From the NCBI GenBank assembly GCA_965116925.1, contig OZ220744.1, positions 3,456,001-3,520,000 on the forward strand: a DNA stretch of 64,000 bases, in the 5' to 3' direction. Of this stretch, positions 1 to 64,000 are shown piece after piece. Below the pieces are notes generated by a model, which saw nothing but the letters and a program-made list of their open reading frames with translations, was not told the DNA's origin and searched no databases. The translations under genes and the position numbers were made by a program. How positions within the stretch are numbered: position 1 is the stretch's first letter; every line of letters begins with the position of its first letter. Source of the DNA: Candidatus Poribacteria bacterium. Its GTDB lineage: Bacteria > Poribacteria > WGA-4E > PCPOR2b.

Positions 1-992
1 ACCACCTGGAACGGCGAATCATATAGCTTCGACCAAATCTGGAACGGTTCGCAGCTGGGGCACGCAGGCACCATGAGACCGTTAGGCACCGCGGCGACGA
101 GGTGGCAGTTGACATCTGGGAACTGTGCGCCGTGTGGTGCGATGGGTAGATGATACGCCTCGCAAAGTGCCGCGATTCGCATAAGTCCGGTATAGCCACC
201 GCCGATCAGGATATCCGTCTGTACCAGTTGAAGGGCCCCTTCATTGATGAGTCTTCTTATGCCGTAGAGGGTTCCTTCACCCTCTGCACCGGCGACGATT
301 GCGCTCGTGGCTTCCTGCACCATCCGCATGTAGAGTGGCTCATCGTCTAGTCGGACCGGCTCCTCTATCCAATACAGGTTATAAGGTTCAAGCTCACGGA
401 CAGCCGCCACCGCGACCTTCCCAGACCAAGCGCGAGATACATCTATCATCAGTTTCTTATCGGGTCCGAGAACCTCCCTCGAAAGGCGTACCTTGTCCAA
501 CACCTCTTGGGGTGTGCAGCTGTTAAAGTGCAGCTTAATCGCATCAAAGCCCAGATCGGCGTGCTCTTTGACCTCGTCGGCAACCTCTTCTGGGGACTGA
601 TCGATGTAGCCGATGCCATCAGCATAGGCGAGGACTGTATCCGTGTAGCCGCCGAGCAGTCGCCATACCGGTTGACCACAAGCCTTTCCGTACAGATCCC
701 ACAGCGCAATATCCAGCGCACCTATTGAGGACATGGCAGCGCGTCCCGGTCCGCGATACCGCCATGCCGACTCGTACATCTGATCCCAGAGTCGGGCAAT
801 TTGTCGCGGATCCTGACCGATGAGGACGGGAGCGAGATCACGGGAAATCAGTTGGGGATTTCCGCCTCGACCGAAGCCTGTCAAACCTTCGTCGGTGTGT
901 ATGAGGACATTTGTCCACTCTCTATTTATCCCTGTTTCAGGCAATCCGAATGGGTGTTTCAGGACGATAGATTCTATCTGCGTAATACGCAT
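1..992 (-). CDS. Mandelate racemase/muconate lactonizing (enolase superfamily) enzyme, runs off left edge
   Basis: Manual translation from ATG at 992 (RBS GGAGGA): MRITQIESIVLKHPFG...HTDEGLTGFG...ALDIALWDLYGKACGQPVWRLLGG. Absent from the ORF track because its stop is outside the window. Confidence 0.9.
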   Translation of the reverse strand, partial: MRITQIESIVLKHPFGLPETGINREWTNVLIHTDEGLTGFGRGGNPQLISRDLAPVLIGQDPRQIARLWDQMYESAWRYRGPGRAAMSSIGALDIALWDLYGKACGQPVWRLLGGYTDTVLAYADGIGYIDQSPEEVADEVKEHADLGFDAIKLHFNSCTPQEVLDKVRLSREVLGPDKKLMIDVSRAWSGKVAVAAVRELEPYNLYWIEEPVRLDDEPLYMRMVQEATSAIVAGAEGEGTLYGIRRLINEGALQLVQTDILIGGGYTGLMRIAALCEAYHLPIAPHGAQFPDVNCHLVAAVPNGLMVPACPSCEPFQIWSKLYDSPFQV

Positions 993-1323
993 CCGGTATC
1001 TCCTCCGCTCTTCATGAATGTCTTTGCTCATGTTAGGCAGTCGTGCAACAGAACCCGAGTGTTTCCGAAAAAACTCGGGTTATCTTCGCGCTTTGCCGCA
1101 CGATTTTGATTATAAGGATATATGAATCTTGGTCAAGAAAAAAGTTCGTGAAACGTGAAACGTGAAACGTGATGAACCGATGAACTATGGTGGGTTTTAG
1201 AGTTAATTAGACACTGTAGCGCGAACTGTTAGTTTGCAGGTTTGGATCACAATCTAACAGATCGTGGTACAAAAGACTATCTCCTTTTAATGTCTATTTA
1301 TTCTTAGAATTTACTATAATGAA

Positions 1324-2235
1324 CTATTTAACGCTTGGGGAGCGGTTAATGGTGTAGATGCCGAGTGCAACTAACGCTGCCCCGATAGTGAGCCCCATGG
1401 TAATTGGCTCACCGATGAGGAGGTTGCTCAGTAAGATTCCCCAGAGCGGTGTCGTGAAAAAGAATACGGAAAGTCGGCTGGGTGGGTAATCCTTTAGTAG
1501 GAGCGTCCATGCGACGAAACAGAACCCTGCGATGCCAGCGCCTTGGTACAGAATTGCAAACAGTGCGGGGAAGGAGAAGCCGTATCCCGCCCTGCCCTCA
1601 AAAATCGCGCTCAGAGTGAAAAAGGTGGGGACACCAATGACCATCTGTGAGACCAATACACAGTAGGTATTGATATTTTGGATAAGGCGATTGGTAACGA
1701 CGATAAGGAGTCCGAGCAGAAACCCACCGAGCAGCGTCAGGAGGTCGCCGATCAGAAATTCTCCTGTAGCACCGATGAAGTTGTCACGAAACACGAAACA
1801 GATTCCACCGAAGGCGAAGGCTAGTCCAAGCCCCTTCCGGCGCGTCATCTGATCACCCGGAACAACAAAGTGTGCGATAAGGGCGACAAAAAGCGGGTAA
1901 GTGTTTGTCATGACGGCGGTTCTACCCGCGCGCGTAAAGTCCGCCCCTACATTGAGCGCAGCGATCTGCGTTATAAATAGGATGGCAGTCAAAAACAGTC
2001 GCAGGTACTCGTGCCGCTGCGGCTTAATTGATATGCCGTTAGCCGAAGCCCAACTCGCAATGAGGATAAGTCCAATTGTAAATCTGAGTCCCGCCGAGGC
2101 GAATGGGGAAAATTCTTGGAGCCCAATTTTGAGGGAGACAGCGTTACCGCCCCAAAGCATCGCTAGAAAAAGGACAAAGAGGATAACTCTGGGTGGGATA
2201 ATATTTTGATTAGTTGGGTAAAGGGTTCGGCTCAT
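1324..2235 (-). CDS. DMT/EamA family transporter
   Basis: 303 aa with about 10 hydrophobic segments in two repeats; LWGGN, GLRF and TPLWGILLS..LIGE motifs. Confidence 0.9.
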   Translation of the reverse strand: MSRTLYPTNQNIIPPRVILFVLFLAMLWGGNAVSLKIGLQEFSPFASAGLRFTIGLILIASWASANGISIKPQRHEYLRLFLTAILFITQIAALNVGADFTRAGRTAVMTNTYPLFVALIAHFVVPGDQMTRRKGLGLAFAFGGICFVFRDNFIGATGEFLIGDLLTLLGGFLLGLLIVVTNRLIQNINTYCVLVSQMVIGVPTFFTLSAIFEGRAGYGFSFPALFAILYQGAGIAGFCFVAWTLLLKDYPPSRLSVFFFTTPLWGILLSNLLIGEPITMGLTIGAALVALGIYTINRSPSVK

Positions 2236-2461
2236 GTCAAGAGAAAGTGCAAAAAGCGTGAAACGTGATGCGTGATTCGTGATTAGGAGAAAGGAACATT
2301 TTGTAAAATAGAATCTATGTTCTCCATTTTGTAAGTGTGCCCAGTTTCACGCACACTCCCCTGACGTTGTTGTGGAATCAGTGTCAGTAGCAGCCGAATA
2401 ATTTGTGTCAGAAGACTCAGGCGATGGGTAGTGCCCGCTTTCACGCATCACGTTTCACGCA

Positions 2462-3607
2462 TCAATATTGGCGACGATGCCAATCATCCTCCCACAAATT
2501 GAACGATCCCTCACGATAAGGGTGTTCGGCGATCAGGTCTTCGTTCAGTGTCATGCCGAGACCGGGACCGTTTGGCAAGCTGAAATAGCCATCAATCACT
2601 TCGGGGCAACCGGTCGCTGCCTCTTTGACCCACGCTTCTGAGAAGTCATTGAAATGTTCCTGAATCTTGAAGTTAGGCGTGGAGGCAGAGAAGTGCAATG
2701 CGATTGCAGTAGACACGGGACCGCCCACATTGTGCGGCGCAACGAGCATATAACACATATCCCCAATGGCTGCGATTTTCTTCGTCTCTAGAAAGCCGCC
2801 CGTTTGTGTGATGTCAGGTTGGAGGATATCCGCCGCTTGGAGATTAATCAGTTCACGATACTCAAACTTGTGGTGGAGTCGTTCGCCTGTGGCGACGGGA
2901 ATATTAATGCTTTCCTCTGCTTTTGCCAATGCCGCGAGATTATCGGGCGGGACCGGTTCTTCGACCCAACTTGGCTCGAACGGTTCCAATTCGCGTGCTA
3001 TCTGGATAGCCATTGCGGGACTGAAGCGTCCGTGCATCTCAATCAAGATCTCTACTTCGGGTCCTACCGAATCGCGTACCGCTTCGACCAGCGAGACGGA
3101 TCTCAGCCTTTCCTCATAAGAGAGTTCGTAGAAGCCTGCGCCGAAGGGATCAAACTTGAGTGCCTTGTAACCTTTTTCCAGTACCGGCTTGGCAGCGGCG
3201 TGAAATTCTTCGGGGGTGCGTTCCACCTTGTACCAACCGTTGGCGTATGCCTTCATCTTGTCCCGACACGCGCCTCCGAGCAGTCGATACACCGGCTGGT
3301 CCAGCACCTTTCCGATGATGTCCCAACAGGCGATTTCGACGACGCTAATTCCCGTTGCGACAATCTCACCGGCACGTCCATAATCGTTACGGAACATCCG
3401 CAGGTAGAGGTCTTCGGTATTGAACGGATCGCTACCGATAACGTGTCGCTTCTTTGCACCATCGAGATATGCAACCAGTGCGTCCGTGCGGTTGTTCATC
3501 CGCACCTCGCTGACGCCGGTTAATCCTTCGTCGGTTTCTACTTTGACAAAGGTCAGGTTGCGCCAACTGGTGCCCATAACTAATGTCTTGACATCGGTAA
3601 TTTTCAA
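2462..3607 (-). CDS. Galactonate dehydratase-like enolase superfamily enzyme
   Basis: KVETDEGLTG, KFDPFG, EMHGR, EEP, TGER, QPD and APHN motifs. Confidence 0.9.
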   Translation of the reverse strand: MKITDVKTLVMGTSWRNLTFVKVETDEGLTGVSEVRMNNRTDALVAYLDGAKKRHVIGSDPFNTEDLYLRMFRNDYGRAGEIVATGISVVEIACWDIIGKVLDQPVYRLLGGACRDKMKAYANGWYKVERTPEEFHAAAKPVLEKGYKALKFDPFGAGFYELSYEERLRSVSLVEAVRDSVGPEVEILIEMHGRFSPAMAIQIARELEPFEPSWVEEPVPPDNLAALAKAEESINIPVATGERLHHKFEYRELINLQAADILQPDITQTGGFLETKKIAAIGDMCYMLVAPHNVGGPVSTAIALHFSASTPNFKIQEHFNDFSEAWVKEAATGCPEVIDGYFSLPNGPGLGMTLNEDLIAEHPYREGSFNLWEDDWHRRQY

Positions 3608-3798
3608 TATTGCGTCTCCTTGTTATCTTGGATTCCAAGATGTTGTTTCTTTGATTTACAGTTGAATGCACACCGCTGTAACGCGAGGCAGCCCGTAGGT
3701 TGGGTTGAACGGAATTTATGACAAACGCCACACATTGTAATTGGACTTAGAGGGACAATTCTGATTGAAATCTTACAAGTGGAGTAAAACCCAACATT

Positions 3799-3906
3799 TA
3801 TAGTAGATTTTAGAATTAATGAGACACTCCAAATCGGCGCAGTTGGAAACAGCGCCTACCAAACATGGGGCGCGAAAGTGTCTGTTTATTTTTTGAATTC
3901 ACTATA
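3799..3906. repeat. 108-bp dispersed MITE/REP-like repeat (near-identical copy at 8521-8628)
   Basis: TATAGTAGATTTTAGAATTAAT...TTTTTGAATTCACTATA imperfect inverted ends around a palindromic core; related pieces near 1186-1318, 30064-30125 and 45796-45975. Confidence 0.75.
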
Positions 3907-4262
3907 ATCGTCGTTGGACTGAGATGTTGGGTTTCACTCTCGCTATCTACAAGACGGTGTTGTTGAAATGCAGCACATCTATTGTCGTTGATAGGGGAAC
4001 TAGCTTTAACCGTTCAACCCAACCTACGATAACCTAAAGTTGCTAGGGCGTGTTGACATTTTGATGTTGCTAATTCGGTAAACGCCATAATCATCGGGTA
4101 ATCTGGCAAATGTAGCGTAAACTGTTAGTTTGCGAACTGAGATCACAATCTAACAGATTGTGGTACAGAAGATTCGTTACGATACTATGTGGCTCATTCG
4201 CTCATGGGTATTATACTTGATCTCAAAAGCGTTGTGTTGGAAAAAGTTGGGTTCGGAACGAA

Positions 4263-4958
4263 TCACTCGTGGGGGATGATGCGGCGCTTGAGTTCGGCCA
4301 TGTTGAAACGATCGCTCTCTAGGAAATCGAAATACTCTGCTTCCTCCTCATGAACCGCCTCCGATCGTTTCACCACATCTGCGGCGATGTCGATGGGGAC
4401 GGAGACCAGGCCGCTTTCGTCGCCGTGCAGCAAGTCGCCCGGTGAAATGGTCAAACCACAGACCGATACCGTCACGTTGAAGTCGATGTATACGCCGTAA
4501 CCGTGTGAGACGACCCACCCGGTCGAAAAGACATGAAAATCCGGTGTGCGTTGACGGATAGCGCTTCGGTCACGTCCGTTGGCGTCAGTAACAAACCCCA
4601 CGCAGCCCAATTTGCTTGCAATCGTGCAGAACATATCGCCGAACAGGCAGCACCGCTTGCGGTCATGCCCGACGTGCTGGACAACGAGCACCGATGGCTT
4701 AGGTGCCGCATCAATCGCCTCCACCAGATCATCAACGCGCGAGGATCTTGTGTCGCCGGGTGTGGTGGTATCGGCTGTCACCGTGAGGGCGTAGCCAACC
4801 ATCGGCGCAGCGATTTCAGGCATCTGGCAGATCAGCTCATTGTTGGCATAACCCATAGTTGGGTCGCGCACTTCAAAATGTTCAATTGCATTGGCAACTG
4901 TCGCGCTATCATGCTGTCGCAGCCCTTCGATTAGTTGCGGTGATTGTATTTGACTCAT
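4263..4958 (-). CDS. RraA/HMG-aldolase family protein
   Basis: SATVANAIE, VGYALT, FGD, GRD and ISPGDLLHGDESGLVSVP motifs; start moved to ATG 4958. Confidence 0.85.
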   Translation of the reverse strand: MSQIQSPQLIEGLRQHDSATVANAIEHFEVRDPTMGYANNELICQMPEIAAPMVGYALTVTADTTTPGDTRSSRVDDLVEAIDAAPKPSVLVVQHVGHDRKRCCLFGDMFCTIASKLGCVGFVTDANGRDRSAIRQRTPDFHVFSTGWVVSHGYGVYIDFNVTVSVCGLTISPGDLLHGDESGLVSVPIDIAADVVKRSEAVHEEEAEYFDFLESDRFNMAELKRRIIPHE

Positions 4959-5108
4959 TTGGAATACCCTTTCCTTGATTGAGGTTAGGTGCTGCCGGTC
5001 CCCGGACATCACCATCGCCTTTTATGGCTGGCATTACAAAGCGAGAATGGCACAATGTTGAGCAGCGGTCACGGCACGCGGAGCGTGCCTATTACTATGG
5101 TTACACAG

Positions 5109-5963
5109 CTAGAACGGCGCAATGTTGAGCACCGCCTGCTCTTCAGGTGTCAGCGCGGCAATCTGTTCCTCGGTCATACCTCTGAAATGCGTGTTCGGTG
5201 GAACTCCAGCCTCAAGTCCCCAGATGCGTCGCTCGGCTTCGGTCATCGCTGCGCGAACCTCCGGCGACACATAGCGGTAGGAATCGTTGAACCCTTTAAT
5301 CCACCACCGCTGGAAGTAGAAAATCAGTGCGTATCGTGGGCTATCGCTGGAATTGATTCCCGCAGTGTGCCATAGACTCGAATCCCACAGAAATACCGAT
5401 CCCGCCGGTGCCTCAGCGATGATGCCGCCCGGTGGTAGGGTTTCCGGTTCTTCGGGTGGAATTTCGAGGGACAGGTGTGAGCGGGGCCAAATCATTGGCG
5501 CACCTGTTTCCTCTGTGAAATCGACCATCGCCCACACAGACTGAATCGCCATCGGGTAGTGTGCCCCGCCGATGAAAGGTTTTACAGTGAAGTCTGCCCA
5601 GTCAGCGTGTAGATTGCCGCCCAGTCGGGTTGCGTCCTTTTTACCAGTTGGCATTGGGGTTCGTATGACTACGTCGTGGGCAAACATATCCTCGCCCAGC
5701 AGGCGGCGGGCGACGTCGATTGGTGCCGGGTTGCGAAGCGGCATGCCGTAGAAGTGTGGATGCTTGCCTTGGACGTTGAACGCGTGTCGAAGGTGCTCGT
5801 TCTGCAAGCCGTATTTACGGGCGATCGCTTCTTCGGCAGCCAATGTCTCTTCGATCGCCTGCTTGGTCGCTTCAAGTTCCGATGGTGGGATGACGTTGTG
5901 CATAACGGTGTAGCCGTCCCGTTCCAATTCGGTTGCGTGTCGTTCAATGTCGAAGGTTTTCAT
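5109..5963 (-). CDS. Phytanoyl-CoA dioxygenase (PhyH) family Fe/2OG dioxygenase
   Basis: LERDGY, H-x-D (LHAD), DFTEETGA, AGSVFLWDSSLWH...NSSDSPR; start at ATG 5963 with RBS AGGAG. Confidence 0.88.
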   Translation of the reverse strand: MKTFDIERHATELERDGYTVMHNVIPPSELEATKQAIEETLAAEEAIARKYGLQNEHLRHAFNVQGKHPHFYGMPLRNPAPIDVARRLLGEDMFAHDVVIRTPMPTGKKDATRLGGNLHADWADFTVKPFIGGAHYPMAIQSVWAMVDFTEETGAPMIWPRSHLSLEIPPEEPETLPPGGIIAEAPAGSVFLWDSSLWHTAGINSSDSPRYALIFYFQRWWIKGFNDSYRYVSPEVRAAMTEAERRIWGLEAGVPPNTHFRGMTEEQIAALTPEEQAVLNIAPF

Positions 5964-6265
5964 GGCATTTCTCCTGCTGTCTGATGCTGATATGCTTGCT
6001 ATAGATAGATTTGGGGTAGCTCTGCTTGGACCCTTGGACATGTATTATCGGCAGGTAAAATACGACGCGGGACCACGGTTGGGTAAACTGGGGTGGCAGA
6101 CCGGATACGGTTATGAAAATCGAATATATCGTTGATGGCAGTATATGTGATTATAGCACTACAGGCAATCGCCCCGAAAACAGCTTTGCTCCGATTCACC
6201 CTCCAATTCATCCCACCCCCACGGGGCGGACATCGTAAATCTGTGTAGCCGTGGGTGCATTGGCT

Positions 6266-6295
6266 ATTATAGTAGATATCCTCGAAAATTGTCAA
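6266..6295 (-). promoter_or_regulatory. sigma70-type promoter facing the host genes
   Basis: TTGACA-18 bp-TATAAT on the minus strand, divergent from the 6418 promoter. Confidence 0.6.
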
Positions 6296-6417
6296 GCGGT
6301 TACGAGCAGGTCACTCACAACGTTTTCGGTTGCAGAGAAACACATCGTCGTAAGAGAATAAAATCTCTAATAAGAAAGTTTTTATAAAAATTATTTACTA
6401 TAAAGCAAAAAAAATAG

Positions 6418-6446
6418 TTGACAATGGTCAAAAAGTTTGGTATAAT
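6418..6446 (+). promoter_or_regulatory. Consensus sigma70 promoter (leader copy 1)
   Basis: TTGACA(6418-6423)-17 bp-TATAAT(6441-6446). Confidence 0.85.
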
Positions 6447-6451
6447 TCCCC

Positions 6452-6568
6452 CGTCTTGATAAAACAAGGCGAAGAAATACCCATCAGAATATCTGCGTGG
6501 ATCTACCCCGGATGGGGCGGTATCCAGAGGAAAGGGCCCTCTTGATACTGCTCTGTTCGGGGTTTTTT
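6452..6568 (+). ncRNA. Putative attenuator leader RNA, copy 1 (antiterminator-like hairpin overlapping a terminator)
   Basis: 5' hairpin CGTCTTG-ATAAAA-CAAGGCG; core GGATCTACCCCGGATGGGGCGGTATCC (6499-6525); 3' arm GATACTGCTCTGTTCGGGGT plus a T tract pairs with the core. Confidence 0.7.
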
Positions 6569-6587
6569 GTTTTAGGAAAGGGCAATG

Positions 6588-6626
6588 ATGCAACATAGAG
6601 ACTTTTGGGATTCAATCATCGAATAG
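6588..6626 (+). pseudogene. Truncated copy of the DUF2292-like ORF
   Basis: MQHRDFWDSIIE* versus intact MRHKDFWDSIIEQ... at 8941; followed by a host repeat fragment also seen near 3987-4025. Confidence 0.75.
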
Positions 6627-6869
6627 GTGGTTGATAGGGGTTCGCTTTTAACCGTTCAACCTAACCTGCTGAACTATGTTTTTCTGTGGAGTCCGACTGA
6701 GCTTCGGGTTGTGCCGAACCGATCTGAGGGGAAGGGGTTAACGCCAGACGATGAAGCTGGCCATTGAGAAGTTGAACAACATCAACCAGAGTATTATCAC
6801 GTTCGACGATCATATCCAGCAATTAGAGGAGAAAGTTAAGTAACCCATCATTAAGAAGGAGAAATTAAA

Positions 6870-7505
6870 ATGCCACTGACTGTTGCAGGACCGAGACGGT
6901 TGGGTAGTTTGGAAAAGGATGTAATTAATTTTGTTTTTGATCACACGATTGATCCGGATGAGTTGTGGATTACGATTCCTGAGAATATCATTTATCCGAA
7001 TGATTGGGGAAGTGGGGCCTATCAGGCACCGGACTTGATTAAGATCAGTCGGGCGGCGCATCTTCATACTGACGACTTAAATTGGCATTCGACCATAGAG
7101 AACACCGATTGGACGAATATCAATAACTTTGAATATGTGGGACGGCTTGTCCATGAAGCTTGTCATCACTGGCAAAGGATTCACGACCGATATAATAATG
7201 CCGGGACGGACTATACATTTAATGGACAGATGTTAGCGAATCTTGATTTTGCGAACAAGGAGCAACATGCGTCGGCTGCACAGATTTACCTTATCGTGAA
7301 ATGGCAGCTAGAGCGCGGTATCCAGCTTGTGAATTTGACGGATGGCACGGCTTATGGAATCCAGAACATCGGGCCCATGAATAGGATGCTTCGGATCGAA
7401 TTGATTCCGCTTGACGACGATAACAATCGGATTGTGACTCAGGGAGTTGCAAACTCAATCGTATCGGATTTCGATGCGTATTTGGAGGAACTAAGAGGTG
7501 TTTAG
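6870..7505 (+). CDS. HExxH zinc metallopeptidase-like protein P1
   Basis: MPL..GPRRL..LEK..VF..IDP N-terminus; LVHEACHHWQ; downstream KEQHASAAQ; no signal peptide. Confidence 0.8.
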   Translation: MPLTVAGPRRLGSLEKDVINFVFDHTIDPDELWITIPENIIYPNDWGSGAYQAPDLIKISRAAHLHTDDLNWHSTIENTDWTNINNFEYVGRLVHEACHHWQRIHDRYNNAGTDYTFNGQMLANLDFANKEQHASAAQIYLIVKWQLERGIQLVNLTDGTAYGIQNIGPMNRMLRIELIPLDDDNNRIVTQGVANSIVSDFDAYLEELRGV

Positions 7506-7603
7506 CCTGTTAACCTCTTGAAGCCAAAAGCTACAAATCTCCTAACACGCGAAGGAGATTATAACATTACTTGCTTACGTTGGAGTGTCCGACAGTTTTC
7601 GAG

Positions 7604-8407
7604 TTAATCCTTTGTCGTAAATGTGATAGTGGTTTCGAGTGTCTGACACCCAGTATCCTGAACTAAGAGATCCATAACGTAGGTTGTACCATGGCGAAGG
7701 AGAGAACACTGATTCGGGGGTGTGAGTGTCACCGTGATAAGTTTATCCCATTGAGCCGTCCAACCGAGTGTTGGGCCCTCTTTAGGGCGGAGGTCAAACT
7801 GAGATGTGGCGATGTTGCCCTTTGAAAACGTGATAGTGATTCCGTCCCGATTCAAGGGGGCAGGGGCAATGTCCACATCACCATCATATATGCTGGCAAA
7901 TGCAATGACAAGTTTTGTAGGATCAAAAGCAGATGCAGCTTTCCCAGGTCTGGTCTTTGTCGTAAATGTGATAGTACCGTCAGTTTTCCAAGAGCTGAAA
8001 TCCTGAACAACAAAATCAATGGTGTAGGTCATACCGGGGCGAAGTACAGAACACAGATGCGGCGGCGTGAGTGTTACCGTTTGTCCATCTGCATACCACG
8101 CCACCCTCCAGTCGAGCGAAGTGCCTTCTTTATCGTGTAGGTTAAAGTGAGATAGAGAGACTCGTTCAGAGAATATAATACGTATTCCTTCACGATTCAA
8201 TGGTTCAGGGTCTACGTCAGTATCACCATCAGTGATGCTGCTTGCTGTAATGATAGGTCCTGAGAGGTCCAAAGATGCCGCTGCTTGAGACAGTTGGTTT
8301 GCAACGACTTTAATTTCGGCGAGATCTTCGTTCGGCTCTGAGACCGGGTTTTGGTTCCCGCAGCCGAGAATCAGGATAGTGAACATCAATAGAGTGAGTT
8401 TTTTCAT
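7604..8407 (-). CDS. Lipoprotein L1 with two Ig-like (Big_5/SbsA-like) repeats
   Basis: MKKL...LILGC lipobox; repeated DG..DVDPEPLNR.GI.I.FS...W....VTLTPP...Y.....QD....ITFTTK. Confidence 0.8.
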   Translation of the reverse strand: MKKLTLLMFTILILGCGNQNPVSEPNEDLAEIKVVANQLSQAAASLDLSGPIITASSITDGDTDVDPEPLNREGIRIIFSERVSLSHFNLHDKEGTSLDWRVAWYADGQTVTLTPPHLCSVLRPGMTYTIDFVVQDFSSWKTDGTITFTTKTRPGKAASAFDPTKLVIAFASIYDGDVDIAPAPLNRDGITITFSKGNIATSQFDLRPKEGPTLGWTAQWDKLITVTLTPPNQCSLLRHGTTYVMDLLVQDTGCQTLETTITFTTKD

Positions 8408-8520
8408 GGGAGACCTCCTTACGTGAAACGTGATGGGTAAAATGCCATTCCCCCAATGTATCGGGGACGAGTCGGGATGTGAAAACGTGAAAATGGGAAT
8501 TTCACATTAGTTTCCTTATT

Positions 8521-8628
8521 TATAGTAGATTTTAGAATTAATGAGACACTCTAAATCGGCGCAGTTACAAACAGCGCCTACCAAACATGGGGAGCGAAAG
8601 TGCCCGTTTATTTTTTGAATTCACTATA
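8521..8628. repeat. 108-bp dispersed repeat, copy of 3799-3906
   Basis: Near-identical sequence by direct comparison. Confidence 0.8.
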
Positions 8629-8747
8629 GTTCATTGGTTCAACTGAAGCAGGTAAATCTTAAATAATTAATTGCAACTCACTGGGGTTTACTTCAGAAAA
8701 AAGCAGGGTTTCTCCCCAAAAAAATTAGCGATAGTCAAAAAGTTTGG

Positions 8748-8922
8748 TATAATTCTCTCGTCTTGATAAAACAAGGCGAAATGATACCCATCGGAATATC
8801 TGCGTGGATCTACCCCGGATGGGGCGGTATCTTTGTTGGTTCATCAGTTCATTGGTTCATTAGTTCATTGAATGAGCCGGTGGACCGATGAACGCACATA
8901 GCTGCTCTATTTGGGGTTTTTT
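8748..8922 (+). ncRNA. Putative attenuator leader RNA, copy 2
   Basis: TATAAT at 8748 (decayed -35 TTAGCG); same 5' hairpin; core at 8806-8831; terminator loop expanded by GGTTCATT octamers; 3' arm GCTGCTCTATTTGGGGTTTTTT. Confidence 0.7.
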
Positions 8923-8940
8923 GTTTTAGGAAAGGGCACG

Positions 8941-9120
8941 ATGCGACATAAAGACTTTTGGGATTCAATCATCGAACAGATTGAGCGGTTCAGGCGAGAA
9001 AACCGGTTCGGCACGGTGCAGCTGAAGATTCGGAATCATGAGATTGTGCATTTTGAGATGACCCCCGTGATGCGGGGAGAGCTGCCAAAACGGCGGAATC
9101 AGAGGGAGAGCGCTGAGTGA
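8941..9120 (+). CDS. Small DUF2292 (YezD)-like protein
   Basis: 59 aa MRHKDFWDSIIEQIERFRRENRFGTVQLKIRNHEIVHFE..., resembling the FG-x-V-x-I-x-V-x(3)-VV-x-IE pattern; starts just after the terminator T tract. Confidence 0.6.
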   Translation: MRHKDFWDSIIEQIERFRRENRFGTVQLKIRNHEIVHFEMTPVMRGELPKRRNQRESAE

Positions 9121-9431
9121 AACGTGAACAGGAGAAACCGGTGATATGGGGAAATATGGTTATTTTGCTAGCTATGAACACGAGTTGACGGATCCAAGAC
9201 TGAGAGAACGCTATGTTTGTGCAGAATCCACGCAACGTTCACGGGGTACTCGAAGGACTGAGTACTTTTAGCCAGACTCACGTAGGTGAGCTGCCACTGA
9301 CCGATCCATCGTGGAGTGTCAGGCAGCGTGGATGAGTGCTGCTCGACAGTCAGGTAGATGTGCCCGCCCCATTACCAGTTTCAGCCGCCGATAATAGCGA
9401 CAGGCGCGTAGATCCACTTTCACGCTTTATA

Positions 9432-9887
9432 CTAGGGCTTTGGCTTCGTCCGAAACCGTATCTCAAACCTGAAGCTATGACATGCGAGATCTTGAACGTA
9501 CATCTTAATCACGTACTCAGTATCAAATTCCAACTCCTGATCGGCAATGGGAGTTAACATTACAGCTGATGTGACAACGTCCGATAGACCGGTACCCGCC
9601 CAATGAAGGGGCTTTCCTTCACGGAAGAAATCAACCTTACGCATCTTGAGATCTTCATCAAAATCGAAGCGCAAACCTCTATTAGCCAGTTCAGGGTCGA
9701 CGTCATCTTGTCCGTCCCACACGGTGGCGAATATGATTTGCAAATCTATATCAACCCGCAAGTGTTCACCTGATGCTACGGTGGGTATGTGTTCTTCGAT
9801 AATGGGTTCTGATTCTTCGACTACCGACGTTTCAGTGCCGCAGCCGAGGATCAGAATGGCGAACATCAATAGAGATAGTTTCTTCAT
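9432..9887 (-). CDS. Lipoprotein L2, single Ig-like domain
   Basis: LILGC lipobox; paralog of L9 and L11. Confidence 0.8.
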   Translation of the reverse strand: MKKLSLLMFAILILGCGTETSVVEESEPIIEEHIPTVASGEHLRVDIDLQIIFATVWDGQDDVDPELANRGLRFDFDEDLKMRKVDFFREGKPLHWAGTGLSDVVTSAVMLTPIADQELEFDTEYVIKMYVQDLACHSFRFEIRFRTKPKP

Positions 9888-9926
9888 GAGTTTCCTCCTT
9901 AGGGCTCGAGCAAGTAGTGGAGCTTT

Positions 9927-10385
9927 TTAGCGTGGCTTCGTCCGAAATTTCATCTGTGTGTTCACGGCATTACATGCGGAACCTTGAGCATATATTTGAA
10001 GCCAGTACTCAGTGTTGTATTCCAACAATCGACTGTCCTCCATAGGCATAAGATGGATTTGGTTTCCAATGTCCCAGTCATCAACGATATCGCGAGGGGA
10101 CCAATTGGGAAGTTCACCGGCAATACGCCCAAATACAACGTAGTACATACTAAGAGGTTCTGTAAATTCGATGATAATTCCGTCGCGATTCAACAGTTCA
10201 GGATCGGCATCAACCTCGCCGTCAAGCACGTTACCGCCTACGATTTGCGGCGGAGCGATGGGTTCCTCTTCTATCACAACGGGTGGTGTTTCTTCGATAA
10301 TAGGCTCTGGCTCTTCGATAATGGTTGTCTCGTTGCCGCAGCCGAGAACCAGAATAACGAACATCAAGAGAGAAAGTTTTTTCAT
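9927..10385 (-). CDS. Lipoprotein L3, single Ig-like domain
   Basis: LVLGC lipobox; paralog of L10 (shared WSPRDIVD.WDIGNQ.HLMPMEDSRLLEYNT). Confidence 0.8.
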   Translation of the reverse strand: MKKLSLLMFVILVLGCGNETTIIEEPEPIIEETPPVVIEEEPIAPPQIVGGNVLDGEVDADPELLNRDGIIIEFTEPLSMYYVVFGRIAGELPNWSPRDIVDDWDIGNQIHLMPMEDSRLLEYNTEYWLQIYAQGSACNAVNTQMKFRTKPR

Positions 10386-11566
10386 GGGATACCTCCTGAA
10401 GAATAATGCGTAAGAGGAAACGGAACGGCAATCTCCGTTCCCTACGAAGGGTAGGTCTTAAATAATTACATGCCGTTCACTTCGATTTGTTTCAAAAAAA
10501 GAGGGAGGCTCTCTGGAACGATTGAAGGATTTTTAGATGCCACTGTTGCAATTACTACTTTGCGATGGGCGTTTACCAACTTCTCTTGAGAGAGATACTG
10601 ACGTGCCTACAGCACAGGTTCGTAATTGGGGTTAATATGGAAAATCAACGAAGTCACACGCTGTCCACTATGACTTTTACAGCATTTTGAGATGACCCCC
10701 GTGATGCGGGGAGAGCTGCCAAAACGGCGGAATCAGAGGGAAGGCAATGGCAATTTATAGAGACGGAAAATTGGTAGGCGTGGGAGGGAACATTGCCCCA
10801 ACGATCTTCACCGATGGTGTGACGCTGGAAGGCGATGGCTCGAAGAACAACCGGGTGCGGGTGAAGAACGCTGGAATTAACACCGTCCATCTTGGCGAGA
10901 ATGCCGTAACCTTGGCGAAGCTAGCGCAGGGTGAAGCGAATCGGGTGCTTGTATACGATAGCACCGGGGCACTGGTCAAGGGGCAGAGGTATGCCCCCAA
11001 AGCAGTTTGGTGGGGCTTCAAGCAAAGGGGTCGTGTTGAGCCACAGCGAGCATTTTCAGCAGATTATGCCCATACCGCAATTCTGAGGTTCAAGAAATCA
11101 ACCCCCGATGAGAACTATTTTGGTGGCGATAGCTTGGGCACTATTATGCAAGGCACCCCGGCACCGGGCAGTTTCATTAGTGCAAAGGTGGATACGGGTT
11201 ATCCCGGTGGGGCTAATGCGATCCTCACGTTACACGCCAACCAGTTTTTCCAACTACCGGCAGGGGTTTGGAACCTATTTTGTCATGTGGATGATTCCAG
11301 TGCCGGTGGAGCAGATGGGCACCTGTCATTGATGCAAATCAGGAGCGGCAACGATGATATGGTGTTATTTCACACGGCAGGTTGGCAAAATTCATCGGCG
11401 TTAGGTGGAAGCACCTATAATTTGAGCGTCCCCTTGCTGCCAACAGATGGTACAGAGTATTTTTATCTTCGTTTCCGGAAATCAAGCAGCGGTAGTGCTA
11501 ACTATGCCTACTTTTTGGTGTTGGAGAAGTTGCAGTGAGACGTGATGCGTGAAAGAGAACACGCCC
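10381..11566. repeat. About 1.2 kb segmental duplication (second copy about 15259-16479)
   Basis: Intergenic element, peptidase stub, DUF2292 3' half and fibre-like gene all recur in the same order. Confidence 0.85.
10747..11538 (+). CDS. Phage tail-fibre/appendage-like protein, copy A
   Basis: TDGVTLEGDGS...GINTVHLGENAVTLAKL fibre-type segment and beta-rich C-terminus; 263 aa. Confidence 0.55.
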   Translation: MAIYRDGKLVGVGGNIAPTIFTDGVTLEGDGSKNNRVRVKNAGINTVHLGENAVTLAKLAQGEANRVLVYDSTGALVKGQRYAPKAVWWGFKQRGRVEPQRAFSADYAHTAILRFKKSTPDENYFGGDSLGTIMQGTPAPGSFISAKVDTGYPGGANAILTLHANQFFQLPAGVWNLFCHVDDSSAGGADGHLSLMQIRSGNDDMVLFHTAGWQNSSALGGSTYNLSVPLLPTDGTEYFYLRFRKSSSGSANYAYFLVLEKLQ

Positions 11567-11598
11567 CACGACCGTGGAGCCACTTTTGCGCTTCATAC

Positions 11599-12471
11599 TT
11601 AGGGCTTTGGCTTTGTTGCAAACACTATCTTGAAATCCGAGGTCCAACATTGGAAATCCTGAACGAAGATATCAATTTCGTATACGGTATCGAATTCCAA
11701 CAACGGGACTCCCTCGGCGGGGGTTATCTGTATACGTCTTTCCATATTCTCGCGCTCAACTAGACCGCGAGGTAACCAACCGAGAGACGCACCCTTATGA
11801 AGCCGGAGGTCAATCTCATACTTTCTGATAGGTTCATTAAATTCAAAATGAATACCATTTGCATTGAGCGGTTCAGGGTCAACGTCAGCCTGTCCACCAA
11901 ACACAGGGGCATCCACAACGAATGGAACACCGGGCTCGAACCGGAAGCGTTCACCTAATGCCACAACGGGTATCCGTTCTTGCATCGCGGGTTCTGGTTG
12001 CCTGACCACAGATCTCTGCGGCTTTGTCCGAAACTGTATCACGATATCTGTGTAATCGCAGTCATAATTTTGAGCGATTATCACAATCTCATACTCGGTG
12101 TCGTGTTTGAACATGCCGGCATCAACGCCATGGATGGGCCATATAAACACATGTTCTGTCTTTCCCCATCGGTGAGCTTCAGGAGAGTCCCAAAGGAGGC
12201 GCGTGCCGTCCTTCTCTCGGAGCGTAACCGAATGCCTATAGACAGGTTCCTTAAATACAAAGAGAAATCCGTCGCTCAACAGTTCAGGATCAACATTAAC
12301 CTCTCCGTGTTTCACGGTGCCTTTTGCAACTAGTGGGTGACCGATAGGTTCATCTTCCATCACAACGGGTGGTGGTTCTTCGATAACAGGTTCTGGTTCC
12401 TCGACTATAGGCGTTTCGGTGCCGCAGCCGAGTATCAGGATAACGAACATCAAGAGAGAAAGTTTTTTCAT
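11599..12471 (-). CDS. Lipoprotein L4, two Ig-like domains
   Basis: LILGC lipobox; close paralog of L7. Confidence 0.8.
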   Translation of the reverse strand: MKKLSLLMFVILILGCGTETPIVEEPEPVIEEPPPVVMEDEPIGHPLVAKGTVKHGEVNVDPELLSDGFLFVFKEPVYRHSVTLREKDGTRLLWDSPEAHRWGKTEHVFIWPIHGVDAGMFKHDTEYEIVIIAQNYDCDYTDIVIQFRTKPQRSVVRQPEPAMQERIPVVALGERFRFEPGVPFVVDAPVFGGQADVDPEPLNANGIHFEFNEPIRKYEIDLRLHKGASLGWLPRGLVERENMERRIQITPAEGVPLLEFDTVYEIDIFVQDFQCWTSDFKIVFATKPKP

Positions 12472-12600
12472 GATACCTCCTTGGGTTTATTAGTTCAGTT
12501 GAGGTAGGTAGGTCTTAAATAGTTACATCCCACTCACTGCGATTTGTTTCAAAAAAAGAGGACGGGGTTTTATCCGTGTCAACAACATAGGAGCAATCAA

Positions 12601-13362
12601 ATGCCATTAGCGATGGAGGGACCGCGCCCATTGAGTCCTTTGGAACGGGAGGCGTTTCGTTTGGTGTTTTGGGATTCAATTGATCCGTGCGATGTTTATG
12701 TATCAGTTTTTGATGATATTTACAGGGAAGGTGGATATTACAGTGGGGCTGGTAGTATTCAGATTAATAGATCGACGTTCCTAGATGCCAATCTGCATAT
12801 GAATTCGACACATGCGAATACGGATATATTGAAACCTGCGAATATACGGTGTCTATCTACGCTGATACATGAGTCTACACACCATTGGCAATGGACTCAC
12901 AAGAAGTATACAGATGCTGGACCCTACCGTCCTGTACCATATGACTTTAGTTTTGAAGAATTGCAGAAACTGAAATTTATGAAAGAATACCATGAGTTCG
13001 ATCCCCTGTTACCGTCAGAAAAGCCCCTGCCAGAGGGTCACGAGCTCCTGAAAGAGCAACATGCAGCCGCAGCCCAAGTTTATTTTGTCATTGCTTGGCA
13101 GTTGGAACATTCCTCTGATCGTTTAGTGAATCTTACAGAGGGGGCTACGGGTAAGAACATTGTTGGGCCGGTAGAACGTTATCACAGAATTCATGCTATC
13201 CCGGATGCCCATCCACTTGATCCCGTTCCACCTGCCCATCCATTTAATCCCGCTCCGCCTGGACGTAGGGTGTCTCGCCAATATGCAATAGATATAGCCA
13301 ATGATTTTAATGTGTATCTAGTTGATTTGCGTTCTGGAGGACAAAAACAATGGGCTGGTTGA
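12601..13362 (+). CDS. HExxH metallopeptidase-like protein P2
   Basis: MPLAMEGPRPLSPLERE; LIHESTHHWQ; KEQHAAAAQ; RBS AGGAG. Confidence 0.8.
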   Translation: MPLAMEGPRPLSPLEREAFRLVFWDSIDPCDVYVSVFDDIYREGGYYSGAGSIQINRSTFLDANLHMNSTHANTDILKPANIRCLSTLIHESTHHWQWTHKKYTDAGPYRPVPYDFSFEELQKLKFMKEYHEFDPLLPSEKPLPEGHELLKEQHAAAAQVYFVIAWQLEHSSDRLVNLTEGATGKNIVGPVERYHRIHAIPDAHPLDPVPPAHPFNPAPPGRRVSRQYAIDIANDFNVYLVDLRSGGQKQWAG

Positions 13363-13429
13363 ATCCACCTTATCCTTCTAGTTTCAGCATAGGAGTTTTT
13401 GCTGACATAAACAGCATAGGAGAAATCAA

Positions 13430-14320
13430 ATGCCATTAGCGATGGAGGGAACTCGTGTCTTGAGTCCTTTAGAGCGAGATGCAGTTAAATTAGTGTTTAA
13501 GGACGCAATTGACCCGTGGGATATTAGCTTGACGGTTGTTGAGTCTCTTGAAATTGAGTTGGAGAGGCATGCCTTGCTAGATATTAACAAAAGAGTTGGC
13601 AATCAGTTTAGACCGCTGTCATCTATTCAACCACAGGAAATTATCGATCGGATTAAACAGCCACCACCTATTGAACAGCAATTACCACCAATTGAACGGC
13701 AGCCGGCAACATTTAACCAATCGGTACAGGCGGCTTCTACCTACGATGGTGATGGAAAAATTAGGATTAGCAGGTCTGCCTTCCCGCATACCGATGCTCT
13801 GAATATAAATTCGACTCGTGCGGATACGACGATATTCAAGCCTGCGAATATGCACTATCTATCTACATTGATACATGAGTGCACCCACTACTGGCAAGAG
13901 GTGTATGGTCGACACACATTCTACAAGAATTTCTACGATTTTACTCGATATCAATTGCTGAAACGGGATGTCCCGGAGCTCTCGGCAAACCAACATGCGT
14001 CTGCGGTCCAAATCTATTTTTTAATTGAGTGGCAGTTGGCGCACCGGCCAAAAGGTTCTGATGTAAACCTGACGAGTCGGTCACCAAATCCAGAGCATAA
14101 TGTAGGACCTGTAGATCGTTTTCGTAATATTGACATGCGTATCCATAATTCGGGTAAAGGCACTTCGCGTATTGTTAAATATCAACATGCGCGTGAATCG
14201 ATACACAATTATTTTGGTTGGCTTCTTGTTGAGTTGCGGTATGGATGGAAAGCAGTTTGTCAGGGAAAGGAGTCGTTCGCGAAAAACAAACGCCAAGCTT
14301 GGGTGCCCACTTGGGCTTGA
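13430..14320 (+). CDS. Metallopeptidase paralog P3 (long form; putative third-ligand Glu replaced by Asn)
   Basis: LIHECTHYWQ but ANQHASA instead of EQHASA; Pro/Gln-rich insert. Confidence 0.75.
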   Translation: MPLAMEGTRVLSPLERDAVKLVFKDAIDPWDISLTVVESLEIELERHALLDINKRVGNQFRPLSSIQPQEIIDRIKQPPPIEQQLPPIERQPATFNQSVQAASTYDGDGKIRISRSAFPHTDALNINSTRADTTIFKPANMHYLSTLIHECTHYWQEVYGRHTFYKNFYDFTRYQLLKRDVPELSANQHASAVQIYFLIEWQLAHRPKGSDVNLTSRSPNPEHNVGPVDRFRNIDMRIHNSGKGTSRIVKYQHARESIHNYFGWLLVELRYGWKAVCQGKESFAKNKRQAWVPTWA

Positions 14321-14378
14321 TTCACAGGCTGATTTTGACGCATATCCACTGGTGTACGGTTTCATCAATGTCGAGGGG

Positions 14379-15263
14379 TTACTCCCTCTTTGTAAAAAAT
14401 GTCAGACTCTTGCTCTCCCCTCCAATGCAGTGGTAACCCAATAGATACATGTCGAGGTGGTACGTTGCACCTTTTTGGAGCATAGAACACGCATACGGTG
14501 GTGGTGTCAGTTTCACTGTCCGTGGATTGCGCCATTCAGCAATCCAGCCAAGCGGTAAGCCATCTCTAAGATGGGAAGCCCATTCAAGGACATCAACCGT
14601 TTTAAGATCGTGATTAAATGCGATAAGGGTGAGGTCAAAGTCGCTCTCAGCAATGTTGCTATCAAACACGATATTGATTCCATGCCGATTCAACCATTCG
14701 GGGTCGACATCAATCCATTCTTTTATGTTAATTGATTCAATGAAGGCTGGTTGGAAATCCAAAGCGGGTGCTGCTGGTACCGCGGGCTCTGTCGTAAAGG
14801 TGATCGTACCTTCAGTTTTCCAAGAACTGAAATCCTGAACAACAAAATCAATGACATAAGTAGTGCCATTGTTAAGCCTGTCACACGGATTTGGTGGAGT
14901 CAATTTTACCGCTTGTCCATCTGGATGCCACTCTGTCTTCCAGTTAAGCGAATAGCCTTCTTCATGAATTAGGTTGAAGTGAGATAGAGAGATTCGCTCA
15001 GAAAATGTGATAAGTACTCCGTCACGATTCAATGGTTCAGGGTCTACGTTAGTAGCACCATCGGCGACGCTACTTTCTGTAATGACCGGTACTAAGATGT
15101 CCAAAGATTCCGCCGCTTGAGACAGTTGATCTGCAATGGCTTGGATTTCGGCGAGATCTACGTTCGGTTCTTCGATAACGGGTGGAGGCTGCTCGACCAC
15201 AGGCGTTTCGGTGCCGCAGCCGAGTATCAGGATAACGAACATCAGTAGAGATAGGTTTTTCAT
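14379..15263 (-). CDS. Lipoprotein L5, two Ig-like domains
   Basis: LILGC lipobox; close paralog of L8. Confidence 0.8.
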   Translation of the reverse strand: MKNLSLLMFVILILGCGTETPVVEQPPPVIEEPNVDLAEIQAIADQLSQAAESLDILVPVITESSVADGATNVDPEPLNRDGVLITFSERISLSHFNLIHEEGYSLNWKTEWHPDGQAVKLTPPNPCDRLNNGTTYVIDFVVQDFSSWKTEGTITFTTEPAVPAAPALDFQPAFIESINIKEWIDVDPEWLNRHGINIVFDSNIAESDFDLTLIAFNHDLKTVDVLEWASHLRDGLPLGWIAEWRNPRTVKLTPPPYACSMLQKGATYHLDMYLLGYHCIGGESKSLTFFTKRE

Positions 15264-15659
15264 GGGATACCTCCTGAAGAATAATGCCCCGATAAATCGG
15301 GACAGACTGTGAAATGTGATGCGTAAGAGGAAACGGAACGGTGATTTCCGTTCCCTACGAAGCGTAGGTCTTTAATAGTTACATGCCATTCACTTAGATT
15401 TGTTTCAAAAAAAGAGGGAGGCTCTCTGGAACGATTGAAGGATTTTTAGATGCCACTGTTGCAATTACTACTTTGCGATGGGCGTTTACCAACTTCTCTT
15501 GAGAGAGATACTGACGTGCCTACAGCACAGGTTCGTAATTGGGGTTAATATGGAAAATCAACGAAGTCACACGCTGTCCACTATGACTTTTACAGCATTT
15601 TGAGATGACCCCCGTGATGCGGGGAGAGCTGCCAAAACGACGGAATCGGAGGGAAGGCA

Positions 15660-16451
15660 ATGGCAATTTATAGAGACGGAAAATTGGTAGGCGTGGGAGG
15701 GAACATTGCCCCAACGATCTTCACCGATGGTGTGACGCTGGAAGGCGACGGCTCGAAGAACAACCGGGTTCGGGTGAAGAACGCTGGAATTAACACCGTC
15801 CATCTTGGCGAGAATGCCGTAACCTTGGCGAAGATAGGGCAGGGTGAGGCGAATCGAGTGCTTGTGTACGACAGCACCGGTGCGCTGGTGGAAGGGCAGA
15901 GGTACGCCCCCAAAGCGGTTTGGTGGGGCTTGAATCAAAGGGGTCGCATCGAGCCAAAGCGGCCGTTTTCTGCGGATTATGCCCAGACAGCAATTCTAAG
16001 GTTCAAGGGATCAACCCCTGATGAGATCTATTTCGGTGGCGATAGTTTAGACGATATTATGCAACCCGCTCCGACATCGGACAGTTTCATTGCTACAAAC
16101 GTGGATAAGGATTATCCCGATGGGAGCAATACCGACCTAACACTGCAAGCCAACGAGGTCTTCCAACTGCCAGCAGGGGTTTGGAATCTGTTTTGTCATG
16201 TGGATGATTCCAGTGCCGGTGGAGCAAATGGGCACCTGTCGCTGATGGGGGTCATGAGCGGCAACGATGATCTGATTTTATTCCATACAGCAGGACGGCA
16301 GAATGCATCGGCTTTAGGTGGAAGTACCTATAATTTGAGTGTGCCCTTGCTACGAACAGATGGTACGGAGTATTTCTATCTTCGTTTTCGGAAGTCAAGC
16401 AGCAGAAGTGCTCGGTATGCATATTTTCTATTGTTGGAGAAGTTGCAGTGA
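15660..16451 (+). CDS. Phage tail-fibre/appendage-like protein, copy B
   Basis: 263 aa; termini nearly identical to copy A, centre diverged. Confidence 0.55.
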   Translation: MAIYRDGKLVGVGGNIAPTIFTDGVTLEGDGSKNNRVRVKNAGINTVHLGENAVTLAKIGQGEANRVLVYDSTGALVEGQRYAPKAVWWGLNQRGRIEPKRPFSADYAQTAILRFKGSTPDEIYFGGDSLDDIMQPAPTSDSFIATNVDKDYPDGSNTDLTLQANEVFQLPAGVWNLFCHVDDSSAGGANGHLSLMGVMSGNDDLILFHTAGRQNASALGGSTYNLSVPLLRTDGTEYFYLRFRKSSSRSARYAYFLLLEKLQ

Positions 16452-16718
16452 GACGTAATGCGTGAAATAGAACACGCCCAATGGGGGAAATGGAGTAGGG
16501 CGGACGGCGATGAAGATTAACCAGTCCATCATCGAGCGTCAAGCGGAGCGGTTGACTGATGAACCCCAAGCGGCGGAGGTGCCGGAATCGTTGCCAGTCC
16601 AACCGATTGAAGGAGATGGCAATAATAGCGAAAGCCCTGCTGTGGAGTAGAATTGAGACGAGTATGGGTTAGCATTCACAAGAATGATTAACATCAACAA
16701 AAATAAGGAGAATTTATC

Positions 16719-17345
16719 ATGCCATTAGTTGTGCAAGGTCCTCGTTCATTTAGTCCTCTTGAGAGAGATGCGTTTGATCTGGTGTTTTGGGATTCGATTA
16801 ATGTGGCTGATTTGGAGATTCAGATTGTCGAAAGTTTGGAGGGGGCTTTTGCTCGGTATGACCGGGCAAATCGTAGAGTTCGCATTGCTGCTAACCAGTT
16901 TCCTCATACTGACAATTTGAATACTAATTCATATCGTGGGAACACGGATGAATTTAAGCCGGGAAATATGTGGTATCTCAATACACTGATCCATGAATGT
17001 ACGCATGATTGGCAAGCTGAGAAAAATCTATTCATGGCACCTCTTAAGGGAGAGTATAGCTTTACGAGAGAAGATTTATTGAGTTTATTCCTTGGCAGAG
17101 AACAACATGCGTCTGCTGCAGCCACTTGGTTTGTAATTGGCTGGCAGCTTCAGTATTCCAGTAATGACGTGAATCTGACGACATGGGCGGAAGAGACAAA
17201 GGTAGGAACTGTTAATCGCTATCGTCGGATTCATAATATTCCTCATAGTCAGGCGGAACCGCGTCAGCGTATCCTTTCTCAATCGGAAGCAGTCCCAATT
17301 GCGAATGATTTTGTGCGTCTGTTGAATCATTTACGGGAAGCCTGA
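16719..17345 (+). CDS. HExxH metallopeptidase-like protein P4
   Basis: MPLVVQGPRSFSPLERD; LIHECTHDWQ; REQHASAAA. Confidence 0.8.
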   Translation: MPLVVQGPRSFSPLERDAFDLVFWDSINVADLEIQIVESLEGAFARYDRANRRVRIAANQFPHTDNLNTNSYRGNTDEFKPGNMWYLNTLIHECTHDWQAEKNLFMAPLKGEYSFTREDLLSLFLGREQHASAAATWFVIGWQLQYSSNDVNLTTWAEETKVGTVNRYRRIHNIPHSQAEPRQRILSQSEAVPIANDFVRLLNHLREA

Positions 17346-17369
17346 GAAGTTGTCGCAGATTAAACGAGG

Positions 17370-18167
17370 TTATTCCTTTGTTGTTGTAAATGTGGCGTCG
17401 ATTTCGCTTGCCCAACAGTCGTAATCCCGAACAACCATAGCGATGACGTAGGTTCTATCATGTATAAGTATAGAACACAGATTAGGTGAGGTGAGTGTGA
17501 CTGTTCGTTGATCCGCGCTCCATTGGACGACCCAACCGAGCGATGGACCATCTTTAAGGCGTAGGTCAATCTGGGAGGTAGCGATAGGCTCATTAAATTC
17601 AAACCAGAGCCCATCTCGATTCAATGGGTTGGGATCAACAGGATCCCCAGGCAAGTTAGTTGACCTAAGCATAGGTTCTATAATATCAACAGATGGCGCA
17701 GTGCCTACAGGTTTGGGCTTTGTCCTAAATGTCAGGGAAATTTCGCTTACCTGACAGTCGTAATCCTGAATAATCATATCCACGACGTAGGTGCTATTGT
17801 GCAGAAGTGTAGCACACGCGTGGGGCGGGGTCAGCTCTACCCACGATCGGTTCGGTATCCAGTCAACTATCCAATTAAGTGATGGACCATCTTTAAGGCG
17901 TAAGTCAATCTGAGCGGCAGAGATACGTTCAGTAAATCCAACCCAAATCCCATCTCGATTGTATGTTTCAGGGTCAACAATATGACCATCACTCACGTTG
18001 CTCTGCAGAATCTTAGGTTCGTTCTCATTGGCTTGCACAAGCTGAGACAACATCTCAATGGCTGCTCCGTTCTGTTCTATAAGTGCTTTGTTTTCTTCTA
18101 AAAGCGGGTTTTCATTCCCACAGCCAAGAATCAGGATAGCGAACATCAATAGAAATAGCTTTTTCAT
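17370..18167 (-). CDS. Lipoprotein L6, two Ig-like domains
   Basis: LILGC lipobox; internal repeat QIDLRLKDGPSL.W occurs twice. Confidence 0.8.
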   Translation of the reverse strand: MKKLFLLMFAILILGCGNENPLLEENKALIEQNGAAIEMLSQLVQANENEPKILQSNVSDGHIVDPETYNRDGIWVGFTERISAAQIDLRLKDGPSLNWIVDWIPNRSWVELTPPHACATLLHNSTYVVDMIIQDYDCQVSEISLTFRTKPKPVGTAPSVDIIEPMLRSTNLPGDPVDPNPLNRDGLWFEFNEPIATSQIDLRLKDGPSLGWVVQWSADQRTVTLTSPNLCSILIHDRTYVIAMVVRDYDCWASEIDATFTTTKE

Positions 18168-18437
18168 GGGATACCTCCTGAAGAATAATGCGTAATGAGT
18201 GATGTGTAAGAGGAGACGGAACGGAGATCTCCGTTCCCTACAAAGGGTAAGTCTTAAATAGTTAATTGCAACCCATTCCGATTTACTTCAAAAAAAGGCA
18301 CTTGACCGCTGGACATGGCGAGGCGAAGGGTGCCTGAAGCGTCGCTAGTAGGGGTGAGTGAGGAAGATACTGATAATAGCGGCAACCGCGCTGAATCCGA
18401 CACTCTATAACCGCAGATCGGCTTTTGCGCTTCATAC

Positions 18438-19313
18438 TTAGGGCTTTGGCTTCGTGTGAAACACCATCTGGAAATTTCCGGGCCAACAGAAGAAATCCAT
18501 AACGAAAATATCAACCTCGTATGCGGTATCGAACTCCAACAATGGGGCTCCTTCGCCGGGCATTATTTGTATACGTTTTCCGATGTTCTCGTTATTAGCT
18601 AACCCGTGAGGTAACCAACCGAGGGACGCACCACCCTTAAGCCGGAGGTCAATTTTATACTTTTTGATAGCGTGGTTAAATTCAAATTGAATTCCATTTG
18701 CATTGAGCGGTTCCGGGTCGACGTTCTGCCCTCTAAAAGGCACGTCGGCAGCCACGAGTTGTGGCTCAATTATATCCAGCCGGAAGCGTTCACCTGATGG
18801 CACAGCGGGTATCCGTTTTTGTATCACAGGTTCTGGTTCCTCAATCACGGATCTCCGCGGCTTTGTCCAAAACTGTATCACTATCTTTAAGGTGTTGCAG
18901 TCAAAATTTTCAGTATATATTACAATCTCATACTCGGTGTCGTATTTGAACACGCCAGCGTTAACGCCATGGATGGGCCATATAAACACATGTTCTGTCT
19001 TTCCCCATCGGTGAGCTTCGTGAGAGTCCCAAAGGAGGTACGTGCCCTCCTTCTCTTGGACCGTAACCGAATGCCTATAGACAGGTTCCTTAAATACAAA
19101 GAGAAATCCATCGCGATTCAATGGTTCAGGATCAACATTCATTTCTCCGTGTTTCACGGTGCCTTTTGCAACTAGCGGGTGACCGATAGGTTCATCTTCC
19201 ATCACAACGGGCGGCGGTTCTTCGATAATAGGTTCTGGTTCTTCGACCACGGGCGTTTCGGTGCCACAGCCGAGAATCAGGATAGCAAACATCAAGAGAG
19301 CAAGTTTTTTCAT
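18438..19313 (-). CDS. Lipoprotein L7, two Ig-like domains
   Basis: LILGC lipobox; paralog of L4. Confidence 0.8.
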   Translation of the reverse strand: MKKLALLMFAILILGCGTETPVVEEPEPIIEEPPPVVMEDEPIGHPLVAKGTVKHGEMNVDPEPLNRDGFLFVFKEPVYRHSVTVQEKEGTYLLWDSHEAHRWGKTEHVFIWPIHGVNAGVFKYDTEYEIVIYTENFDCNTLKIVIQFWTKPRRSVIEEPEPVIQKRIPAVPSGERFRLDIIEPQLVAADVPFRGQNVDPEPLNANGIQFEFNHAIKKYKIDLRLKGGASLGWLPHGLANNENIGKRIQIMPGEGAPLLEFDTAYEVDIFVMDFFCWPGNFQMVFHTKPKP

Positions 19314-19499
19314 GATACCTCCTTTGATTCATTAAGGTTACGGCACGAGGGATCCCCGATTCATCGGGATTCAAAGCAACGTGCCTACTACTATAATGAG
19401 GTGGGTAGGTCTTAAATAATTACATGCCATTCACTTCGATTTGTTTCAAAAAATGAGGACGGGGTTTTATCCGTGTCAACAACATAGAATGTCGAGGGT

Positions 19500-20369
19500 T
19501 TACTCCGGCTGTGTAAAAAATATGAAACTCTTGGATTCCCATCCAAGGCAGTGGTAAGGCACTGTACCAATCACGAGGTAGTACGTTGCGCCTTTTTGGA
19601 GCATAGAACACGCATACGGTGGTGGTGTTAGGGTCACGGTCCGTGGATCGCTCCATTCGGTAATCCAGCCAAGTGTTAAGCCATCTAGAAGGGAGGGCCA
19701 TTCAAAGGGGTGAATCCTCTCAAGATCAAGGTTAAGTGCGATAAGGGTGAGATCAAAATAGCTTACAGCAATGTCCTGATCGAACACGATAGTGATTCCA
19801 TGCTGATTCAACGGTTCGGGGTCAACTCGATTATCTGCGTCAGTCCATTTCGCCATGTTAGTTGATTCAATTTGGGGACTAATGAAGTCCAAAGCGGGTG
19901 CTGCTGGCCACCCGGGTTTTGTACTAAATGTAATAGTGCCTTCAGTTTTCCAAGAACCGAAATCCTGAACAACGAAATCAATGACATAGGTAGCACCATT
20001 GCTAAGTATATTACACGGATTGGGTGGAGTCAGTTTTACCGTCTGTCCATCTGGATGCCACTCCATCTTCCAGCTAAGCGAGTAGCCTTCTTCGTAGCGT
20101 AGGTTAAAGTGAGATAGAGAAATCCGCTCATCAAATGTGATATGTATGCCATTACGATTCAGTGTTTCGGGGTCTACATCAGTGTCACCATCAGCGACGC
20201 TGCTTTCTGTAATGACCGGTGCTGAGAGGTCCAAAGATGCAGCTGCTTGGGACAGTTGGTCTGCAACGGCTTGGATTTCGGCGAGATCTTCGTTCGGTTC
20301 TGAGACCGGGTTTTCATTCCCGCAACCCAGAATCAGAAACACGAACAGGTATAGAGAAAGTTTTTTCAT
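19500..20369 (-). CDS. Lipoprotein L8, two Ig-like domains
   Basis: Start moved to ATG 20369 (RBS AGGAGG); LILGC lipobox. Confidence 0.8.
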   Translation of the reverse strand: MKKLSLYLFVFLILGCGNENPVSEPNEDLAEIQAVADQLSQAAASLDLSAPVITESSVADGDTDVDPETLNRNGIHITFDERISLSHFNLRYEEGYSLSWKMEWHPDGQTVKLTPPNPCNILSNGATYVIDFVVQDFGSWKTEGTITFSTKPGWPAAPALDFISPQIESTNMAKWTDADNRVDPEPLNQHGITIVFDQDIAVSYFDLTLIALNLDLERIHPFEWPSLLDGLTLGWITEWSDPRTVTLTPPPYACSMLQKGATYYLVIGTVPYHCLGWESKSFIFFTQPE

Positions 20370-20554
20370 AGGATACCTCCTTGGGTTCATTAGTTTAGTT
20401 AAGGTTACGGCACGAGGGATCGTGCCTACTACTAGAAGGTTCATTGGTTCAGTTGAGGTGGGTAGGTGTCAAATAGTTACATCCCACTCACTTCGATTTG
20501 TTTCAAAAAAAGAGGACGGGGTTTTATCCGTGTCAACAACATAGGAGAAATCAG

Positions 20555-21283
20555 ATGCCATTACCTTTAGAGGGACCGCGCCCATTGAGTCCTTTGGAAC
20601 AGGAGGCACTTCGTTTGGTGTTTTGGGATTCAATTGATCCGTGCGATGTTTATGTGACGGTTATAGAGCGTCTTGAACATACGGTGGGAGGTACGGCTGC
20701 GACTTACAATAATGGAGGTATTAAGGTTAACGGATCAAGGTTTCCGTATACCGATGCCTTGGGTATAAATTCGACGCTTGCGAATACGGATATATTTAAG
20801 CCCGGGAATATGAACTATCTATCTAGGTTGATACATGAGTCTACACATCATTGGCAATCGGTTTACAAAAAGTATGATTGGCGTGGTCCCCCCGATACAG
20901 GAGTATACGACTTCAGTAAGAAAGAATTGGAGACACTAAAGTTTATAAAAGAGGAACATCCGGACCTGAGAGAGCCACATAAGTTCAAGGAAAAGTATGA
21001 TGAGCTCCTTAAAGAGCAGCATGCGTCTGCGGCACAGATTTATTTTTTAATTGAGTGGCAGTTGGAACATTCCTCTGATCCTCTAGTAAATCTTACATAT
21101 GCGTGGAGTAGTAATGAGGAGCGTGTTGGACCGGTAGAACGTTATAGCGAAATTCGTAAGTGGGTTGTTCGCGGTCAGTCCGGACCTTGGATATCTCGTG
21201 CAGATGCGAGCGGTCTAAGCAGTCATTTTAATGCATATCTAGTTGATTTACGTTCTGGAGGACAAAAACAGTGGGCTGGTTGA
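20555..21283 (+). CDS. HExxH metallopeptidase-like protein P5
   Basis: MPLPLEGPRPLSPLEQE; LIHESTHHWQ; KEQHASAAQ; C-terminus YLVDLRSGGQKQWAG shared with P2. Confidence 0.8.
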   Translation: MPLPLEGPRPLSPLEQEALRLVFWDSIDPCDVYVTVIERLEHTVGGTAATYNNGGIKVNGSRFPYTDALGINSTLANTDIFKPGNMNYLSRLIHESTHHWQSVYKKYDWRGPPDTGVYDFSKKELETLKFIKEEHPDLREPHKFKEKYDELLKEQHASAAQIYFLIEWQLEHSSDPLVNLTYAWSSNEERVGPVERYSEIRKWVVRGQSGPWISRADASGLSSHFNAYLVDLRSGGQKQWAG

Positions 21284-21344
21284 GTCCACCTTATCCTTCT
21301 TAGCATAGGATTTTTACTCATCTCAACAACATAGGAGGAATCAG

Positions 21345-22262
21345 ATGCCATTAGCGATGGAGGGAACTCGCGTCTTGAGTCCTTTGGAGCGAGATGCAGT
21401 TAAGTTAGTGTTTAAGGATGCAATTGACCCGTGGGATATTAGCTTGACAGTTGTTGAGTCCATTCCGTGGGAGGGGCACGGATTGCAAGATATTAATCCG
21501 AGGATTGGCAATCAGTTTAGACCGTTGTCGTCTATTCCACAACAGGAAATTATCGATCTGCTTAAACAGAAGCCGACTATTGAACAGCAGTTGCCGCCTA
21601 AACCCCTACCTCAGGACATTAAACCGCCACTAGAGAGAGTGGCTTCAACTTACGATGGTAATGGAAAAATTAGGATTAGCAGGTCTGCCTTCCCACATAC
21701 CGATGCTCTGAATATAAATTCGACTCGTGCGGATACGAAGGTATTCAAGCCCGCGAATATACATTATCTATCTACCTTTATATATCAGTGCACGCGCTAT
21801 TGGCAATGGGTGTATGATCAGCGCAGAACGCCTATACGCAACTCGGGTTCAGCGTACCACTTTACTACGAGCCAACTGATAAAAGACAATTTCCCGGGGC
21901 TCGTGGCAGAGCGACATGCGTCTGCTGCCCAGGTCTATTTTGTGCTTGCTTGGCAGGTGCGTCACGCGCCGTTCACTATGATTGGAAAACAAAGGAAGTT
22001 CGCAGATATAGATTTGACGAGTGGACCACCAGACAATGAGCATAGTGTTGGACCTGTTGATCGCTATGATGAGATTGTCCGTATTAAGCGTGCAATTGGT
22101 CGACCTATTGTTACATATGAAGTGACGACTAACTTGAGGGATAACTTTTCAAAATTTATATATCATTTACGAAATGCAGGTACAAGAAAACGGCTTGTTT
22201 GTGCAAAGGCCATGCAAGCTGCACAGATTCATCCAACGTCCCCGTTCTATGACCCACTTTAG
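21345..22262 (+). CDS. Catalytically degenerate peptidase paralog P6
   Basis: HExxH position reads YQCTR; N-terminus like P3, C-terminal half like P8. Confidence 0.75.
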   Translation: MPLAMEGTRVLSPLERDAVKLVFKDAIDPWDISLTVVESIPWEGHGLQDINPRIGNQFRPLSSIPQQEIIDLLKQKPTIEQQLPPKPLPQDIKPPLERVASTYDGNGKIRISRSAFPHTDALNINSTRADTKVFKPANIHYLSTFIYQCTRYWQWVYDQRRTPIRNSGSAYHFTTSQLIKDNFPGLVAERHASAAQVYFVLAWQVRHAPFTMIGKQRKFADIDLTSGPPDNEHSVGPVDRYDEIVRIKRAIGRPIVTYEVTTNLRDNFSKFIYHLRNAGTRKRLVCAKAMQAAQIHPTSPFYDPL

Positions 22263-22391
22263 AGGACTGCCCCTACCTAATCCATCGGGTAGCTTCCAGC
22301 ACGTGGATTGACCGCTGAAAGTAATGCGGTGGAGGTGCCTGAAGCGTTGCTAGTAGGGGTGAGTAAGGAAGATACTGACAATAGCGACAAC

Positions 22392-22853
22392 TTAGGGCTT
22401 TGGCATGGTCCGAAACCGTATCTCAAACCTTGAGCTTTGACATATGACATCCTGAACGTAGATCTTAATCATGTACTCAGTATCGAATTGCAGCTCTTCA
22501 CCTACAGTGGCTGTTAATGTCACAATGTCTGTGACCCTGTGGGTCATATCGACAGGCATCCAATAGAGGGGCTCTCCATCAAGTAAGATAGCAATCTTGT
22601 GCAGCTTGAGATCTTCATCAAATTTGAAGAGAAATCCGCCTGCATTGAGGGGTTGAGGGTCAACGTTATCTTCTCCACCAAGTAAGGTGCCCCATACGAG
22701 TTGCGGCACTTCACCGCTAAACCGAAAGCGTTCACCTGATGCCATAGTGGGTGTATGTTCTTGGATAGCGGGTTCTGGTTCTTCGACCGCTGGCGTTTCA
22801 GTATCGCAGCCGAGAACCAGAATAACGAACATCAATAGAACGAGTTTCTTCAT
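22392..22853 (-). CDS. Lipoprotein L9, single Ig-like domain
   Basis: LVLGC lipobox; very close to L11. Confidence 0.8.
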   Translation of the reverse strand: MKKLVLLMFVILVLGCDTETPAVEEPEPAIQEHTPTMASGERFRFSGEVPQLVWGTLLGGEDNVDPQPLNAGGFLFKFDEDLKLHKIAILLDGEPLYWMPVDMTHRVTDIVTLTATVGEELQFDTEYMIKIYVQDVICQSSRFEIRFRTMPKP

Positions 22854-22892
22854 GATATATCTCCTTATTCTTTAGATAAGCGGTGAGGGCTT

Positions 22893-23417
22893 TTACTTTG
22901 GCTTCGTTTGAAATATTATCGTCGTCTTCCCGTCCCTGCATCCGAAGCCTTGCACGAAAATCTCAAGCACGTACTTGGTGTTGTATTCCAACAATCGGCT
23001 GTCCTCCATGGGCATCAGATGGACTTGGTTTCCGATGTCCCAGCCATCGACGATATCGCGAGGGGACCAATTGAGGTGCCAACCGTGGTCAGACTGGAGG
23101 TCAGCTGTATACATACTAAGGATCTCCGTAAATTCGAGGATAATTCCGTCGCGATTCAACAGTTCAGGGTCGGCATCAACCTTCCCATCAATCTGGCTAC
23201 ACGGGAATGACGGACAAGGCAGTGGGAGTCGGGTTGCGCCATCAATTCTTCCGTCAAACACGCTACCTGCTACGATTTGCGGGGGAGTGGGAAATTCTTC
23301 TTCAATCACAACGGGTGGTGGTTCTTCGATAACAGGTTCTGGTTCTTCGACCACCGGCGTTTCGGTGCCGCAACCCAGAATCAGCATGGCGAATAGGAAT
23401 AGAGATAGGTTTTTCAT
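22893..23417 (-). CDS. Lipoprotein L10, single Ig-like domain with insert
   Basis: LILGC lipobox; paralog of L3 with an extra PLPCPSFPCSQ loop. Confidence 0.8.
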   Translation of the reverse strand: MKNLSLFLFAMLILGCGTETPVVEEPEPVIEEPPPVVIEEEFPTPPQIVAGSVFDGRIDGATRLPLPCPSFPCSQIDGKVDADPELLNRDGIILEFTEILSMYTADLQSDHGWHLNWSPRDIVDGWDIGNQVHLMPMEDSRLLEYNTKYVLEIFVQGFGCRDGKTTIIFQTKPK

Positions 23418-23559
23418 GGGATACCTCCTGAAGAATAATGCGTGATGCGTAAGAGGAAACGGAACGGAGATCTCCGTTTCCTACGAAGCGTAGGTCTTAA
23501 ATAGTTACATCCCATTCACTACGATTTGTTTCAAAAAAAAAGTGTAAAGGAGAATGGTC

Positions 23560-24309
23560 ATGGGTTTAACCCCACACGGTCCTCGGAGACTTAGTAACTT
23601 AGAAAGAGCCGCGATTGATCTGGTTTTTAGGGAATATAGTAAACCACTGGCAGAGAGAGATGGGACCTTTGATAAACTCCAAATCTCTATTGTTCCAAAC
23701 GATGTAGATGCAAATGGTGAACATAGGCGTGGATCGTATAGCAACAATACAATTACTATAGCAATTGATCAGCATCTATGTACGGATAATTTAGATCGCA
23801 GTTCAGCTCTCGGGAACACAGATATTCTCAAGCCGGGGAATATGGAATATCTGAACACATTTATCCATGAGTCTACACACCATTGGCAATCATTTCACGA
23901 TAGGTATAAATGGAGTGGCACCTCCAACCCGACCCGATACCACTTTACTGAGAAGGAATTGACAGAATCGCCCCCCACGGAGCACAAATTGGCGGACAAG
24001 AATCCCTGGTTTAATAGGGATCCAAACAAGAAGGATATCCTGAATCTCTGGAAAGAGCAACATGCTTCTGCTGCGGCAACCTGGTTTATTATCGGTTGGC
24101 AGCTCAAGTATGCGAGCAATTATGTGGATCTCACCACTAAACGAGGAGCGTCAGTTGGAACGGTAGATCGCTACGCAGAGATAAAGAAAATTAAGCATGG
24201 TAAGGATAGGCGTTGGGTTAGGAAAGACAAGGCGATTATGCTTGCTAGTGCTTTTGACATAGTGCTAGCTGAGTTGCGCACTGGTTATTATTGGAGACAT
24301 GTCAATTAA
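23560..24309 (+). CDS. HExxH metallopeptidase-like protein P7
   Basis: MGLTPHGPRRLSNLERA; FIHESTHHWQ; KEQHASAAA. Confidence 0.8.
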   Translation: MGLTPHGPRRLSNLERAAIDLVFREYSKPLAERDGTFDKLQISIVPNDVDANGEHRRGSYSNNTITIAIDQHLCTDNLDRSSALGNTDILKPGNMEYLNTFIHESTHHWQSFHDRYKWSGTSNPTRYHFTEKELTESPPTEHKLADKNPWFNRDPNKKDILNLWKEQHASAAATWFIIGWQLKYASNYVDLTTKRGASVGTVDRYAEIKKIKHGKDRRWVRKDKAIMLASAFDIVLAELRTGYYWRHVN

Positions 24310-24446
24310 CTCTTTACATTGGCTGCATCAGAAATCGTATCTGAACTAGAATACCAAATATCAATAAGGATAATTTTTCTGAGCCCCCACCTTTTAGGAT
24401 TTCAACATAGGTGGTTACTCGTGCGAATCATATAGGAGGAATGAAA

Positions 24447-25310
24447 ATGCCATTAGAGGTACAGGGACCTCGTGAATTGAGTCCTTTAGAGAAGGATGCA
24501 CTTTATATTGTGTTTGGCACACCTGAACAGGGAATTGCACCGTCGGAGCTCCAATTGGAGGTTGTCGAGTCTATAGGAGGACCGGGCGGGCAGGGATTGC
24601 GGAATATTGATCAAGAAATGGCCGCTCCGTCTATACAGGGAGGGTCGCTGCAAGAGATACTGTTCGGACGGATTAAACAAGTATCGGTGGATTCGACTTA
24701 CGATAGTAGTGGGTTGATTACGATTAGCAGATCTGCCTTCCCGCATACCGATGATCTGCATGAGAGATCCACTTTTAGGAATACGAAGAAACTCAAGCCC
24801 GCGAATATACACTATCTATCCACGTTTATATATCAGTGCACGCGCTATTGGCAATGGGTGTATGATCGGCGTAGAACGCCTATACGCAACTCGGGTTCAG
24901 CGTACCACTTTACTACGAGCCAACTGATAAAAGATAATTTCCCGGAGCTCGTGGCAGAGCGACATGCGTCTGCTGCCCAGGTCTATTTCGTGCTTGCTTG
25001 GCAGGTGCGTCACGCGCCATGGACTAGAATTGAAGGCCATAGAAAGTTCGCAGATATAGATTTGACGAGTGGACCACCAGACAATGAGCAGAGTGTTGGA
25101 CCTGTTGATCGCTATGATGAGATTGTCCGTATTAAACGTGCGATTGGTCGGCCTATTGTTACATATGAAGTGGCGACTAACTTGATGAATAATTTTCGGG
25201 ACTATATATTGGATTTACAAGATGCAGGTATAAGAAAACGTTCTGTTTGTGCAGAAGCCATGCAAGCTGCACAGATTCATCCAACGTCCCCGTTCTATGA
25301 CCCACTTTAG
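24447..25310 (+). CDS. Catalytically degenerate peptidase paralog P8
   Basis: MPLEVQGPRELSPLEKD; YQCTR replaces HExxH. Confidence 0.75.
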   Translation: MPLEVQGPRELSPLEKDALYIVFGTPEQGIAPSELQLEVVESIGGPGGQGLRNIDQEMAAPSIQGGSLQEILFGRIKQVSVDSTYDSSGLITISRSAFPHTDDLHERSTFRNTKKLKPANIHYLSTFIYQCTRYWQWVYDRRRTPIRNSGSAYHFTTSQLIKDNFPELVAERHASAAQVYFVLAWQVRHAPWTRIEGHRKFADIDLTSGPPDNEQSVGPVDRYDEIVRIKRAIGRPIVTYEVATNLMNNFRDYILDLQDAGIRKRSVCAEAMQAAQIHPTSPFYDPL

Positions 25311-25439
25311 AGGACTGCCCCTACCTAATCCATCGGGTAGCTTCCAGCACGTGGATTGACTGCTGAAAGTAATGCGGTGGAGGTGCCTGAAGCGTTGCTA
25401 GTAGGGGTGAGTAAGGAAGATACTGACAATAGCGACAAC

Positions 25440-25901
25440 TTAGGGCTTTGGCATCGTCCGAAACCGTATCTCAAACCTTGAGCTTTGACATATGACATCC
25501 TGAACGTAGATCTTAATCACGTACTCCGTATCGAATTGCAACTCCTCACCTGCAGTGGCTCTTAATGTCACAACGTGTGTGACCAAGTGGGTCATATCGA
25601 CAGGTAGCCAATAGAGGGGCTCTCCATCAAGTAAGATGGCAATCTTGTGCAGCTTGAGATCTTCATCAAAGTCGAAGCGAAATCCGCCCGCATTGATCGG
25701 ATCAGGGTCGACATTATCTTCTCCACCAAGTACGGTCCCCCATACGAGTTGCGGCACATCACCGCTAAACCGAAAGCGTTCACCTGATACCACAGTGGGT
25801 GTATGTTCTTCGATAACAGGTTCTGGTTCTTCGACCACCGGCGTTTCAGTGTCGCAGCCGAGAATCAGGATAACGAACATCAACAGAGATAGGTTTTTCA
25901 T
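25440..25901 (-). CDS. Lipoprotein L11, single Ig-like domain
   Basis: LILGC lipobox; paralog of L9. Confidence 0.8.
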   Translation of the reverse strand: MKNLSLLMFVILILGCDTETPVVEEPEPVIEEHTPTVVSGERFRFSGDVPQLVWGTVLGGEDNVDPDPINAGGFRFDFDEDLKLHKIAILLDGEPLYWLPVDMTHLVTHVVTLRATAGEELQFDTEYVIKIYVQDVICQSSRFEIRFRTMPKP

Positions 25902-26195
25902 GGGATACCTCCTGAAGAATAATGCGTGATGCGTAAGAGGAAACGGAACGGAGATCTCCGTTTCCTACGAAGCGTAGGTTTTAAATAGTTACATCCCACT
26001 CACTTCGATTTGTTTCAAAAAAGTAAGATCTCAGGACCTGCGCGGTTGAATACTCAAAACCAACGCCAGTTGAATCTGTTCATTCGTTGGGGCTCACTAA
26101 CCTCGCCCTTTCCGAAAAACATTCTCTAATTAGGAAATAATTTGCTCAAATAAGGGCAAAATTCGGGAAATTATTCTCTATATATTAAAATATGA

Positions 26196-26224
26196 TTGAC
26201 AATGGTGAAAAAGTTTGGTATAAT
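26196..26224 (+). promoter_or_regulatory. Consensus sigma70 promoter upstream of the lysis genes
   Basis: TTGACA-17 bp-TATAAT; spacer differs from the 6418 promoter at one base. Confidence 0.85.
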
Positions 26225-26230
26225 TCTCCC

Positions 26231-26441
26231 ATCTTGATAAAACAAGACTATCGCAACACCGACTAGAACATCTGCGTGGATCGATTCCGACAAGACCGGA
26301 ACGGTATCCATAACTTCATAACCTTCGATAACAGATCAACCCCGGATGGGGCGGTATCTGTGTTGGTTCATTGGCTCATTAGTTCGTTGAGTGAGCCGGT
26401 GCCCCAATGCACCAGCGTTACTGCTCTGTTCGTTTTTTTTT
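26231..26441 (+). ncRNA. Putative attenuator leader RNA, copy 3 (two tandem cores)
   Basis: Cores GGATCGATTCCGACAAGACCGGAACGGTATCC (26278-26309) and AGATCAACCCCGGATGGGGCGGTATCT (26333-26359); 3' arm TACTGCTCTGTTCG plus T tract. Confidence 0.7.
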
Positions 26442-26508
26442 GAGGTCAGGGACTTTCGGAACGGAGGGGGGCGGAGGTTAGAGAAAACTGAATTGAAGGA
26501 TAGGTTTC

Positions 26509-26799
26509 ATGGAAGAAAGCACCCGCGTATGGATAAATAAAATTGAATCGAAGTTAGATCAGGTCTCAACGGAATTCACGCGAGGGTTTGCACAACTTTC
26601 AACGAAGTTGGATATCTATCTGAACAAGCAAGATGATCATGAGCGGCGTTTGTTGGCTTTGGAAGAGTATAGACATAAACAGGATGGTGTCAATGAATCG
26701 ACGAGCAAGCGGTATACACGGTTGATGGTGATACTGATTGCGTCGGAGGTGCTTTTTCTGGGTGCCGGCTTGATAGCGTCTTTGGTGTTGCGAGGCTGA
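26509..26799 (+). CDS. Small coiled-coil protein with C-terminal TM (holin/XhlA-like)
   Basis: DHERRLLALE coil followed by one hydrophobic helix; lies upstream of the endolysin. Confidence 0.55.
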   Translation: MEESTRVWINKIESKLDQVSTEFTRGFAQLSTKLDIYLNKQDDHERRLLALEEYRHKQDGVNESTSKRYTRLMVILIASEVLFLGAGLIASLVLRG

Positions 26800-26954
26800 T
26801 ACAAATGGCGTTTCAACTCGGCAGACCCAGTTTGCTATAGCATGGCGAAACTAGTGGAGAAAGAGAAAATGTGTCGATTACACCTAAAACAAAGAGAGAT
26901 AACCGTAAAATTGCTTCAGTAGATGGACGACAATAAGGAAGGAGGGAGGCGGCT

Positions 26955-27215
26955 ATGCTAAAACGAGAGTCAGACGAAAAGGATTCGACGACCGCGGTAT
27001 GGTGGAATTACGTACTGGCGGTGCTCGTTACGGGTGGCATCTTTGCAGTCGAGATTTTCTTTGATAAAGGGATACTTGACGGCACCTTAATTGGTATGCT
27101 CATCATCAAAGTCTACGATGCGTTGAACCTCCAGAACGCCTATTTTTTTCCCTCCCAACGCTCACCAAAGAATGGAAGTGGAGATCTCAAAAATGATAAT
27201 AGAACGACTTCGTGA
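26955..27215 (+). CDS. Putative holin
   Basis: 86 aa, two hydrophobic segments, overlaps the endolysin start; RBS GGAGG. Confidence 0.55.
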   Translation: MLKRESDEKDSTTAVWWNYVLAVLVTGGIFAVEIFFDKGILDGTLIGMLIIKVYDALNLQNAYFFPSQRSPKNGSGDLKNDNRTTS

Positions 27216-27798
27216 GACCCTCAAGCGTGATGAAGGGTTTGAGTTGAAAAGGCATGAGGTTCAGGGGATAGACCATATCGGATACGGCATCAACCTTGAG
27301 CAGGAACTGCCGGACGAACTACTGGGTTATCTTGGCGTGGAGGCTGAGGACGCTATTGAGGAGATTACGCAGGAACAGGCGGATTACTTGCTGGACTACT
27401 ACGTGGAAGTCGCTGAAGGGGATTGCAAGACCATTTATGGTGATATATGGCAGCACCTATCCCCGCTGCGGCAGGAGGTCTTGATCAATTTGGCTTTCAA
27501 TCTTGGGCTCCCACGTTTGAAAGCATTTCGGAAGATGAACGCGGCTATTCGTGTAGAGGATTGGACGGCGGCGGCGGCACAGATGCTCGATAGTAAAGCG
27601 GCACGGCAGACAGGGAAACGGTATCATCGGTTGGCAAGGACATTTGAGATGAACGATGAGAGCTATCTCAAACTGGATAAGATTTATGATGAACCGACTG
27701 TTCGGCAGGATCTTCCGGTGATTCCCACCGGGGAGGAATTGGCTGGCGTTGAGGACCAGGTACTGATTGCGGAGCTGGCGCGTCGGCTGGGCTTATGA
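27193..27798 (+). CDS. Phage lysozyme/endolysin (T4-like, GH24)
   Basis: LKRDEG..IGYG..RQEVLINLAFNLG..L..F.KM..A...DW..AA.QMLDSK.A.Q..R..RL. Confidence 0.85.
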   Translation: MIIERLRETLKRDEGFELKRHEVQGIDHIGYGINLEQELPDELLGYLGVEAEDAIEEITQEQADYLLDYYVEVAEGDCKTIYGDIWQHLSPLRQEVLINLAFNLGLPRLKAFRKMNAAIRVEDWTAAAAQMLDSKAARQTGKRYHRLARTFEMNDESYLKLDKIYDEPTVRQDLPVIPTGEELAGVEDQVLIAELARRLGL

Positions 27799-27945
27799 GA
27801 GAAAACGAGAAGGCGAGAAGACGTGAAGGCGAGAAGGTGAGAAGACGAGAAGACGTGAAGGCGAGAAGACCAGACTTTGTCTCGTTCTCTCGTTTTCCCG
27901 TTCTCCCGTTTTCCCGTTTTCCTGTTCTCCCGTTCTCCCGTTTTC
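27799..27945. repeat. Octamer tandem tracts (GAAGRCGA-type, then TTYTCCCG-type)
   Basis: Visible 8-bp periodicity; similar tracts at 32985-33015, 46521-46558 and 56545-56625. Confidence 0.75.
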
Positions 27946-27971
27946 ATTTCTTTTTCAAAAGGAGAAAACTA

Positions 27972-28676
27972 ATGAAAAGGGTGTTTGTTGTATTGTTAGG
28001 TGTGTTGTTAAGTGTTTCGATTGCTCACGGCTTTTATGGCGATATTGCCACGGATCGTGAGAGTTTCACGCTTGGGGTAGCGGGTCAGAACGCAAACCAG
28101 ATTACTTCGTTGACCGCCCTGTTCCCCCTCAAGAACGCGAACGGGTGGGCGGGTGCTTACGTCAGTCGTCAGGTCGCCGATAGCGAGGTGGTTTCGGAGA
28201 CGCTCAACGGACACCTCCAAGGTGGATTCTTGGTTCGGGGTATCGGTATCGAGGCGTACATCGAGGCGACGCGCGACAAGTGGCGGATGATTGATCTCGC
28301 TATTGAGACGGGTTACTTCGTGCGTCCGGGAACATTTACCGCCGGCGGTATCACCTTCTCTGGCGGTGTAGGCAACTATACCGAGCGACGGGACTTAGAC
28401 GAGGCGATTGGTCGGGACAAAACAGATGCTTCGACCACATTTGGCTGGTTGGCGTTTGTCAGCGCCAAGTGGCGGAATGTCTCAGGGGTTCTACGGTTTA
28501 AGCCGAGTTTGGATTTCGAGGAAGAAGTCATCGAAGGCTCGCTTTCGTTTAATCACGAATTGACGGAAACGGTTTCGCTCGGTATCACGACGCAGGCAAC
28601 GATCGACTCGCAGGTAGAAGCCGACCAGACGGCGCATACATCGTATCTGATCAATTTCACTTACACGCCCGAATAA
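27972..28676 (+). CDS. Exported, probable outer-membrane beta-barrel protein
   Basis: Signal peptide MKRVFVVLLGVLLSVSIAHG; alternating beta-strand pattern; ends in LINFTYTPE. Confidence 0.55.
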   Translation: MKRVFVVLLGVLLSVSIAHGFYGDIATDRESFTLGVAGQNANQITSLTALFPLKNANGWAGAYVSRQVADSEVVSETLNGHLQGGFLVRGIGIEAYIEATRDKWRMIDLAIETGYFVRPGTFTAGGITFSGGVGNYTERRDLDEAIGRDKTDASTTFGWLAFVSAKWRNVSGVLRFKPSLDFEEEVIEGSLSFNHELTETVSLGITTQATIDSQVEADQTAHTSYLINFTYTPE

Positions 28677-29107
28677 TGTCAGAATATATTATCAAGAAAA
28701 AATCGAGATTGTGGAAGGTCCTCCCCGGTGGCAGGAACAAGTTTTCTGCCACACTGGGGGAGACCATCTACCTCACACCTAAGCGGTATGATGATTGGAA
28801 AAGCGGGAAACCGAAGAAATCGACGCTGGCACTCATTGAACATGAGAAGGTGCATGTTGATCAGTTTCGGCGTGACCCCGCTTTTAAGCGGCACTATCTC
28901 ACCAGTCGTCAATGGCGGTTGCTCTACGAGGCGGAGGCGTATGCGAAACAGGCGTTTGTGCGAGTCCAACTGGATAAGCGGAAACGGGGTCGTCACTACT
29001 TTGTGAGCCGGTACGCGAAGGTGTTGGCATCGAAAACTTACTTACTCTTTATGGACTACAACAAGATCTATAAAGCGATAGACAGGGAATATGAAAGGTT
29101 ATTATGA
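28676..29107 (+). CDS. DUF4157-like HExxH protein
   Basis: ATLGETIY...LIEHEKVHVDQ...YEAEAY. Confidence 0.65.
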   Translation: MSEYIIKKKSRLWKVLPGGRNKFSATLGETIYLTPKRYDDWKSGKPKKSTLALIEHEKVHVDQFRRDPAFKRHYLTSRQWRLLYEAEAYAKQAFVRVQLDKRKRGRHYFVSRYAKVLASKTYLLFMDYNKIYKAIDREYERLL

Positions 29108-29328
29108 GTCCAGACACAATGATATGGGGCGTGATTGGCGTTCAAGTTGCGATTTCAATCACCACCCTCGGTGCGTTTTATAAACTAATCGGCATTTTAG
29201 AGGACGCGCGGAAGATGATTGGGTCCGTAGATCAACGATTGAGCGAAGATAGCAAGGAGCATGTCAAAATCATCGAGAAATTAGCGACGCTCGATGAAGA
29301 CGTGAGAGAACTCCGTCGTGAGCGATAA
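29104..29328 (+). CDS. Small membrane-anchored coiled-coil protein
   Basis: N-terminal TM helix plus coil; ATGA-coupled to the previous gene. Confidence 0.6.
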   Translation: MSPDTMIWGVIGVQVAISITTLGAFYKLIGILEDARKMIGSVDQRLSEDSKEHVKIIEKLATLDEDVRELRRER

Positions 29329-29527
29329 GATTCCACGATTCATGATTGATTCATCAATAATGTTCTGCTCGCCGGTGACGGTCTATACGGCGAAGCGGGA
29401 CGGCACTTTCGTTGCGCGGTGTTATTCAATCCCCGGCTTCGTCGTCGAGGGCGATACGTTTGAGGAGACGGTGGCGAGTGCGACGGAGGCGTATCTCACC
29501 TTCTGCCGGAAGGGGATCTGGAATTGA
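29318..29527 (+). CDS. HicB-like small protein
   Basis: DGTFVARCYSIPGFVVEGDTFEETV...EA pattern. Confidence 0.55.
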   Translation: MSDKIPRFMIDSSIMFCSPVTVYTAKRDGTFVARCYSIPGFVVEGDTFEETVASATEAYLTFCRKGIWN

Positions 29528-29550
29528 CTGCACAAGGCATGATGGGGTTC

Positions 29551-30002
29551 GGGGAGAGGTCAAGCCGATTTTGGCAGATGTGCACGAATTGGTAAGCTGT
29601 GTCGAGATATGAATCTCGACCTACAATCGACTTAGTGATAGGTCAAGGTTTTGGAGTGGTGATATGATGCGCGCTAAGGTGGGTAATGTGGTTCTGCTGT
29701 AGCTGGTCTATACGACCATCAAGACGCTTTATGTCCTCTCTTATCAGAGATATATCCTCCTTAGTGGCAAGTCCAAGAAGGAAAGTTGCCAGACAGATAA
29801 ATAACGTGATAACTACACAAACGGCTGTCACTATCTGTGCTATGGTCGATAACGATTGCGAGTTTGCTATGATAGATCCTCCTCCCAAGAGCAGCGTATC
29901 ACCATTATAGCAAGCTAGCAGGGGAGAAGTCAAACCGGTTTTAGCAGATGTGCACGAATTGGTAAGCTGTGTCGAGATATGAATCTCGACCTACAATCGA
30001 CT
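29551..30002. repeat. 82-bp direct repeats (29551-29632 and 29921-30002) flanking a small ORF
   Basis: GGGGAGA.GTCAA.CCG.TTT.GCAGATGTGCACGAATTGG...CTACAATCGACT occurs twice. Confidence 0.85.
29643..29870 (-). CDS. Small TM plus coiled-coil protein (apparent ATA start; may be a pseudogene)
   Basis: RBS GGAGGAGG then ATA-GCA-AAC; TM helix followed by ATKEDI..IREDIKRLDGRIDQL. Confidence 0.5.
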   Translation of the reverse strand: MANSQSLSTIAQIVTAVCVVITLFICLATFLLGLATKEDISLIREDIKRLDGRIDQLQQNHITHLSAHHITTPKP

Positions 30003-30129
30003 AAAGCAGCCGCGAATCTGGGTGAATTACCGTTTCGCCCCCGGTAGGTGCGGTTTCTAACCGCACCGCATCGGCGCAGTTGCAAACAGTGCCTACCAAA
30101 CGTGGGGAGCGAAAGTGTCTATTTATTTT

Positions 30130-30261
30130 GGTTCATGTAAAAAGAAAGTGCAAAATATGAACGAAATCGTAGGGGCGGGGTTTCCCCGCCCTCAGTAAGG
30201 GTTGGGTGACCCAACCCCTACGAAAACTCGGTTGCTGTTGCACGCTTTCTTAACATGAGCC
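30130..30261. mobile_element. MITE with GG(T/C)TCATG...CATGAGC(C/G) ends and 8-bp target duplication
   Basis: Flanked by TTTATTTT on both sides; contains a GTAGGGGCG REP-like palindrome. Confidence 0.75.
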
Positions 30262-30319
30262 TTTATTTTTATTATTCACCATAGTAAAGATTCGCGTCGA
30301 TTCGTGGAGGAACAAGCCA

Positions 30320-30586
30320 ATGAAATTTGATAGAAATCCAAGGAACCAATCCGCACGCATCGATCTCGTGAAGCAGGACCGGACACGGACGGTTGATAAA
30401 TTACCGGATCGACCCAGAGATGGGCAAACGGTAATTCTCCGACAAAAGGATAACAGCAAGCAGATATGCGCCTATTCGAGAGACGGGGAGTGGGTCTGTG
30501 TCTCGGCAGTAGACGAAGCACCTATCCCAGTACCTGCACCCAGTGAAACGATAACTTTTTCCTCAACATTAGGAGATCCACCGTAA
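30320..30586 (+). CDS. Hypothetical phage protein
   Basis: RBS GGAGG; abuts the fibre gene. Confidence 0.6.
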   Translation: MKFDRNPRNQSARIDLVKQDRTRTVDKLPDRPRDGQTVILRQKDNSKQICAYSRDGEWVCVSAVDEAPIPVPAPSETITFSSTLGDPP

Positions 30587-31609
30587 ATGGCGCGAACCTA
30601 TGTAAATTCCACAGATTATTCGGACCCCGACGCCGAATTTACATTCGAGACGGTGGACAATAACATCTACCTGAAAATCGGAGACCTGAACGACGATGAC
30701 GCAGCACTCATCGTATCCATAATTGCTGGAGGAATCGTCGGGTTTTTCCAAAACAGTGAGAGAATTGCGATTGCTAGGATAACCGCCGATTACGATGCAA
30801 CAAACGGGATCCGCGTGGAATCTACACCAGAGGACTTAACACTTAACGAGGAATATGTCATCAAGTTCACGCAAGCGCGCCCCGGCAGATTCGGCGAGCA
30901 AGGGAGACAGGGTGAACCAGGTCCGCAGGGACCGCAGGGTGAACGTGGAGAGCAGGGACCCCAAGGTGACCGTGGAGAACAGGGACCACAAGGACCACAG
31001 GGGCCCCAAGGCGAACCGGGAAATCCAGGCAACATTACTATTAATACACGCGGCGTACTCATTGCCACGTCGAGTTTTCTACCTCAACTTTCGGGAAATT
31101 CTGATAGGCTTCTCAATAATGTTATTAAGTGGACGCTTAATACCGATTCTGGCTACGCAGTTTATGGAAACCCAGTAGACCATTCACCTGCTGCACAGGG
31201 AGGGTTTATTAATAAGTTTACTCGCGGATATGTTGGCAGATCAGATAACTTAGGGGTTCTGAATGTGCCTTACAAAAAACCTGCGAATAATGTGAATGGG
31301 TTATGGCTCATTTGTGAGGATTTAACAGATCCTGCGGTTGAAGTATGGGAAGTTTTTATTCCGTGGGGAGGGGGTAGCCTTGAAGACGACCAAAACCCCA
31401 ATTTTTTTGATTCAAGGTATATATTGCATTGGGGGAGAGAAGGCAATTCTGCGACTACAGATGGAGATGATGTAACTGTCTATTTTAGCAAGCGTCGAGG
31501 TTATAACTACAAGGCAGAGATAAATATCAAAACTTATCGCATCGAAAGAATGCCAAGTAACCAATGTAGAGTGAAAGTTTACTTGGCTGGCATATTTATC
31601 ACAACTTAA
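30587..31609 (+). CDS. Collagen-repeat tail fibre-like protein
   Basis: Continuous G-X-Y run ([15 protein letters not shown]...GNPGN) followed by a beta-rich head domain. Confidence 0.75.
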
Positions 31610-31695
31610 AAACGTCGTCAAGGTAGTAGGCATACTCCGTATGCCGTAATCCTTATGAACGGCACGAGGGATCGTGCCTATTACTATAAGAGTTG

Positions 31696-32169
31696 ATGAA
31701 AGGGGACAAAATCGTGGCAAAACGGCTTTACCGCAGGGATGTTCGCAGAATTGTCAAACGGCATGTGCGCGATGTGTCGAGGGCAGAAGTCGTAGAAGCG
31801 TATAGAAACTCACGGCTGAAGAATCTGCATGGCGAATTCCTTGATAGACGTTATCGGGCATTGCCGATGCGTGTCTGGGAATTAGTTTTAGAGTATTCGC
31901 AGGTAGACAAGAAACAGTATCGGAGTGACCATTGGGATTGTGATAATTTTGCACTTGCACTTTGCGGTCAAATACCTATGTGGTTTGATGTGAATGGGGT
32001 GGGGCTCGTGGTAGATTATAGCGGAAAACATGCTTATAACTCGCTTTTGGTATATGACAATAATAAATTGTCAATTGTTGGCGTAGAACCCCAAAACGAT
32101 AGGTGGGGCGTTGCGAAAACTGGGGCACCCATGTACAGTGCTCAAAACGGCTATACAATTTTCGGATAA
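31696..32169 (+). CDS. Agglutinin C-terminal/papain-like Cys-His domain protein
   Basis: WDCDNFA...GKHAYN motif. Confidence 0.6.
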   Translation: MKGDKIVAKRLYRRDVRRIVKRHVRDVSRAEVVEAYRNSRLKNLHGEFLDRRYRALPMRVWELVLEYSQVDKKQYRSDHWDCDNFALALCGQIPMWFDVNGVGLVVDYSGKHAYNSLLVYDNNKLSIVGVEPQNDRWGVAKTGAPMYSAQNGYTIFG

Positions 32170-32179
32170 CTTTTTAACT

Positions 32180-33022
32180 ATGATTGCGATAATTCCGTGC
32201 GCGGGGCGAGGGACCCGCCGTCGCCCTGATACAGAACATACTCCCAAAATTCTGCTTGAGCATGAGGGTCAACCCTTGATTGAGCATATTGTTCGCCCGA
32301 TTGATGAATCCGGGCGGTTTGATAAAATTGTGTTCGTCCTCAGCTTAAAGCACGGTCAGAAGGTTATCGATCATGTCCACCGTTCCCTTTTGGATACGCC
32401 GGTCAAGTTTGTTTGGCAGGACGCGCCGTTGGGGTTCGGCCATGCAGTCCTGCAAGCGCGCGAGGAGGTGTTGACGTGGAGGCGTGGAGGCGTGGAGGCG
32501 CGGAAGCGAGTTTTTCCCCCGCTCCCCCGTTCCCTCACACACTCGCTTCCTCTCTTTTCCCCACCTGTGTTGATCCATACGGACGATGCGGTCAACCGTC
32601 ACTGCGTGGAAGGCATGAGTCTGATAAGCGCGATAACGTCCAAAAAGGAATCCCAAATCGGGGTTCAGTGGCGGGGGAATGTGAAAAACTACGGCATGGC
32701 AATCGTCAGTTATCCCAATGGGCATCTGCCAAGGACGAACTCGCCGACGCCGGGACGGGTGGAGCGGTTGGTAGAGAAACCGTATTGGGATGAGGGCGGA
32801 TTGGCGATGACGGGGATTTACTATATCCGTGAGTCGCGGCGGCTGTTCCGGTGCTTGAACAGGTTGGTCAATTCGGGGCGGTGCTTGGGCGGGGAGTACC
32901 AGTTCACGCACGCGCTCCAGATGATGGTCGATCAAGGCACGCCGTTTCAGACTTACTATCATGAGTGGGTGGATTGTGGGCAGGCGGGAAAACGGGAAAA
33001 CGGGAGAACGGGAAGAACTTGA
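32180..33022 (+). CDS. Sugar-phosphate nucleotidyltransferase (RmlA/GalU-like)
   Basis: AIIPCAGRGTR..P.T..PK; QDAPLGFGHAV; LVEKP; GEYQFT; WVDCG. Contains a repeat-derived insert. Confidence 0.85.
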   Translation: MIAIIPCAGRGTRRRPDTEHTPKILLEHEGQPLIEHIVRPIDESGRFDKIVFVLSLKHGQKVIDHVHRSLLDTPVKFVWQDAPLGFGHAVLQAREEVLTWRRGGVEARKRVFPPLPRSLTHSLPLFSPPVLIHTDDAVNRHCVEGMSLISAITSKKESQIGVQWRGNVKNYGMAIVSYPNGHLPRTNSPTPGRVERLVEKPYWDEGGLAMTGIYYIRESRRLFRCLNRLVNSGRCLGGEYQFTHALQMMVDQGTPFQTYYHEWVDCGQAGKRENGRTGRT

Positions 33023-33076
33023 CCGCAGAGACGCAGAGCGCACAGAGGGAAATAAGAGGACGGGAAAATCGGTATC

Positions 33077-33418
33077 TCATAGGGCATAGGGGCTTGGTTC
33101 TAATCCTGTGACTATCTTTTGAAACCAGAGATGACTGTTTCCAACAGATGCCTCCTCATCGACAGGAGAGCTTGATTTTAACCGAGGGGTCACCGTTTGA
33201 ATACTAGGTCCCTCCCCATCGGAAACTTGAATGCTTTCAGGCAGTGGACGTCCGAAATCCTCATACAACTCAAGTGTCGCAGCGAAGGCATCCTCAACAT
33301 TGTGTAATGCTTCGTCTACCGAATCGCCTTCGGTGACTAAACCGGGCAGTTCTTCGCATGTTACGGTGTAACCGCCTTCTGGTTGTGGGGTTAAAATTAC
33401 CGTTATCCTGAATTTCAT
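33077..33418 (-). CDS. hicB: HicB-family antitoxin (no HicA seen)
   Basis: EGGYTVTCEELPGLVTEGDSVDEAL.N..DA...G.PLP. Confidence 0.75.
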   Translation of the reverse strand: MKFRITVILTPQPEGGYTVTCEELPGLVTEGDSVDEALHNVEDAFAATLELYEDFGRPLPESIQVSDGEGPSIQTVTPRLKSSSPVDEEASVGNSHLWFQKIVTGLEPSPYAL

Positions 33419-33646
33419 AACAATTTCTCCTTGTGCGTGAAAGGTACAAACACCCCTTTTTGAAGGGTAATTTGACAGTATTATATCAGAAAAGTTTTCC
33501 TAGGGCAAACAAATGTATCTCCTGACCAAATCACAACCTCTAAGCATGGGCGAGCGGTTTTCGAGGAGGTATGATAGCGTGAAATGTGAAAAGATTCGCG
33601 ATGATTCGCGGGGATTGGTGGACACAAAAGACCGCCACAAATTAAC

Positions 33647-34363
33647 ATGAAAGGAAATAAATTGAAAAAAATTGGCGTGATTGGAGCAGGGTTGGTTGGC
33701 TCTATTTTCAAGGAGTTGGACGGGTTTCAAGTGGTGCATCGTAACGAGTGGAAAGATGCGATTTGGGACTGGAAGGGTGTGGTGAACTGCGCGGCTATCA
33801 CCGGCTTAGATAAGTGTGAGGAGACAGATTTCGCACAGGTTCTGCGCGCAAATGTGAAGATGCCGATCGACATTGCGGACTATGCCGCAAACCTCCAGAT
33901 CCCGTTTATTCAGTTTTCGACTAGCGCGGTATATCGACTGCCTACTAAGTTTAAGCTGGTGGAAGAAGATGCTCCGCTCTATCCGTACAATACATATTCG
34001 GGTAGTAAGATCCTGATGGAAAGAGTGCTTCCCAAATCGTGTTTTATTTTCCGTATCCCTGTGGTATCGACTGGGTCGGGTGCAGACAACGACTATGCAC
34101 AGAAGGTGAAGCGGTGGACCTATGTCGAGGATGTACACAAAAGCATCGTCTACAAGGATACGCTTATTGAAGCGGTTCGCAGGGCGTTGGGAGCGTACTA
34201 TAAAGCAGGGGTATACAACATCGGGTCGGAGGTTATACATCTGCCTACCTATGTCAAAGAAGAGTTGGGGTGGGAGGGTGAAATCGTTCCGGCGAACTCG
34301 TTGGGCCGGTCCCCAGCGATTGCGTTGGACACATCGAAAGCGAAGGTGCAGGGACTGATATGA
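33647..34363 (+). CDS. NAD-dependent sugar epimerase/reductase (RmlD-like)
   Basis: GAGLVG, VNCAA.T..D.CE, FST..VY and YSGSK motifs. Confidence 0.8.
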   Translation: MKGNKLKKIGVIGAGLVGSIFKELDGFQVVHRNEWKDAIWDWKGVVNCAAITGLDKCEETDFAQVLRANVKMPIDIADYAANLQIPFIQFSTSAVYRLPTKFKLVEEDAPLYPYNTYSGSKILMERVLPKSCFIFRIPVVSTGSGADNDYAQKVKRWTYVEDVHKSIVYKDTLIEAVRRALGAYYKAGVYNIGSEVIHLPTYVKEELGWEGEIVPANSLGRSPAIALDTSKAKVQGLI

Positions 34364-35145
34364 ACGAAATGACTAATCCTTTTTTTATTGCGACCTGCCA
34401 GCGGTCAGGTGGGTTTTTCTTGATGAGTCTTCTCAACTCGACAAAGAAGGTAGGTTATGTACATGAATACTTGTACCACCTTAATGAAGGTTGGGAAGAG
34501 GATAGCCCTACGGATAAAGATATACTATCTGCGTTTGAGCAATTCCATGAAAGCACGAGTGAGATAGCAAGTCCAACGGGGCATTGGGGTACAAAGGTCG
34601 ATATAAGAGAATTTTGGGCTGTGGAGCGTTGGCTTGATTTGAATCAGACAGATCCGCAGTCTGTGAAATGGATTTGGCTTCGCCGACGAAACAAGATTCG
34701 GCAAGCCATTTCTTTAATCAAAGCGCAGGAAACTAAGATATGGCATCTCGATAAAGATGATCCAAAGGATAAGCAGGACTTGGCTCGTGCTGAGAGAGAA
34801 GTTAATTTTGAGAAATTGTGTGTATCAACTATTCGCTTTTTTCTAGGAGATTGTGCATGGTCAAATTTCTTTCAGTTATATGGAGTTGAGCCGCATATCC
34901 TTTATTATGAGGACTTTGTTGATGAATCGATGTGGGAACCGACAGTCGCAGATATTTTCGATTTTATTGAGGTCCCCTATGAATTGCCGTTGAAGGTTTC
35001 AACACACCGCTTAAAGCAGGGTGGAGGCAATGCGCCTGAGAGTTATAAGCACATGGTCAGGGAGATGGAAATGTATGGCATCCCTCTAAAGTATTTAGAT
35101 TTAGATTTAGATAAATATTACGAACTTGACTTGGAGACTTTTTAA
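34360..35145 (+). CDS. Stf0-family sulfotransferase
   Basis: TCQRSGG..L..LL.ST; WLRRRNKIRQAIS..KA..T..WH; LYYEDF. Confidence 0.75.
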   Translation: MNEMTNPFFIATCQRSGGFFLMSLLNSTKKVGYVHEYLYHLNEGWEEDSPTDKDILSAFEQFHESTSEIASPTGHWGTKVDIREFWAVERWLDLNQTDPQSVKWIWLRRRNKIRQAISLIKAQETKIWHLDKDDPKDKQDLARAEREVNFEKLCVSTIRFFLGDCAWSNFFQLYGVEPHILYYEDFVDESMWEPTVADIFDFIEVPYELPLKVSTHRLKQGGGNAPESYKHMVREMEMYGIPLKYLDLDLDKYYELDLETF

Positions 35146-36191
35146 TGAGACATCAAGACAAAATAGTTTGTATAGATTCTGAAAAAGCACATCTGTGCCG
35201 ACTGCCAATCTTTGAGATGGATGAGATTCCACCAAGGGTTGAGAATCCAAGCAAAAAAGGGTTGGTAATTATCCCGCTTTTCGGACATATAACGGGTGCG
35301 ACCGACTACGTTGAGTTTTGTGGCTTAATTTCAGCGTTATGGGCGAGGCGGAGTTGGCTGTTAAACTCAGATGCAATGGACTACGGGGTTGAAGTCAAGC
35401 TCTATATGGAGAACCATTTTCGTGAAAATGCGGAAATTATGTCAATCCTCGATACGAGCGGTGTAACAGATGCAGATATCCTATGGTTTGATGGCAGTTC
35501 CGTTGAGGGAGCGGTGCCCGTATCGGATAAAGCAGGAACATACCTTGCGCGAAGTGCTAAAGTATGTACTGTGTATACCAATCGCGAGTTAGAAGATTAT
35601 GATTGGATTTTTATGGCAGATAGTGATCTATTTGTTATCAAAAGCGGTGAAAATCGTCTTCCATTCTTCTCCGATTTCTTCAAGCAAAAGCTACCATATA
35701 ACCTTATGTCATTTTATGTTAATGACAAACCGCCAGCCCCACCGTATCAGACTGAACAGGTTTTACCTCGTGTTCAGCTTTCTAGTGTTGAGGAATGGAA
35801 GTCGGATTTTGAGGCGTTGCTTGGATCGGATATGCTTGACAGATACTGCAATCCGGACCGTTGGTTTATGATACCCCATAGTTCGCTTCATGCGTTTCCA
35901 GCCAAGCACTTCATGCGGGAACGGTAGGACGATTGTGAGTTTTTGATAAAAATTGCTCGGATAATGATTAGCGATGAACAGACACTCAGCGTCTGGCATT
36001 CGCTCGGTCATGAAATAGGTGATTTGAGTAGGACACTTGATAACTGTCCGATGCACATGGTTGTAGAGCCGAATGTGGGATATACAGTTGATGAGGTTCA
36101 CAGATTATTCGATGCAGGTATTCCACATATTGTTCATTTTGGAGCACTCACGCTTGAGTTAATCTGGCGGAAAGGAATTGGTGCACTATGA
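35145..36191 (+). pseudogene. Putative DxD glycosyltransferase-like gene split by an in-frame TAG (35925-35927)
   Basis: ORFs 35145-35927 and 35943-36191 are in frame and together align with the 36993 paralog (FPAK.F.R...DC.F...LS.WHSLG); YDWIFMADSD. Confidence 0.7.
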
Positions 36192-37012
36192 AAATACTAT
36201 TGACAGGTGATAAAGGATTTGTAGGTAGCCATATTCGTGAGGCATTGACTTTAGAGGAGCATCAAGTTGTAGGGCTTGAAGCATCGCAAGCATTCCATCA
36301 GTGGTGTGATGATTTGCCTCGTATGATACCTGCGGACATAGATGCGGTTGTCCACGTCGGTGCTATAGCAAATAATCAATGTGAAGACCCGAACATATTT
36401 CTCTGGAACTCGTATGCGACACTGCTGTTAGCGCAACACTGCCGGGATCTGCATGGACCTGATTTCCCCTTCATTTTCTTTTCGACTTTCCAGGTGGATG
36501 TCATTCGGATACAACCTGAAAATGCGAGTTGGTACGGCTGGTCAAAGAAATACGCTGAAGACGGTCTGAAAGAAGTTCTGCCCGGCGCAACGATTTTCCG
36601 CCCAAATGTGATGTGGGGCGATGAACGTAATAAAGGGAGTCTTAAAGAGGGATCTGTGCCTTTCCGTCTTGCCAGTCGCAAATTGAAATTTCTCTACACA
36701 CATTGGGGACGATACTATGTGCATATTAGCGATGTGATTGAAGCGGTCAAGATTGCCCTCGGTGAGAAGCTGCGCGGTTGTTTTAGTCTGCTTGGCGAAT
36801 ATTGGTGGAATAAGGATTTGGCAGCACTTACCGACTGGAGGGGCTACGAGTTAATTGACAACAGAAACAGATCCGACAAAATGAAATTCAATTCAATCAT
36901 TTTACCCAATAAGTTACATGAGTTTGTATTGCCACCGAACTGGTCAAGCCAAACATCTTTACCGCAAGAATTCAAAAAATTGGAGTCTCAATATGCAAAT
37001 TATACCGGATAA
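36188..37012 (+). CDS. NAD-dependent epimerase/dehydratase
   Basis: ILLTGDKGFVGS, VVHVGA, YGWSK and RPNVMWG motifs. Confidence 0.8.
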   Translation: MKILLTGDKGFVGSHIREALTLEEHQVVGLEASQAFHQWCDDLPRMIPADIDAVVHVGAIANNQCEDPNIFLWNSYATLLLAQHCRDLHGPDFPFIFFSTFQVDVIRIQPENASWYGWSKKYAEDGLKEVLPGATIFRPNVMWGDERNKGSLKEGSVPFRLASRKLKFLYTHWGRYYVHISDVIEAVKIALGEKLRGCFSLLGEYWWNKDLAALTDWRGYELIDNRNRSDKMKFNSIILPNKLHEFVLPPNWSSQTSLPQEFKKLESQYANYTG

Positions 37013-38006
37013 GATTCACCTCGCGCAGCTGCCAGACATGGAAGCATCCCAAATTCCGCCGCGTTTGGAAGATTCCTCAACTCGCGGATTGGTGTTGCTT
37101 CCAATTTTTCTTGGCTATCCTAACTTCTTGCCTGACCGAAACTACGTTGCACACCATATTGTCAAATCAGCAATATGGGCTCACCGTTCATGGCTTGTGA
37201 ACTCGGACGCTATGGATTACGGTATTGCGGTTAAACTCTATATTGAAGAATCTGTCAGGGAAAGTGCTATGCCAATTCTTGAGCAGAATTTCATAGATGA
37301 AGCAGATGTCATCTGGTTCGATGGTAGCCAACTCGAAGGCACCCTCGGCAGCGGGATGACGCACGGGATTAAGAAGTGTTCGAGTTACAACGACGATCGG
37401 TTTCAGGATTACGATTGGATTTTTGATGTGGATTCGGATGTGTTTGTCCTTTCGCCGGACGGAGAAAAATATCCGTTTTTCCAGAGGTTTTTCAATAACT
37501 GTCCAGAGAATACTGTCGCAGCCTGTTATGTAAGATCCCCTCTCTCTCAGCCAGAATGTTTAACGCCCATAGATATGGGATGGTGTCTGTTTGAGGAAGA
37601 CACTACAGAAGATTGGCAGCGTCGATTCGAGTCTATTGCAGGCAGAGAGATGCTTGAAAGGTATTTCGATCCGAACACATGGATCATGACTTGTAACGGA
37701 AGCATCATCGGATTTCCTGCTAAAGAGTTTATACGGAACAGGCGATCCGATTGTGACTTCTTTGTTAACACAACTCGCGATCTACTTGATTTGGAAGCCA
37801 CGCTCAGTCTGTGGCATTCGCTTGGTAATCCTATCTTTAATATAACAAATTTCGTGCAGTTGATCATGTACCATGCCCAAGCCGGACAGAATGACAGGGA
37901 TCTGTTTATGCAATGCTATGACGAAGGACCTTTCCTGTTTCATTATTCGTTCACTGGTGAAGGTATCAATCATTTATGGAAAAGAGGAGTCGGATGTACA
38001 AGTTAA
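36993..38006 (+). CDS. Putative DxD glycosyltransferase-like protein (paralog 2)
   Basis: YDWIFDVDSDVF; shares RSWL.NSDA.DYG.....Y.E with its neighbours. Confidence 0.6.
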   Translation: MQIIPDKIHLAQLPDMEASQIPPRLEDSSTRGLVLLPIFLGYPNFLPDRNYVAHHIVKSAIWAHRSWLVNSDAMDYGIAVKLYIEESVRESAMPILEQNFIDEADVIWFDGSQLEGTLGSGMTHGIKKCSSYNDDRFQDYDWIFDVDSDVFVLSPDGEKYPFFQRFFNNCPENTVAACYVRSPLSQPECLTPIDMGWCLFEEDTTEDWQRRFESIAGREMLERYFDPNTWIMTCNGSIIGFPAKEFIRNRRSDCDFFVNTTRDLLDLEATLSLWHSLGNPIFNITNFVQLIMYHAQAGQNDRDLFMQCYDEGPFLFHYSFTGEGINHLWKRGVGCTS

Positions 38007-38620
38007 TTACTTTTGACGGACCATCGGCATCAGGAAAATTTACGAATAGTGTTAAATTGTGCGATTATCTTGGCATTGAGCGAGTGAATGATAGCCTCTT
38101 TACTGTAATGAGGCACATGCTAGACCTAGGGATTTACAGCGATTCGCTCTTGCGTCCAATGATTTGGCTCAATATGGTTAGATTATCATATGCGTTTGAT
38201 TGGAAAAAGAGAGAAGTTTTTACGCTGGGCGGATTTTGGCAATATATCATCAACTTTTTTGCATGGGGCGATATATCAGATGATGACAGAGATGTGCTGA
38301 TGGATGCCTTTGACACTATCATACTAACAAACGCAGAGGACATATATCCGATTTGCTCGTTTTATCTGGATGTAAGTACTTACGAAACTAAAACCCGCTT
38401 TATCAAACGTGAAGCGCGATTGGGCAAACTGCAAGGATTAGAGGATATTCAGATAAAAGGACTAAAGGAGTCACCCCAAAACAGGAAACAAGATGAAAGC
38501 TTTAGAGAAATTGCGAACTGGTTGTCAGGTCGCTATCCATTTTTCCATGTAATTGATGCATCCCAATCGGAAGATGAGGTCTTTGATGAAATTGTTCGTT
38601 TGACGGAGGCAGCGTTATGA
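37994..38620 (+). CDS. P-loop kinase, thymidylate-kinase-like
   Basis: LITFDGPSASGK.T; YLDV; HVIDASQS.DEV. Confidence 0.7.
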   Translation: MYKLITFDGPSASGKFTNSVKLCDYLGIERVNDSLFTVMRHMLDLGIYSDSLLRPMIWLNMVRLSYAFDWKKREVFTLGGFWQYIINFFAWGDISDDDRDVLMDAFDTIILTNAEDIYPICSFYLDVSTYETKTRFIKREARLGKLQGLEDIQIKGLKESPQNRKQDESFREIANWLSGRYPFFHVIDASQSEDEVFDEIVRLTEAAL

Positions 38621-39633
38621 GAGATTCAGGACGGACATACTACAGCGCGAGCGCGAAATCGCATCTTGTGAGGCTTCCAACGCTAACGGTTGAATCGCCG
38701 CGTGTTGAGAATCCATCGAAACGCTTGCTTATGCTCATCCCGCTGACCCGCACTACGAAGAGTTTTCCTTATGTGAAGGAGGCGGGGCTGATTGGTGGGA
38801 TATGGGCGAGACACAGTTGGTTGACCCACACGGATGCGGTCGACCACGGCATTGAGATTAAGTTTTACATTGAAGATGTCCTTAAAGACGATGTAACGCC
38901 CATTTTGGAAGCCAACCGTATAAATGAGAATGATGTGATGTTTTTTGACGGGTCATCATTGGAAAACGACAACATACCCCGCTTGGTTGGCAAGAAATTA
39001 GCATCATTTATCGACCCTCGTTTTCAGGAGTACGACTGGATTTTTGTCATGGATTGCGATATTTTCGCGCTATCTCCAGACGAAAGGCAAATCCCGTTCT
39101 TTAAAAGATTTTTTGAGGGGTGTATTGAAGGCGTTATCGGCAATCTCTATGCGATGGTGCGGGGTATAGGAATCCCTCCCAACTGGGTATCTCGCTTTGG
39201 CAATTTAGATGAGGTGCCGTACGATGAAGCACAAGCTTTGTGGCAGCAGATGGCAGAAACAGTGGTGAGTCCAGAGGTTGTCAACAGGTTTTGGGATAAG
39301 GAGGTTGATTCGATTATTGCCGGTGGGGCGATGCATGCATATCCTGCCAAGTCTATGATGCAAGACAACGAATTGCTGAAATGGTTTCACCGTGCTGCAC
39401 AGATGATGCAGGATGATGAGGCAGTAATCGCGCTTTATCACGCCATGGGCAATCCTGTATGGGATCTAAGAGAGCGTGTGAAGTTTAATGAGGTAATGGT
39501 AGGTCCCACAATTATTGGTTCGGACTACGAAGAGTTTAAGACATTTATAAATGCGGACAAACCTTTTATCTTTCACTATTCGATGAATCCTGTTGAGTTT
39601 TTTTGGCGGTCATGGATTGGAGCTTTAGAATGA
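38617..39633 (+). CDS. Putative DxD glycosyltransferase-like protein (paralog 3)
   Basis: YDWIFVMDCDIF; DDEAVIALY; FHYS. Confidence 0.6.
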   Translation: MRDSGRTYYSASAKSHLVRLPTLTVESPRVENPSKRLLMLIPLTRTTKSFPYVKEAGLIGGIWARHSWLTHTDAVDHGIEIKFYIEDVLKDDVTPILEANRINENDVMFFDGSSLENDNIPRLVGKKLASFIDPRFQEYDWIFVMDCDIFALSPDERQIPFFKRFFEGCIEGVIGNLYAMVRGIGIPPNWVSRFGNLDEVPYDEAQALWQQMAETVVSPEVVNRFWDKEVDSIIAGGAMHAYPAKSMMQDNELLKWFHRAAQMMQDDEAVIALYHAMGNPVWDLRERVKFNEVMVGPTIIGSDYEEFKTFINADKPFIFHYSMNPVEFFWRSWIGALE

Positions 39634-40400
39634 CACCTTTTCCCTTTGTACTTGCCACATCTGCTCGCGCCGGTGGTAATTTCCTCATGGATTTATTGAC
39701 ATCAACCGGCAAGGTTGGAGAGGTAAAAGAACGTTTGCAGGAATACACACTTAGAGGTTCACAAGTATCTGATGCAGAAGTTGTAGATATATTTAATACG
39801 GTATACCGGTTGTCAGGAGGAAAAAATTCATGGGGAATGAAGGTGGATATGCGAGACCTGTTCATCTTTGAACATTACTTGCGGGTGCACAAGGTAGACC
39901 CGAAGGCGATTAAATGGATTTGGTTGAAGCGTATCAATAAAGCGAAGCAAACGCTCTCTTATCTGAAAGCGATTGAAACGGGAAGATTTCATCTGTATGC
40001 GGATTCTTCATCTGAAGATTTTGAGCAAGATAGAACGCCGGTCAATTACGATATGCGTTTGTGTAAAGACTATATGTTGAGATTCTTTATCATTGAACAC
40101 ACATGGCTCCACTATTTTCGTCTACACGGTATCACACCGCATACGCTCTACTACGAAGATTTTGTTGATGAATCAACGTGGGAATCAACGGTTGCTGGTA
40201 TCTTTGATTTTCTCGGAGTTCTGTATGAATTGCCGTTAAATGTATCAAGTGAGCATATCCAACAGCATGAGAATCATGCTGATGCTGTTTATGAAGAACT
40301 AAAAAATCTCATGCCGCATTATCCGTATCACTACACTTTCTTTGGTGAGTCCGATAAATCCCCGATAAGATCGGGACAGGCGAGACCAAGAAAAGACTAG
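39630..40400 (+). CDS. Stf0-family sulfotransferase (paralog 2)
   Basis: TSARAGG.FL..LL.STG; WLKR.NK..Q..S..KA..TG; LYYEDFVDES.WE.TVA.IFDF shared with 34360. Confidence 0.75.
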   Translation: MTPFPFVLATSARAGGNFLMDLLTSTGKVGEVKERLQEYTLRGSQVSDAEVVDIFNTVYRLSGGKNSWGMKVDMRDLFIFEHYLRVHKVDPKAIKWIWLKRINKAKQTLSYLKAIETGRFHLYADSSSEDFEQDRTPVNYDMRLCKDYMLRFFIIEHTWLHYFRLHGITPHTLYYEDFVDESTWESTVAGIFDFLGVLYELPLNVSSEHIQQHENHADAVYEELKNLMPHYPYHYTFFGESDKSPIRSGQARPRKD

Positions 40401-40763
40401 GGCGTATTGACATTGATATGGGGTGTGTCCACAATCGTAGGTGCTGGCATCCCGATTTATCAGGGGGCGAGGTCTCCTCGCCCGTTGCCCAACGCGGGTT
40501 GGGAGACCCAACCCCTACGAAGATTGATGCGTATACAACCGTAGGGGCGGGGTTCCCCCGCCCGTTGCCAAACAGGTTACGGCCCCATGTTTATCATTTG
40601 GAAAGTAGTTTGTAGGTCGAGATGTGAATCTTGACTGTCGATTTTGGAAAATTGACCTACAGAGGTCCGAACAAAGGGTTGGGGAACCCAACCCCTACAA
40701 GTTAGGTGTCAGCGTAGAAGGGGTCGGTCAAGATGCCCGACCTACGGGAGTAGTCATTTGGTA

Positions 40764-43700
40764 CTATTTGACGATAACCATGCGACGGGTTTGGGTGTAG
40801 GTATCGGTGTTGAGAGTATAGAAATAAACGCCACTACTGACAGATTCCCCTTTTTCATTCCGACCGTCCCAGTAGATGGCTCGTTCGCGGGTGAGGTAGT
40901 ATCCGACCGGCTTGTGTCCGACTTCAATTGTTCGCACCAAATGGCCACGTATGTCGTAGATTTTGACAGTAGCCGTTGACTCTTCCGATAGCTGATACGG
41001 TATCCATGTATCCGGGTTGAACGGGTTGGGGTAGTTGGGCAGGAGTTTGGTCTCTTGGACGTTCCGGTCCGCAACGGCTAGGTAGTGCCGGAGCAGTTCA
41101 ATGGCGATCTGAACGCCGTGTGATTTGTCGGGGATAGTCTCTAATTCGGTCAAAGCACGCTGTGCCGCGATAACCTCTTTGGCGGTGGAGGGGATAGATT
41201 TGATGAGGTCCAACTGGGAAGGTGCGGCGGTGTTTTGACTCAGATGCTCTGCGACAAATACGAGATCCAGCAGGTTGACCACGCCATCTTTGTTGGTGTC
41301 TGCCAATGGGTTGCTGGGTGGTTGCTCTCCGAAACTGCTTGCAACAGTAATGAGGTCGAGGATATTAATCCGTCCATCGAGATTGGCATCGGGGTTGGGA
41401 TCGGCAGAGATGCGGAGGTCCGCCCAAAATGCCCAATCACAAATTGTCGTTTCACCGGGGGCCGTTACCAATTCCAATAGAAGGGGTTGACCGGCAAACT
41501 GGGAGAGGGAGATGCTACCGTCCGTCCAGTCAAAGGTCTTTTTGAAAGTTTCAAAGTAGGTTTGACCGTTGAGGCGGACCTGAAACTCAACCCCATCGCT
41601 GCAGCCTTCATGTAAACCTACCGAGAAGGAGAAGGTGGACGGTTTTTGAGGGAGAAAGAGCGGAAATTGAATAACTGTCTGTCCATGGTCAGGGGGGTAG
41701 GCGGAGATGGTTTCTTTACGGATACCATCAATGGTTGCTGTCCTACGGTTACCTGAATCATGAATACTTCCAAGTTCAAAGATACCGTTAAGTTGAAGTC
41801 CTGCGTTAAATTGTACATCTCTCAGATTATAGGGCAAGCTGGCTTGTTGAACGGGACCGAAGAAGATGACAATCGGTTGAGACAGATCTGTCTCGAAGGC
41901 ATACTGTCCCGAACCGCTGGGGCGAAGGGTATCGGGGAAACTACCTACCGGTGGGGTGGGAAGGGCAAAACCGACGGTCGTCTGTCGATCAGAGGAAGTA
42001 GATTTGAGCTGAAAAAGTGCCGCTTGATCGGTCACACGAGTTTCACTGATGTAAATATCGGGGGATAGCGAGTTAATATGAGGTTGGGAAAAGTCGCGCG
42101 GTGTATTGTCAAGAATATAGTATCTGTTCGGATCCAAGCCGAGGAGAGTTGTATCGTTGTAGGCGCGCCAGAGGGGAAGACTTCGATGCGTTTGCGCTTG
42201 TGTAACGCCGTTGACACGCTCAAATCCATCAGTATTGGGAAGAACAAATACAGAACCGCTGTCGGTGCGTTGATACGTTACAATTTCGCCGGTTTGGGTG
42301 GTGTATTGAAACAGTGTATTGGGTTCCCAATTACAGCTAAAGTAGGGGGTTAACTCTAATGCTTGCCGCGCACGCACATCAGGAAGTATCTGTTGAACAA
42401 GTGGTTCGGTCAAGATTTCTGTTTTATTTATCCAGAGGGAGGGTAGAAACCCTTGGCTCTCAGCAGTATCAAGAAAAGGATGATAAAGCAGATCTCTTGT
42501 GCCAGGCGCTTTAATTCCACCATAGAAACGTGTATATGGCGAAAAAAGGTATGCATTGATGGGATGGACGGGTCCCTTGGTGAAACCGCGTTGGGCAAAA
42601 CTTTCACGGAAGAAGGTGACTTCATGGAGATTTTCGCCCCCGAGAACGACACCGGGCATGGCTTGGGCTAACTCTTTGTGCATCAACGCATTGCCTTGTG
42701 CACCGCTGAGTCCTTCAATTAAACCGTTGCCATCGTTCAGGACGTAGTGACTAGTATCCAGATGGAAGGCATCAATATTGTATTTCTCCCAGACTGCCTT
42801 GAGGCGTTGGACGATCAGGTTGCGCCATCTGGAACTGGCGGGGTTAATGTGGGCATTACGTTCTGGATTGTCTGTTTCATGCCAGAGCCAACCCGTTAAC
42901 TTTTCCGTCCAAGGGTCTCGATACTGAAATCTTTGAAATTCGGGATAAAGGGGATGGTTGGGTCCCATGTCATGGAGACTAGCATGCAGCATAACCCGAA
43001 ATCCATGCTGACGGGCGGTTTCAAGGAATTCATCAAAGTTTTCGTGGGGGGTGTAGTCGGGATAGTTAATGGGGTGTCTGTCTTTGCGCCAGTCTGTCAG
43101 ATAAAGGAGGGTTTTGGTCGGATCCACGACTTCTGCCAGATTCGGCAACAGTTCTGCATTTAATCTAGAATGTGAAATGACCAAGCCAATATCGCTGACC
43201 CATGAGGGCACATCTGAAAGGTGCCACGGGTCGAATGCTCCTTCCATCCAATTTCGATGAATCTGTGCAGGGACACACCAATCCCCGGCGTAGGTGTTGA
43301 ATCGCCATATAATAGATTCTGCTGAAGTGAGTGAGTCCCATGGTGAGTGATTCGCAGTTCTGAAACCGAGGTTGAAACTGTTGTCGGGATTACGTCCATA
43401 ATCCAACTCTTTGAATTGGAAGGTGTTGTCTGTCCCTCGAACATAAAATCCGCCGCGTGCCGATTCGACAATGGCGAGTTGTGCTTCCCAATGAGAGCTG
43501 GGATAGCGAAAAAGTTCACGTTCAATTGCATAGTTAGTATCAATAACCTGTCGGCTTTTTGCTGGAAGGATAAGCCTAAGATTTGAGAAGTTCAAGCTAT
43601 CAATACCCCACTGGATAGCATAGACACCGGGTGTATCGGATGCACAATTGCCTGAGATGAGCAGTTCGTCGGTATTAGGGTCAATAGCGATGAGGAGCCT

Positions 43701-44024
43701 TATTTCGTTGCCGCCTCCTCGGAATCGGATTTCTGCGGTGTGTTCGTTGATTTTGTGAGGTTCTACGATTTGAGCCCGGCGTGCCGAGAAGGATTCGTTA
43801 TTTCCTTTGATAAGGGCGTGTATGTTGAATACTGGCTCAAGGGGCAGGGTGTATGTTTCGTCGGTGAGTTTGTTGTAAAGGTAGGTAATTGCGCCGTAGT
43901 CGAATTGGACTTTATAGTTGTTGGTTTCGACGTAGATAGTTTCACCGTCAATGGTAATGTCGGCGGTGGCGTAGGTGGTGAGTAAAATGACGGACAGACA
44001 CATCAGGCGTATCAGGTTTTTCAT
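40764..44024 (-). CDS. Secreted multidomain protein: glycoside-hydrolase-like TIM barrel, dockerin-like repeat, FlgD-Ig C-terminus
   Basis: Signal peptide; INYPDY, GFRVMLH, IDAFHLD; D.N.DG.IN.LDL twice; LLPNYPNPFNP...YWDGRN..GESVSSGVYFY. Confidence 0.8.
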   Translation of the reverse strand: MKNLIRLMCLSVILLTTYATADITIDGETIYVETNNYKVQFDYGAITYLYNKLTDETYTLPLEPVFNIHALIKGNNESFSARRAQIVEPHKINEHTAEIRFRGGGNEIRLLIAIDPNTDELLISGNCASDTPGVYAIQWGIDSLNFSNLRLILPAKSRQVIDTNYAIERELFRYPSSHWEAQLAIVESARGGFYVRGTDNTFQFKELDYGRNPDNSFNLGFRTANHSPWDSLTSAESIIWRFNTYAGDWCVPAQIHRNWMEGAFDPWHLSDVPSWVSDIGLVISHSRLNAELLPNLAEVVDPTKTLLYLTDWRKDRHPINYPDYTPHENFDEFLETARQHGFRVMLHASLHDMGPNHPLYPEFQRFQYRDPWTEKLTGWLWHETDNPERNAHINPASSRWRNLIVQRLKAVWEKYNIDAFHLDTSHYVLNDGNGLIEGLSGAQGNALMHKELAQAMPGVVLGGENLHEVTFFRESFAQRGFTKGPVHPINAYLFSPYTRFYGGIKAPGTRDLLYHPFLDTAESQGFLPSLWINKTEILTEPLVQQILPDVRARQALELTPYFSCNWEPNTLFQYTTQTGEIVTYQRTDSGSVFVLPNTDGFERVNGVTQAQTHRSLPLWRAYNDTTLLGLDPNRYYILDNTPRDFSQPHINSLSPDIYISETRVTDQAALFQLKSTSSDRQTTVGFALPTPPVGSFPDTLRPSGSGQYAFETDLSQPIVIFFGPVQQASLPYNLRDVQFNAGLQLNGIFELGSIHDSGNRRTATIDGIRKETISAYPPDHGQTVIQFPLFLPQKPSTFSFSVGLHEGCSDGVEFQVRLNGQTYFETFKKTFDWTDGSISLSQFAGQPLLLELVTAPGETTICDWAFWADLRISADPNPDANLDGRINILDLITVASSFGEQPPSNPLADTNKDGVVNLLDLVFVAEHLSQNTAAPSQLDLIKSIPSTAKEVIAAQRALTELETIPDKSHGVQIAIELLRHYLAVADRNVQETKLLPNYPNPFNPDTWIPYQLSEESTATVKIYDIRGHLVRTIEVGHKPVGYYLTRERAIYWDGRNEKGESVSSGVYFYTLNTDTYTQTRRMVIVK

Positions 44025-44285
44025 GGTTGCTCCTTTATTGGGTTGGCACATGAATTTATTGGTTCATTTTATCAGATTTCAGGGCGGAAATGGGAAGCAT
44101 TGAATCAATTTTTTCCCTATCTCTCAGAAGGATACCAGAAAGGACAGAGTGAATGCAAATTTGAAAACTTTAGAGTTAAACTAATAGTTTCAAACTGTCA
44201 AAAAAAGATGAGACGTTCAAATTTTTTCTTAATTTTTTTGGGTGATACCATTGAAAAAGAGTTTTTATTGGCGGGAGAGACTCCG

Positions 44286-45275
44286 ATGAAAAAGAGATTG
44301 ACAGCGTTATATCGGCACATTGACACGGAAGTAGACAAGAGCCGTCCCGCAGGGATAGGCAACAACGGCGGTGGGACGACCACGAAGATTTATCACATGC
44401 AACGTGCACTGCCGAACCTTGAGATAATTAACAACATCGAAGAGTCAGGGATGGTCTCTATCGCGGAGATCCTGTGGTTCCATGGGGAAGGTCCCGATCA
44501 TGTGCAGCAGCGGGTGAACGACTGGTCGAATTTGAACGCATTCAAGATACTGATGACCAGCGATGTCGAGCTATTTCGGTTGAATGGCGCGTTGAGGGAA
44601 CAGATAATTGATGGTTCCGATGCGATTGCGTGCCTGACGCAGTACGTTGAACAGATGTTTAAGGCATTCACCCCGAAGGCACAGGTGTTGTATGACCCGA
44701 TTGACATTGATATGTTTAAGCCGCGCCAAAAGAATCGAGAGATTTATAGCGCGGGACAAATTACGCTTGAAAAGAATGTGCAGATGATAGCGGAGATTTT
44801 TCAGGAGATCCCGGCGAAAGCGAATCTGACCAAGACCTATATCGGCAGTAGAAACTTGTGGGCAGGCAATAACCGGCCCGAGGCGAGTGCCAAACTTGAA
44901 GCGGACCTCTCCCAAGTCTGCGATCATCTTGAATCGGAGCTTCCGTACACCGTGATGCCCGAACGGATTGGCGGGATTTGGGGGTATGTTGCGGACACAC
45001 GCTACGACTTCTCATCATACTCAATGACTGAGGCGATGGCGTGCGGGTGTTGGATTTTCACAGGGCGGCATCTGATGTATGATGAAAGGCCCGGCAAGCG
45101 GTTCAACACAAGCAAAGAAGCGGTGCAGCACATTACGGCACAACTGCAAGAGACACCTCCTAAATCTGGCGTCATCAATGAAGAAGCGCGACAGTTTGTA
45201 GTGGATCAGAACAGCTATGAGGCATTCCGCAAGCAGTTCAAAAATATCGTTGGAGGTGTTGGACTTGGACTTTAA
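44286..45275 (+). CDS. GT-B (GT4-like) glycosyltransferase
   Basis: PIDIDMFKP, GQI..EKN and YDFSSYSMTEAMACG motifs; start moved to ATG 44286. Confidence 0.7.
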   Translation: MKKRLTALYRHIDTEVDKSRPAGIGNNGGGTTTKIYHMQRALPNLEIINNIEESGMVSIAEILWFHGEGPDHVQQRVNDWSNLNAFKILMTSDVELFRLNGALREQIIDGSDAIACLTQYVEQMFKAFTPKAQVLYDPIDIDMFKPRQKNREIYSAGQITLEKNVQMIAEIFQEIPAKANLTKTYIGSRNLWAGNNRPEASAKLEADLSQVCDHLESELPYTVMPERIGGIWGYVADTRYDFSSYSMTEAMACGCWIFTGRHLMYDERPGKRFNTSKEAVQHITAQLQETPPKSGVINEEARQFVVDQNSYEAFRKQFKNIVGGVGLGL

Positions 45276-45675
45276 CATCAGTGGTAAATATAACGAGTTA
45301 CTGGGGGAATCGTTTTGGATATTGTCTAGCGCGCCTCCCTCCCACAATCTGGCAGTGCGCCTCGAAATGGCTTACGTCGAAGTGCGATCGATGTTCATCA
45401 GCGACAATCCGTTCTTTCTGACGGTATCGACGGGAAGAAAGCCACAGGTGGGACAAATTGTGCCAGGCGTGTTCTTCTGCCCGCCAGAACGGTTTCAATT
45501 TGGCGATCACACATTAATCAATTCCGCATTTTGGGACAAATGCCTGCACGGGAAAGGGTTCGTTGACGCGCTTGCTGCGATCGGCGATCTAATCAAAAAT
45601 GAGGAGATGGGACAGAGCCTTAAACAGTGGGAGCAGCAAGTCGGTTTCCACTGTTTCCAGCTTTTTCCTAATTAA
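45265..45675 (+). CDS. Hypothetical protein
   Basis: TTG start 7 bp after GGAGGT, overlapping the previous stop. Confidence 0.5.
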   Translation: MDFNISGKYNELLGESFWILSSAPPSHNLAVRLEMAYVEVRSMFISDNPFFLTVSTGRKPQVGQIVPGVFFCPPERFQFGDHTLINSAFWDKCLHGKGFVDALAAIGDLIKNEEMGQSLKQWEQQVGFHCFQLFPN

Positions 45676-46385
45676 AATTATGTCAACATTTCTGCGAAGA
45701 TTGGCTGAATCGAGAAATAGGGTGCCCGCTATAGGGTCTGGAACCTATGTAACCTACGGAAACTATAAAATAAGACTGGGTGGATGGACGCGATAAATAG
45801 ATAGACACTTTCGGTCCCCGGTAGGTGCGGTTAGGAAAATGAAACTACTGTTCTTCTGTTTGGTAGGCGCTGTTTCTAACTGCGCCGATGCGGTGCGGTT
45901 ACAAACCGCACCTACCGGGTGGCGCAAGCGTTTCTTTATTTTTTGAATTCACTATAATTCTAAAATCCACTATAGTAGGAGCTACGCACTTCAGATTGTA
46001 TTTTCCCGATTTATCAGTTGCCTTGTAGTTGCCTGATTTATCAGGCGTCTTGTAGTTGCCGCCGGCGATAAATCGCCGAACTACAAGGCGTGAAGCGTTC
46101 AACTGCGTAAGTCCTAGAGCGTGTTGACATTTTGATGCTGCTGATTCGGCAAACGCTGTAATCATCAGGTAAGCTGCTATAAGTAGCGCGAACTGTTAGT
46201 TTGCAGGTTGGATCACAATCTAACAGATCGTGGTACAAAAGTCCGAAATGGTCTCTGACGTGCAAAAAAAGGGTGGGGAGCCCCAACCCCTACGCAGGAT
46301 TATGCGTTTGTGCTCCCTCTTGATAGTCTGATTGCAATGAAATGTCAACAGAACCCAATATATTTAAGGAGGTGTCAGCCACAAA

Positions 46386-47324
46386 ATGAATAAAACAGTT
46401 ACCAAGACCCCACTACGGATCAGTTTTGTCGGTGGAGGCACGGATCTCCCCTCCTTTTACGAGAAACATGGCGGTGCGGTGATTAGCACGGCTATTGATA
46501 AATATGTGACGGTCAAGGTGCAGGAAAACGGGAAAACAGGAAAACGGGAAAACGAGAATCCGATTGTGCAGGAATGTCTGCGTTATGCGGATGTTGATGG
46601 TGTGTCAATCGAGATTGAATCGGATGTGCCTCCGGGTTCAGGGCTTGGTGGTTCAAGTGCACTTACGGTGGGATTATTGAATGCGCTGCATCGGTTCAAG
46701 AATCGGGACATGGATGGGGACTGGAAGCCCTATCCCGAAACGATTGCCCAGCAGGCGTGCGAGATAGAGATTGATCGCCTCGGTAGCCCGATAGGGAAGC
46801 AGGATCAATACAGCGCGGCGTATGGAGGTTTCCGTCGCTTTCGGTTTGAACCGAATGGTGAGGTGGGGATAGAAAGCCTCAAGCCACCCAACGGTTTGGA
46901 TAATTTTCTACTACTTTTCGATACCTGTATTCGTCGCAATGCGAACGATATCCTGACGGAGCAGCAAAAGACGATGAGCGAAAAAACGCTTATGGAGATG
47001 AAGCAGCAAGTGAATCAGATGTATGCGCTGCTACAAATTGGCGATGTTGTTGAGATCGGCTACCTGCTGCACCAGGCGTGGGAGAAGAAAAAATCGTTGA
47101 GTGAACGGATTACCAACAAGCAGATAGACGAAACTTATCGACTTGCTCTTGGTGCCGGCGCGATTGGTGGTAAGGTATTGGGGGCAGGAAACGGCGGCCA
47201 TATACTGTTTGCCGTTCCATTTTCAAGTCAACGCCATGTCATTGATGCGCTTGATGGCCTTGCGAAGCTGGTCCCGTTTCAGTTTGAAAAACAGGGGAGT
47301 TGCCTAGTGTCTCCATCTCAATAA
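46386..47324 (+). CDS. GHMP sugar kinase, HddA (heptose-7-phosphate kinase)-like
   Basis: PLRISFVGGGTD, PGSGLGGSS, GKQDQY..AYGG and GGKVLGAG.GG motifs. Confidence 0.85.
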   Translation: MNKTVTKTPLRISFVGGGTDLPSFYEKHGGAVISTAIDKYVTVKVQENGKTGKRENENPIVQECLRYADVDGVSIEIESDVPPGSGLGGSSALTVGLLNALHRFKNRDMDGDWKPYPETIAQQACEIEIDRLGSPIGKQDQYSAAYGGFRRFRFEPNGEVGIESLKPPNGLDNFLLLFDTCIRRNANDILTEQQKTMSEKTLMEMKQQVNQMYALLQIGDVVEIGYLLHQAWEKKKSLSERITNKQIDETYRLALGAGAIGGKVLGAGNGGHILFAVPFSSQRHVIDALDGLAKLVPFQFEKQGSCLVSPSQ

Positions 47325-47408
47325 TGGTGACGAATTTGGCATGAAGTTCGAGTCGGTCAGTTTTGGACAATCGACATGTTCTGTCAAGTAAATGCCAATA
47401 GGACCTAA

Positions 47409-47804
47409 CTATTTATCTTCACCTTGAGTCGGAGTTTGACGGGAGTCGCCGTGCATAAACATGAGATGATTGGTGAAAGCCTCATCAAGCTTACTAAACC
47501 TCACGTTCATTTCACTGCGTAATTCTGTAATTTCATTGCGTAATTCGTTGCGAACGTCCCGAATTTCGTTGCGTAAACCTCCAATTTCGTTGCGAACGTC
47601 TCCAATTTCGTTGCGTAAGCCTCCAATTTCGCTGCGTAATTCGTTGCGAACGTCCCCAATTTCGCTGCGTAAGCCTCCAATTTCGTTGCGTAATTCAGTA
47701 CGCAAATCACTTAAATCCTTTCGGGTAGGGACGCGGGAGAAATATATGATAATATTTAGGATTAAGGCACCGATAGCGATCAACTCGGCAGCTGAAAATT
47801 CCAT
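47409..47804 (-). CDS. TM-anchored coiled-coil repeat protein
   Basis: LRNEIGGLR.EIGDVRNE tandem repeats; own RBS AAGGAGG. Confidence 0.7.
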   Translation of the reverse strand: MEFSAAELIAIGALILNIIIYFSRVPTRKDLSDLRTELRNEIGGLRSEIGDVRNELRSEIGGLRNEIGDVRNEIGGLRNEIRDVRNELRNEITELRSEMNVRFSKLDEAFTNHLMFMHGDSRQTPTQGEDK

Positions 47805-47978
47805 GATAAACCTCCTTTTTCAATTATGTAACTTGCCTCTATGATAGCACAATTTGAAAAGTAAATCAACCGAATATCTAAACTGAGCAACACCGCTATT
47901 TATTCAACGCCAAGACGCAAAGGCGCAAGGATTTAATCCTCTGCCACAGCCACCACCATAACAACATAAAAAAAATAG

Positions 47979-48007
47979 TTGACATCCGTTAAATGATTAG
48001 GTATAAT
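47979..48007 (+). promoter_or_regulatory. Consensus sigma70 promoter upstream of terminase
   Basis: TTGACA-17 bp-TATAAT. Confidence 0.85.
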
Positions 48008-48032
48008 TTCCCCTGATCATACAAAACCAGAC

Positions 48033-48164
48033 GGCTCATGTAAAAAGAAAGTGCAAAACGCGAAGCGAAATCGTAGGGGCGGGGTCTCCCCGCCCGCCGT
48101 AAGGGTTGGGGGACCCAACCCCTACGAATATTCGGTTTCTTTGCACTAAATCTTAACATGAGCG
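48033..48164. mobile_element. MITE (one mismatch from 55532-55663) inside leader copy 4
   Basis: GGCTCATG...CATGAGCG ends; flanks AACCAGAC and TACCAGAC. Confidence 0.75.
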
Positions 48165-48196
48165 TACCAGACGACACCAAATAAAATATCAGCGAT

Positions 48197-48270
48197 GGAT
48201 CTACCCCGGCTGGGGCGGTATCCAGAGGAAGAAAGAGCCCTCTTGATACTGCTCGGGTCGGGGTTTTTTT
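48197..48270 (+). ncRNA. Putative attenuator leader RNA, copy 4
   Basis: Core GGATCTACCCCGGCTGGGGCGGTATCC; terminator arm GATACTGCTCGGGTCGGGGTTTTTTT with a compensatory change relative to copy 1. Confidence 0.7.
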
Positions 48271-48340
48271 GTTTAAGGCTCCCGTTCGCTTTGCCATTTA
48301 TGCCACACCCCAATATCTGTCAAAAAATCCGAAAAAATAT

Positions 48341-48458
48341 TGTGGACAACTTTTTTTCAAGTCGAAAACCCGCGCTACGACTACATTCTGAGCGTTAATT
48401 ATTGTGGATAACTTGTGGATAACTCTGTGGATAACTCTGTGGATAACTTTGTGGATAG
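48341..48458 (-). promoter_or_regulatory. DnaA-box cluster
   Basis: TGTGGATAA (reverse complement of TTATCCACA) at 48403, 48414, 48426 and 48438; one-mismatch boxes at 48341 and 48450. Confidence 0.7.
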
Positions 48459-48739
48459 TCCCCAACGAGTAATACGCAATTCCTATCGCGGTAGGAAGGA
48501 ATTCCGATTCCTCCCTGATAAGGGGGGCGGGTCACGCATTTTTTAATGTTTCTCTCCGTGTCCCCTGCGTCTCTGTGGTTAGCTTGAACGATAGAATGTT
48601 CCGAACCTACGCCATTTTTGGCACATTGTGTGCCATTTTTGACAAACTCGCGTCATGAACCAATAAACCCTAAAGTAGCAGGCACACTCCGTGTGCCGTA
48701 ACCCTAATGAACCCCTTGCGTTAAAGGCTCAATCAACTA

Positions 48740-50536
48740 ATGAACCAACTGATGGAAAAATGGGATTTATTCACACAACTAAGCGACCTCTTCACACCGA
48801 TGGACTGCAACCAGCAGGTGGAAGCGTATGACGCATTACTAGCGGACTGCCCCGATGAACAGAAGCCGATACTGACCGAAATCGCAGGCTTCGCTTCGAT
48901 TGCTGTTTTCGCCAAGCTCCACCTGTCCGATTACACCCGGCTGCCCTTCGGGGTGCACCACAAGGCATTCTTTGAGGCGATACCGCGTGGAGAACGGGGA
49001 CAGAAGGTGAATATCCTCGCACCGCGGGGCAGCGGCAAAAGCACGGGGATTACTGTCTTCTATCCAATCCACTGTATCTACTATAAGTATCTGTACGACG
49101 AGTTCGACATGAAGTCCGAGAAATATATCCTGATCCTGTCGCGGTCATACGGGAACGCCATTGACCGGATTAAGGACATCAAATCCGAGATCGAGATGCG
49201 TCCCTCTCTACAGCATCTCAAAGGCGATGACACATGGGGCGAGATGCGATCTATCACCGCAAACGACATCCTGCTCGTACCGCAGAGCCGAGGGGGCAAG
49301 GTGCGTGGCAGTCTTTATAAAGGCTTCCGTCCGACATTGGTGTTGCCCGATGATCTCGACGACATCGACAGCATCAGAAACCCCAACACACTCCAGAAAG
49401 ACGAGGAATGGTTCAACAGTGACCTCATGGAGTGCGGCGATGCGGACACCAACTTTGTATGCGTGGACACCGTCAAGGGCGAGCGAGCCATTGCGAATCA
49501 GCTCCGATATCGACCCGCGTGGCGGAACATTTTTATACAGGCTATCCCGACACCTGACCAGCTTGTGCATCCGGATGCCGAACACCTCTGGCAAGAATAC
49601 AGGAAAATCTATGCCAACACCGCCCTAGAGCCACAAGAACGCTCGATGCAGATGGAGGATTTTTGGACTGAGCATCAGAAAGAGATGAACGCCGGCGTTG
49701 AGGAGACATGGCGCGAGAAATGGACTTACCGGTCCTTGCGGGAGAAGGAGTTTGATCAAGGGCGTGCAGCGATTCTACGGGAATACCAGAACCACCCCGT
49801 GGACAGAGAGTTAGCAATCTTTGACATGGAGAACGCCGTCCGATTCACCGTTGAGAGCGACGGGCTGTTGCGGACAGATGAACGACTGGTGCGCTGGGAA
49901 CACTTGAGCGGGGCGACGATCTTTCTAGACTGGGCGGGCATCAAGGAGAGTCTCGACAACTGTTTTGCCGCGGTCGTGGCGATCCTATGGGAACCTGCGT
50001 ATAAATCCAGCTATTCGGATATGCAGACACTGGGAGCTTACGGCTACGTGCATCAAGTCTGGATGGAACGCGGTTCACGCGGTAAGCAGATCGAGGCGCT
50101 GTGCGATGTATACAGAAACGTCTACGACTTCTTGGCACTGCGTGTGCGAGCACAGTTTAAAGTCCACCTGTGTTGTGAGGACTTCGTGGATACGACCGGA
50201 GATCAGAAAGAAAATTTCCTGAGACATTATGAGAGTATCAGCTCGGCTAAAGAAATTTCGACACCACTTCAGTTTTTGCCACGCCAGCGGAATAAGGAGG
50301 AAAGAATAGCTTCGCTTGAAGCACCCATCGAAAACGGATGGTTGGCATTTCATAAGGAATTGCCAAAGATATTCATGGATCAGATGCGAGAATTCCCGAT
50401 CTGTGATTTCAACGATGGACCTGATAGCTGTGAAGGGGCATGGTCATGCAAAATCATCGAAACAGAAAATGAGCGTCAAGCCAGACGCGACAGAGCAAAT
50501 CAGCGCGTCCAGAGCAGCCGCGTCCTACAATTTTAA
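48740..50536 (+). CDS. terL: Phage terminase large subunit
   Basis: Walker A APRGSGKST; VRG....RPTLV..DD; REYQN.P; nuclease motifs FLDWA, NKEERI, FP...DGPD. Confidence 0.9.
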   Translation: MNQLMEKWDLFTQLSDLFTPMDCNQQVEAYDALLADCPDEQKPILTEIAGFASIAVFAKLHLSDYTRLPFGVHHKAFFEAIPRGERGQKVNILAPRGSGKSTGITVFYPIHCIYYKYLYDEFDMKSEKYILILSRSYGNAIDRIKDIKSEIEMRPSLQHLKGDDTWGEMRSITANDILLVPQSRGGKVRGSLYKGFRPTLVLPDDLDDIDSIRNPNTLQKDEEWFNSDLMECGDADTNFVCVDTVKGERAIANQLRYRPAWRNIFIQAIPTPDQLVHPDAEHLWQEYRKIYANTALEPQERSMQMEDFWTEHQKEMNAGVEETWREKWTYRSLREKEFDQGRAAILREYQNHPVDRELAIFDMENAVRFTVESDGLLRTDERLVRWEHLSGATIFLDWAGIKESLDNCFAAVVAILWEPAYKSSYSDMQTLGAYGYVHQVWMERGSRGKQIEALCDVYRNVYDFLALRVRAQFKVHLCCEDFVDTTGDQKENFLRHYESISSAKEISTPLQFLPRQRNKEERIASLEAPIENGWLAFHKELPKIFMDQMREFPICDFNDGPDSCEGAWSCKIIETENERQARRDRANQRVQSSRVLQF

Positions 50537-50676
50537 CCCGCGAATCCGCTAATCATTGAAACAGTGACCCCGTAGGTTGGGTTGAGCGATAGCGAAACCC
50601 AACACTATGCCCAATGCACCAATGTCCCTTACGCATCACGCATTACGCATTATCTTGGTTAGGCATCATGTTTCAA

Positions 50677-51165
50677 TTAGGGACGAGGTACCGTCCGAAA
50701 CTTTATCGTCGTGTCGTGTCCCAGCTTCTCGTTGTCCCTGAAGATGATATCGATATGGTATTCCTTATCGTATTCGAGAAGAGTACTTTCAACCGTCCGT
50801 GTCATCCTGATGCAAGAGCCGATGTTGTCGCCAGTGAGTGCAGCGCGAGGGGACCACTTAAGGGACTCCCCATCAAGCAGGAGGTCAGCCTTAAACAGAC
50901 CTAAATCTTCATCAAACTCAAAAAAAATACCGTCCCGATTTAAAGGGACAGGATTTAAAGGGACAGGGTCAGCGCCGGGCTCCTCTGGGAGGACATCGCT
51001 CCTCACAATGTGTGGTGGAGATCGATCTTCACGATTGCCCTCCACAGTGGACAGAGGGTCTTCAGCAACGGGCGAGAGTTTCTCAGCAAAGGGTTCCTCG
51101 ACGACCTCTGTATCGGTGCCACAGCCAAGTATCAGGATAGCGAGAATCAATAACAAGATTTTCAT
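50677..51165 (-). CDS. Lipoprotein L12, Ig-like (array family)
   Basis: LILGC lipobox; LNRDGIFFEFDEDL..DL.LDG..L.W...LEY..EY.I...FRT. Confidence 0.75.
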   Translation of the reverse strand: MKILLLILAILILGCGTDTEVVEEPFAEKLSPVAEDPLSTVEGNREDRSPPHIVRSDVLPEEPGADPVPLNPVPLNRDGIFFEFDEDLGLFKADLLLDGESLKWSPRAALTGDNIGSCIRMTRTVESTLLEYDKEYHIDIIFRDNEKLGHDTTIKFRTVPRP

Positions 51166-51252
51166 AACGCACCTCCTTATGATAAGACACCCCGTTATAT
51201 CTTATATTGTTGCAGTATGCTTCTATTTTAATCAGGAAAAAGGAGAAATAAA

Positions 51253-51357
51253 ATGCCACTATTTGTACAACCACTTCGTAGATTGAGTCCCTTGGAAGAA
51301 TACGCAGTTAATTCGGTTTTTGGTGGAACAATAGATCCAGGCAAAATGAACCAATGA
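51253..51357 (+). pseudogene. N-terminal stub of the array peptidase family
   Basis: RBS AGGAG; MPLFVQPLRRLSPLEEYAVNSVFGGTIDPG, then breaks in ATGAACCA octamers. Confidence 0.75.
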
Positions 51358-51372
51358 ACTAACTGGAAAGAC

Positions 51373-52178
51373 ATGGCACAAGAGAAACCGTTTGAAAAAT
51401 TGAGACCAAATACGCAGAAAGCGATACGGAACGAGACAAAGCGGAAAATGGAGGGCAGATATCCGCGGACATGGATAGATGCTGCCCTCGGAATTGAGGA
51501 TCCGCCGTGGTGGTGGCAGGGAGTGACATGGCTGCCGGGTCGAGCGGCACCTGCATTCCTAACCGGTATTGGCGAAGGGATAGAAGGCATTGATATAATG
51601 CTCAGTCCGGTCGACACGGCACTAAAGCAGAACTTAGAACTCGCTATCGAAAATGCTGAGAAATACAGAAGGGTGAGGATTTACATAAAGAAATCCATGT
51701 GCAGCTTATCAATAGGGCTCCACAGTTTGAGAAAGTCCGGCTTAAATTGAACCTTCAGGATTTGGTTGATGACTCCGGCGCGTTTATGACATACAGCGAG
51801 GCTAAAAAGCGGTGGGGCGACAAATTAGTAAAAAAAGAATACGATTATTGGTATAATTATGTAGAAACCGCAGAATCTTCCTTTAACCTGACGCCAATCA
51901 AGCCCGTGGAGATTGATGGTGAGATAGTGAGGATGCGGTATCTTGGTGTCAATGGAAGCGACAGTTTTGACGTAATATATGATTACTTGGTTAGAAGGGA
52001 GTGGGACAACGTTATTAAAAAAGAGGAGGACAGGTCGGTGTTACAAGTGATACAGGGCGATGAGATTGGTGAAACATGGTCAGACGATGGGAAAGTTATC
52101 AAGCCGAAAGAAACGCTCGCTGTGTTTGATTTGGACGCGATAAAACGCTTTCCGTACACTGTGGGGGGACAACAATGA
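51373..52178 (+). CDS. Hypothetical protein; probably one gene frameshifted near 51670
   Basis: ORFs 51373-51750 and 51699-52178 overlap; the second frame is open upstream (GEDLHKEIHVQLINR) and has no clear RBS. Confidence 0.45.
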
Positions 52179-52666
52179 AAATAACAATGAAAGGCTATGT
52201 ACCCTATCCAGAAGAGATTGAAATCGAGCGCAGGACAAATATCACGGACGAAGAAGTTAAAGCAGCCAAGGCACACACGCTAAGAGTAGTTATAGAAACA
52301 GGTTCAAGCTCTGAAGAGTTCAAACGCGCCGCACGCATTGAAGCCGCGCTCGTCTGGAAGCAATACGCGCTGAAGAAAATGAACAACCCAGAACTAAAAA
52401 TGGAAAGGTATGAAGCCTACCCCGAAGAAATTGAAATCTTCCGAAAGCCAGAAATTACGGACGAAGATATTGCAGAAGCCGACGCACAACTGCGAAAGGC
52501 GAGAAAGGAAAAAGGACGAGAATCTGATGAATACCGCCGAGCCGCACGCATCCGGTCCAGTCTCTTCTGGCGCCGATTCGGACTCAAGAATATAGAACGC
52601 GAAAGCGAAGATGAAGATAATACCGATTATGGAGAGTTAGATCGCATTACCGGTGTTAAGAGATAA
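52175..52666 (+). CDS. Hypothetical protein with two internal repeats
   Basis: YPEEIEI.R...ITDE....A.A......G..S.E..RAARI...L.W....LK occurs twice. Confidence 0.7.
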   Translation: MKITMKGYVPYPEEIEIERRTNITDEEVKAAKAHTLRVVIETGSSSEEFKRAARIEAALVWKQYALKKMNNPELKMERYEAYPEEIEIFRKPEITDEDIAEADAQLRKARKEKGRESDEYRRAARIRSSLFWRRFGLKNIERESEDEDNTDYGELDRITGVKR

Positions 52667-52806
52667 TGACATGGATTAAAAAAGAGAGGGGGCAAGGTAG
52701 TAGGCATACTCCGTATGCCGTAACCTCCGTCCTAATATGGAGAAATAACTCACGTCCGGGGGGCGACTCAATGAACCAATGAACCAATGAACCAACTGAC
52801 TTAAGG

Positions 52807-53295
52807 CTAAGGGATTGTCCAAAACTCGATCTCCAGTTCGAGAACATTACCTGTGTTATCCCCGGCTAGCAGATCGATAAGATACTCCTTTCCGCGTTCG
52901 AGAAAAGGACCGTTGGCTGGCGGGATTAGCGTGATGGAGACGCCGATATCGTTGGCGGAGCGTATCACAGTAGGGCGCCAACCCAGCGACGCTCCATCGA
53001 GCGAGAGGTCAATCACAATCCGATGCAAATCTTCATTGAAATCGAAGAAAATGCCTTCCTTATTTAACCGGTCAGAATTAAAGGAAACCCTTTCATGTTG
53101 GGGGTAGATGTTGCTCTTTATAATCCGTGGTGGATCCAGATCGCCACGCTCCCCCTCCACATTCGGCCCGACTTCGTGAACAACGAATACTCTCGACTCG
53201 GATTCTTCGGCAATAGGCGGAGGTTCCTCAACGACCTCTGTATCGGTGCCGCAACCAAGCATCAGAATAGCAAGAACCAATAACAAGTTTTTCAT
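52807..53295 (-). CDS. Lipoprotein L13, Ig-like (array family)
   Basis: LMLGC lipobox; paralog of L12. Confidence 0.75.
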   Translation of the reverse strand: MKNLLLVLAILMLGCGTDTEVVEEPPPIAEESESRVFVVHEVGPNVEGERGDLDPPRIIKSNIYPQHERVSFNSDRLNKEGIFFDFNEDLHRIVIDLSLDGASLGWRPTVIRSANDIGVSITLIPPANGPFLERGKEYLIDLLAGDNTGNVLELEIEFWTIP

Positions 53296-53458
53296 GTCGC
53301 ACCTCCTTGCGTCTTATATTGTTGCATAATATTACCACCTTGATCAAGAAAAAATCAGTTACAGCTCGCGCCTCACGCTTTACCGCCTCGTAGGTACAGG
53401 TTTCCTAACCTGTACGAATGAACCAATGAACTAACCAAAAAGGATAGACCAACAAAAA

Positions 53459-55081
53459 ATGGCAGCAAAAATACACCCACTCCTCGAACTACGCGACGCC
53501 GCCTACGAAGCCGCAGCACCCGCACACGAGCGGATGAAAAATGAAATCAGCTTATACCGTAACGAAGACTACACCGGCGAATCGTGGATCAAACGGTTCA
53601 AGCGATCCGTCACACGCTCCATCAGCCCACAGATCAACACCGCAATCAATCGCCTCATCCCCGTTTTCACCGAGCAGATGGCGCACGTCAACGTCGAGCC
53701 TATCCGCAAGGACGCCAGCGAACTGGAACGGTTGGCAACCGATGAGCTCCAAGAACATCTCGACAACTTAGAGGCGGTCGATTCCGAGACCGAAGAGCTA
53801 CGCACGCTGATCCTGCACAACCAAGCCATGGGGAACGCTATCTCAAAAACGGTCTACGATCCCACGACCGAAATGGTCCGTGCCGTCGCGATTAACCCGC
53901 TGCGGTTCGCGCCGTCGCCGTATGCCACACGCTCAGACTTCAGGGGCGGCGGCTACGTCGTGCATACCACATATCACAACTATATGACCGTTTCTAAAAA
54001 ATATGCGGACGCACCCATTCCGAACAAACCGTATAATGACAGAGCGTTGATGGGCGGGAATATCCGCGTGGACGAGGTCTACATGACCGGCGAGATTGCA
54101 CGAGCGATCGGGATTCCGCGGTCGAAAGATTCAACGGTGGTGATCGCGACCATTGTGGACGACGAACCGTATCGAGCGAGCCACGACGATTTCTGGTATC
54201 CCGACTTCCCGTTCGCACACTGGCGCAACTTCCTTGATGTCAGCAGTTACGGCAAGCCGAGCGATTTCTGGGGCTACGGCTACGCCACGCTCCTGGAACC
54301 GCAGCAGAAGGTGTTAGACGAATTTCTTGCCAACTACATGTGGATTACACGAAACCTCGCCACAGGGCGGCTGTTGGCGCGGGAGGGCGTACTGGATCAA
54401 GAACAGCTCTCCAACTCCAGCGGCGATATTATTAATGTCCGAAACCTCCAGACAGGTGAACCGATCGGGAACGCCGTCCAGTTCGTTCAGAACCCCGAAG
54501 CACCCGTATCCCTGTTGAACATGATCCAGATGGTGAACCAGTTCATCAACGAGCAGGTGCCGTCACTCTCGCCGGTGTTCGCCGGTCAGTCGCCGGGTGC
54601 CTCCACGAGCGGGCGGGCAATTAGCAGCCTCCAGACAGCGGTGTTCAACCAACTGTCCGACAACATCAGAGATATGAACGCCTTCCGTGAACGGCGAGCC
54701 CGGATTCGGCTCAACTTTATCCAGCAGTTTGCCAAGCGATCGATGCAGCCGAACCGATGGCGGATGGGCTATGATCTACCGGAACTGTCCGAAGAGGCGC
54801 GGCATCAACCGTTCATGGTCTCAACCCCGGACACCTCCGCATTGCCGCAGACGCCGCTCGGCAAGTTGCAAGTAATCTCAATGCTGATGGGGATGGGGAT
54901 ACGGGTGAAACCGGAGCGACTGATGGAGATGGTCGGACTAAAATCAAGCTACGGCTTATCCGAAGCGGATCTGGTGCAGGCGATAACCCCGCCACCAGGG
55001 CTATCGCTAGGCAACCCCCAATCCCCAATTGACGAAGCATCCGTCGCCGGCTTAGAAACCGTACCACCCATTGAACGATAA
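53459..55081 (+). CDS. Phage portal protein (podovirus/P22-like)
   Basis: 540 aa located after TerL; YPDFPF, FWGYG..L..PQQ..D, G....STSGRAI..LQ. Confidence 0.75.
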   Translation: MAAKIHPLLELRDAAYEAAAPAHERMKNEISLYRNEDYTGESWIKRFKRSVTRSISPQINTAINRLIPVFTEQMAHVNVEPIRKDASELERLATDELQEHLDNLEAVDSETEELRTLILHNQAMGNAISKTVYDPTTEMVRAVAINPLRFAPSPYATRSDFRGGGYVVHTTYHNYMTVSKKYADAPIPNKPYNDRALMGGNIRVDEVYMTGEIARAIGIPRSKDSTVVIATIVDDEPYRASHDDFWYPDFPFAHWRNFLDVSSYGKPSDFWGYGYATLLEPQQKVLDEFLANYMWITRNLATGRLLAREGVLDQEQLSNSSGDIINVRNLQTGEPIGNAVQFVQNPEAPVSLLNMIQMVNQFINEQVPSLSPVFAGQSPGASTSGRAISSLQTAVFNQLSDNIRDMNAFRERRARIRLNFIQQFAKRSMQPNRWRMGYDLPELSEEARHQPFMVSTPDTSALPQTPLGKLQVISMLMGMGIRVKPERLMEMVGLKSSYGLSEADLVQAITPPPGLSLGNPQSPIDEASVAGLETVPPIER

Positions 55082-55176
55082 AGTAGTAGGCACACTCCGT
55101 GTGCCGTAACCATAACTGTTTTAACTTGACAACCAATGAGGTATATGGTAAAACAATCTCCCAAGGAGGTTAGCAA

Positions 55177-55491
55177 ATGCAAACAAGCCAAGTTATAACA
55201 ATCATAGTGTCCATAGTTGTTTCAAACGTTACACTCTTAGGCGGATTGATTCTAATCCTTCATAGAGCGACTAACAAGCGGATTGATGACCTCTCAAAAC
55301 GATTCGATGATACCAACAAACGATTCGATGATACTAACAAACGATTCGATGATACTAACAAACGATTCGACGACATTAACGAACGATTCAATGACATTAA
55401 CAAGCAAATCGACGCTATTAGAGAAGATGTCCGCATGATACTAAATTACCTACTGCCAGAAAATATGCAGAAAAACAGACGTAAACGATAA
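55177..55491 (+). CDS. TM-anchored coiled-coil repeat protein
   Basis: KRFDDTN heptads encoded by 21-bp tandem repeats; own TTGACA-17-TAAAAC promoter and AAGGAGG RBS. Confidence 0.7.
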   Translation: MQTSQVITIIVSIVVSNVTLLGGLILILHRATNKRIDDLSKRFDDTNKRFDDTNKRFDDTNKRFDDINERFNDINKQIDAIREDVRMILNYLLPENMQKNRRKR

Positions 55492-55531
55492 AGTGGACCC
55501 ATTGTCGAGGTCAAAATAATCTAAAAATAAG

Positions 55532-55663
55532 GGCTCATGTAAAAAGAAAGTGCAAAACACGAAGCGAAATCGTAGGGGCGGGGTCTCCCCGCCCGCCGTA
55601 AGGGTTGGGGGACCCAACCCCTACGAATATTCGGTTTCTTTGCACTAAATCTTAACATGAGCG
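55532..55663. mobile_element. MITE with 8-bp target duplication
   Basis: AAAATAAG flanks both ends. Confidence 0.75.
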
Positions 55664-55792
55664 AAAATAAGTAAGATATCTGAGTCCCCGTAGGTTGGGT
55701 AGAGCGCAGCGAAACCCAACAATATACTTACATACCACGCATCGTAGGTACAGATTTCCCAATCTGTACTCAAGGCACGAACAAAAAACGTC

Positions 55793-55935
55793 GTAAATCT
55801 CCCCTGAAGGGGCAGTATTCACGACCTCATAATTGATTCATCCAGATCAACCCCGAAGGGGCGGTATCTGATGTTAATTCATCAGTTCATTTAACGAACC
55901 GATGAACCAACACAACCGCCAATTCGGGGTTTTTT
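55793..55935 (+). ncRNA. Putative attenuator leader RNA, copy 5 (upstream of scaffold/capsid genes)
   Basis: Degenerate core at 55793-55822; core CAGATCAACCCCGAAGGGGCGGTATCTG (55843-55870); arm ACCGCCAATTCGGGGTTTTTT. Confidence 0.7.
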
Positions 55936-56001
55936 ATTGATCCACCAAAAGTAATAGGCACACTCCGTGTGCCGTAACCATTTACAAAAAGGAGAAAAAC
56001 T

Positions 56002-56541
56002 ATGGCAGACGAAACGACCGCCACCCCTGATCTCGAAACGGACAGCGATCAAGCCACAGACGACGCTGTAGACGTAGACACCGATCAGAGTGGCGAAGAC
56101 GGTGCCGAAAAGCAGCCACTGGGGTTTATGCAGTTCGCACAACAGTTTGTCGAAAGCGATCCCAGGATCCAGGCACTTCGAGACGCACCGGAACCCACAG
56201 CAGAGCAGCGTACCGATTTACGGCTGACAGCGATGGAGATTCAGCAGAACATTCGGCACGCGCAAGACGATTTCAAACGGCTGAACCCCGATGCGTCGGA
56301 GGTACAGGTCGAAGAGTATGTCGCGGCAGTATTTGAGCGCGACATTGTTACGGCGGACCGCATCCAGAAAGAAGTCCAGCGGAAACGCCAAGAGAAGGAA
56401 CAGGCAGAAGCCAACGATAAGAAAAGATCGGTGGCACTCAACACGACAGACACAGCGCAGGACGGCGGTGCGAAAGAGAACCGCTTCACTGGGCAAAACA
56501 CTGTAAACGGAATCCGAAGAATCCTCTTCGGCAACAGCTAA
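56002..56541 (+). CDS. Putative capsid scaffolding protein
   Basis: Acidic N-terminus, helical, directly before the capsid gene. Confidence 0.6.
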   Translation: MADETTATPDLETDSDQATDDAVDVDTDQSGEDGAEKQPLGFMQFAQQFVESDPRIQALRDAPEPTAEQRTDLRLTAMEIQQNIRHAQDDFKRLNPDASEVQVEEYVAAVFERDIVTADRIQKEVQRKRQEKEQAEANDKKRSVALNTTDTAQDGGAKENRFTGQNTVNGIRRILFGNS

Positions 56542-56649
56542 AAGCAGAAGACGAGAAGACCAGAAGACGAGATAAAAGCCAAATGCTTTTTCCCGTTCTC
56601 CCGTTTTCTCGCTTTCCCGTTTTCTCTTAACTCTATAGGAGGTTAAACA

Positions 56650-57861
56650 ATGTCTATTTGGGGACGAGTGAACAACGCGGTTGATGCCTATGTCATGCCG
56701 GAAGTGATGGCAGACGGGCTGGTCAGCGAGTCGAGGACCGCGTTAATCCTAAAAGCACGGGCGGAGAATGTTACAGGTCCCGCCGGAAACGATATTGAAT
56801 TGACATGGCAGACCGAAATCGCACGCGGTCGAAGCTATCGCGGCGCACCGGAGAAGGGGCAAGTCGTCGATACCGGCGAGCCGGTCTCCAGCCGCGCGCT
56901 CTGGAGCGGTTTCGAGGCAGATATTGTTATCCAAGGCGACGAGATCGTTAAGTCAACCGGGATGACAACCAAGCAAATCATGGAGAAGGAAGTTGCCGAT
57001 ATGTCCGGCGGCGAGCGCGATATGATGCGCGTCTACGACATTCACAAGGAAGCGGTCATGGGCGCAGCACAACGCACCAAAACACAGATCTCCAAAGCAC
57101 TCTGGGAGAACTACCTGTTCGACGACCGTCCCGAATACGCACCAGAAGGGTTGCCGACGCTGTTCGATGAGAACGCAGACTGGCACGGACTGGCACCCGC
57201 CGGGTTAGGCAACTGGCAGGATGGCAGAGCCCATAACCCCTGGGGCGGCTCAGGACCGCCGAATGATCTAACCGGCGATGCGAAGTATTATCGGCATATC
57301 CCGCAGATCTTCGATCCGGGTGCGTCCACGACCATCAGCTACGACGTGCTCCACGAGTACAACGTGGCGATGTCCGCATCAATACCCGGCTACTGGATCT
57401 GTCCGCTGCACTACAAGCTGTTCACCACGCTGACGAAGAAAGCGGAGGGCAGTGACAAGCTCCCGATTTCCGTCGGCTACGGTATGTGGCGCAGGAGTGA
57501 GACGGTTTTGCTCTATGATCGAACATTCTACTTCGCCGACAACGAAGCGCCGGAAGACGAAGCGTGGCACATCCACATCGGCGATGTCGGTGGGACAAAC
57601 TCCACACGGGGCGCAGGCTTGAAGATGATGCAGTGGGTACCGCCCAATGCAGAGGAGGTTATGAGCCAGATGCCGCCGCCCGATCCGTTCACCGAGCCGG
57701 GCTATAACCTCGGTTACAACACGACCCTTCCAGTCTGGACGGACGAATACGATAGAGCGCAGGGTCAGACGGATACGATCTACTCAGAAATGCGCTATCT
57801 GTTCGCATTCTGTGGCGGATACAGATGGAAAAATTTCAAAGTGAAAGGACTCACATCGTAG
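56650..57861 (+). CDS. Putative major capsid protein
   Basis: 403 aa; position after portal and scaffold; strong RBS; PEGLPTLF; terminal FKVKGLT. Confidence 0.7.
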   Translation: MSIWGRVNNAVDAYVMPEVMADGLVSESRTALILKARAENVTGPAGNDIELTWQTEIARGRSYRGAPEKGQVVDTGEPVSSRALWSGFEADIVIQGDEIVKSTGMTTKQIMEKEVADMSGGERDMMRVYDIHKEAVMGAAQRTKTQISKALWENYLFDDRPEYAPEGLPTLFDENADWHGLAPAGLGNWQDGRAHNPWGGSGPPNDLTGDAKYYRHIPQIFDPGASTTISYDVLHEYNVAMSASIPGYWICPLHYKLFTTLTKKAEGSDKLPISVGYGMWRRSETVLLYDRTFYFADNEAPEDEAWHIHIGDVGGTNSTRGAGLKMMQWVPPNAEEVMSQMPPPDPFTEPGYNLGYNTTLPVWTDEYDRAQGQTDTIYSEMRYLFAFCGGYRWKNFKVKGLTS

Positions 57862-58053
57862 CATGAGGAAGCGAGGAGGCGAGTGAACGAGGTGGCGAGA
57901 GGACGAGGAAGTGAGGTGGCGAATGAACGAAGTGGCGAGGAAAATATAACCTGCTCCCACGCTTACTCACACACCTGCTTCCTCTAAAACTCGCTCCCTC
58001 ACATACTCACACACGCGCTCCCCCGCTCCCACAACAATGGAGGGACACAAAAA

Positions 58054-58848
58054 ATGGATTTCAGCAGATTTGACTACGGGGCTTTGCACGAAGATCAGCG
58101 GGCAAGGCTCGGCATCGGAATTACTGATATTAACGGTGAACGTTGGGGCTACGTCCGGATACGCGAGGCGATGAGTTTTGGGCAGGTCGTCCGTTCAAGC
58201 AAGCACACCGACTTGGTATCGACAAACCCCGGCGCAGTTTCTGCAGCCGCACCCGTTGGCAGCGACAAGCTGACGACCGACAACGGCTTTCAACTTTCAA
58301 GCGTCACCCAAGATCTGCGAGGCGCGATCGGTTATATTTCGCAAGGAACTGGAGTCGGTCAGCAGTTCTACATCTTGGAGAACAACGACGACACAGCGAA
58401 GGTCTTTGTCCTGACAGGCGGCCTCAACCGCAATAAAAACAGAGGGTGGGTCACCGCGCTGGATAACACCTCCAAGTTCCTACTCTTTTTCCCCGGCGAA
58501 GGACGCCAGGGCGAGGGTGTAAGCGATCTGGTCGAAGGCGTTATCCAAACGGAGGCAACTTCAGACGACATCGGCAAGTTCTGCTGGGTGAAGCGTTCCG
58601 GAATCACCGCTTGCTTGGCAGATTTCGACGGAACCGATATAAGCGCGGGCGGCATCGTTGTCCCGGCAGCGGACGGCTTGGTCGCAGGACACAATACAAG
58701 TGCCCGTGGAATCGGTCAAGGGCTGGCTGCAACGGATCAATTGACTGCCAACACATTGGCGTTGGTGAATCTGAACATCCCTGACGGCCCCCTAAGCTAC
58801 GCCTATGCGCGTGCTACGAACGCTTTCAACGAGGCAACGATCCGCTAA
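58054..58848 (+). CDS. Putative capsid decoration/minor structural protein
   Basis: LG....D.NG..W.YVR...FCWVKRSG pattern directly after the capsid gene. Confidence 0.55.
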   Translation: MDFSRFDYGALHEDQRARLGIGITDINGERWGYVRIREAMSFGQVVRSSKHTDLVSTNPGAVSAAAPVGSDKLTTDNGFQLSSVTQDLRGAIGYISQGTGVGQQFYILENNDDTAKVFVLTGGLNRNKNRGWVTALDNTSKFLLFFPGEGRQGEGVSDLVEGVIQTEATSDDIGKFCWVKRSGITACLADFDGTDISAGGIVVPAADGLVAGHNTSARGIGQGLAATDQLTANTLALVNLNIPDGPLSYAYARATNAFNEATIR

Positions 58849-58931
58849 GGTTTATATAAAAAGAAAGCGCAAAGAAACCGAGTTTTTTCGGCAAAACTCG
58901 GTTTCTGTTGCACCATTTCTTAACATGAACC
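58849..58931. mobile_element. MITE of the same end family with a different internal palindrome
   Basis: GGTTTATA...CATGAACC ends; flanks TCCGCTAA and TCCACTAA. Confidence 0.6.
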
Positions 58932-59034
58932 TCCACTAAAAATTGAAAGTGTGAAGGTGGGCGGTACATTTTTCTCACTTTCACACTTTCAGCTACTTTT
59001 GTTGAAAATCCCGATTTATCGGGGAGGTGTTGAG

Positions 59035-60045
59035 ATGACAGCCCGTGAAATTATCGAAGAAGCACAGCTATTAATCGGCGATCCAAATGTCGATTTCCAC
59101 GATCAAGACCGAATGCTTTTCGCGCTGAATCGTGCGACAAACCGAATATCGACGCGCAGCCGATCTATCCACGAACAGTGGCATCACCCGGTCATAGCGG
59201 GTCAATATCAATATGCGCTGCCACCGGGGACCCTCTATATCCGCAAAGCAAAATATAAGAACGGGACATGGTGCGACTTGGATCGGGGATTTTTTGACGA
59301 TGTCGAAGCACGCGCAGCATATCCGGGCGGCGGACCGCCGCGAACCTTTTCGCTATGGCAGAACGCGAGGGAGGAGCGATTTGTCGGCACGGTCGAAGCG
59401 GTTGAGTTTAACGAGCAGCAAATGCAGCGGCGCGTCACCTTTAACATGCCAAATACCGAAGGGGCAATCCGTTTAGGAGATTTGGTGTTCAACCTGTCCA
59501 TAGGTCACGGCGAAGGAGTTATCACCGCGATCTTCGATACAGATGACCCCAATAATACGACGCAGATTGCGTATTCCGCACTACAAGGCGGTACGCGGGA
59601 CCAATTCGAGGTAGGCGATCAGATTCGGATCACATCACCTCACACCAGCGGCCATGCGATGATTATCGCACCGGCACCTACCCGCAACGACGAAGCAGGC
59701 GAAGAGTCGATTGCAGTATTCGTGGCGCGACGGCATCGGGTAATCACGCCGAAGGAGATGGACAACGAGAACGACTCATTGGAGTTAGACGACGAATTTA
59801 ACGACACACTTATCTACGAAATACTACACTGGGCCCGGGTGCAAAGGATGGGGCTTGACACGACCGCACAGCTCTATCGGCGGCTCTCCAACGAGGAGTA
59901 TCTCCAAGCGATTCCGTTGGTCGAGAATCGAATCAGCCAGCGTCTAAATATGTGGGAACGCGGACTGACCGCCGGCGGTGCCTACAGAGATGTAGATGTC
60001 AAAAACACCACACAGAACGGCTTCAACAACGTTGTGGTGGCATAA
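59035..60045 (+). CDS. Putative head-tail adaptor (tail tubular A-like)
   Basis: MTAREIIEEAQLLIGD...LNRA...GQYQYALP...IAPAP...LIY pattern. Confidence 0.65.
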   Translation: MTAREIIEEAQLLIGDPNVDFHDQDRMLFALNRATNRISTRSRSIHEQWHHPVIAGQYQYALPPGTLYIRKAKYKNGTWCDLDRGFFDDVEARAAYPGGGPPRTFSLWQNAREERFVGTVEAVEFNEQQMQRRVTFNMPNTEGAIRLGDLVFNLSIGHGEGVITAIFDTDDPNNTTQIAYSALQGGTRDQFEVGDQIRITSPHTSGHAMIIAPAPTRNDEAGEESIAVFVARRHRVITPKEMDNENDSLELDDEFNDTLIYEILHWARVQRMGLDTTAQLYRRLSNEEYLQAIPLVENRISQRLNMWERGLTAGGAYRDVDVKNTTQNGFNNVVVA

Positions 60046-60332
60046 TAAGCCTTCACCAATCTTCAAAAGTCTGTAGGTTGGGTTGAACGCCTGTGAAACC
60101 CAACATTTACGCATTACGCATCACGTTTTAGGGTATCCGTGAATTTGGGGTTGCTTTGGCGGATAGGGGCCGTCAAGTGCTTCAAACAAAAAATGTTGAA
60201 CAATAGTCACTGTAAGGGGTAATACCCATTATAATCCTTCCTTTCTTGGGAGTTGGATAAGATTATGACCCTTATCCCGACTCAAGTTGATTTATGAGCA
60301 ACCCTTTAATTAAAAGTAAGGAGACATTCCCC

Positions 60333-61142
60333 ATGAAATTGAATCGGATACCCAAACCTATTCTCATAGCAACATTTATCGTCATCGTTTTGGTCGCGCT
60401 ATGGCACTTTGGATCCAATCGACAAATGCCCAAGCACATCACCGGTAAAGATGGCACCCCGATGGTCCTAATCCCTGCCGGCGAGTTTCAGATGGGAAGC
60501 GACGACGGTGAAGATGACGAAAAACCGGTCCACACCGTCTACCTCGATGCCTTCTACATGGATATCTATGAAGTGACCAATGCACAGTACGTAAAATTCT
60601 GTGAATCAACGGGACGTGAGCCCGGAGGGCATTGGAGTCACGGGCTACCCGGATATGGTCTTCCCAATCAGCCGGTCATGGGCAGAGCGTGGCAAGAAGC
60701 GGTGGAATATTGCGAGTGGGCGGGAAAGCGGCTGCCCACCGAAGCGGAGTGGGAGAAAGCCGCACGAGGCGGTTTAGAAGGAAAGAGATACCCTTGGGGT
60801 GATGAACCCCCTGACGAAACCAAGACAAACTTTAATAGGCATCGCAGATACCCGATGCCTGTAGGAAGCTATCCTCCTAATGGCTATGGTCTTCACGACA
60901 TGGCGGGAAATGTTGAGGAATGGTGCTATGATTGGTATCGTCCCGATTACTATCAAAACTCCCCGAAACGGAACCCGCAAGGGCCCGATTCAGGATTTCA
61001 TGGTCGGCGTGTCCTGCGTAGCGGGGATTCGACCAACATAGCGGAGGGAATTAGGTGTGCAGACCGAAGGGATCAAAACCCCAAGCCAAGGGGCATTCGT
61101 CATAATTATGGTTTTCGTTGCGCCAAATCGGTTTCGCAATAG
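60333..61142 (+). CDS. SUMF1/FGE-sulfatase domain protein
   Basis: MVLIPAGEFQMGS, EKPVHTV, YEVTN, RLPTEAEWEKAARGG, NGYGLHDMAGNV and GFRCA motifs. Confidence 0.9.
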   Translation: MKLNRIPKPILIATFIVIVLVALWHFGSNRQMPKHITGKDGTPMVLIPAGEFQMGSDDGEDDEKPVHTVYLDAFYMDIYEVTNAQYVKFCESTGREPGGHWSHGLPGYGLPNQPVMGRAWQEAVEYCEWAGKRLPTEAEWEKAARGGLEGKRYPWGDEPPDETKTNFNRHRRYPMPVGSYPPNGYGLHDMAGNVEEWCYDWYRPDYYQNSPKRNPQGPDSGFHGRRVLRSGDSTNIAEGIRCADRRDQNPKPRGIRHNYGFRCAKSVSQ

Positions 61143-61336
61143 CTGTTAAAGTAGTAGGCACACTCCGTGTGCCGTAACCAATGTTTTTCATGTTCCAATC
61201 TGGAGTTGAGCTCGTAGGTTGGGTTGAACACCAGTGAAACCCAACGCCTATCAACAAAGCAAAAACAGCTTTCACACTTTCTATCTTTACCGAAAGGAGG
61301 GAAGCGTGGACTTCCACATTTCACGCTTCACACACA

Positions 61337-61687
61337 ATGATACAACGAAAATCCGGAGAATTTAATGCAACCGCGGTGGATCTGGTATGGCAGCCGAAGG
61401 TCCAAGGCGCGGCACTACTGGTATTGGTCTCACTCGATCAGGCACCATCAACCGCTGCGAATATCGAAGTGACCTACGACAGCGCAGACGGTGAGAATTT
61501 CGACACCGTTGTTGAAGGGACAGACCCTGCGACATCTCCCGCTGCGGCGGACCTGACATTCTTGGTGGGGAATCCGCTGCCACTGCTCCGCGGCGATGCC
61601 GTGCGGGTCAAGTACACAAATCCCGACGCTAGAAGAGTCAACGTCACTATCATCGGGACGGACGATTATCTGATAGGAGGCAGCTGA
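61337..61687 (+). CDS. Hypothetical phage structural protein
   Basis: 116 aa beta-rich ORF within the tail region. Confidence 0.55.
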   Translation: MIQRKSGEFNATAVDLVWQPKVQGAALLVLVSLDQAPSTAANIEVTYDSADGENFDTVVEGTDPATSPAAADLTFLVGNPLPLLRGDAVRVKYTNPDARRVNVTIIGTDDYLIGGS

Positions 61688-61844
61688 AAAACCGTGCGTT
61701 GACAGGTATAAAGTTCCCCCCTGATAAGGGGGGCTAGGGGGGTTAGAGGGCAAAAAAATAAGAAATCCACCCCTCGCGCGTAACATAATTCTTACCCATC
61801 ACGCATCACCTATCACGCATCAATCACATGACAGGGAGAACCGA

Positions 61845-63638
61845 ATGGCTACATTGTGGCGAACCGAGAACTTTTCGAGTGGCATCCACACAAAACCCGC
61901 CCGCCTCGAAGGCGGCGAACGCTACGCCCGTGACATCGAGAACCTCCGCATCACGCATAACGGATTTATGAAATTGCGAGGCGGCTTTGAACCGATCGGG
62001 GGAAGCGGGCCCGACATCACAGGGATTGCCGCCACCACCCGTTACCTCCTTTTATTGCGAAGCGACGGCTATCTATACATCAGGGATATAAACAATCTGA
62101 ACGCCGAATCCCGCGTAGCAAACGTCGACCCCGCTACCGCCGGCTTGTCAGGGCGAATCTCTCTCGCATCACCCACCCCCGATTATCTGATAGTGACCAG
62201 CGAAGGCGACGACCTCGGCTTTTGGATAGACCTCAACAAGGAATCTACCACCTTCAAACACGCCTTTCAACTCGGTTTAGACGTGCCCCACGCCGCTCAG
62301 GTAGCAGCCATTGGACACACCACCACCGGGACCGGGTTTTCAGGCGATGGCTGGCTCCGCTACAGGTTGACATGGCTCCGAGACGCACCCGGCGAGCCGT
62401 TTGATGGCGCAGAAAGCAGTCCATCAGGCACCGTCGATGTCAATGTTATCGGCGGCGGCACAATCAACATCAACAATATCCAATTCCCGACCGACCCCCA
62501 AGTCACCCACCTCGCAATCTATCGTAATCGGGAACTGGTGCCTGAACAGAGCGATCTCACCCTCAACGCCGCCGACCTGCACCGCATCGCAACCGTTTCA
62601 AGGGAGAACCGCATTGTCGGATACATCGACGATAACAGCGCAGATTTTGACAACGGCGTCGAGATTGAACTTTTCAATAACCGATTGCCACCGGGCGTAA
62701 AACAGATTCATTTCCACCAAAAAAGGATTTTCGCAGCAGCAGGCAACAGGCTCGTATATAGTGCTTTCAATCACCTAACCCCCCAATATTGGCGGTTCAC
62801 ACCCACCAATTCTCAGCGCAGACCCGACGCCGGAGATATTACCTTCTGCGCCAGCCACCGTGAAGTCCTTTTATTCGGTGCACAGGACGGGCTCTTCAGA
62901 CTCGACGGCACGGACAACTTCGATTTTCAGGTTGATCAGATCTCAGGGGCTGGACCACGCGACGGATACAGCTGGGGGGTGTTCGAGAACACACTCGGCT
63001 TTGTCTCAGGAAGGGGCTTCCATGTGACCGACGCATCGAACAGCGATTTAGTCAGCGACGAAAGCCTTGACCAGTTCTTTACCGGGCAGCAGATAGAGCG
63101 GGGGCTCGTCGGTTTTTTCTCCGATAACACCCTCATCTTTTCCGTGATACTTCGCCCCATAGACGGCGGGGACACCAAGCAGAGCTACTTTCTTTTCGAC
63201 GATCGACACTGGACAAAATGGAGTGCCGCAAATGTCCTACAATTCGCGACCATCAACGGGCAGGTGTATATCGCAGGGAGTGACCGATTGCATCGGATTA
63301 AGTGGGAAGAAGGCGACAACACCGATACTGCCCTGGACTGGGCGTATGAATCAAACCTAATTGACGGCGACGCATTCGGCATACAGTCGGATCTCAAGCG
63401 ATTTACAGAACTCTATATCAACGCCGCAGCAGGCAGTCGCATCGTCCTCAAGACATGGAAGGACGACGATGAGATGCCCGTCAAGCAAACCTTTACGACG
63501 CGGGACAGCACCGACAGCAACGTTCAAACTGTTCTCATCGAACGAATCGCACGGCGGCTCAGGTTTCGCCTCGAAGGCGTGGGACCCGTAACGATTCGGG
63601 GCTTGTGCCTTGAAGGTAACGCAGAAAAACGGGTATAA
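61845..63638 (+). CDS. Putative tail nozzle/stabilization protein (tubular B or P22 gp10-like)
   Basis: NFS.G...A.DIEN.R..G..K.R.G N-terminus, beta-propeller-like body, KRF.EL...LRFRLEG C-terminus. Confidence 0.65.
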   Translation: MATLWRTENFSSGIHTKPARLEGGERYARDIENLRITHNGFMKLRGGFEPIGGSGPDITGIAATTRYLLLLRSDGYLYIRDINNLNAESRVANVDPATAGLSGRISLASPTPDYLIVTSEGDDLGFWIDLNKESTTFKHAFQLGLDVPHAAQVAAIGHTTTGTGFSGDGWLRYRLTWLRDAPGEPFDGAESSPSGTVDVNVIGGGTININNIQFPTDPQVTHLAIYRNRELVPEQSDLTLNAADLHRIATVSRENRIVGYIDDNSADFDNGVEIELFNNRLPPGVKQIHFHQKRIFAAAGNRLVYSAFNHLTPQYWRFTPTNSQRRPDAGDITFCASHREVLLFGAQDGLFRLDGTDNFDFQVDQISGAGPRDGYSWGVFENTLGFVSGRGFHVTDASNSDLVSDESLDQFFTGQQIERGLVGFFSDNTLIFSVILRPIDGGDTKQSYFLFDDRHWTKWSAANVLQFATINGQVYIAGSDRLHRIKWEEGDNTDTALDWAYESNLIDGDAFGIQSDLKRFTELYINAAAGSRIVLKTWKDDDEMPVKQTFTTRDSTDSNVQTVLIERIARRLRFRLEGVGPVTIRGLCLEGNAEKRV

Positions 63639-63668
63639 ATCCACAACACACTACAAAAGGAGATTACA

Positions 63669-64000
63669 ATGCCATACCACGATGAAGGATTCGGAGATAC
63701 CGAATTTGACCCCAAAAACAACCCACATGACAGAAAAGTGGTCGAGCGATACGGCGGCAAGAAAGCAGCAGCGCAACTCAAGAGCAATAAGCAGGGCAGT
63801 TTTCCGAGCGCGAAAGATTGGGCAAAGATGTTTATACCGCAAGCCAACGATCCGAATCATGTAAAAGCGGGTAAAATTATCACCTTAATTACCGCTGCGG
63901 CTGCCGGCGCACATTCGTTTTGGCCCGCTGCTGCGACACCCGCTGCTGCGACGCCACCAGCTTCAACACCATCGGCAAGTCCGGGAGAAGTGTTTGGTCC
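63669..64000 (+). CDS. Hypothetical (possible ejection/internal virion) protein, runs off right edge
   Basis: RBS AAGGAG, ATG 63669, frame open to the window end (MPYHDEGFGD...). Confidence 0.6.
   Translation, partial: MPYHDEGFGDTEFDPKNNPHDRKVVERYGGKKAAAQLKSNKQGSFPSAKDWAKMFIPQANDPNHVKAGKIITLITAAAAGAHSFWPAAATPAAATPPASTPSASPGEVFG

Follow-up and report, generated by a model that had tools for sequence, protein, structure and literature searches.

Prophages of a Poribacteria Lineage Carry a Recurrent Hairpin–Terminator Leader That May Gate Transcription

Prophage Context and Layout of the Elements

The window analysed here, a stretch of 64,000 nucleotides from a Candidatus Poribacteria genome, carries host metabolic genes to the left of 6.1 kb and belongs, from about 6.3 kb onward, to a temperate prophage of about 80 kb. 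Family matches identify an endolysin (27172–27798), a collagen-like tail fibre (30587–31609), the large terminase (48740–50536), a portal protein (53459–55081) and an adaptor protein (58951–60045); a small terminase and an O/DnaD-like replication protein are found past the window end, as is a CI-type S24 repressor near extended coordinate 85.7 kb. The prophage has been invaded by host repeats, namely a MITE, GTAG-REP hairpins and (GTTCATTR)n.

The original prediction had placed five copies of one RNA core along this island, ahead of array (twice), lysis, terminase and capsid genes. The copies themselves were borne out: the pattern GATCNACCCC-N3-4-GGGGCGGTATC, representing a core of 25 nt, matched exactly five times in the window, at 6500, 8807, 26334, 48198 and 55845, always on the plus strand, and not once in any of 100 shuffles. 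We refer to the copies as c1 to c5 in window order. The 6.47-Mb genome yielded no additional real copies; two one-mismatch matches elsewhere lack both a T tract and a terminator arm.

All features of the five elements lie on the plus strand. Element c1 starts with a TTGACA-17-TATAAT promoter (12/12; 6418–6446) equipped with an upstream A tract and an extended −10 TGG, followed by the core, which can form a small bulged hairpin and is at the same time the 5’ arm of a terminator (6499–6525), and by the long terminator hairpin in its short form (6505–6568, −41.9 kcal/mol; T6 tract 6563–6568). Beyond it come a truncated small-gene start, ending in a stop codon, and a gene of the ‘array’ family (6870–7505). 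Elements c1 and c2 represent a recent duplication, with 94% identity over 98 nt that include the start of the downstream small gene. The c2 promoter (8725–8753) combines a −35 TTAGCG with a perfect extended −10; the core hairpin (8806–8832) leads into a terminator of the long form with a (GTTCATTR)n-bearing apical insert (8812–8922, −59.3 kcal/mol; T6 tract 8917–8922), and the gene for a conserved basic protein of 59 aa (8941–9120) precedes the array. In c3, a 12/12 TTGACA-17-TATAAT promoter (26196–26224), which like that of c1 has an A tract upstream and an extended −10, is followed by two hairpins, a stand-alone upstream one (HP1, 26278–26309) that has the GGAUC/GGUAUCC base of the core on another stem (UUCCG/CGGAA), and 23 nt past it the core hairpin (HP2, 26333–26359); the terminator, again a long form, has a 3’ arm without the GGGG run (26339–26441, −43.9 kcal/mol; T9 tract 26433–26441), and a 96-aa ORF and the endolysin gene come next.

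In c4, the third 12/12 TTGACA-17-TATAAT promoter (47979–48007), likewise with an A tract and an extended −10 and in agreement with the three perfect promoters that had been predicted, is separated from the core hairpin (48197–48223) by a host MITE of 132–134 bp (48033–48166), for which 335 BLAST matches, partial ones counted, were obtained outside the window. The terminator is of the short form (48203–48270, −42.9 kcal/mol; T7 tract 48264–48270) and is followed by the large terminase gene. A second copy of this type of MITE is located upstream of c5. The latter element has only a decayed promoter version (best match 8/12), an upstream HP1 that is a degenerate core copy with the base AAUC/GUAUU, thus with G-C replaced by A-U (55795–55820), the core hairpin HP2 23 nt past HP1 (55844–55869), and a long-form terminator (55850–55935, −40.8 kcal/mol; T6 tract 55930–55935). 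Two ORFs of 179 and 403 aa then follow, between the portal and adaptor genes. The positions ahead of array, lysis and terminase genes are hence supported by the downstream genes, while the ‘capsid’ assignment of c5 is by position only, the two ORFs having no family match.

The Long Hairpin as a Predicted Intrinsic Terminator

In the folds of the window elements, one long hairpin (−40.8 to −59.3 kcal/mol) reaches up to a T6–T9 tract, with the core as its 5’ arm. The same architecture extends to the 34 distinct elements known to us, 29 of which stem from eight other genomes: all of them fold as one long hairpin abutting a T5–T9 tract, with energies of −29.6 to −62.8 kcal/mol. The elements are thus predicted to be, in effect, very strong intrinsic (Rho-independent) terminators; the two sequencing runs listed as containing positions 6300–9300 of the window are both of DNA type. 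The length of the terminators varies from 48 to 119 nt, and their apical part has been exchanged several times for either of two unrelated small hairpins, for long repeat-rich inserts or for nothing at all (48-nt forms). The short form of c1 and c4 measures about 60 nt and has a small apical hairpin; the apical insert of the long form (c2, c3 and c5) abounds in (GTTCATTR)n, a motif that recurs in intergenic regions across the host genome, with 124 tandem sites.

In a MAFFT alignment of the 34 distinct elements, 88.4% of the cells in the basal 20 pairs were paired, versus 37–55% when the 3’ partners were slid. The covariation of terminator arms predicted from copies 1 and 4 corresponds to an A-U to C-G swap, seen as a compensatory change in one terminator pair (column 13/114; AU in 20, CG in 9 and UG in 3 of the 34 elements); ten pairs changed on one side, mostly from G-U to G-C.

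Searches with the Rfam 15 covariance models, which include put, EAR and riboswitch families, assigned the elements to no known family: there was no match at gathering score in the window and none at E ≤ 1 in ten element-bearing loci (18,770 bases). We also considered more specific identities. A segment of the 3’ arm, UGCUCUGUUC, resembles the rrn/lambda boxA, a likeness that we regard as coincidental because its positions vary between U, C and G exactly as pairing to G permits. Pairing in cis between an upstream GAUACCCAUC in type-A leaders and the core was dropped, as it is not kept in relatives with a GGAC loop. A leader peptide was ruled out, the sole AUG being located in the variable loop, where GGAU is elsewhere GGCU or GGAC; and mimicry of a CRISPR repeat (an RNA anti-CRISPR) was ruled out as well, since the repeats of the two CRISPR arrays found in the genome are unlike the core.

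The Small Bulged Hairpin

The core can alternatively fold by itself into a small hairpin with a GGAUC/G(U)AUCC base and one bulged U, in which base and internal loop are invariant and the loop is variable (GGAU, GGCU, GGAC, GAA, GAUU and ACAAGAC were seen). Its predicted energy is −8.9 to −12.1 kcal/mol for the five window cores, and −8.9 to −13.4 kcal/mol across the listed cores and the upstream copies of the c3 type. As the original prediction had stated, this fold and the terminator fold are mutually exclusive, because the CCCC run and the GGGG run, the latter as part of GGGGCGG, are used in both.

Conservation is strikingly uneven between the two arms of the long hairpin, with 19 of 25 positions invariant in the 5’ arm versus 2 of 20 in the 3’ arm of the 34-element alignment. 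The GAUC flank is invariant though unpaired in the terminator fold of all 34 elements, and the UAUC flank, equally invariant, contributes to terminator pairing in no more than about half of them. Many leaders contain, in addition, a second, stand-alone hairpin 21–23 nt upstream of the core. The upstream copies of the c3 type keep the GGAUC/GGUAUCC base on stems that read UUCCG/CGGAA, UCCCGA/UCGGGA or UCCUG/CGGGA, and in those of the c5 type the base itself has switched from G-C to A-U. We aligned 30 small hairpins, 18 cores and 12 stand-alone upstream copies, and found 94.7% of the cells paired (38–65% in slid controls), 5 of the 10 pairs with changes on both sides, and a covariation score of 0.257 versus 0.164 in shuffles, a value reached by none of 500 shuffles; this covariation derives from few independent lineages, namely the upstream copies of the c3 and c5 types, and the cores themselves never vary. 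Since the flanks are invariant without being needed for the terminator, and since upstream copies occur with compensated stems, the view of the small hairpin as an independent unit has support, the pairing within the cores being a prediction. A conserved hairpin of this kind fits competition with the terminator as well as binding by a factor.

The invariance of the 5’ arm could alternatively reflect recent copying, REP descent or a site acting at the DNA level. In the last of these scenarios, an enzyme of the RAYT/HUH type, or else a protein of replication or packaging, would recognise the hairpin in single-stranded or extruded DNA, with the terminator as a by-product. The invariant GATC would suit such a site, and so would the resemblance of the core to REP hairpins, which are reported to be ssDNA substrates of RAYT (PMC3479197). 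We nevertheless regard this reading as very unlikely, given the strict linkage of the elements to promoters, T tracts and the coding strand, and given that G-U pairs, which form in RNA but not in DNA, occur throughout the long stem.

Promoters, the Initially Transcribed Region and Downstream Genes

The original prediction of strong promoters ahead of the copies applies to a part of the family: 17 of 36 elements have a 12/12 match and 3 more an 11/12 match, whereas the remaining 16 have no promoter match of at least 11/12. The −10 element is located 49–60 nt upstream of the core; for c3-type elements the distance is 109 nt. Promoterless elements, which comprise the c5 type and two other types, all carry tandem hairpins. 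Downstream of the promoters, the initially transcribed region contains a YTGAT..ACAAAAC block that is common to both promoter types and independent of the spacer, and that includes TGn-TAxAAx, an extended −10-like element. The block sits where a σ-dependent pause would form and would fit a Q-type mechanism.

These features speak for processive antitermination, according to which a factor would be loaded once per transcription unit, either at the promoter with its σ-dependent pause (Q/AlpA-like) or via the hairpin as a nut-like RNA site (N-like), and would make the polymerase resist this and later terminators, so that the terminator blocks unmodified polymerase only. Besides the maximal-consensus promoters and their common −10-like block, the co-orientation of all elements with the long late operons is in line with such a process, as is the architecture, which resembles lambda PR’-tR’ and the P. 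aeruginosa AlpA system (PMC9388147, PMC9371919). On the other hand, the profiles for Phage_antitermQ, Antiterm and AlpA (PF06530, PF03589, PF05930) had no match in the genome; loading at the promoter would leave unexplained the invariant flanks, the stand-alone second hairpins and the tandem hairpins of promoterless elements, and a processive factor would not need a hairpin at every terminator. We thus consider processive antitermination possible, but rather unlikely.

The genes behind the elements are as recurrent as the elements themselves. Across genomes, complete type-A leaders are followed by a small conserved protein in eight of eight cases, c3-type elements by the same 96-aa ORF family, type-B elements by GHMP-kinase or terminase blocks, and c5-type elements by scaffold-like proteins. 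In all eight complete type-A leaders, the ribosome site and start codon of the small gene are found 18–37 nt past the T tract; in c2 the ribosome site begins 8 nt after the tract, with no other promoter between. As the ribosome site directly follows the T tract, the small gene would be transcribed only by read-through.

This arrangement bears on the idea that the elements are small-RNA genes, whose abundant RNAs of 110–240 nt would, for instance, sequester a host RNA-binding protein or act by base-pairing, with the downstream genes expressed from elsewhere. Self-contained cassettes reaching from promoter to terminator, a very stable 3’ hairpin, multiple near-identical copies and apical inserts with (GTTCATTR)n, a motif of host intergenic regions, are all features one might expect of such genes. 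The proximity of the next ribosome site to the T tract, the 16 elements that have no promoter of at least 11/12, and the lack of a complementary target of the core in the genome (no reverse-strand match) are at odds with this idea and make it improbable in our view.

Distribution and Kinship to REP Elements

To delimit the family, the core pattern was searched with up to two mismatches in 176 Poribacteria genomes. Exact, clustered, same-strand copies were confined to seven other genomes of the same genus and one 3-kb contig of another genus; two-mismatch matches in other genera were REP elements. Fourteen short forms served to build a covariance model, which, run on 20 genomes of the genus, detected the family in eight of them and, on the strand of the elements, no copy outside the islands except for one weak match in a single genome (G056). 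The elements are clustered on one strand of related prophage islands, with 4–10 copies per island, and across eight genomes they precede the same gene blocks at corresponding positions. A 20-base pattern had no match in 2.9 million viral contigs; in a metagenome collection it matched five stretches, all of them without a T tract and in apparent coding sequence, which we attribute to chance, and the matches listed for a 15-base pattern in public collections were mostly chance as well.

The original prediction had named a match to a dispersed REP class as a finding that would overturn it, and the situation encountered here is a mixed one: the core is kin in sequence to REPs of other Poribacteria, yet there are five copies, on the plus strand, in the prophage only. 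REPs of another genus (g18) read AG-CCCC-GTA-GGGG-CGGYATC-TNTGTAGA and are present on both strands; allowing at most one mismatch, we counted 6–49 matches in each of the five genomes searched, among them overlapping ones. These REPs have CCCC-N3-4-GGGGCGGTATC-T(G/T)TGT in common with the phage element, about 20 nt in all, which lie in the core and, in c2 and c3, in the first bases after it. The REPs of the related genus end in TNTGTAGA, and the phage copies in TGTGTTGG or in unrelated sequence. The REP of the own genome has the form AG-CCCC-AGMG-GGGG-CGACATGT-TATAG. Neither a GTAG nor a CGTC tag is present beside the palindrome in the phage copies. From these sequences, common descent or mimicry between phage core and REPs appears likely, with either direction conceivable.

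The kinship raises the question of whether the elements are simply REP/BIME repeats or plain strong terminators duplicated within the prophage, devoid of a dedicated switch and conserved owing to recent copying. The near-identity over some 20 nt with REP hairpins of another genus, which have the form CCCC-GTA-GGGG-CGGYATC-TNTGT and number in the tens per genome, points in this direction, and so do the presence of other host repeats in the prophage (MITE, GTAG-REP and (GTTCATTR)n) and the recent duplication that gave rise to c1 and c2. However, the own genome has no copies outside the prophage, its own REP differs by having CGACATGT after the hairpin, no GTAG tag follows the core, and the restriction to a single strand and to equivalent positions in eight genomes is unlike plain repeats. 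Moreover, the 3’ arm and the apical part have diverged around an invariant 5’ arm, a pattern that argues for selection rather than recency. Hence, this explanation seems quite improbable to us. A role of REPs in termination and mRNA stability has been proposed (PMC2817692, PMC3733652). Beyond the CCCC-N3-4-GGGG-CG-GYATC hairpin common to the core and other Poribacteria REPs, the elements differ from REP/BIME and RAYT systems in their non-dispersed occurrence and in their association with promoters, T tracts and phage gene blocks.

Proposed Mechanism in the Light of Known Systems

Taken together, we tentatively favour a transcription gate at the head of prophage gene blocks, in which read-through would be controlled by the small hairpin, although we stop short of calling this reading probable. 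A maximal σ70 promoter (A tract, TTGACA, 17 bp, TGG-TATAAT) would start a short leader that runs into a very stable hairpin with a U tract; as these are in effect an intrinsic terminator, the default state would be off. Within the terminator, the polymerase transcribes the small hairpin (GGAUC-NA-stem-loop-stem-CG-G(U)AUCC) first, and this hairpin may decide on read-through. A trans-acting factor, most likely phage-encoded and RNA-binding, might clamp the base and the internal loop of this hairpin, such that the downstream arm could no longer zip through GGGGCGG and CCCC, the terminator would fail and the polymerase would continue, much as in a RAT/antiterminator protein system. The two hairpins 21–23 nt apart in operon-internal elements would then suggest a dimeric or cooperative binder. 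The main rival of such a hairpin clamp is the processive mechanism; the small-RNA, REP-like and DNA-level readings are less likely.

In the BglG/SacY/LicT systems, stabilisation of a hairpin prevents termination, and one recognition element is found before several transcription units. The original prediction had drawn a parallel to the BglG/LicT RAT, and this parallel is sound as far as the architecture is concerned: a short imperfect leader hairpin overlaps the 5’ arm of an intrinsic terminator, and one element recurs before several transcription units. Membership in that class, in contrast, was not borne out, since the sequence of the element is unlike RAT, the Rfam search gave no match, and CAT_RBD (PF03123) had no match in the 99%-complete genome, although the control matched in four reference genomes. 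The phage setting, the maximal promoters, the far larger terminator (48–119 nt) and the tandem hairpins of some elements are further differences.

Phage RNA hairpins downstream of promoters also mediate antitermination in the N-nut (boxA-boxB) systems of lambda and P22 and at the put sites of HK022. The elements described here likewise appear as phage-encoded RNA hairpins downstream of promoters, but nut and put sites are not parts of terminators, and the Rfam search of the elements was without a match. Furthermore, recognition of boxB depends on its loop, whereas here the loops vary and base and internal loop are invariant.

Closer in layout are the lambdoid PR’-qut-tR’/Q system and P. aeruginosa AlpA, where a strong promoter is closely followed by a terminator and late and lysis genes remain off until the antiterminator appears (PMC9388147, PMC9371919). 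Here, too, the early transcribed region may harbour a −10-like element. Yet lambda has one site per phage, versus 4–10 per island in the present case, and a conserved RNA hairpin resides here within each terminator, in a genome in which no Q or AlpA homologue was found. The suggested likeness to the ops site of RfaH did not hold up: of the 12-nt ops element GGCGGTAGnnTG, only GGCGGTA (7 of 12 nt) is in common, followed by TC, and the genome encodes a single NusG match (PF02357), located about 0.8 Mb before the window start. Among the matches listed for the antitermination literature we found the known work on Q, N, P7, gp39, AlpA and LoaP and nothing like the element; those listed for Poribacteria prophages had, by title and abstract, nothing on phage regulation.

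A Candidate Trans-Acting Factor

Among the 81 island proteins scanned, none matched a PHROG antiterminator; an ANTAR profile search of the genome was uninformative, as its control matched nowhere. By position only, we speculate that the protein encoded at 8941–9120 is a candidate for the trans factor. Every complete type-A leader has, as its first downstream gene, one for a protein of 59–66 aa, whose core hardly varies among 24 sequences. The AF2 model of the 59-aa protein (mean pLDDT 74) predicts a helix, a β hairpin and a basic tail, and has no fold match in the PDB at E ≤ 0.001; the protein has no Pfam or PHROG match even at E ≤ 10.

The family is very narrow, with only 23 close clusters among 5.8 billion proteins. 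A profile search of 1.84 billion representatives returned five proteins, of which two are plausible distant relatives, one of 62 aa and one of 132 aa with two tandem copies of the domain, the latter hinting at a dimer; both are without a Pfam match, and the distant relative sought in viral contigs was not found there. The ESM Atlas yielded a sub-threshold lead to DUF2292 (score 0.84), for which no functional literature was found. The protein co-occurs with the elements in seven of eight element-bearing genomes and in none of twelve others, but, with both carried by the same phage, the co-occurrence is uninformative. A fuller scenario, in which a REP-descended hairpin has been adopted as a phage-wide antitermination operator that is read by the 59-aa protein, which would thereby control its own leader, is speculative and improbable as it stands.

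Conclusions

Judged by their sequences, the elements represent a real and previously undescribed leader family of a Poribacteria prophage lineage, to which we ascribe a switch function by inference. Hardly anything is known of gene control in phages of uncultivated phyla, such as those of sponge symbionts. What emerges here is a compact element, amenable to sequence searches, in which a maximal promoter is joined to a conserved hairpin and a giant terminator. It is used 4–10 times per prophage, and its parts are short and strong enough for reporter assays in E. coli. If the switch is true, it would constitute a new RNA–protein (or RNA–RNA) antitermination pair, and it would help to predict which prophage genes are fired together, including accessory blocks such as sugar-modification genes and the large two-family gene array. 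Should the 59-aa protein indeed be the reader, lysis, packaging, head and accessory genes would be under an all-or-none switch with positive feedback. The kinship to REP elements, finally, would provide a concrete case of selfish repeats recruited as regulatory parts.

Repeats within and around the Leader Elements

A host MITE of 132–134 bp was found inserted in the prophage at window positions 48033–48166, 55532–55663, and 30133–30233, and the first of these insertions separates the promoter of c4, the leader upstream of the large terminase gene, from its hairpin. BLAST searches with the c4 region returned 335 matches outside the window, partial ones included, many full-length matches being 96–99% identical. 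A second class of repeat, GTAG-tagged REP-like hairpins (GGCAYAC-TCC-GTRTGCC, then GTAACC), occupies intergenic sites of the prophage at 48680–48703, 55080–55113, 55948–55981, and 61148–61180, immediately 5’ of ribosome sites, and is likewise common throughout the host genome. Tandem octamers of the type (GTTCATTR)n lie at the apex of the long-form terminators, those of leader copies c2, c3, and c5 (8836–8880, 26360–26400, and 55872–55905); the host genome carries 124 such sites, mostly intergenic, and the octamers may represent a protein-binding sequence.

The stretch separating the c4 terminator from the terminase gene contains, at 48341–48457, the sequence TGTGGAYAA as five exact direct repeats; four of these are spaced 11–12 bp apart, and a sixth, inexact copy comes next. 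Five copies were reached in none of 100 shuffles. The motif is the complement of the DnaA-box consensus. The repeats might act as an origin or iteron, as a site that titrates DnaA, or as a packaging site.

In another genome of the same genus, G051, the sole element consists of a type-A leader (the type followed, when complete, by the gene of the conserved 59–66-aa protein) and that small gene, at about 2204781–2205126 of G051:C1, with no other copies in that genome. Either this single element is a remnant, or it is a module able to stand alone.

Gene Content of the Prophage

The gene array at 6870–25901 comprises two interleaved paralogue families. About 10 proteins of 208–305 aa, sharing 25–65% mutual identity, are encoded on the + strand, and an HExxH-like motif was seen in the one member read (6870–7505); the − strand encodes eleven lipoproteins with Big_5-like Ig repeats. 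Two further proteins of the region (at 10747 and 15660), each of 263 aa, are 84% identical to each other, and a leftover 3’ end of the small gene sits in front of the gene of each. The layout resembles a duplicating system of effector/partner cassettes.

At 32111–47324 the prophage has a block of sugar-nucleotide, epimerase, sulfotransferase, and GHMP-kinase genes, together with a 1095-aa secreted protein, encoded on the − strand, that has dockerin and type-IX-secretion sorting domains. Relatives have a leader element directly 5’ of the GHMP-kinase gene. Amid the virion genes, the protein encoded at 60294–61142 contains an FGE-sulfatase/C-type-lectin-fold domain (E 2e-62), a fold typical of the variable proteins in diversity-generating retroelements.

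Past the window’s end, in locus L307, a block on the − strand of the prophage (12524–17495; window-extended 76.5–81.5 kb) encodes a PIN domain protein, an AAA_21/AbiEii-like ATPase, an ASCH protein, and a 671-aa GNAT protein, possibly constituting a defence or exclusion cassette. Four leucine-rich-repeat proteins are encoded one after another on the prophage’s late strand (L307 4143–10356; window-extended 68.1–74.4 kb), a case of eukaryote-like repeat proteins in the phage of a symbiont.

Follow-up and report, generated by a model that had tools for sequence, protein, structure and literature searches.

A podovirus-type gene block that descends with its Poribacteria hosts and may be fixed in the chromosome

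Podovirus-type genes in the chromosome of a sponge-symbiont Poribacteria raise the question of whether they belong to an ordinary prophage, to a remnant, or to a particle that now serves the bacterium. The original prediction, drawn from a 64,000-nucleotide stretch of that chromosome (the window), was a possibly domesticated element resembling a gene transfer agent (GTA). The phage genes are genuine, as indicated by HMM matches for TerL, portal, adaptor, and lysozyme and by the HK97 fold predicted for the capsid. A conserved block from TerL to a CI-like repressor—~38 kb in the source genome (G000) and 34–46 kb across species (37.6, 38.5, 33.6, 39.6, and 45.9 kb in five)—contains TerL, portal, a scaffold candidate, the capsid, an SU10-type adaptor, a nozzle candidate, ejection-like proteins, and a TerS-like gene. 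It sits within a ~99 kb tRNA-adjacent island (window 6.3k to window-equivalent 105.4k); in genome G011, the left flank is joined directly to window-equivalent 105432. The lysis cassette and collagen fibre gene lie 17–22 kb upstream of the block, beyond variable cargo (Table 1).

Table 1. Features of the island, in window coordinates; those beyond 64000 are window-equivalent (G000:C1 position − 3456000)
Feature	Coordinates	Strand	Evidence or remarks
Paralogue array, island left end	6870..25901	both	lipoproteins (−), HExxH proteins (+), 263-aa ORF twice
Lysis-type cassette	26509..29328	+	lysozyme, small hydrophobic proteins, signal/beta-barrel-like ORF
Small hydrophobic-segment proteins	26509–26799, 26955–27215, 29104–29328	+	sequence
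Lysozyme	27172–27798	+	PF00959, 23.2 bits (cut-off 22.3); phrog_13211
Signal/beta-barrel-like ORF	27795–28676	+	within lysis-type cassette
Fibre region	30320..32169	+	collagen ORF, small ORF upstream of it, lectin-like ORF
Collagen-repeat fibre-like protein	30587–31609	+	PF01391, E 1.6e-10
Lectin-like ORF	31693–32169	+	PF18022 at cut-off
Variable cargo	32111..47324	both	Pfam and PHROGs
Three paralogous ORFs in cargo	35145–39633		
DUF6259/dockerin/FlgD_ig protein, 1095 aa	40764–44051	−	
GT1-like gene	44043–45275		in cargo
Coiled-coil ORF upstream of TerL	47409..47804	−	phrog_9415, E 7.1e-14
TerL	48740–50536	+	phrog_38, E 1.9e-43; left edge of block conserved in five species
Insert between TerL and portal	50677..53295	both	no Pfam/PHROG match
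Two 162-aa lipoproteins of array family	50677–51165, 52807–53295	−	tblastn against whole genome
Three ORFs in insert	51373–52666	+	no Pfam/PHROG match
Portal	53459–55081	+	PF16510, 39.6 bits (cut-off 26.1); phrog_156, E 1.4e-14
Membrane-anchored coiled-coil ORF, KRFDDTN repeats	55177–55491	+	sequence; weak Rz-like PHROG match
MITE	55522–55669		repeat copies; after the preceding ORF
Scaffold candidate	56002–56541	+	precedes capsid gene; acidic N-terminal stretch, helical by eye; no Pfam or PHROG family match
Major capsid protein, predicted HK97 fold	56650–57861	+	AlphaFold model, pLDDT 82.7
Conserved 264-aa protein	58054–58848	+	between capsid and adaptor
Head-to-tail adaptor, SU10 type	58951–60045	+	PF24175 SU10_adaptor, 31.9 bits (cut-off 27)
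FGE-sulfatase (SUMF1-like) protein	60294–61142	+	PF03781, E 2.3e-62; between adaptor and nozzle candidate
Conserved 116-aa ORF	61337–61687	+	80–93% aa identity in four congeners
Nozzle/tail-hub candidate	61845–63638	+	phrog_511, E 4.5e-5 (weak)
Ejection-protein-like ORF, 321 aa, Ala/Pro-rich coiled-coil	63669–64634	+	sequence; leaves window at 64000
Second ejection-like ORF	64708–65655	+	
TerS-like gene	65840–66307	+	phrog_4102, E 5.8e-16; PF20901, 21.2 bits (under cut-off 27)
LRR lipoproteins and second lipoprotein family	66749–76355	+	LRR_4 matches
PIN_3, AAA_21, GNAT fusion, small ORFs, O-like gene, 264-aa ORF	76524–85389	−	PF13304, PF13470, PF13673 matches
O-like/HTH_36 replication gene	84038–84595	−	phrog_678, E 1.6e-5
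CI-like HTH_3 and Peptidase_S24 repressor	85657–86370	+	PF00717, E 4.3e-21; phrog_4, E 9.9e-35; block right edge
DUF3800 gene	87522–88397		
WD40 array	88847–103159		WD40 matches
HTH_3-M78/DUF4411 pair	103639–105317		
tRNA-Gln and tRNA-Glu, island right end	105551–105703	−	

The particle ORFs had been described as intact, and this holds for TerL, portal, adaptor, and lysozyme on HMM evidence and for the capsid on a structural model; the scaffold is assigned from position and sequence, and the nozzle from a weak PHROG match. TerL is 89–93% identical in four congeners (omega 0.08–0.10), and its G99, K100, T102, D204, and D205 are invariant across two genera; we take G99/K100/T102 and D204/D205 to be the Walker A and B motifs. 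Amino acid identity is 88–97% for portal (omega 0.05–0.10) and 92–98% for capsid (omega 0.04–0.09). The capsid sequence matched no Pfam or PHROG family and none of 50,697 phage records; its model returned 267 Foldseek matches at E ≤ 0.001, the top ones being phage capsids and encapsulins, and its Atlas label is "phage major capsid protein family." On this predicted structure, the protein is an HK97-fold major capsid protein. Homologs of the adjacent 264-aa protein (33–39% identical in genus g11, 35% in a 38-kb contig from a third genus) invariably adjoin the capsid gene, as does the homolog of the 116-aa ORF in that contig; a PDB sequence search with the 264-aa protein gave no match. For the nozzle candidate, all 30 nearest Atlas clusters are viral, and the nearest Pfam-bearing cluster is PF11134 (0.95), presumably the P22 gp10 family, which serves as a lead only. 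This gene has a divergent allele in G007, G004, and G002 (40–54% amino acid identity); taken together with the first ejection-like ORF, identity of the tail-tip genes to these genomes is 39–54%, a divergence suggestive of gene exchange with a related phage pool. The FGE-sulfatase protein, 69–73% identical between species, was considered as a DGR target and rejected, as the genome has no reverse transcriptase and there is no template repeat.

The genes described as host-type and wedged among structural genes are indeed present (the FGE-sulfatase and FlgD_ig proteins and coiled-coil ORFs), and two minus-strand lipoprotein genes of a host family are inserted between TerL and portal as well. The host-type label is doubtful, because homologs of the dockerin/FlgD_ig and glycosyltransferase genes lie near related clusters in two other genera, and the compact relative that forms the 38-kb contig has a glycosyltransferase-like gene. 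The coiled-coil ORF upstream of TerL has a homolog between portal and scaffold in G004. Cargo genes include nucleotide-sugar genes, two Stf0 sulfotransferases, a HicB-like gene, and a GHMP kinase. The interval between fibre module and TerL measures ~15 kb in G000 and G005, 37 kb in G007, and 70–78 kb in G004 and G002; in the latter two it holds unrelated DNA, with no common alignment of at least 1.5 kb. Further left, the match of the collagen ORF to tail-fibre PHROGs is confined to its collagen part, and homologs of the cassette ORFs starting at 26955 and 27795 occur near the related cluster in g11. The region at 6.9–25.9k was considered as a phage module and rejected; all-against-all BLASTP and the sequences themselves identify lipoprotein and HExxH paralogs that form an array of their own (omega 0.2–0.7 between species). 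Its minus-strand lipoproteins contain one or two Big_5-like Ig domains (weak Big_5 matches), and their family has further copies elsewhere in the genome.

At the left junction, the reported lack of integrase, repressor, replication gene, and tRNA was confirmed, as was that of a terS before terL. Extended to the whole element, four of these absences proved to be wrong: a TerS-like gene, a repressor, a replication gene, and tRNAs were all found downstream, and they had seemed missing because the window ended too early. The TerS-like gene is located past the tail genes. Between species, the O-like gene is 88–97% identical (omega 0.08–0.20) and the CI-like repressor 93–97% (omega 0.04–0.07). The same downstream check found neither integrase nor att site: PF00589 has three matches genome-wide and PF00665 (rve transposase) five, none of them inside the island; PF00239 (serine recombinase) has none in the genome; and the boundary zones contain no shared direct repeat of at least 12 bp and no partial tRNA copy.

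The element occupies the same locus, with the same gene order, in all four complete carrier congeners (G005, G007, G004, and G002; five species with G000), and core ORFs are all full length in these four. Measured against a single 20-kb host flank, median dS of nine core genes versus 11 host flank genes is 0.26 versus 0.40 for G000 and G005, 0.61 versus 0.53 for G007, 0.67 versus 0.60 for G004, and 0.70 versus 0.56 for G002. Median omega is 0.09–0.17 for core and 0.07–0.08 for flank genes; across all four pairings with G000 the nine core genes span 0.04–0.31, and the closely related G004 and G002 give 0.08 for TerL, 0.05 for portal, and 0.11 for capsid. These data show that the block diverges at about the host synonymous rate under strong purifying selection. 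As originally described, most spacers of the structural region (50.5k–66k) contain host repeats (12 of 14, compared with 21 of 29 for the block overall and 20 of 22 in the host flank; spacers of at least 40 bp, positive if a stretch had at least five other genomic copies). Beyond G000, the MITEs at 58.85k, 64.6k, and 65.7k occur in G005 alone. At 55.5k, 66.3k, and 75.6k, G005 has an empty site, as do G007, G004, and G002 at 82.9k. The nesting of these insertions follows the host tree, itself based on one locus (the rpoB region), which supports long residence. Shared locus, host-like dS, low omega, and nested MITEs together bear out the predicted long residence with selection on particle genes.

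All six carriers fall within one 10-species clade of the rpoB-region tree (100/100), and none of nine genomes outside the clade is a carrier. Upkeep is not general, however, four of the 10 clade members having lost the element or retaining it in decayed form. Three of the four members without a capsid gene retain TerL as a pseudogene or short fragments: in G018, TerL contains a stop and portal-to-TerS is deleted while CI, LRR, lipoprotein, and WD40 genes are kept; in G008 and G014, TerL persists only as short fragments. No trace of the element was found in G001, and G003 contains remnants, as do G008 and G014. Across the phylum, the family appears in 17 of 176 genomes (e.g., 2 of 65 in genus g14). 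The conserved locus in carriers supports the original interpretation; this patchiness and the decay within the clade do not.

In our estimation, the chances are about even that the element is an old temperate Poribacteria podophage, chromosomally fixed, unable to excise, transmitted by vertical descent, and with its particle genes held by selection; any particles it now produces may be of use to the bacterium. A related cluster that persists in a second genus, g11, also favors this reading. Points against it are the constrained repressor and replication genes, the losses within the clade, the patchy family, the tail-tip exchange, and the compact relative and virome report described below. DNA damage would, by this account, induce self-cleavage of the S24 repressor; replication in place would be started by early genes transcribed leftward, among them the O-like initiator, and late genes would supply the proteins for head assembly. 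Headful packaging would probably begin at a putative pac site near terS and proceed rightwards into the LRR, defence, and WD40 genes, entering the neighboring chromosome because element DNA cannot excise. Most DNA inside the particles would then come from the chromosome, as it does in lateral transduction or GTAs. If so, the benefit would fall to the host rather than to a free virus, which would keep the genes intact.

It appears unlikely that the element is instead a living temperate phage of narrow host range, co-diverging with its hosts, moved by an unrecognized recombinase, host XerC/D-type enzymes, or homologous recombination, and selected through its own infectious cycle. Such a phage would account for the intact immunity and replication layout (CI divergent from a leftward operon with the O-like gene), the full particle gene set with lysis cassette, the swapping of tail-tip alleles, and the patchy family. 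Block length is also near that of the relative in the third genus, a free-standing contig of 38,183 bp without integrase; perhaps no member of the family relies on a recognizable one. A sponge virome study likewise describes, among purified particles, a "Poribacteria phage" that is homologous to integrated prophages (PMC8245591). However, the missing integrase and att site, the single locus in all four complete carriers, and the nesting of MITEs with the host tree count against this reading. Fast-turnover cargo of 15–78 kb splits lysis and fibre genes from the heads, with the full set spanning 60–126 kb, and contig word depth is flat over cargo and block in the two runs holding the sequence. 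Pattern-limited scans, which weigh little, found no relative in IMG/VR (capsid, TerL, and portal) or JGI metagenome contigs (capsid and portal).

A strict GTA, defined by particles that enclose random host DNA fragments shorter than the gene cluster itself, would be under host control, with the CI-like and O-like genes as co-opted regulators or leftovers; this reading seems quite improbable. The element is GTA-like in some respects, including vertical descent with host-like dS and low omega, the lack of a detected integrase, and lysis and fibre genes set apart from the head cluster. Genus g11 fits this pattern as well: a syntenic related cluster occurs in 8 of 10 species (capsid omega 0.03–0.05), and 60 kb around it contain no integrase, repressor, or replication family (46 ORFs searched with Pfam, 31 with PHROGs). 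However, retention of the replication gene and of a repressor whose S24 motif is intact speaks against a strict GTA, since both are kept under strong constraint (omega 0.04–0.20) and a living temperate phage would need them, whereas a strict GTA would not. The TerS-like specificity subunit and the losses within the clade also count against it.

Equally improbable is a cryptic prophage decaying slowly without present function, its phage genes merely lying between LRR, WD40, and lipoprotein cargo under selection: the genes kept by G018, the remnants in G008, G014, and G003, and the absence of clear transcription (small pieces only, some from relatives, in one RNA run) are consistent with decay, but hitch-hiking leaves omega unlowered, contrary to the core values against G000 and in G004/G002, the complete carriers keep every core ORF at full length, and the same pattern recurs in a second genus.

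Among known systems, Foldseek matches to the capsid model include structures of Escherichia phage SU10 (Kuravirus; PDB 7z48, 7z46, and 7z45), whose capsid ranks fourth (E 6.2e-9). The adaptor family is likewise shared. Differences from SU10 include an immunity region of temperate type; the capsid sequence does not match the SU10 capsid family, and the SU10_portal match, at 27 bits, falls below the cut-off of 30. A report on lateral transduction in Salmonella describes a P22 prophage that replicates and packages before excision (PMC8575938). The pac-type terminase pair within a P22/SU10-like head module resembles that of P22, as would in situ replication and headful packaging into the chromosome; P22, however, has an integrase and excises later, whereas in situ packaging would be the only route for the present element, because it has no integrase. 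Phage WO of Wolbachia belongs to another phage type and has a recombinase of its own. An account of its "eukaryotic association module" (PMC5062602) offers a parallel in an animal-symbiont prophage beside eukaryote-like repeat arrays. Here the adjoining arrays are those of LRR and WD40 genes, and a fast-changing region is common to both. Bacillus subtilis PBSX, also a chromosomally fixed defective prophage under a repressor, is SOS-inducible and makes particles with host DNA, but is myovirus-like with small heads. RcGTA of Rhodobacter, of siphovirus type, has lysis and fibre genes apart from its head cluster; the element shares this arrangement, vertical inheritance of phage-derived particle genes, and lack of an integrase with GTAs, but is podovirus-type, keeps TerS-like, CI-like, and O-like genes, and is lost in four of 10 clade members. 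Bobay, Touchon, and Rocha, in "Pervasive domestication of defective prophages by bacteria" (2014), reportedly found vertically inherited defective prophages under purifying selection. The Poribacteria element resembles these in its single locus in several related species, host-like divergence, low omega, lost mobility genes, and decay in some lineages; it differs in retaining a whole head, neck, and packaging set with its immunity region rather than scattered genes, and in belonging to an uncultured sponge-symbiont phylum in which a second genus has the same pattern.

The best fit to the data is an old temperate podophage that became fixed beside tRNA-Gln and tRNA-Glu genes without means of excision; vertical inheritance followed, during which it picked up MITEs, host lipoprotein genes, and fast-changing cargo. 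The window is part of a complete single-contig genome of 6.47 Mb (G000, the Candidatus Poribacteria bacterium under study). The particle ORFs described as intact in the original prediction were indeed found so: TerL, portal, capsid, adaptor, and lysozyme were identified, and the nozzle and scaffold were placed by leads only. TerL shows just 24–27% identity to phage records, from Mu-like and other phages. Searches of Pfam and PHROGs matched no tail tube, sheath, or tape-measure family, which fits a podovirus.

The 403-aa ORF between the scaffold candidate and the adaptor had no match in Pfam, PHROG, or phage records. A search of 1.8 billion proteins recovered 78 relatives; 41 capsid relatives queried against Pfam matched no family, and PDB-sequence profile searches with the capsid, the nozzle candidate, and the 264-aa protein returned nothing meaningful. 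An initial structural model on 18 aligned rows could not be used (pLDDT 40.2) and was superseded by one built from a 41-row alignment out of the 1.8-billion-protein search (pLDDT 82.7). The latter gave 267 Foldseek matches at E ≤ 0.001, headed by phage capsids and encapsulins, with the SU10 capsid at rank 4; on this predicted fold, the product is the major capsid protein. All 12 loci with capsid relatives in the species-genome collection are recorded under the name Candidatus Poribacteria bacterium.

Features of the element and its surroundings in G000. Positions above 64,000 are window-equivalent (position on contig G000:C1 minus 3456000).
Feature	Position	Evidence or remark
Host genes: two MR_MLE enolase-type, EamA, RraA-like, PhyH	1-6041	ordinary host content
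Paralogue array	6870-25901 (6.9k-25.9k)	no phage genes
Lysis-type cassette	26.5-29.3k	lysozyme PF00959 at 27172-27798
Collagen-repeat fibre-like gene	30587-31609	
Fibre-module-to-TerL interval	32111-47324	cargo
TerL	48740-50536	phrog_38, E 1.9e-43
Portal	53459-55081	PF16510, 39.6 bits vs cut-off 26.1
34-bp element, two identical copies	55079-55112; 61147-61180	after portal stop; after FGE-sulfatase stop
Scaffold candidate	56002-56541	assigned by position and leads
Major capsid protein	56650-57861	predicted structure and Foldseek
SU10-type adaptor	58951-60045	PF24175, 31.9 bits vs cut-off 27
Nozzle candidate	61845-63638	assigned by position and leads
Two ejection-protein-like ORFs	63669-64634 (across the window end); 64708-65655	
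TerS-like gene	65840-66307	phrog_4102, E 5.8e-16
LRR lipoproteins and second lipoprotein family	up to 76.4k	
Leftward set: 264-aa ORF, O-like/HTH_36 replication gene, GNAT fusion, AAA_21 ATPase, PIN_3	85.4k down to 76.5k	
CI-like repressor, rightward	85657-86370	HTH_3 and Peptidase_S24, E 4.3e-21; phrog_4, E 9.9e-35
DUF3800 gene	right of CI, before WD40 array	
WD40 array, eight tandem genes	88847-103159	between CI-like gene and tRNAs
HTH_3-Peptidase_M78 (ImmA/IrrE-type) gene and DUF4411 PIN-like partner	103639-105317	adjoins tRNA-Gln/Glu
tRNA-Gln and tRNA-Glu	105551-105703	

The original prediction had remarked on the lack of terS, repressor, replication gene, and tRNA, which holds inside the window and fails beyond it, as all four lie downstream. 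The CI-like gene, which carries a GDSM...K motif, is divergent from the leftward operon containing the O-like/HTH_36 gene, the two being separated by a 267-bp spacer (85390-85656). Of the modules to be sought downstream, replication gene and repressor were thus recovered, and integrase and att sites were not. PF00589 and PF00665 had three and five matches in the genome, respectively, and none in the island (the ~99-kb tRNA-adjacent region enclosing the element); PF00239 had none anywhere in the genome, and control genomes gave matches for these families. No direct repeat of at least 12 bp joins any candidate boundary pair, and the island contains no partial tRNA copy. The element therefore has the repressor and replication module of an ordinary temperate prophage but neither its att sites nor, within the scope of PF00589, PF00665, and PF00239, its integrase or transposase; a recombinase of an unfamiliar type may exist. 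The WD40 array is also present in the three carriers whose compared regions extend there (G005, G007, and G004) and is missing from the corresponding locus of G011. The M78/DUF4411 pair has a counterpart, with identities of 69% and 51%, next to a related cluster in G045, a genome of another family.

The limits of the island come from G011, a genome devoid of the capsid gene, whose left host flank is fused directly to window-equivalent 105432; this places the island at ~6.3k to 105.4k. Similarity at the DNA level to all four complete congeners carrying the element (G005, G007, G004, and G002) begins exactly at the TerL start (48748-48777) and stops at the CI stop (86371); the length of this TerL-to-CI block is stable at 34–46 kb (37.6, 38.5, 33.6, 39.6, and 45.9 kb in the five species). 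Because the block excludes the fibre gene and the sole lysozyme recognised, a full set spans 60, 61, 81, 115, and 126 kb in these species. The interval between fibre module and TerL is a turnover hot spot, measuring ~15 kb in G000 and G005, 37 kb in G007, and 70–78 kb in G004 and G002, the last two having no common alignment of at least 1.5 kb across it.

The array at the left of the island consists of about 12 minus-strand lipoproteins, with an LGCG lipobox, one or two weak Big_5-like domains, and a C-terminal TKPKP-type tail, interleaved with about nine plus-strand proteins bearing an HExxH(H)WQ-type motif; two 263-aa ORFs within it are 84% identical. Array genes evolve fast (omega 0.2–0.7), their order is reshuffled among species, and more copies occur elsewhere in the genome. 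The array may represent an effector/inhibitor or polymorphic surface system.

Two minus-strand 162-aa genes of the same lipoprotein family lie between TerL and portal. The other wedged genes were located where they had been predicted, namely an FGE-sulfatase gene (Pfam match at E 2.3e-62), a 1095-aa DUF6259/dockerin/FlgD_ig protein, and coiled-coil ORFs; the earlier label of host-type calls for caution, as homologues of the dockerin-type protein and of the GT1-like cargo gene occur near related clusters in two other Poribacteria genera, g11 and g14, and a compact relative in genus g16 has a GT-like gene as well. The FGE-sulfatase gene was rejected as the target of a diversity-generating retroelement: PF00078 has no match in the genome, and no nearby repeat of the gene's 3' part was found that could serve as template. 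The 34-bp element following the portal and FGE-sulfatase genes recurs many times in the genome, looks REP-like, and is possibly terminator-associated. Host repeats were found, as predicted, in most spacers of the structural region: between 50.5k and 66k, a sensitive search detected a stretch with at least five other genomic copies in 12 of the 14 spacers of at least 40 bp, with 100–260 copies in several. Repeat-bearing spacers number 21/29 over the whole TerL–CI block and 20/22 in the host flank. The HIP1 octamer, considered as the predicted octamer repeat, has 173 copies genome-wide but one in the region, and is thus not the repeat meant.

Within the genus of G000 (g1), the capsid gene is found in six of 20 species, G000 included, at 92–98% amino acid identity. 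All four complete carriers have the element on the same side of the same flank, in the common order array, lysis/fibre module, cargo, TerL through TerS, LRR genes, early genes, CI, and WD40. Divergence from G000 was estimated by the Nei-Gojobori method for 11 left-flank host genes and nine core genes (TerL, portal, capsid, 264-aa gene, adaptor, 116-aa gene, TerS, O-like, and CI), the core ORFs being full length in all four carriers. Relative to a host baseline drawn from one 20-kb flank, median dS for host and core genes was 0.40 and 0.26 in G005, 0.53 and 0.61 in G007, 0.60 and 0.67 in G004, and 0.56 and 0.70 in G002. Median omega was 0.07–0.08 for host genes and 0.09–0.17 for core genes (core range 0.04–0.31). 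Between G004 and G002, host dS is 0.04–0.25; TerL, portal, and capsid have dS of 0.06–0.10 and omega of 0.05–0.11.

Insertions in the block are nested: MITEs at 58.85k, 64.6k, and 65.7k are common to G000 and G005 only; those at 55.5k, 66.3k, and 75.6k have a clean empty site in G005; and the one at 82.9k has an empty site in G007, G004, and G002. A maximum-likelihood host tree from a single locus, 4.5 kb around rpoB, in 19 of the 20 species (G017 had no main match) places all six carriers in one 10-species clade (100/100), with none among the nine species outside it. The dS values, MITE nesting, and tree are consistent with a single ancient arrival and subsequent descent along with the chromosome. 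Together with synteny and low omega, they bear out the predicted long residence with selection on particle genes. Besides the normal rpoB, 15 of the 20 genomes have a second, shorter RNA-polymerase beta-type ORF (1042–1067 aa; 610 aa in G017), located in G000 at G000:C1:5271982-5272683.

TerL is intact in G005, G007, G004, and G002. In G018 it is 86% identical and interrupted by an in-frame TAG; G014 and G008 have short fragments only, those in G008 directly beside the flank; and it was not found in G019 (260 contigs, 95% complete). In G018, this TerL pseudogene is accompanied by lipoproteins, LRR genes, an intact CI, and a truncated O-like gene; the genes from portal to TerS are gone. Seven genomes have an intact CI gene, which is stop-bearing in G008, G016, and G003; the G003 remnant sits at the locus although this species falls outside the clade. 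Searches with capsid, CI, and TerL found no trace of the element in G001. The decay across sister lineages indicates that maintenance of the particle genes is real but not universal; a history in which particle, immunity, and replication genes are under purifying selection in most lineages and decayed in others fits best. An extra TerL fragment in G002 (~4306928-4307233; residues 28–128, two TAG stops), inside the cargo interval, suggests a second, destroyed copy or an internal rearrangement.

A capsid profile detects the family in 17 of 176 Poribacteria genomes and four of 31 genera (g1, 6/20; g11, 8/10; g14, 2/65; g16, 1/3). Genus g11 is a member of another family; its cluster is syntenic across the four genomes examined (three single-contig, one two-contig), mostly at 80–91% DNA identity. 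Its homologues of capsid, 264-aa gene, adaptor, nozzle candidate, portal, and TerL show 24–39% amino acid identity, and it additionally contains homologues of the lysis-region genes at 26955 and 27795 and of epimerase, LRR, GT, and dockerin-type genes. Between g11 species, the capsid is 96–97% identical, with dS of 0.43–0.53 and omega of 0.03–0.05. In 60 kb of one g11 genome (G042), no integrase, repressor, or replication family was identified among 46 ORFs (Pfam) and 31 ORFs (PHROGs).

The g16 relative (G080:C2) is a separate contig of 38,183 bp in a two-contig genome, tightly packed and nearly all on one strand; it encodes portal, TerL, adaptor, capsid, an HTH_36 protein, a 1643-aa protein, lysozyme, and a GT-like gene, and has one short host repeat. 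No integrase was found on it, nor a second copy of its first 20 kb in the G080 chromosome. This contig may be a free or episomal genome of the phage family. A real phage family exists; in its compact form it roughly equals the conserved block in size, and a recognisable integrase may always have been missing from it.

No direct sign of activity was found. The window's sequence is present, with no differences, in two runs; in bins free of repeats, their contig word depth was 11–14 and 84–90 in the cargo and 6–15 and 72–134 in the block, so that flat contig depth shows no excess in either run but is uninformative on packaging. An RNA run matched only small pieces and gave no evidence of transcription. 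Contig "joints" coincide with MITEs in every case and were interpreted as artefacts of repeats. Pattern scans of IMG/VR (capsid, TerL, and portal) and of JGI metagenome contigs (capsid and portal) found no relatives, which is weak evidence of absence for such short patterns. Parts of the sequence occur in runs labelled sponge metagenome; sponge and marine runs with a small share were not counted as habitat evidence. A sponge virome study of purified particles reports a "Poribacteria phage" that has homology to integrated prophages (PMC8245591), and no element of the present kind in Poribacteria was found in the accessible portions of the literature on Poribacteria prophages and sponge-symbiont gene transfer agents (GTAs).

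As the fixed podophage has no way to excise, induction would replicate it within the chromosome. Its likely mode of action, drawn by analogy from lateral transduction in phage P22 (PMC8575938), is as follows: CI would be cleaved in an SOS-type manner, replication would start in situ from the O-like gene, and headful packaging would begin near terS and proceed into the genes on its right; such packaging would make the element GTA-like in effect. A more ambitious reading, close to the "cargo particle" of the original prediction, is a fixed lateral-transduction engine that replicates in place, fills heads rightwards from a pac site near terS (window-equivalent 65.8k), and shuttles symbiosis genes. 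We consider this unlikely. A headful as long as the free relative (38.2 kb) would reach ~104k, the tRNA boundary of the island lying at 105.4k, which is arithmetic on two numbers and not a measurement; no head genes would enter the first headful, which would take up the LRR lipoproteins and defence genes together with the immunity region and the WD40 array.

Poribacteria are uncultured, dominant sponge symbionts with large sets of eukaryote-like proteins, and we know of no established route by which they exchange them. Were the lateral-transduction reading true, a captured podophage would shuttle these symbiosis genes between cells within the sponge, with a parallel system in a second genus. 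The element would be a particle system of phage origin that two genera have maintained across speciation, beside LRR/WD40 arrays, and as such offers a concrete, testable route of exchange. Should it be no more than a co-diverging phage, it nevertheless defines a podophage family specific to Poribacteria, and the case shows how an integrase-less prophage can become chromosomally fixed.

Among known systems, the fixed podophage shares with domesticated defective prophages (Bobay-type) its orthology in several species and purifying selection. As in GTAs, it is inherited vertically at a fixed locus with host-like divergence, here in one 10-species clade with four members lacking the capsid gene. 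A GTA in the strict sense has no integration, replication, or lysogeny genes of its own, and the CI-like S24 repressor and O-like gene are present and constrained; because repressor, replication gene, and TerS are retained, the element is on present evidence not a strict GTA. A cf-PICI was rejected because the element lacks an integrase or primase set and has the wrong size, and a tailocin because a capsid is present. The element would be a candidate for a podovirus-type element domesticated to form particles, separate from the small number of GTA lineages known so far. Compared with the Kuravirus SU10, its adaptor scores above the family cut-off, whereas the match to the SU10 portal falls below (27 bits vs 30), and its capsid is similar to that of SU10 in fold only.
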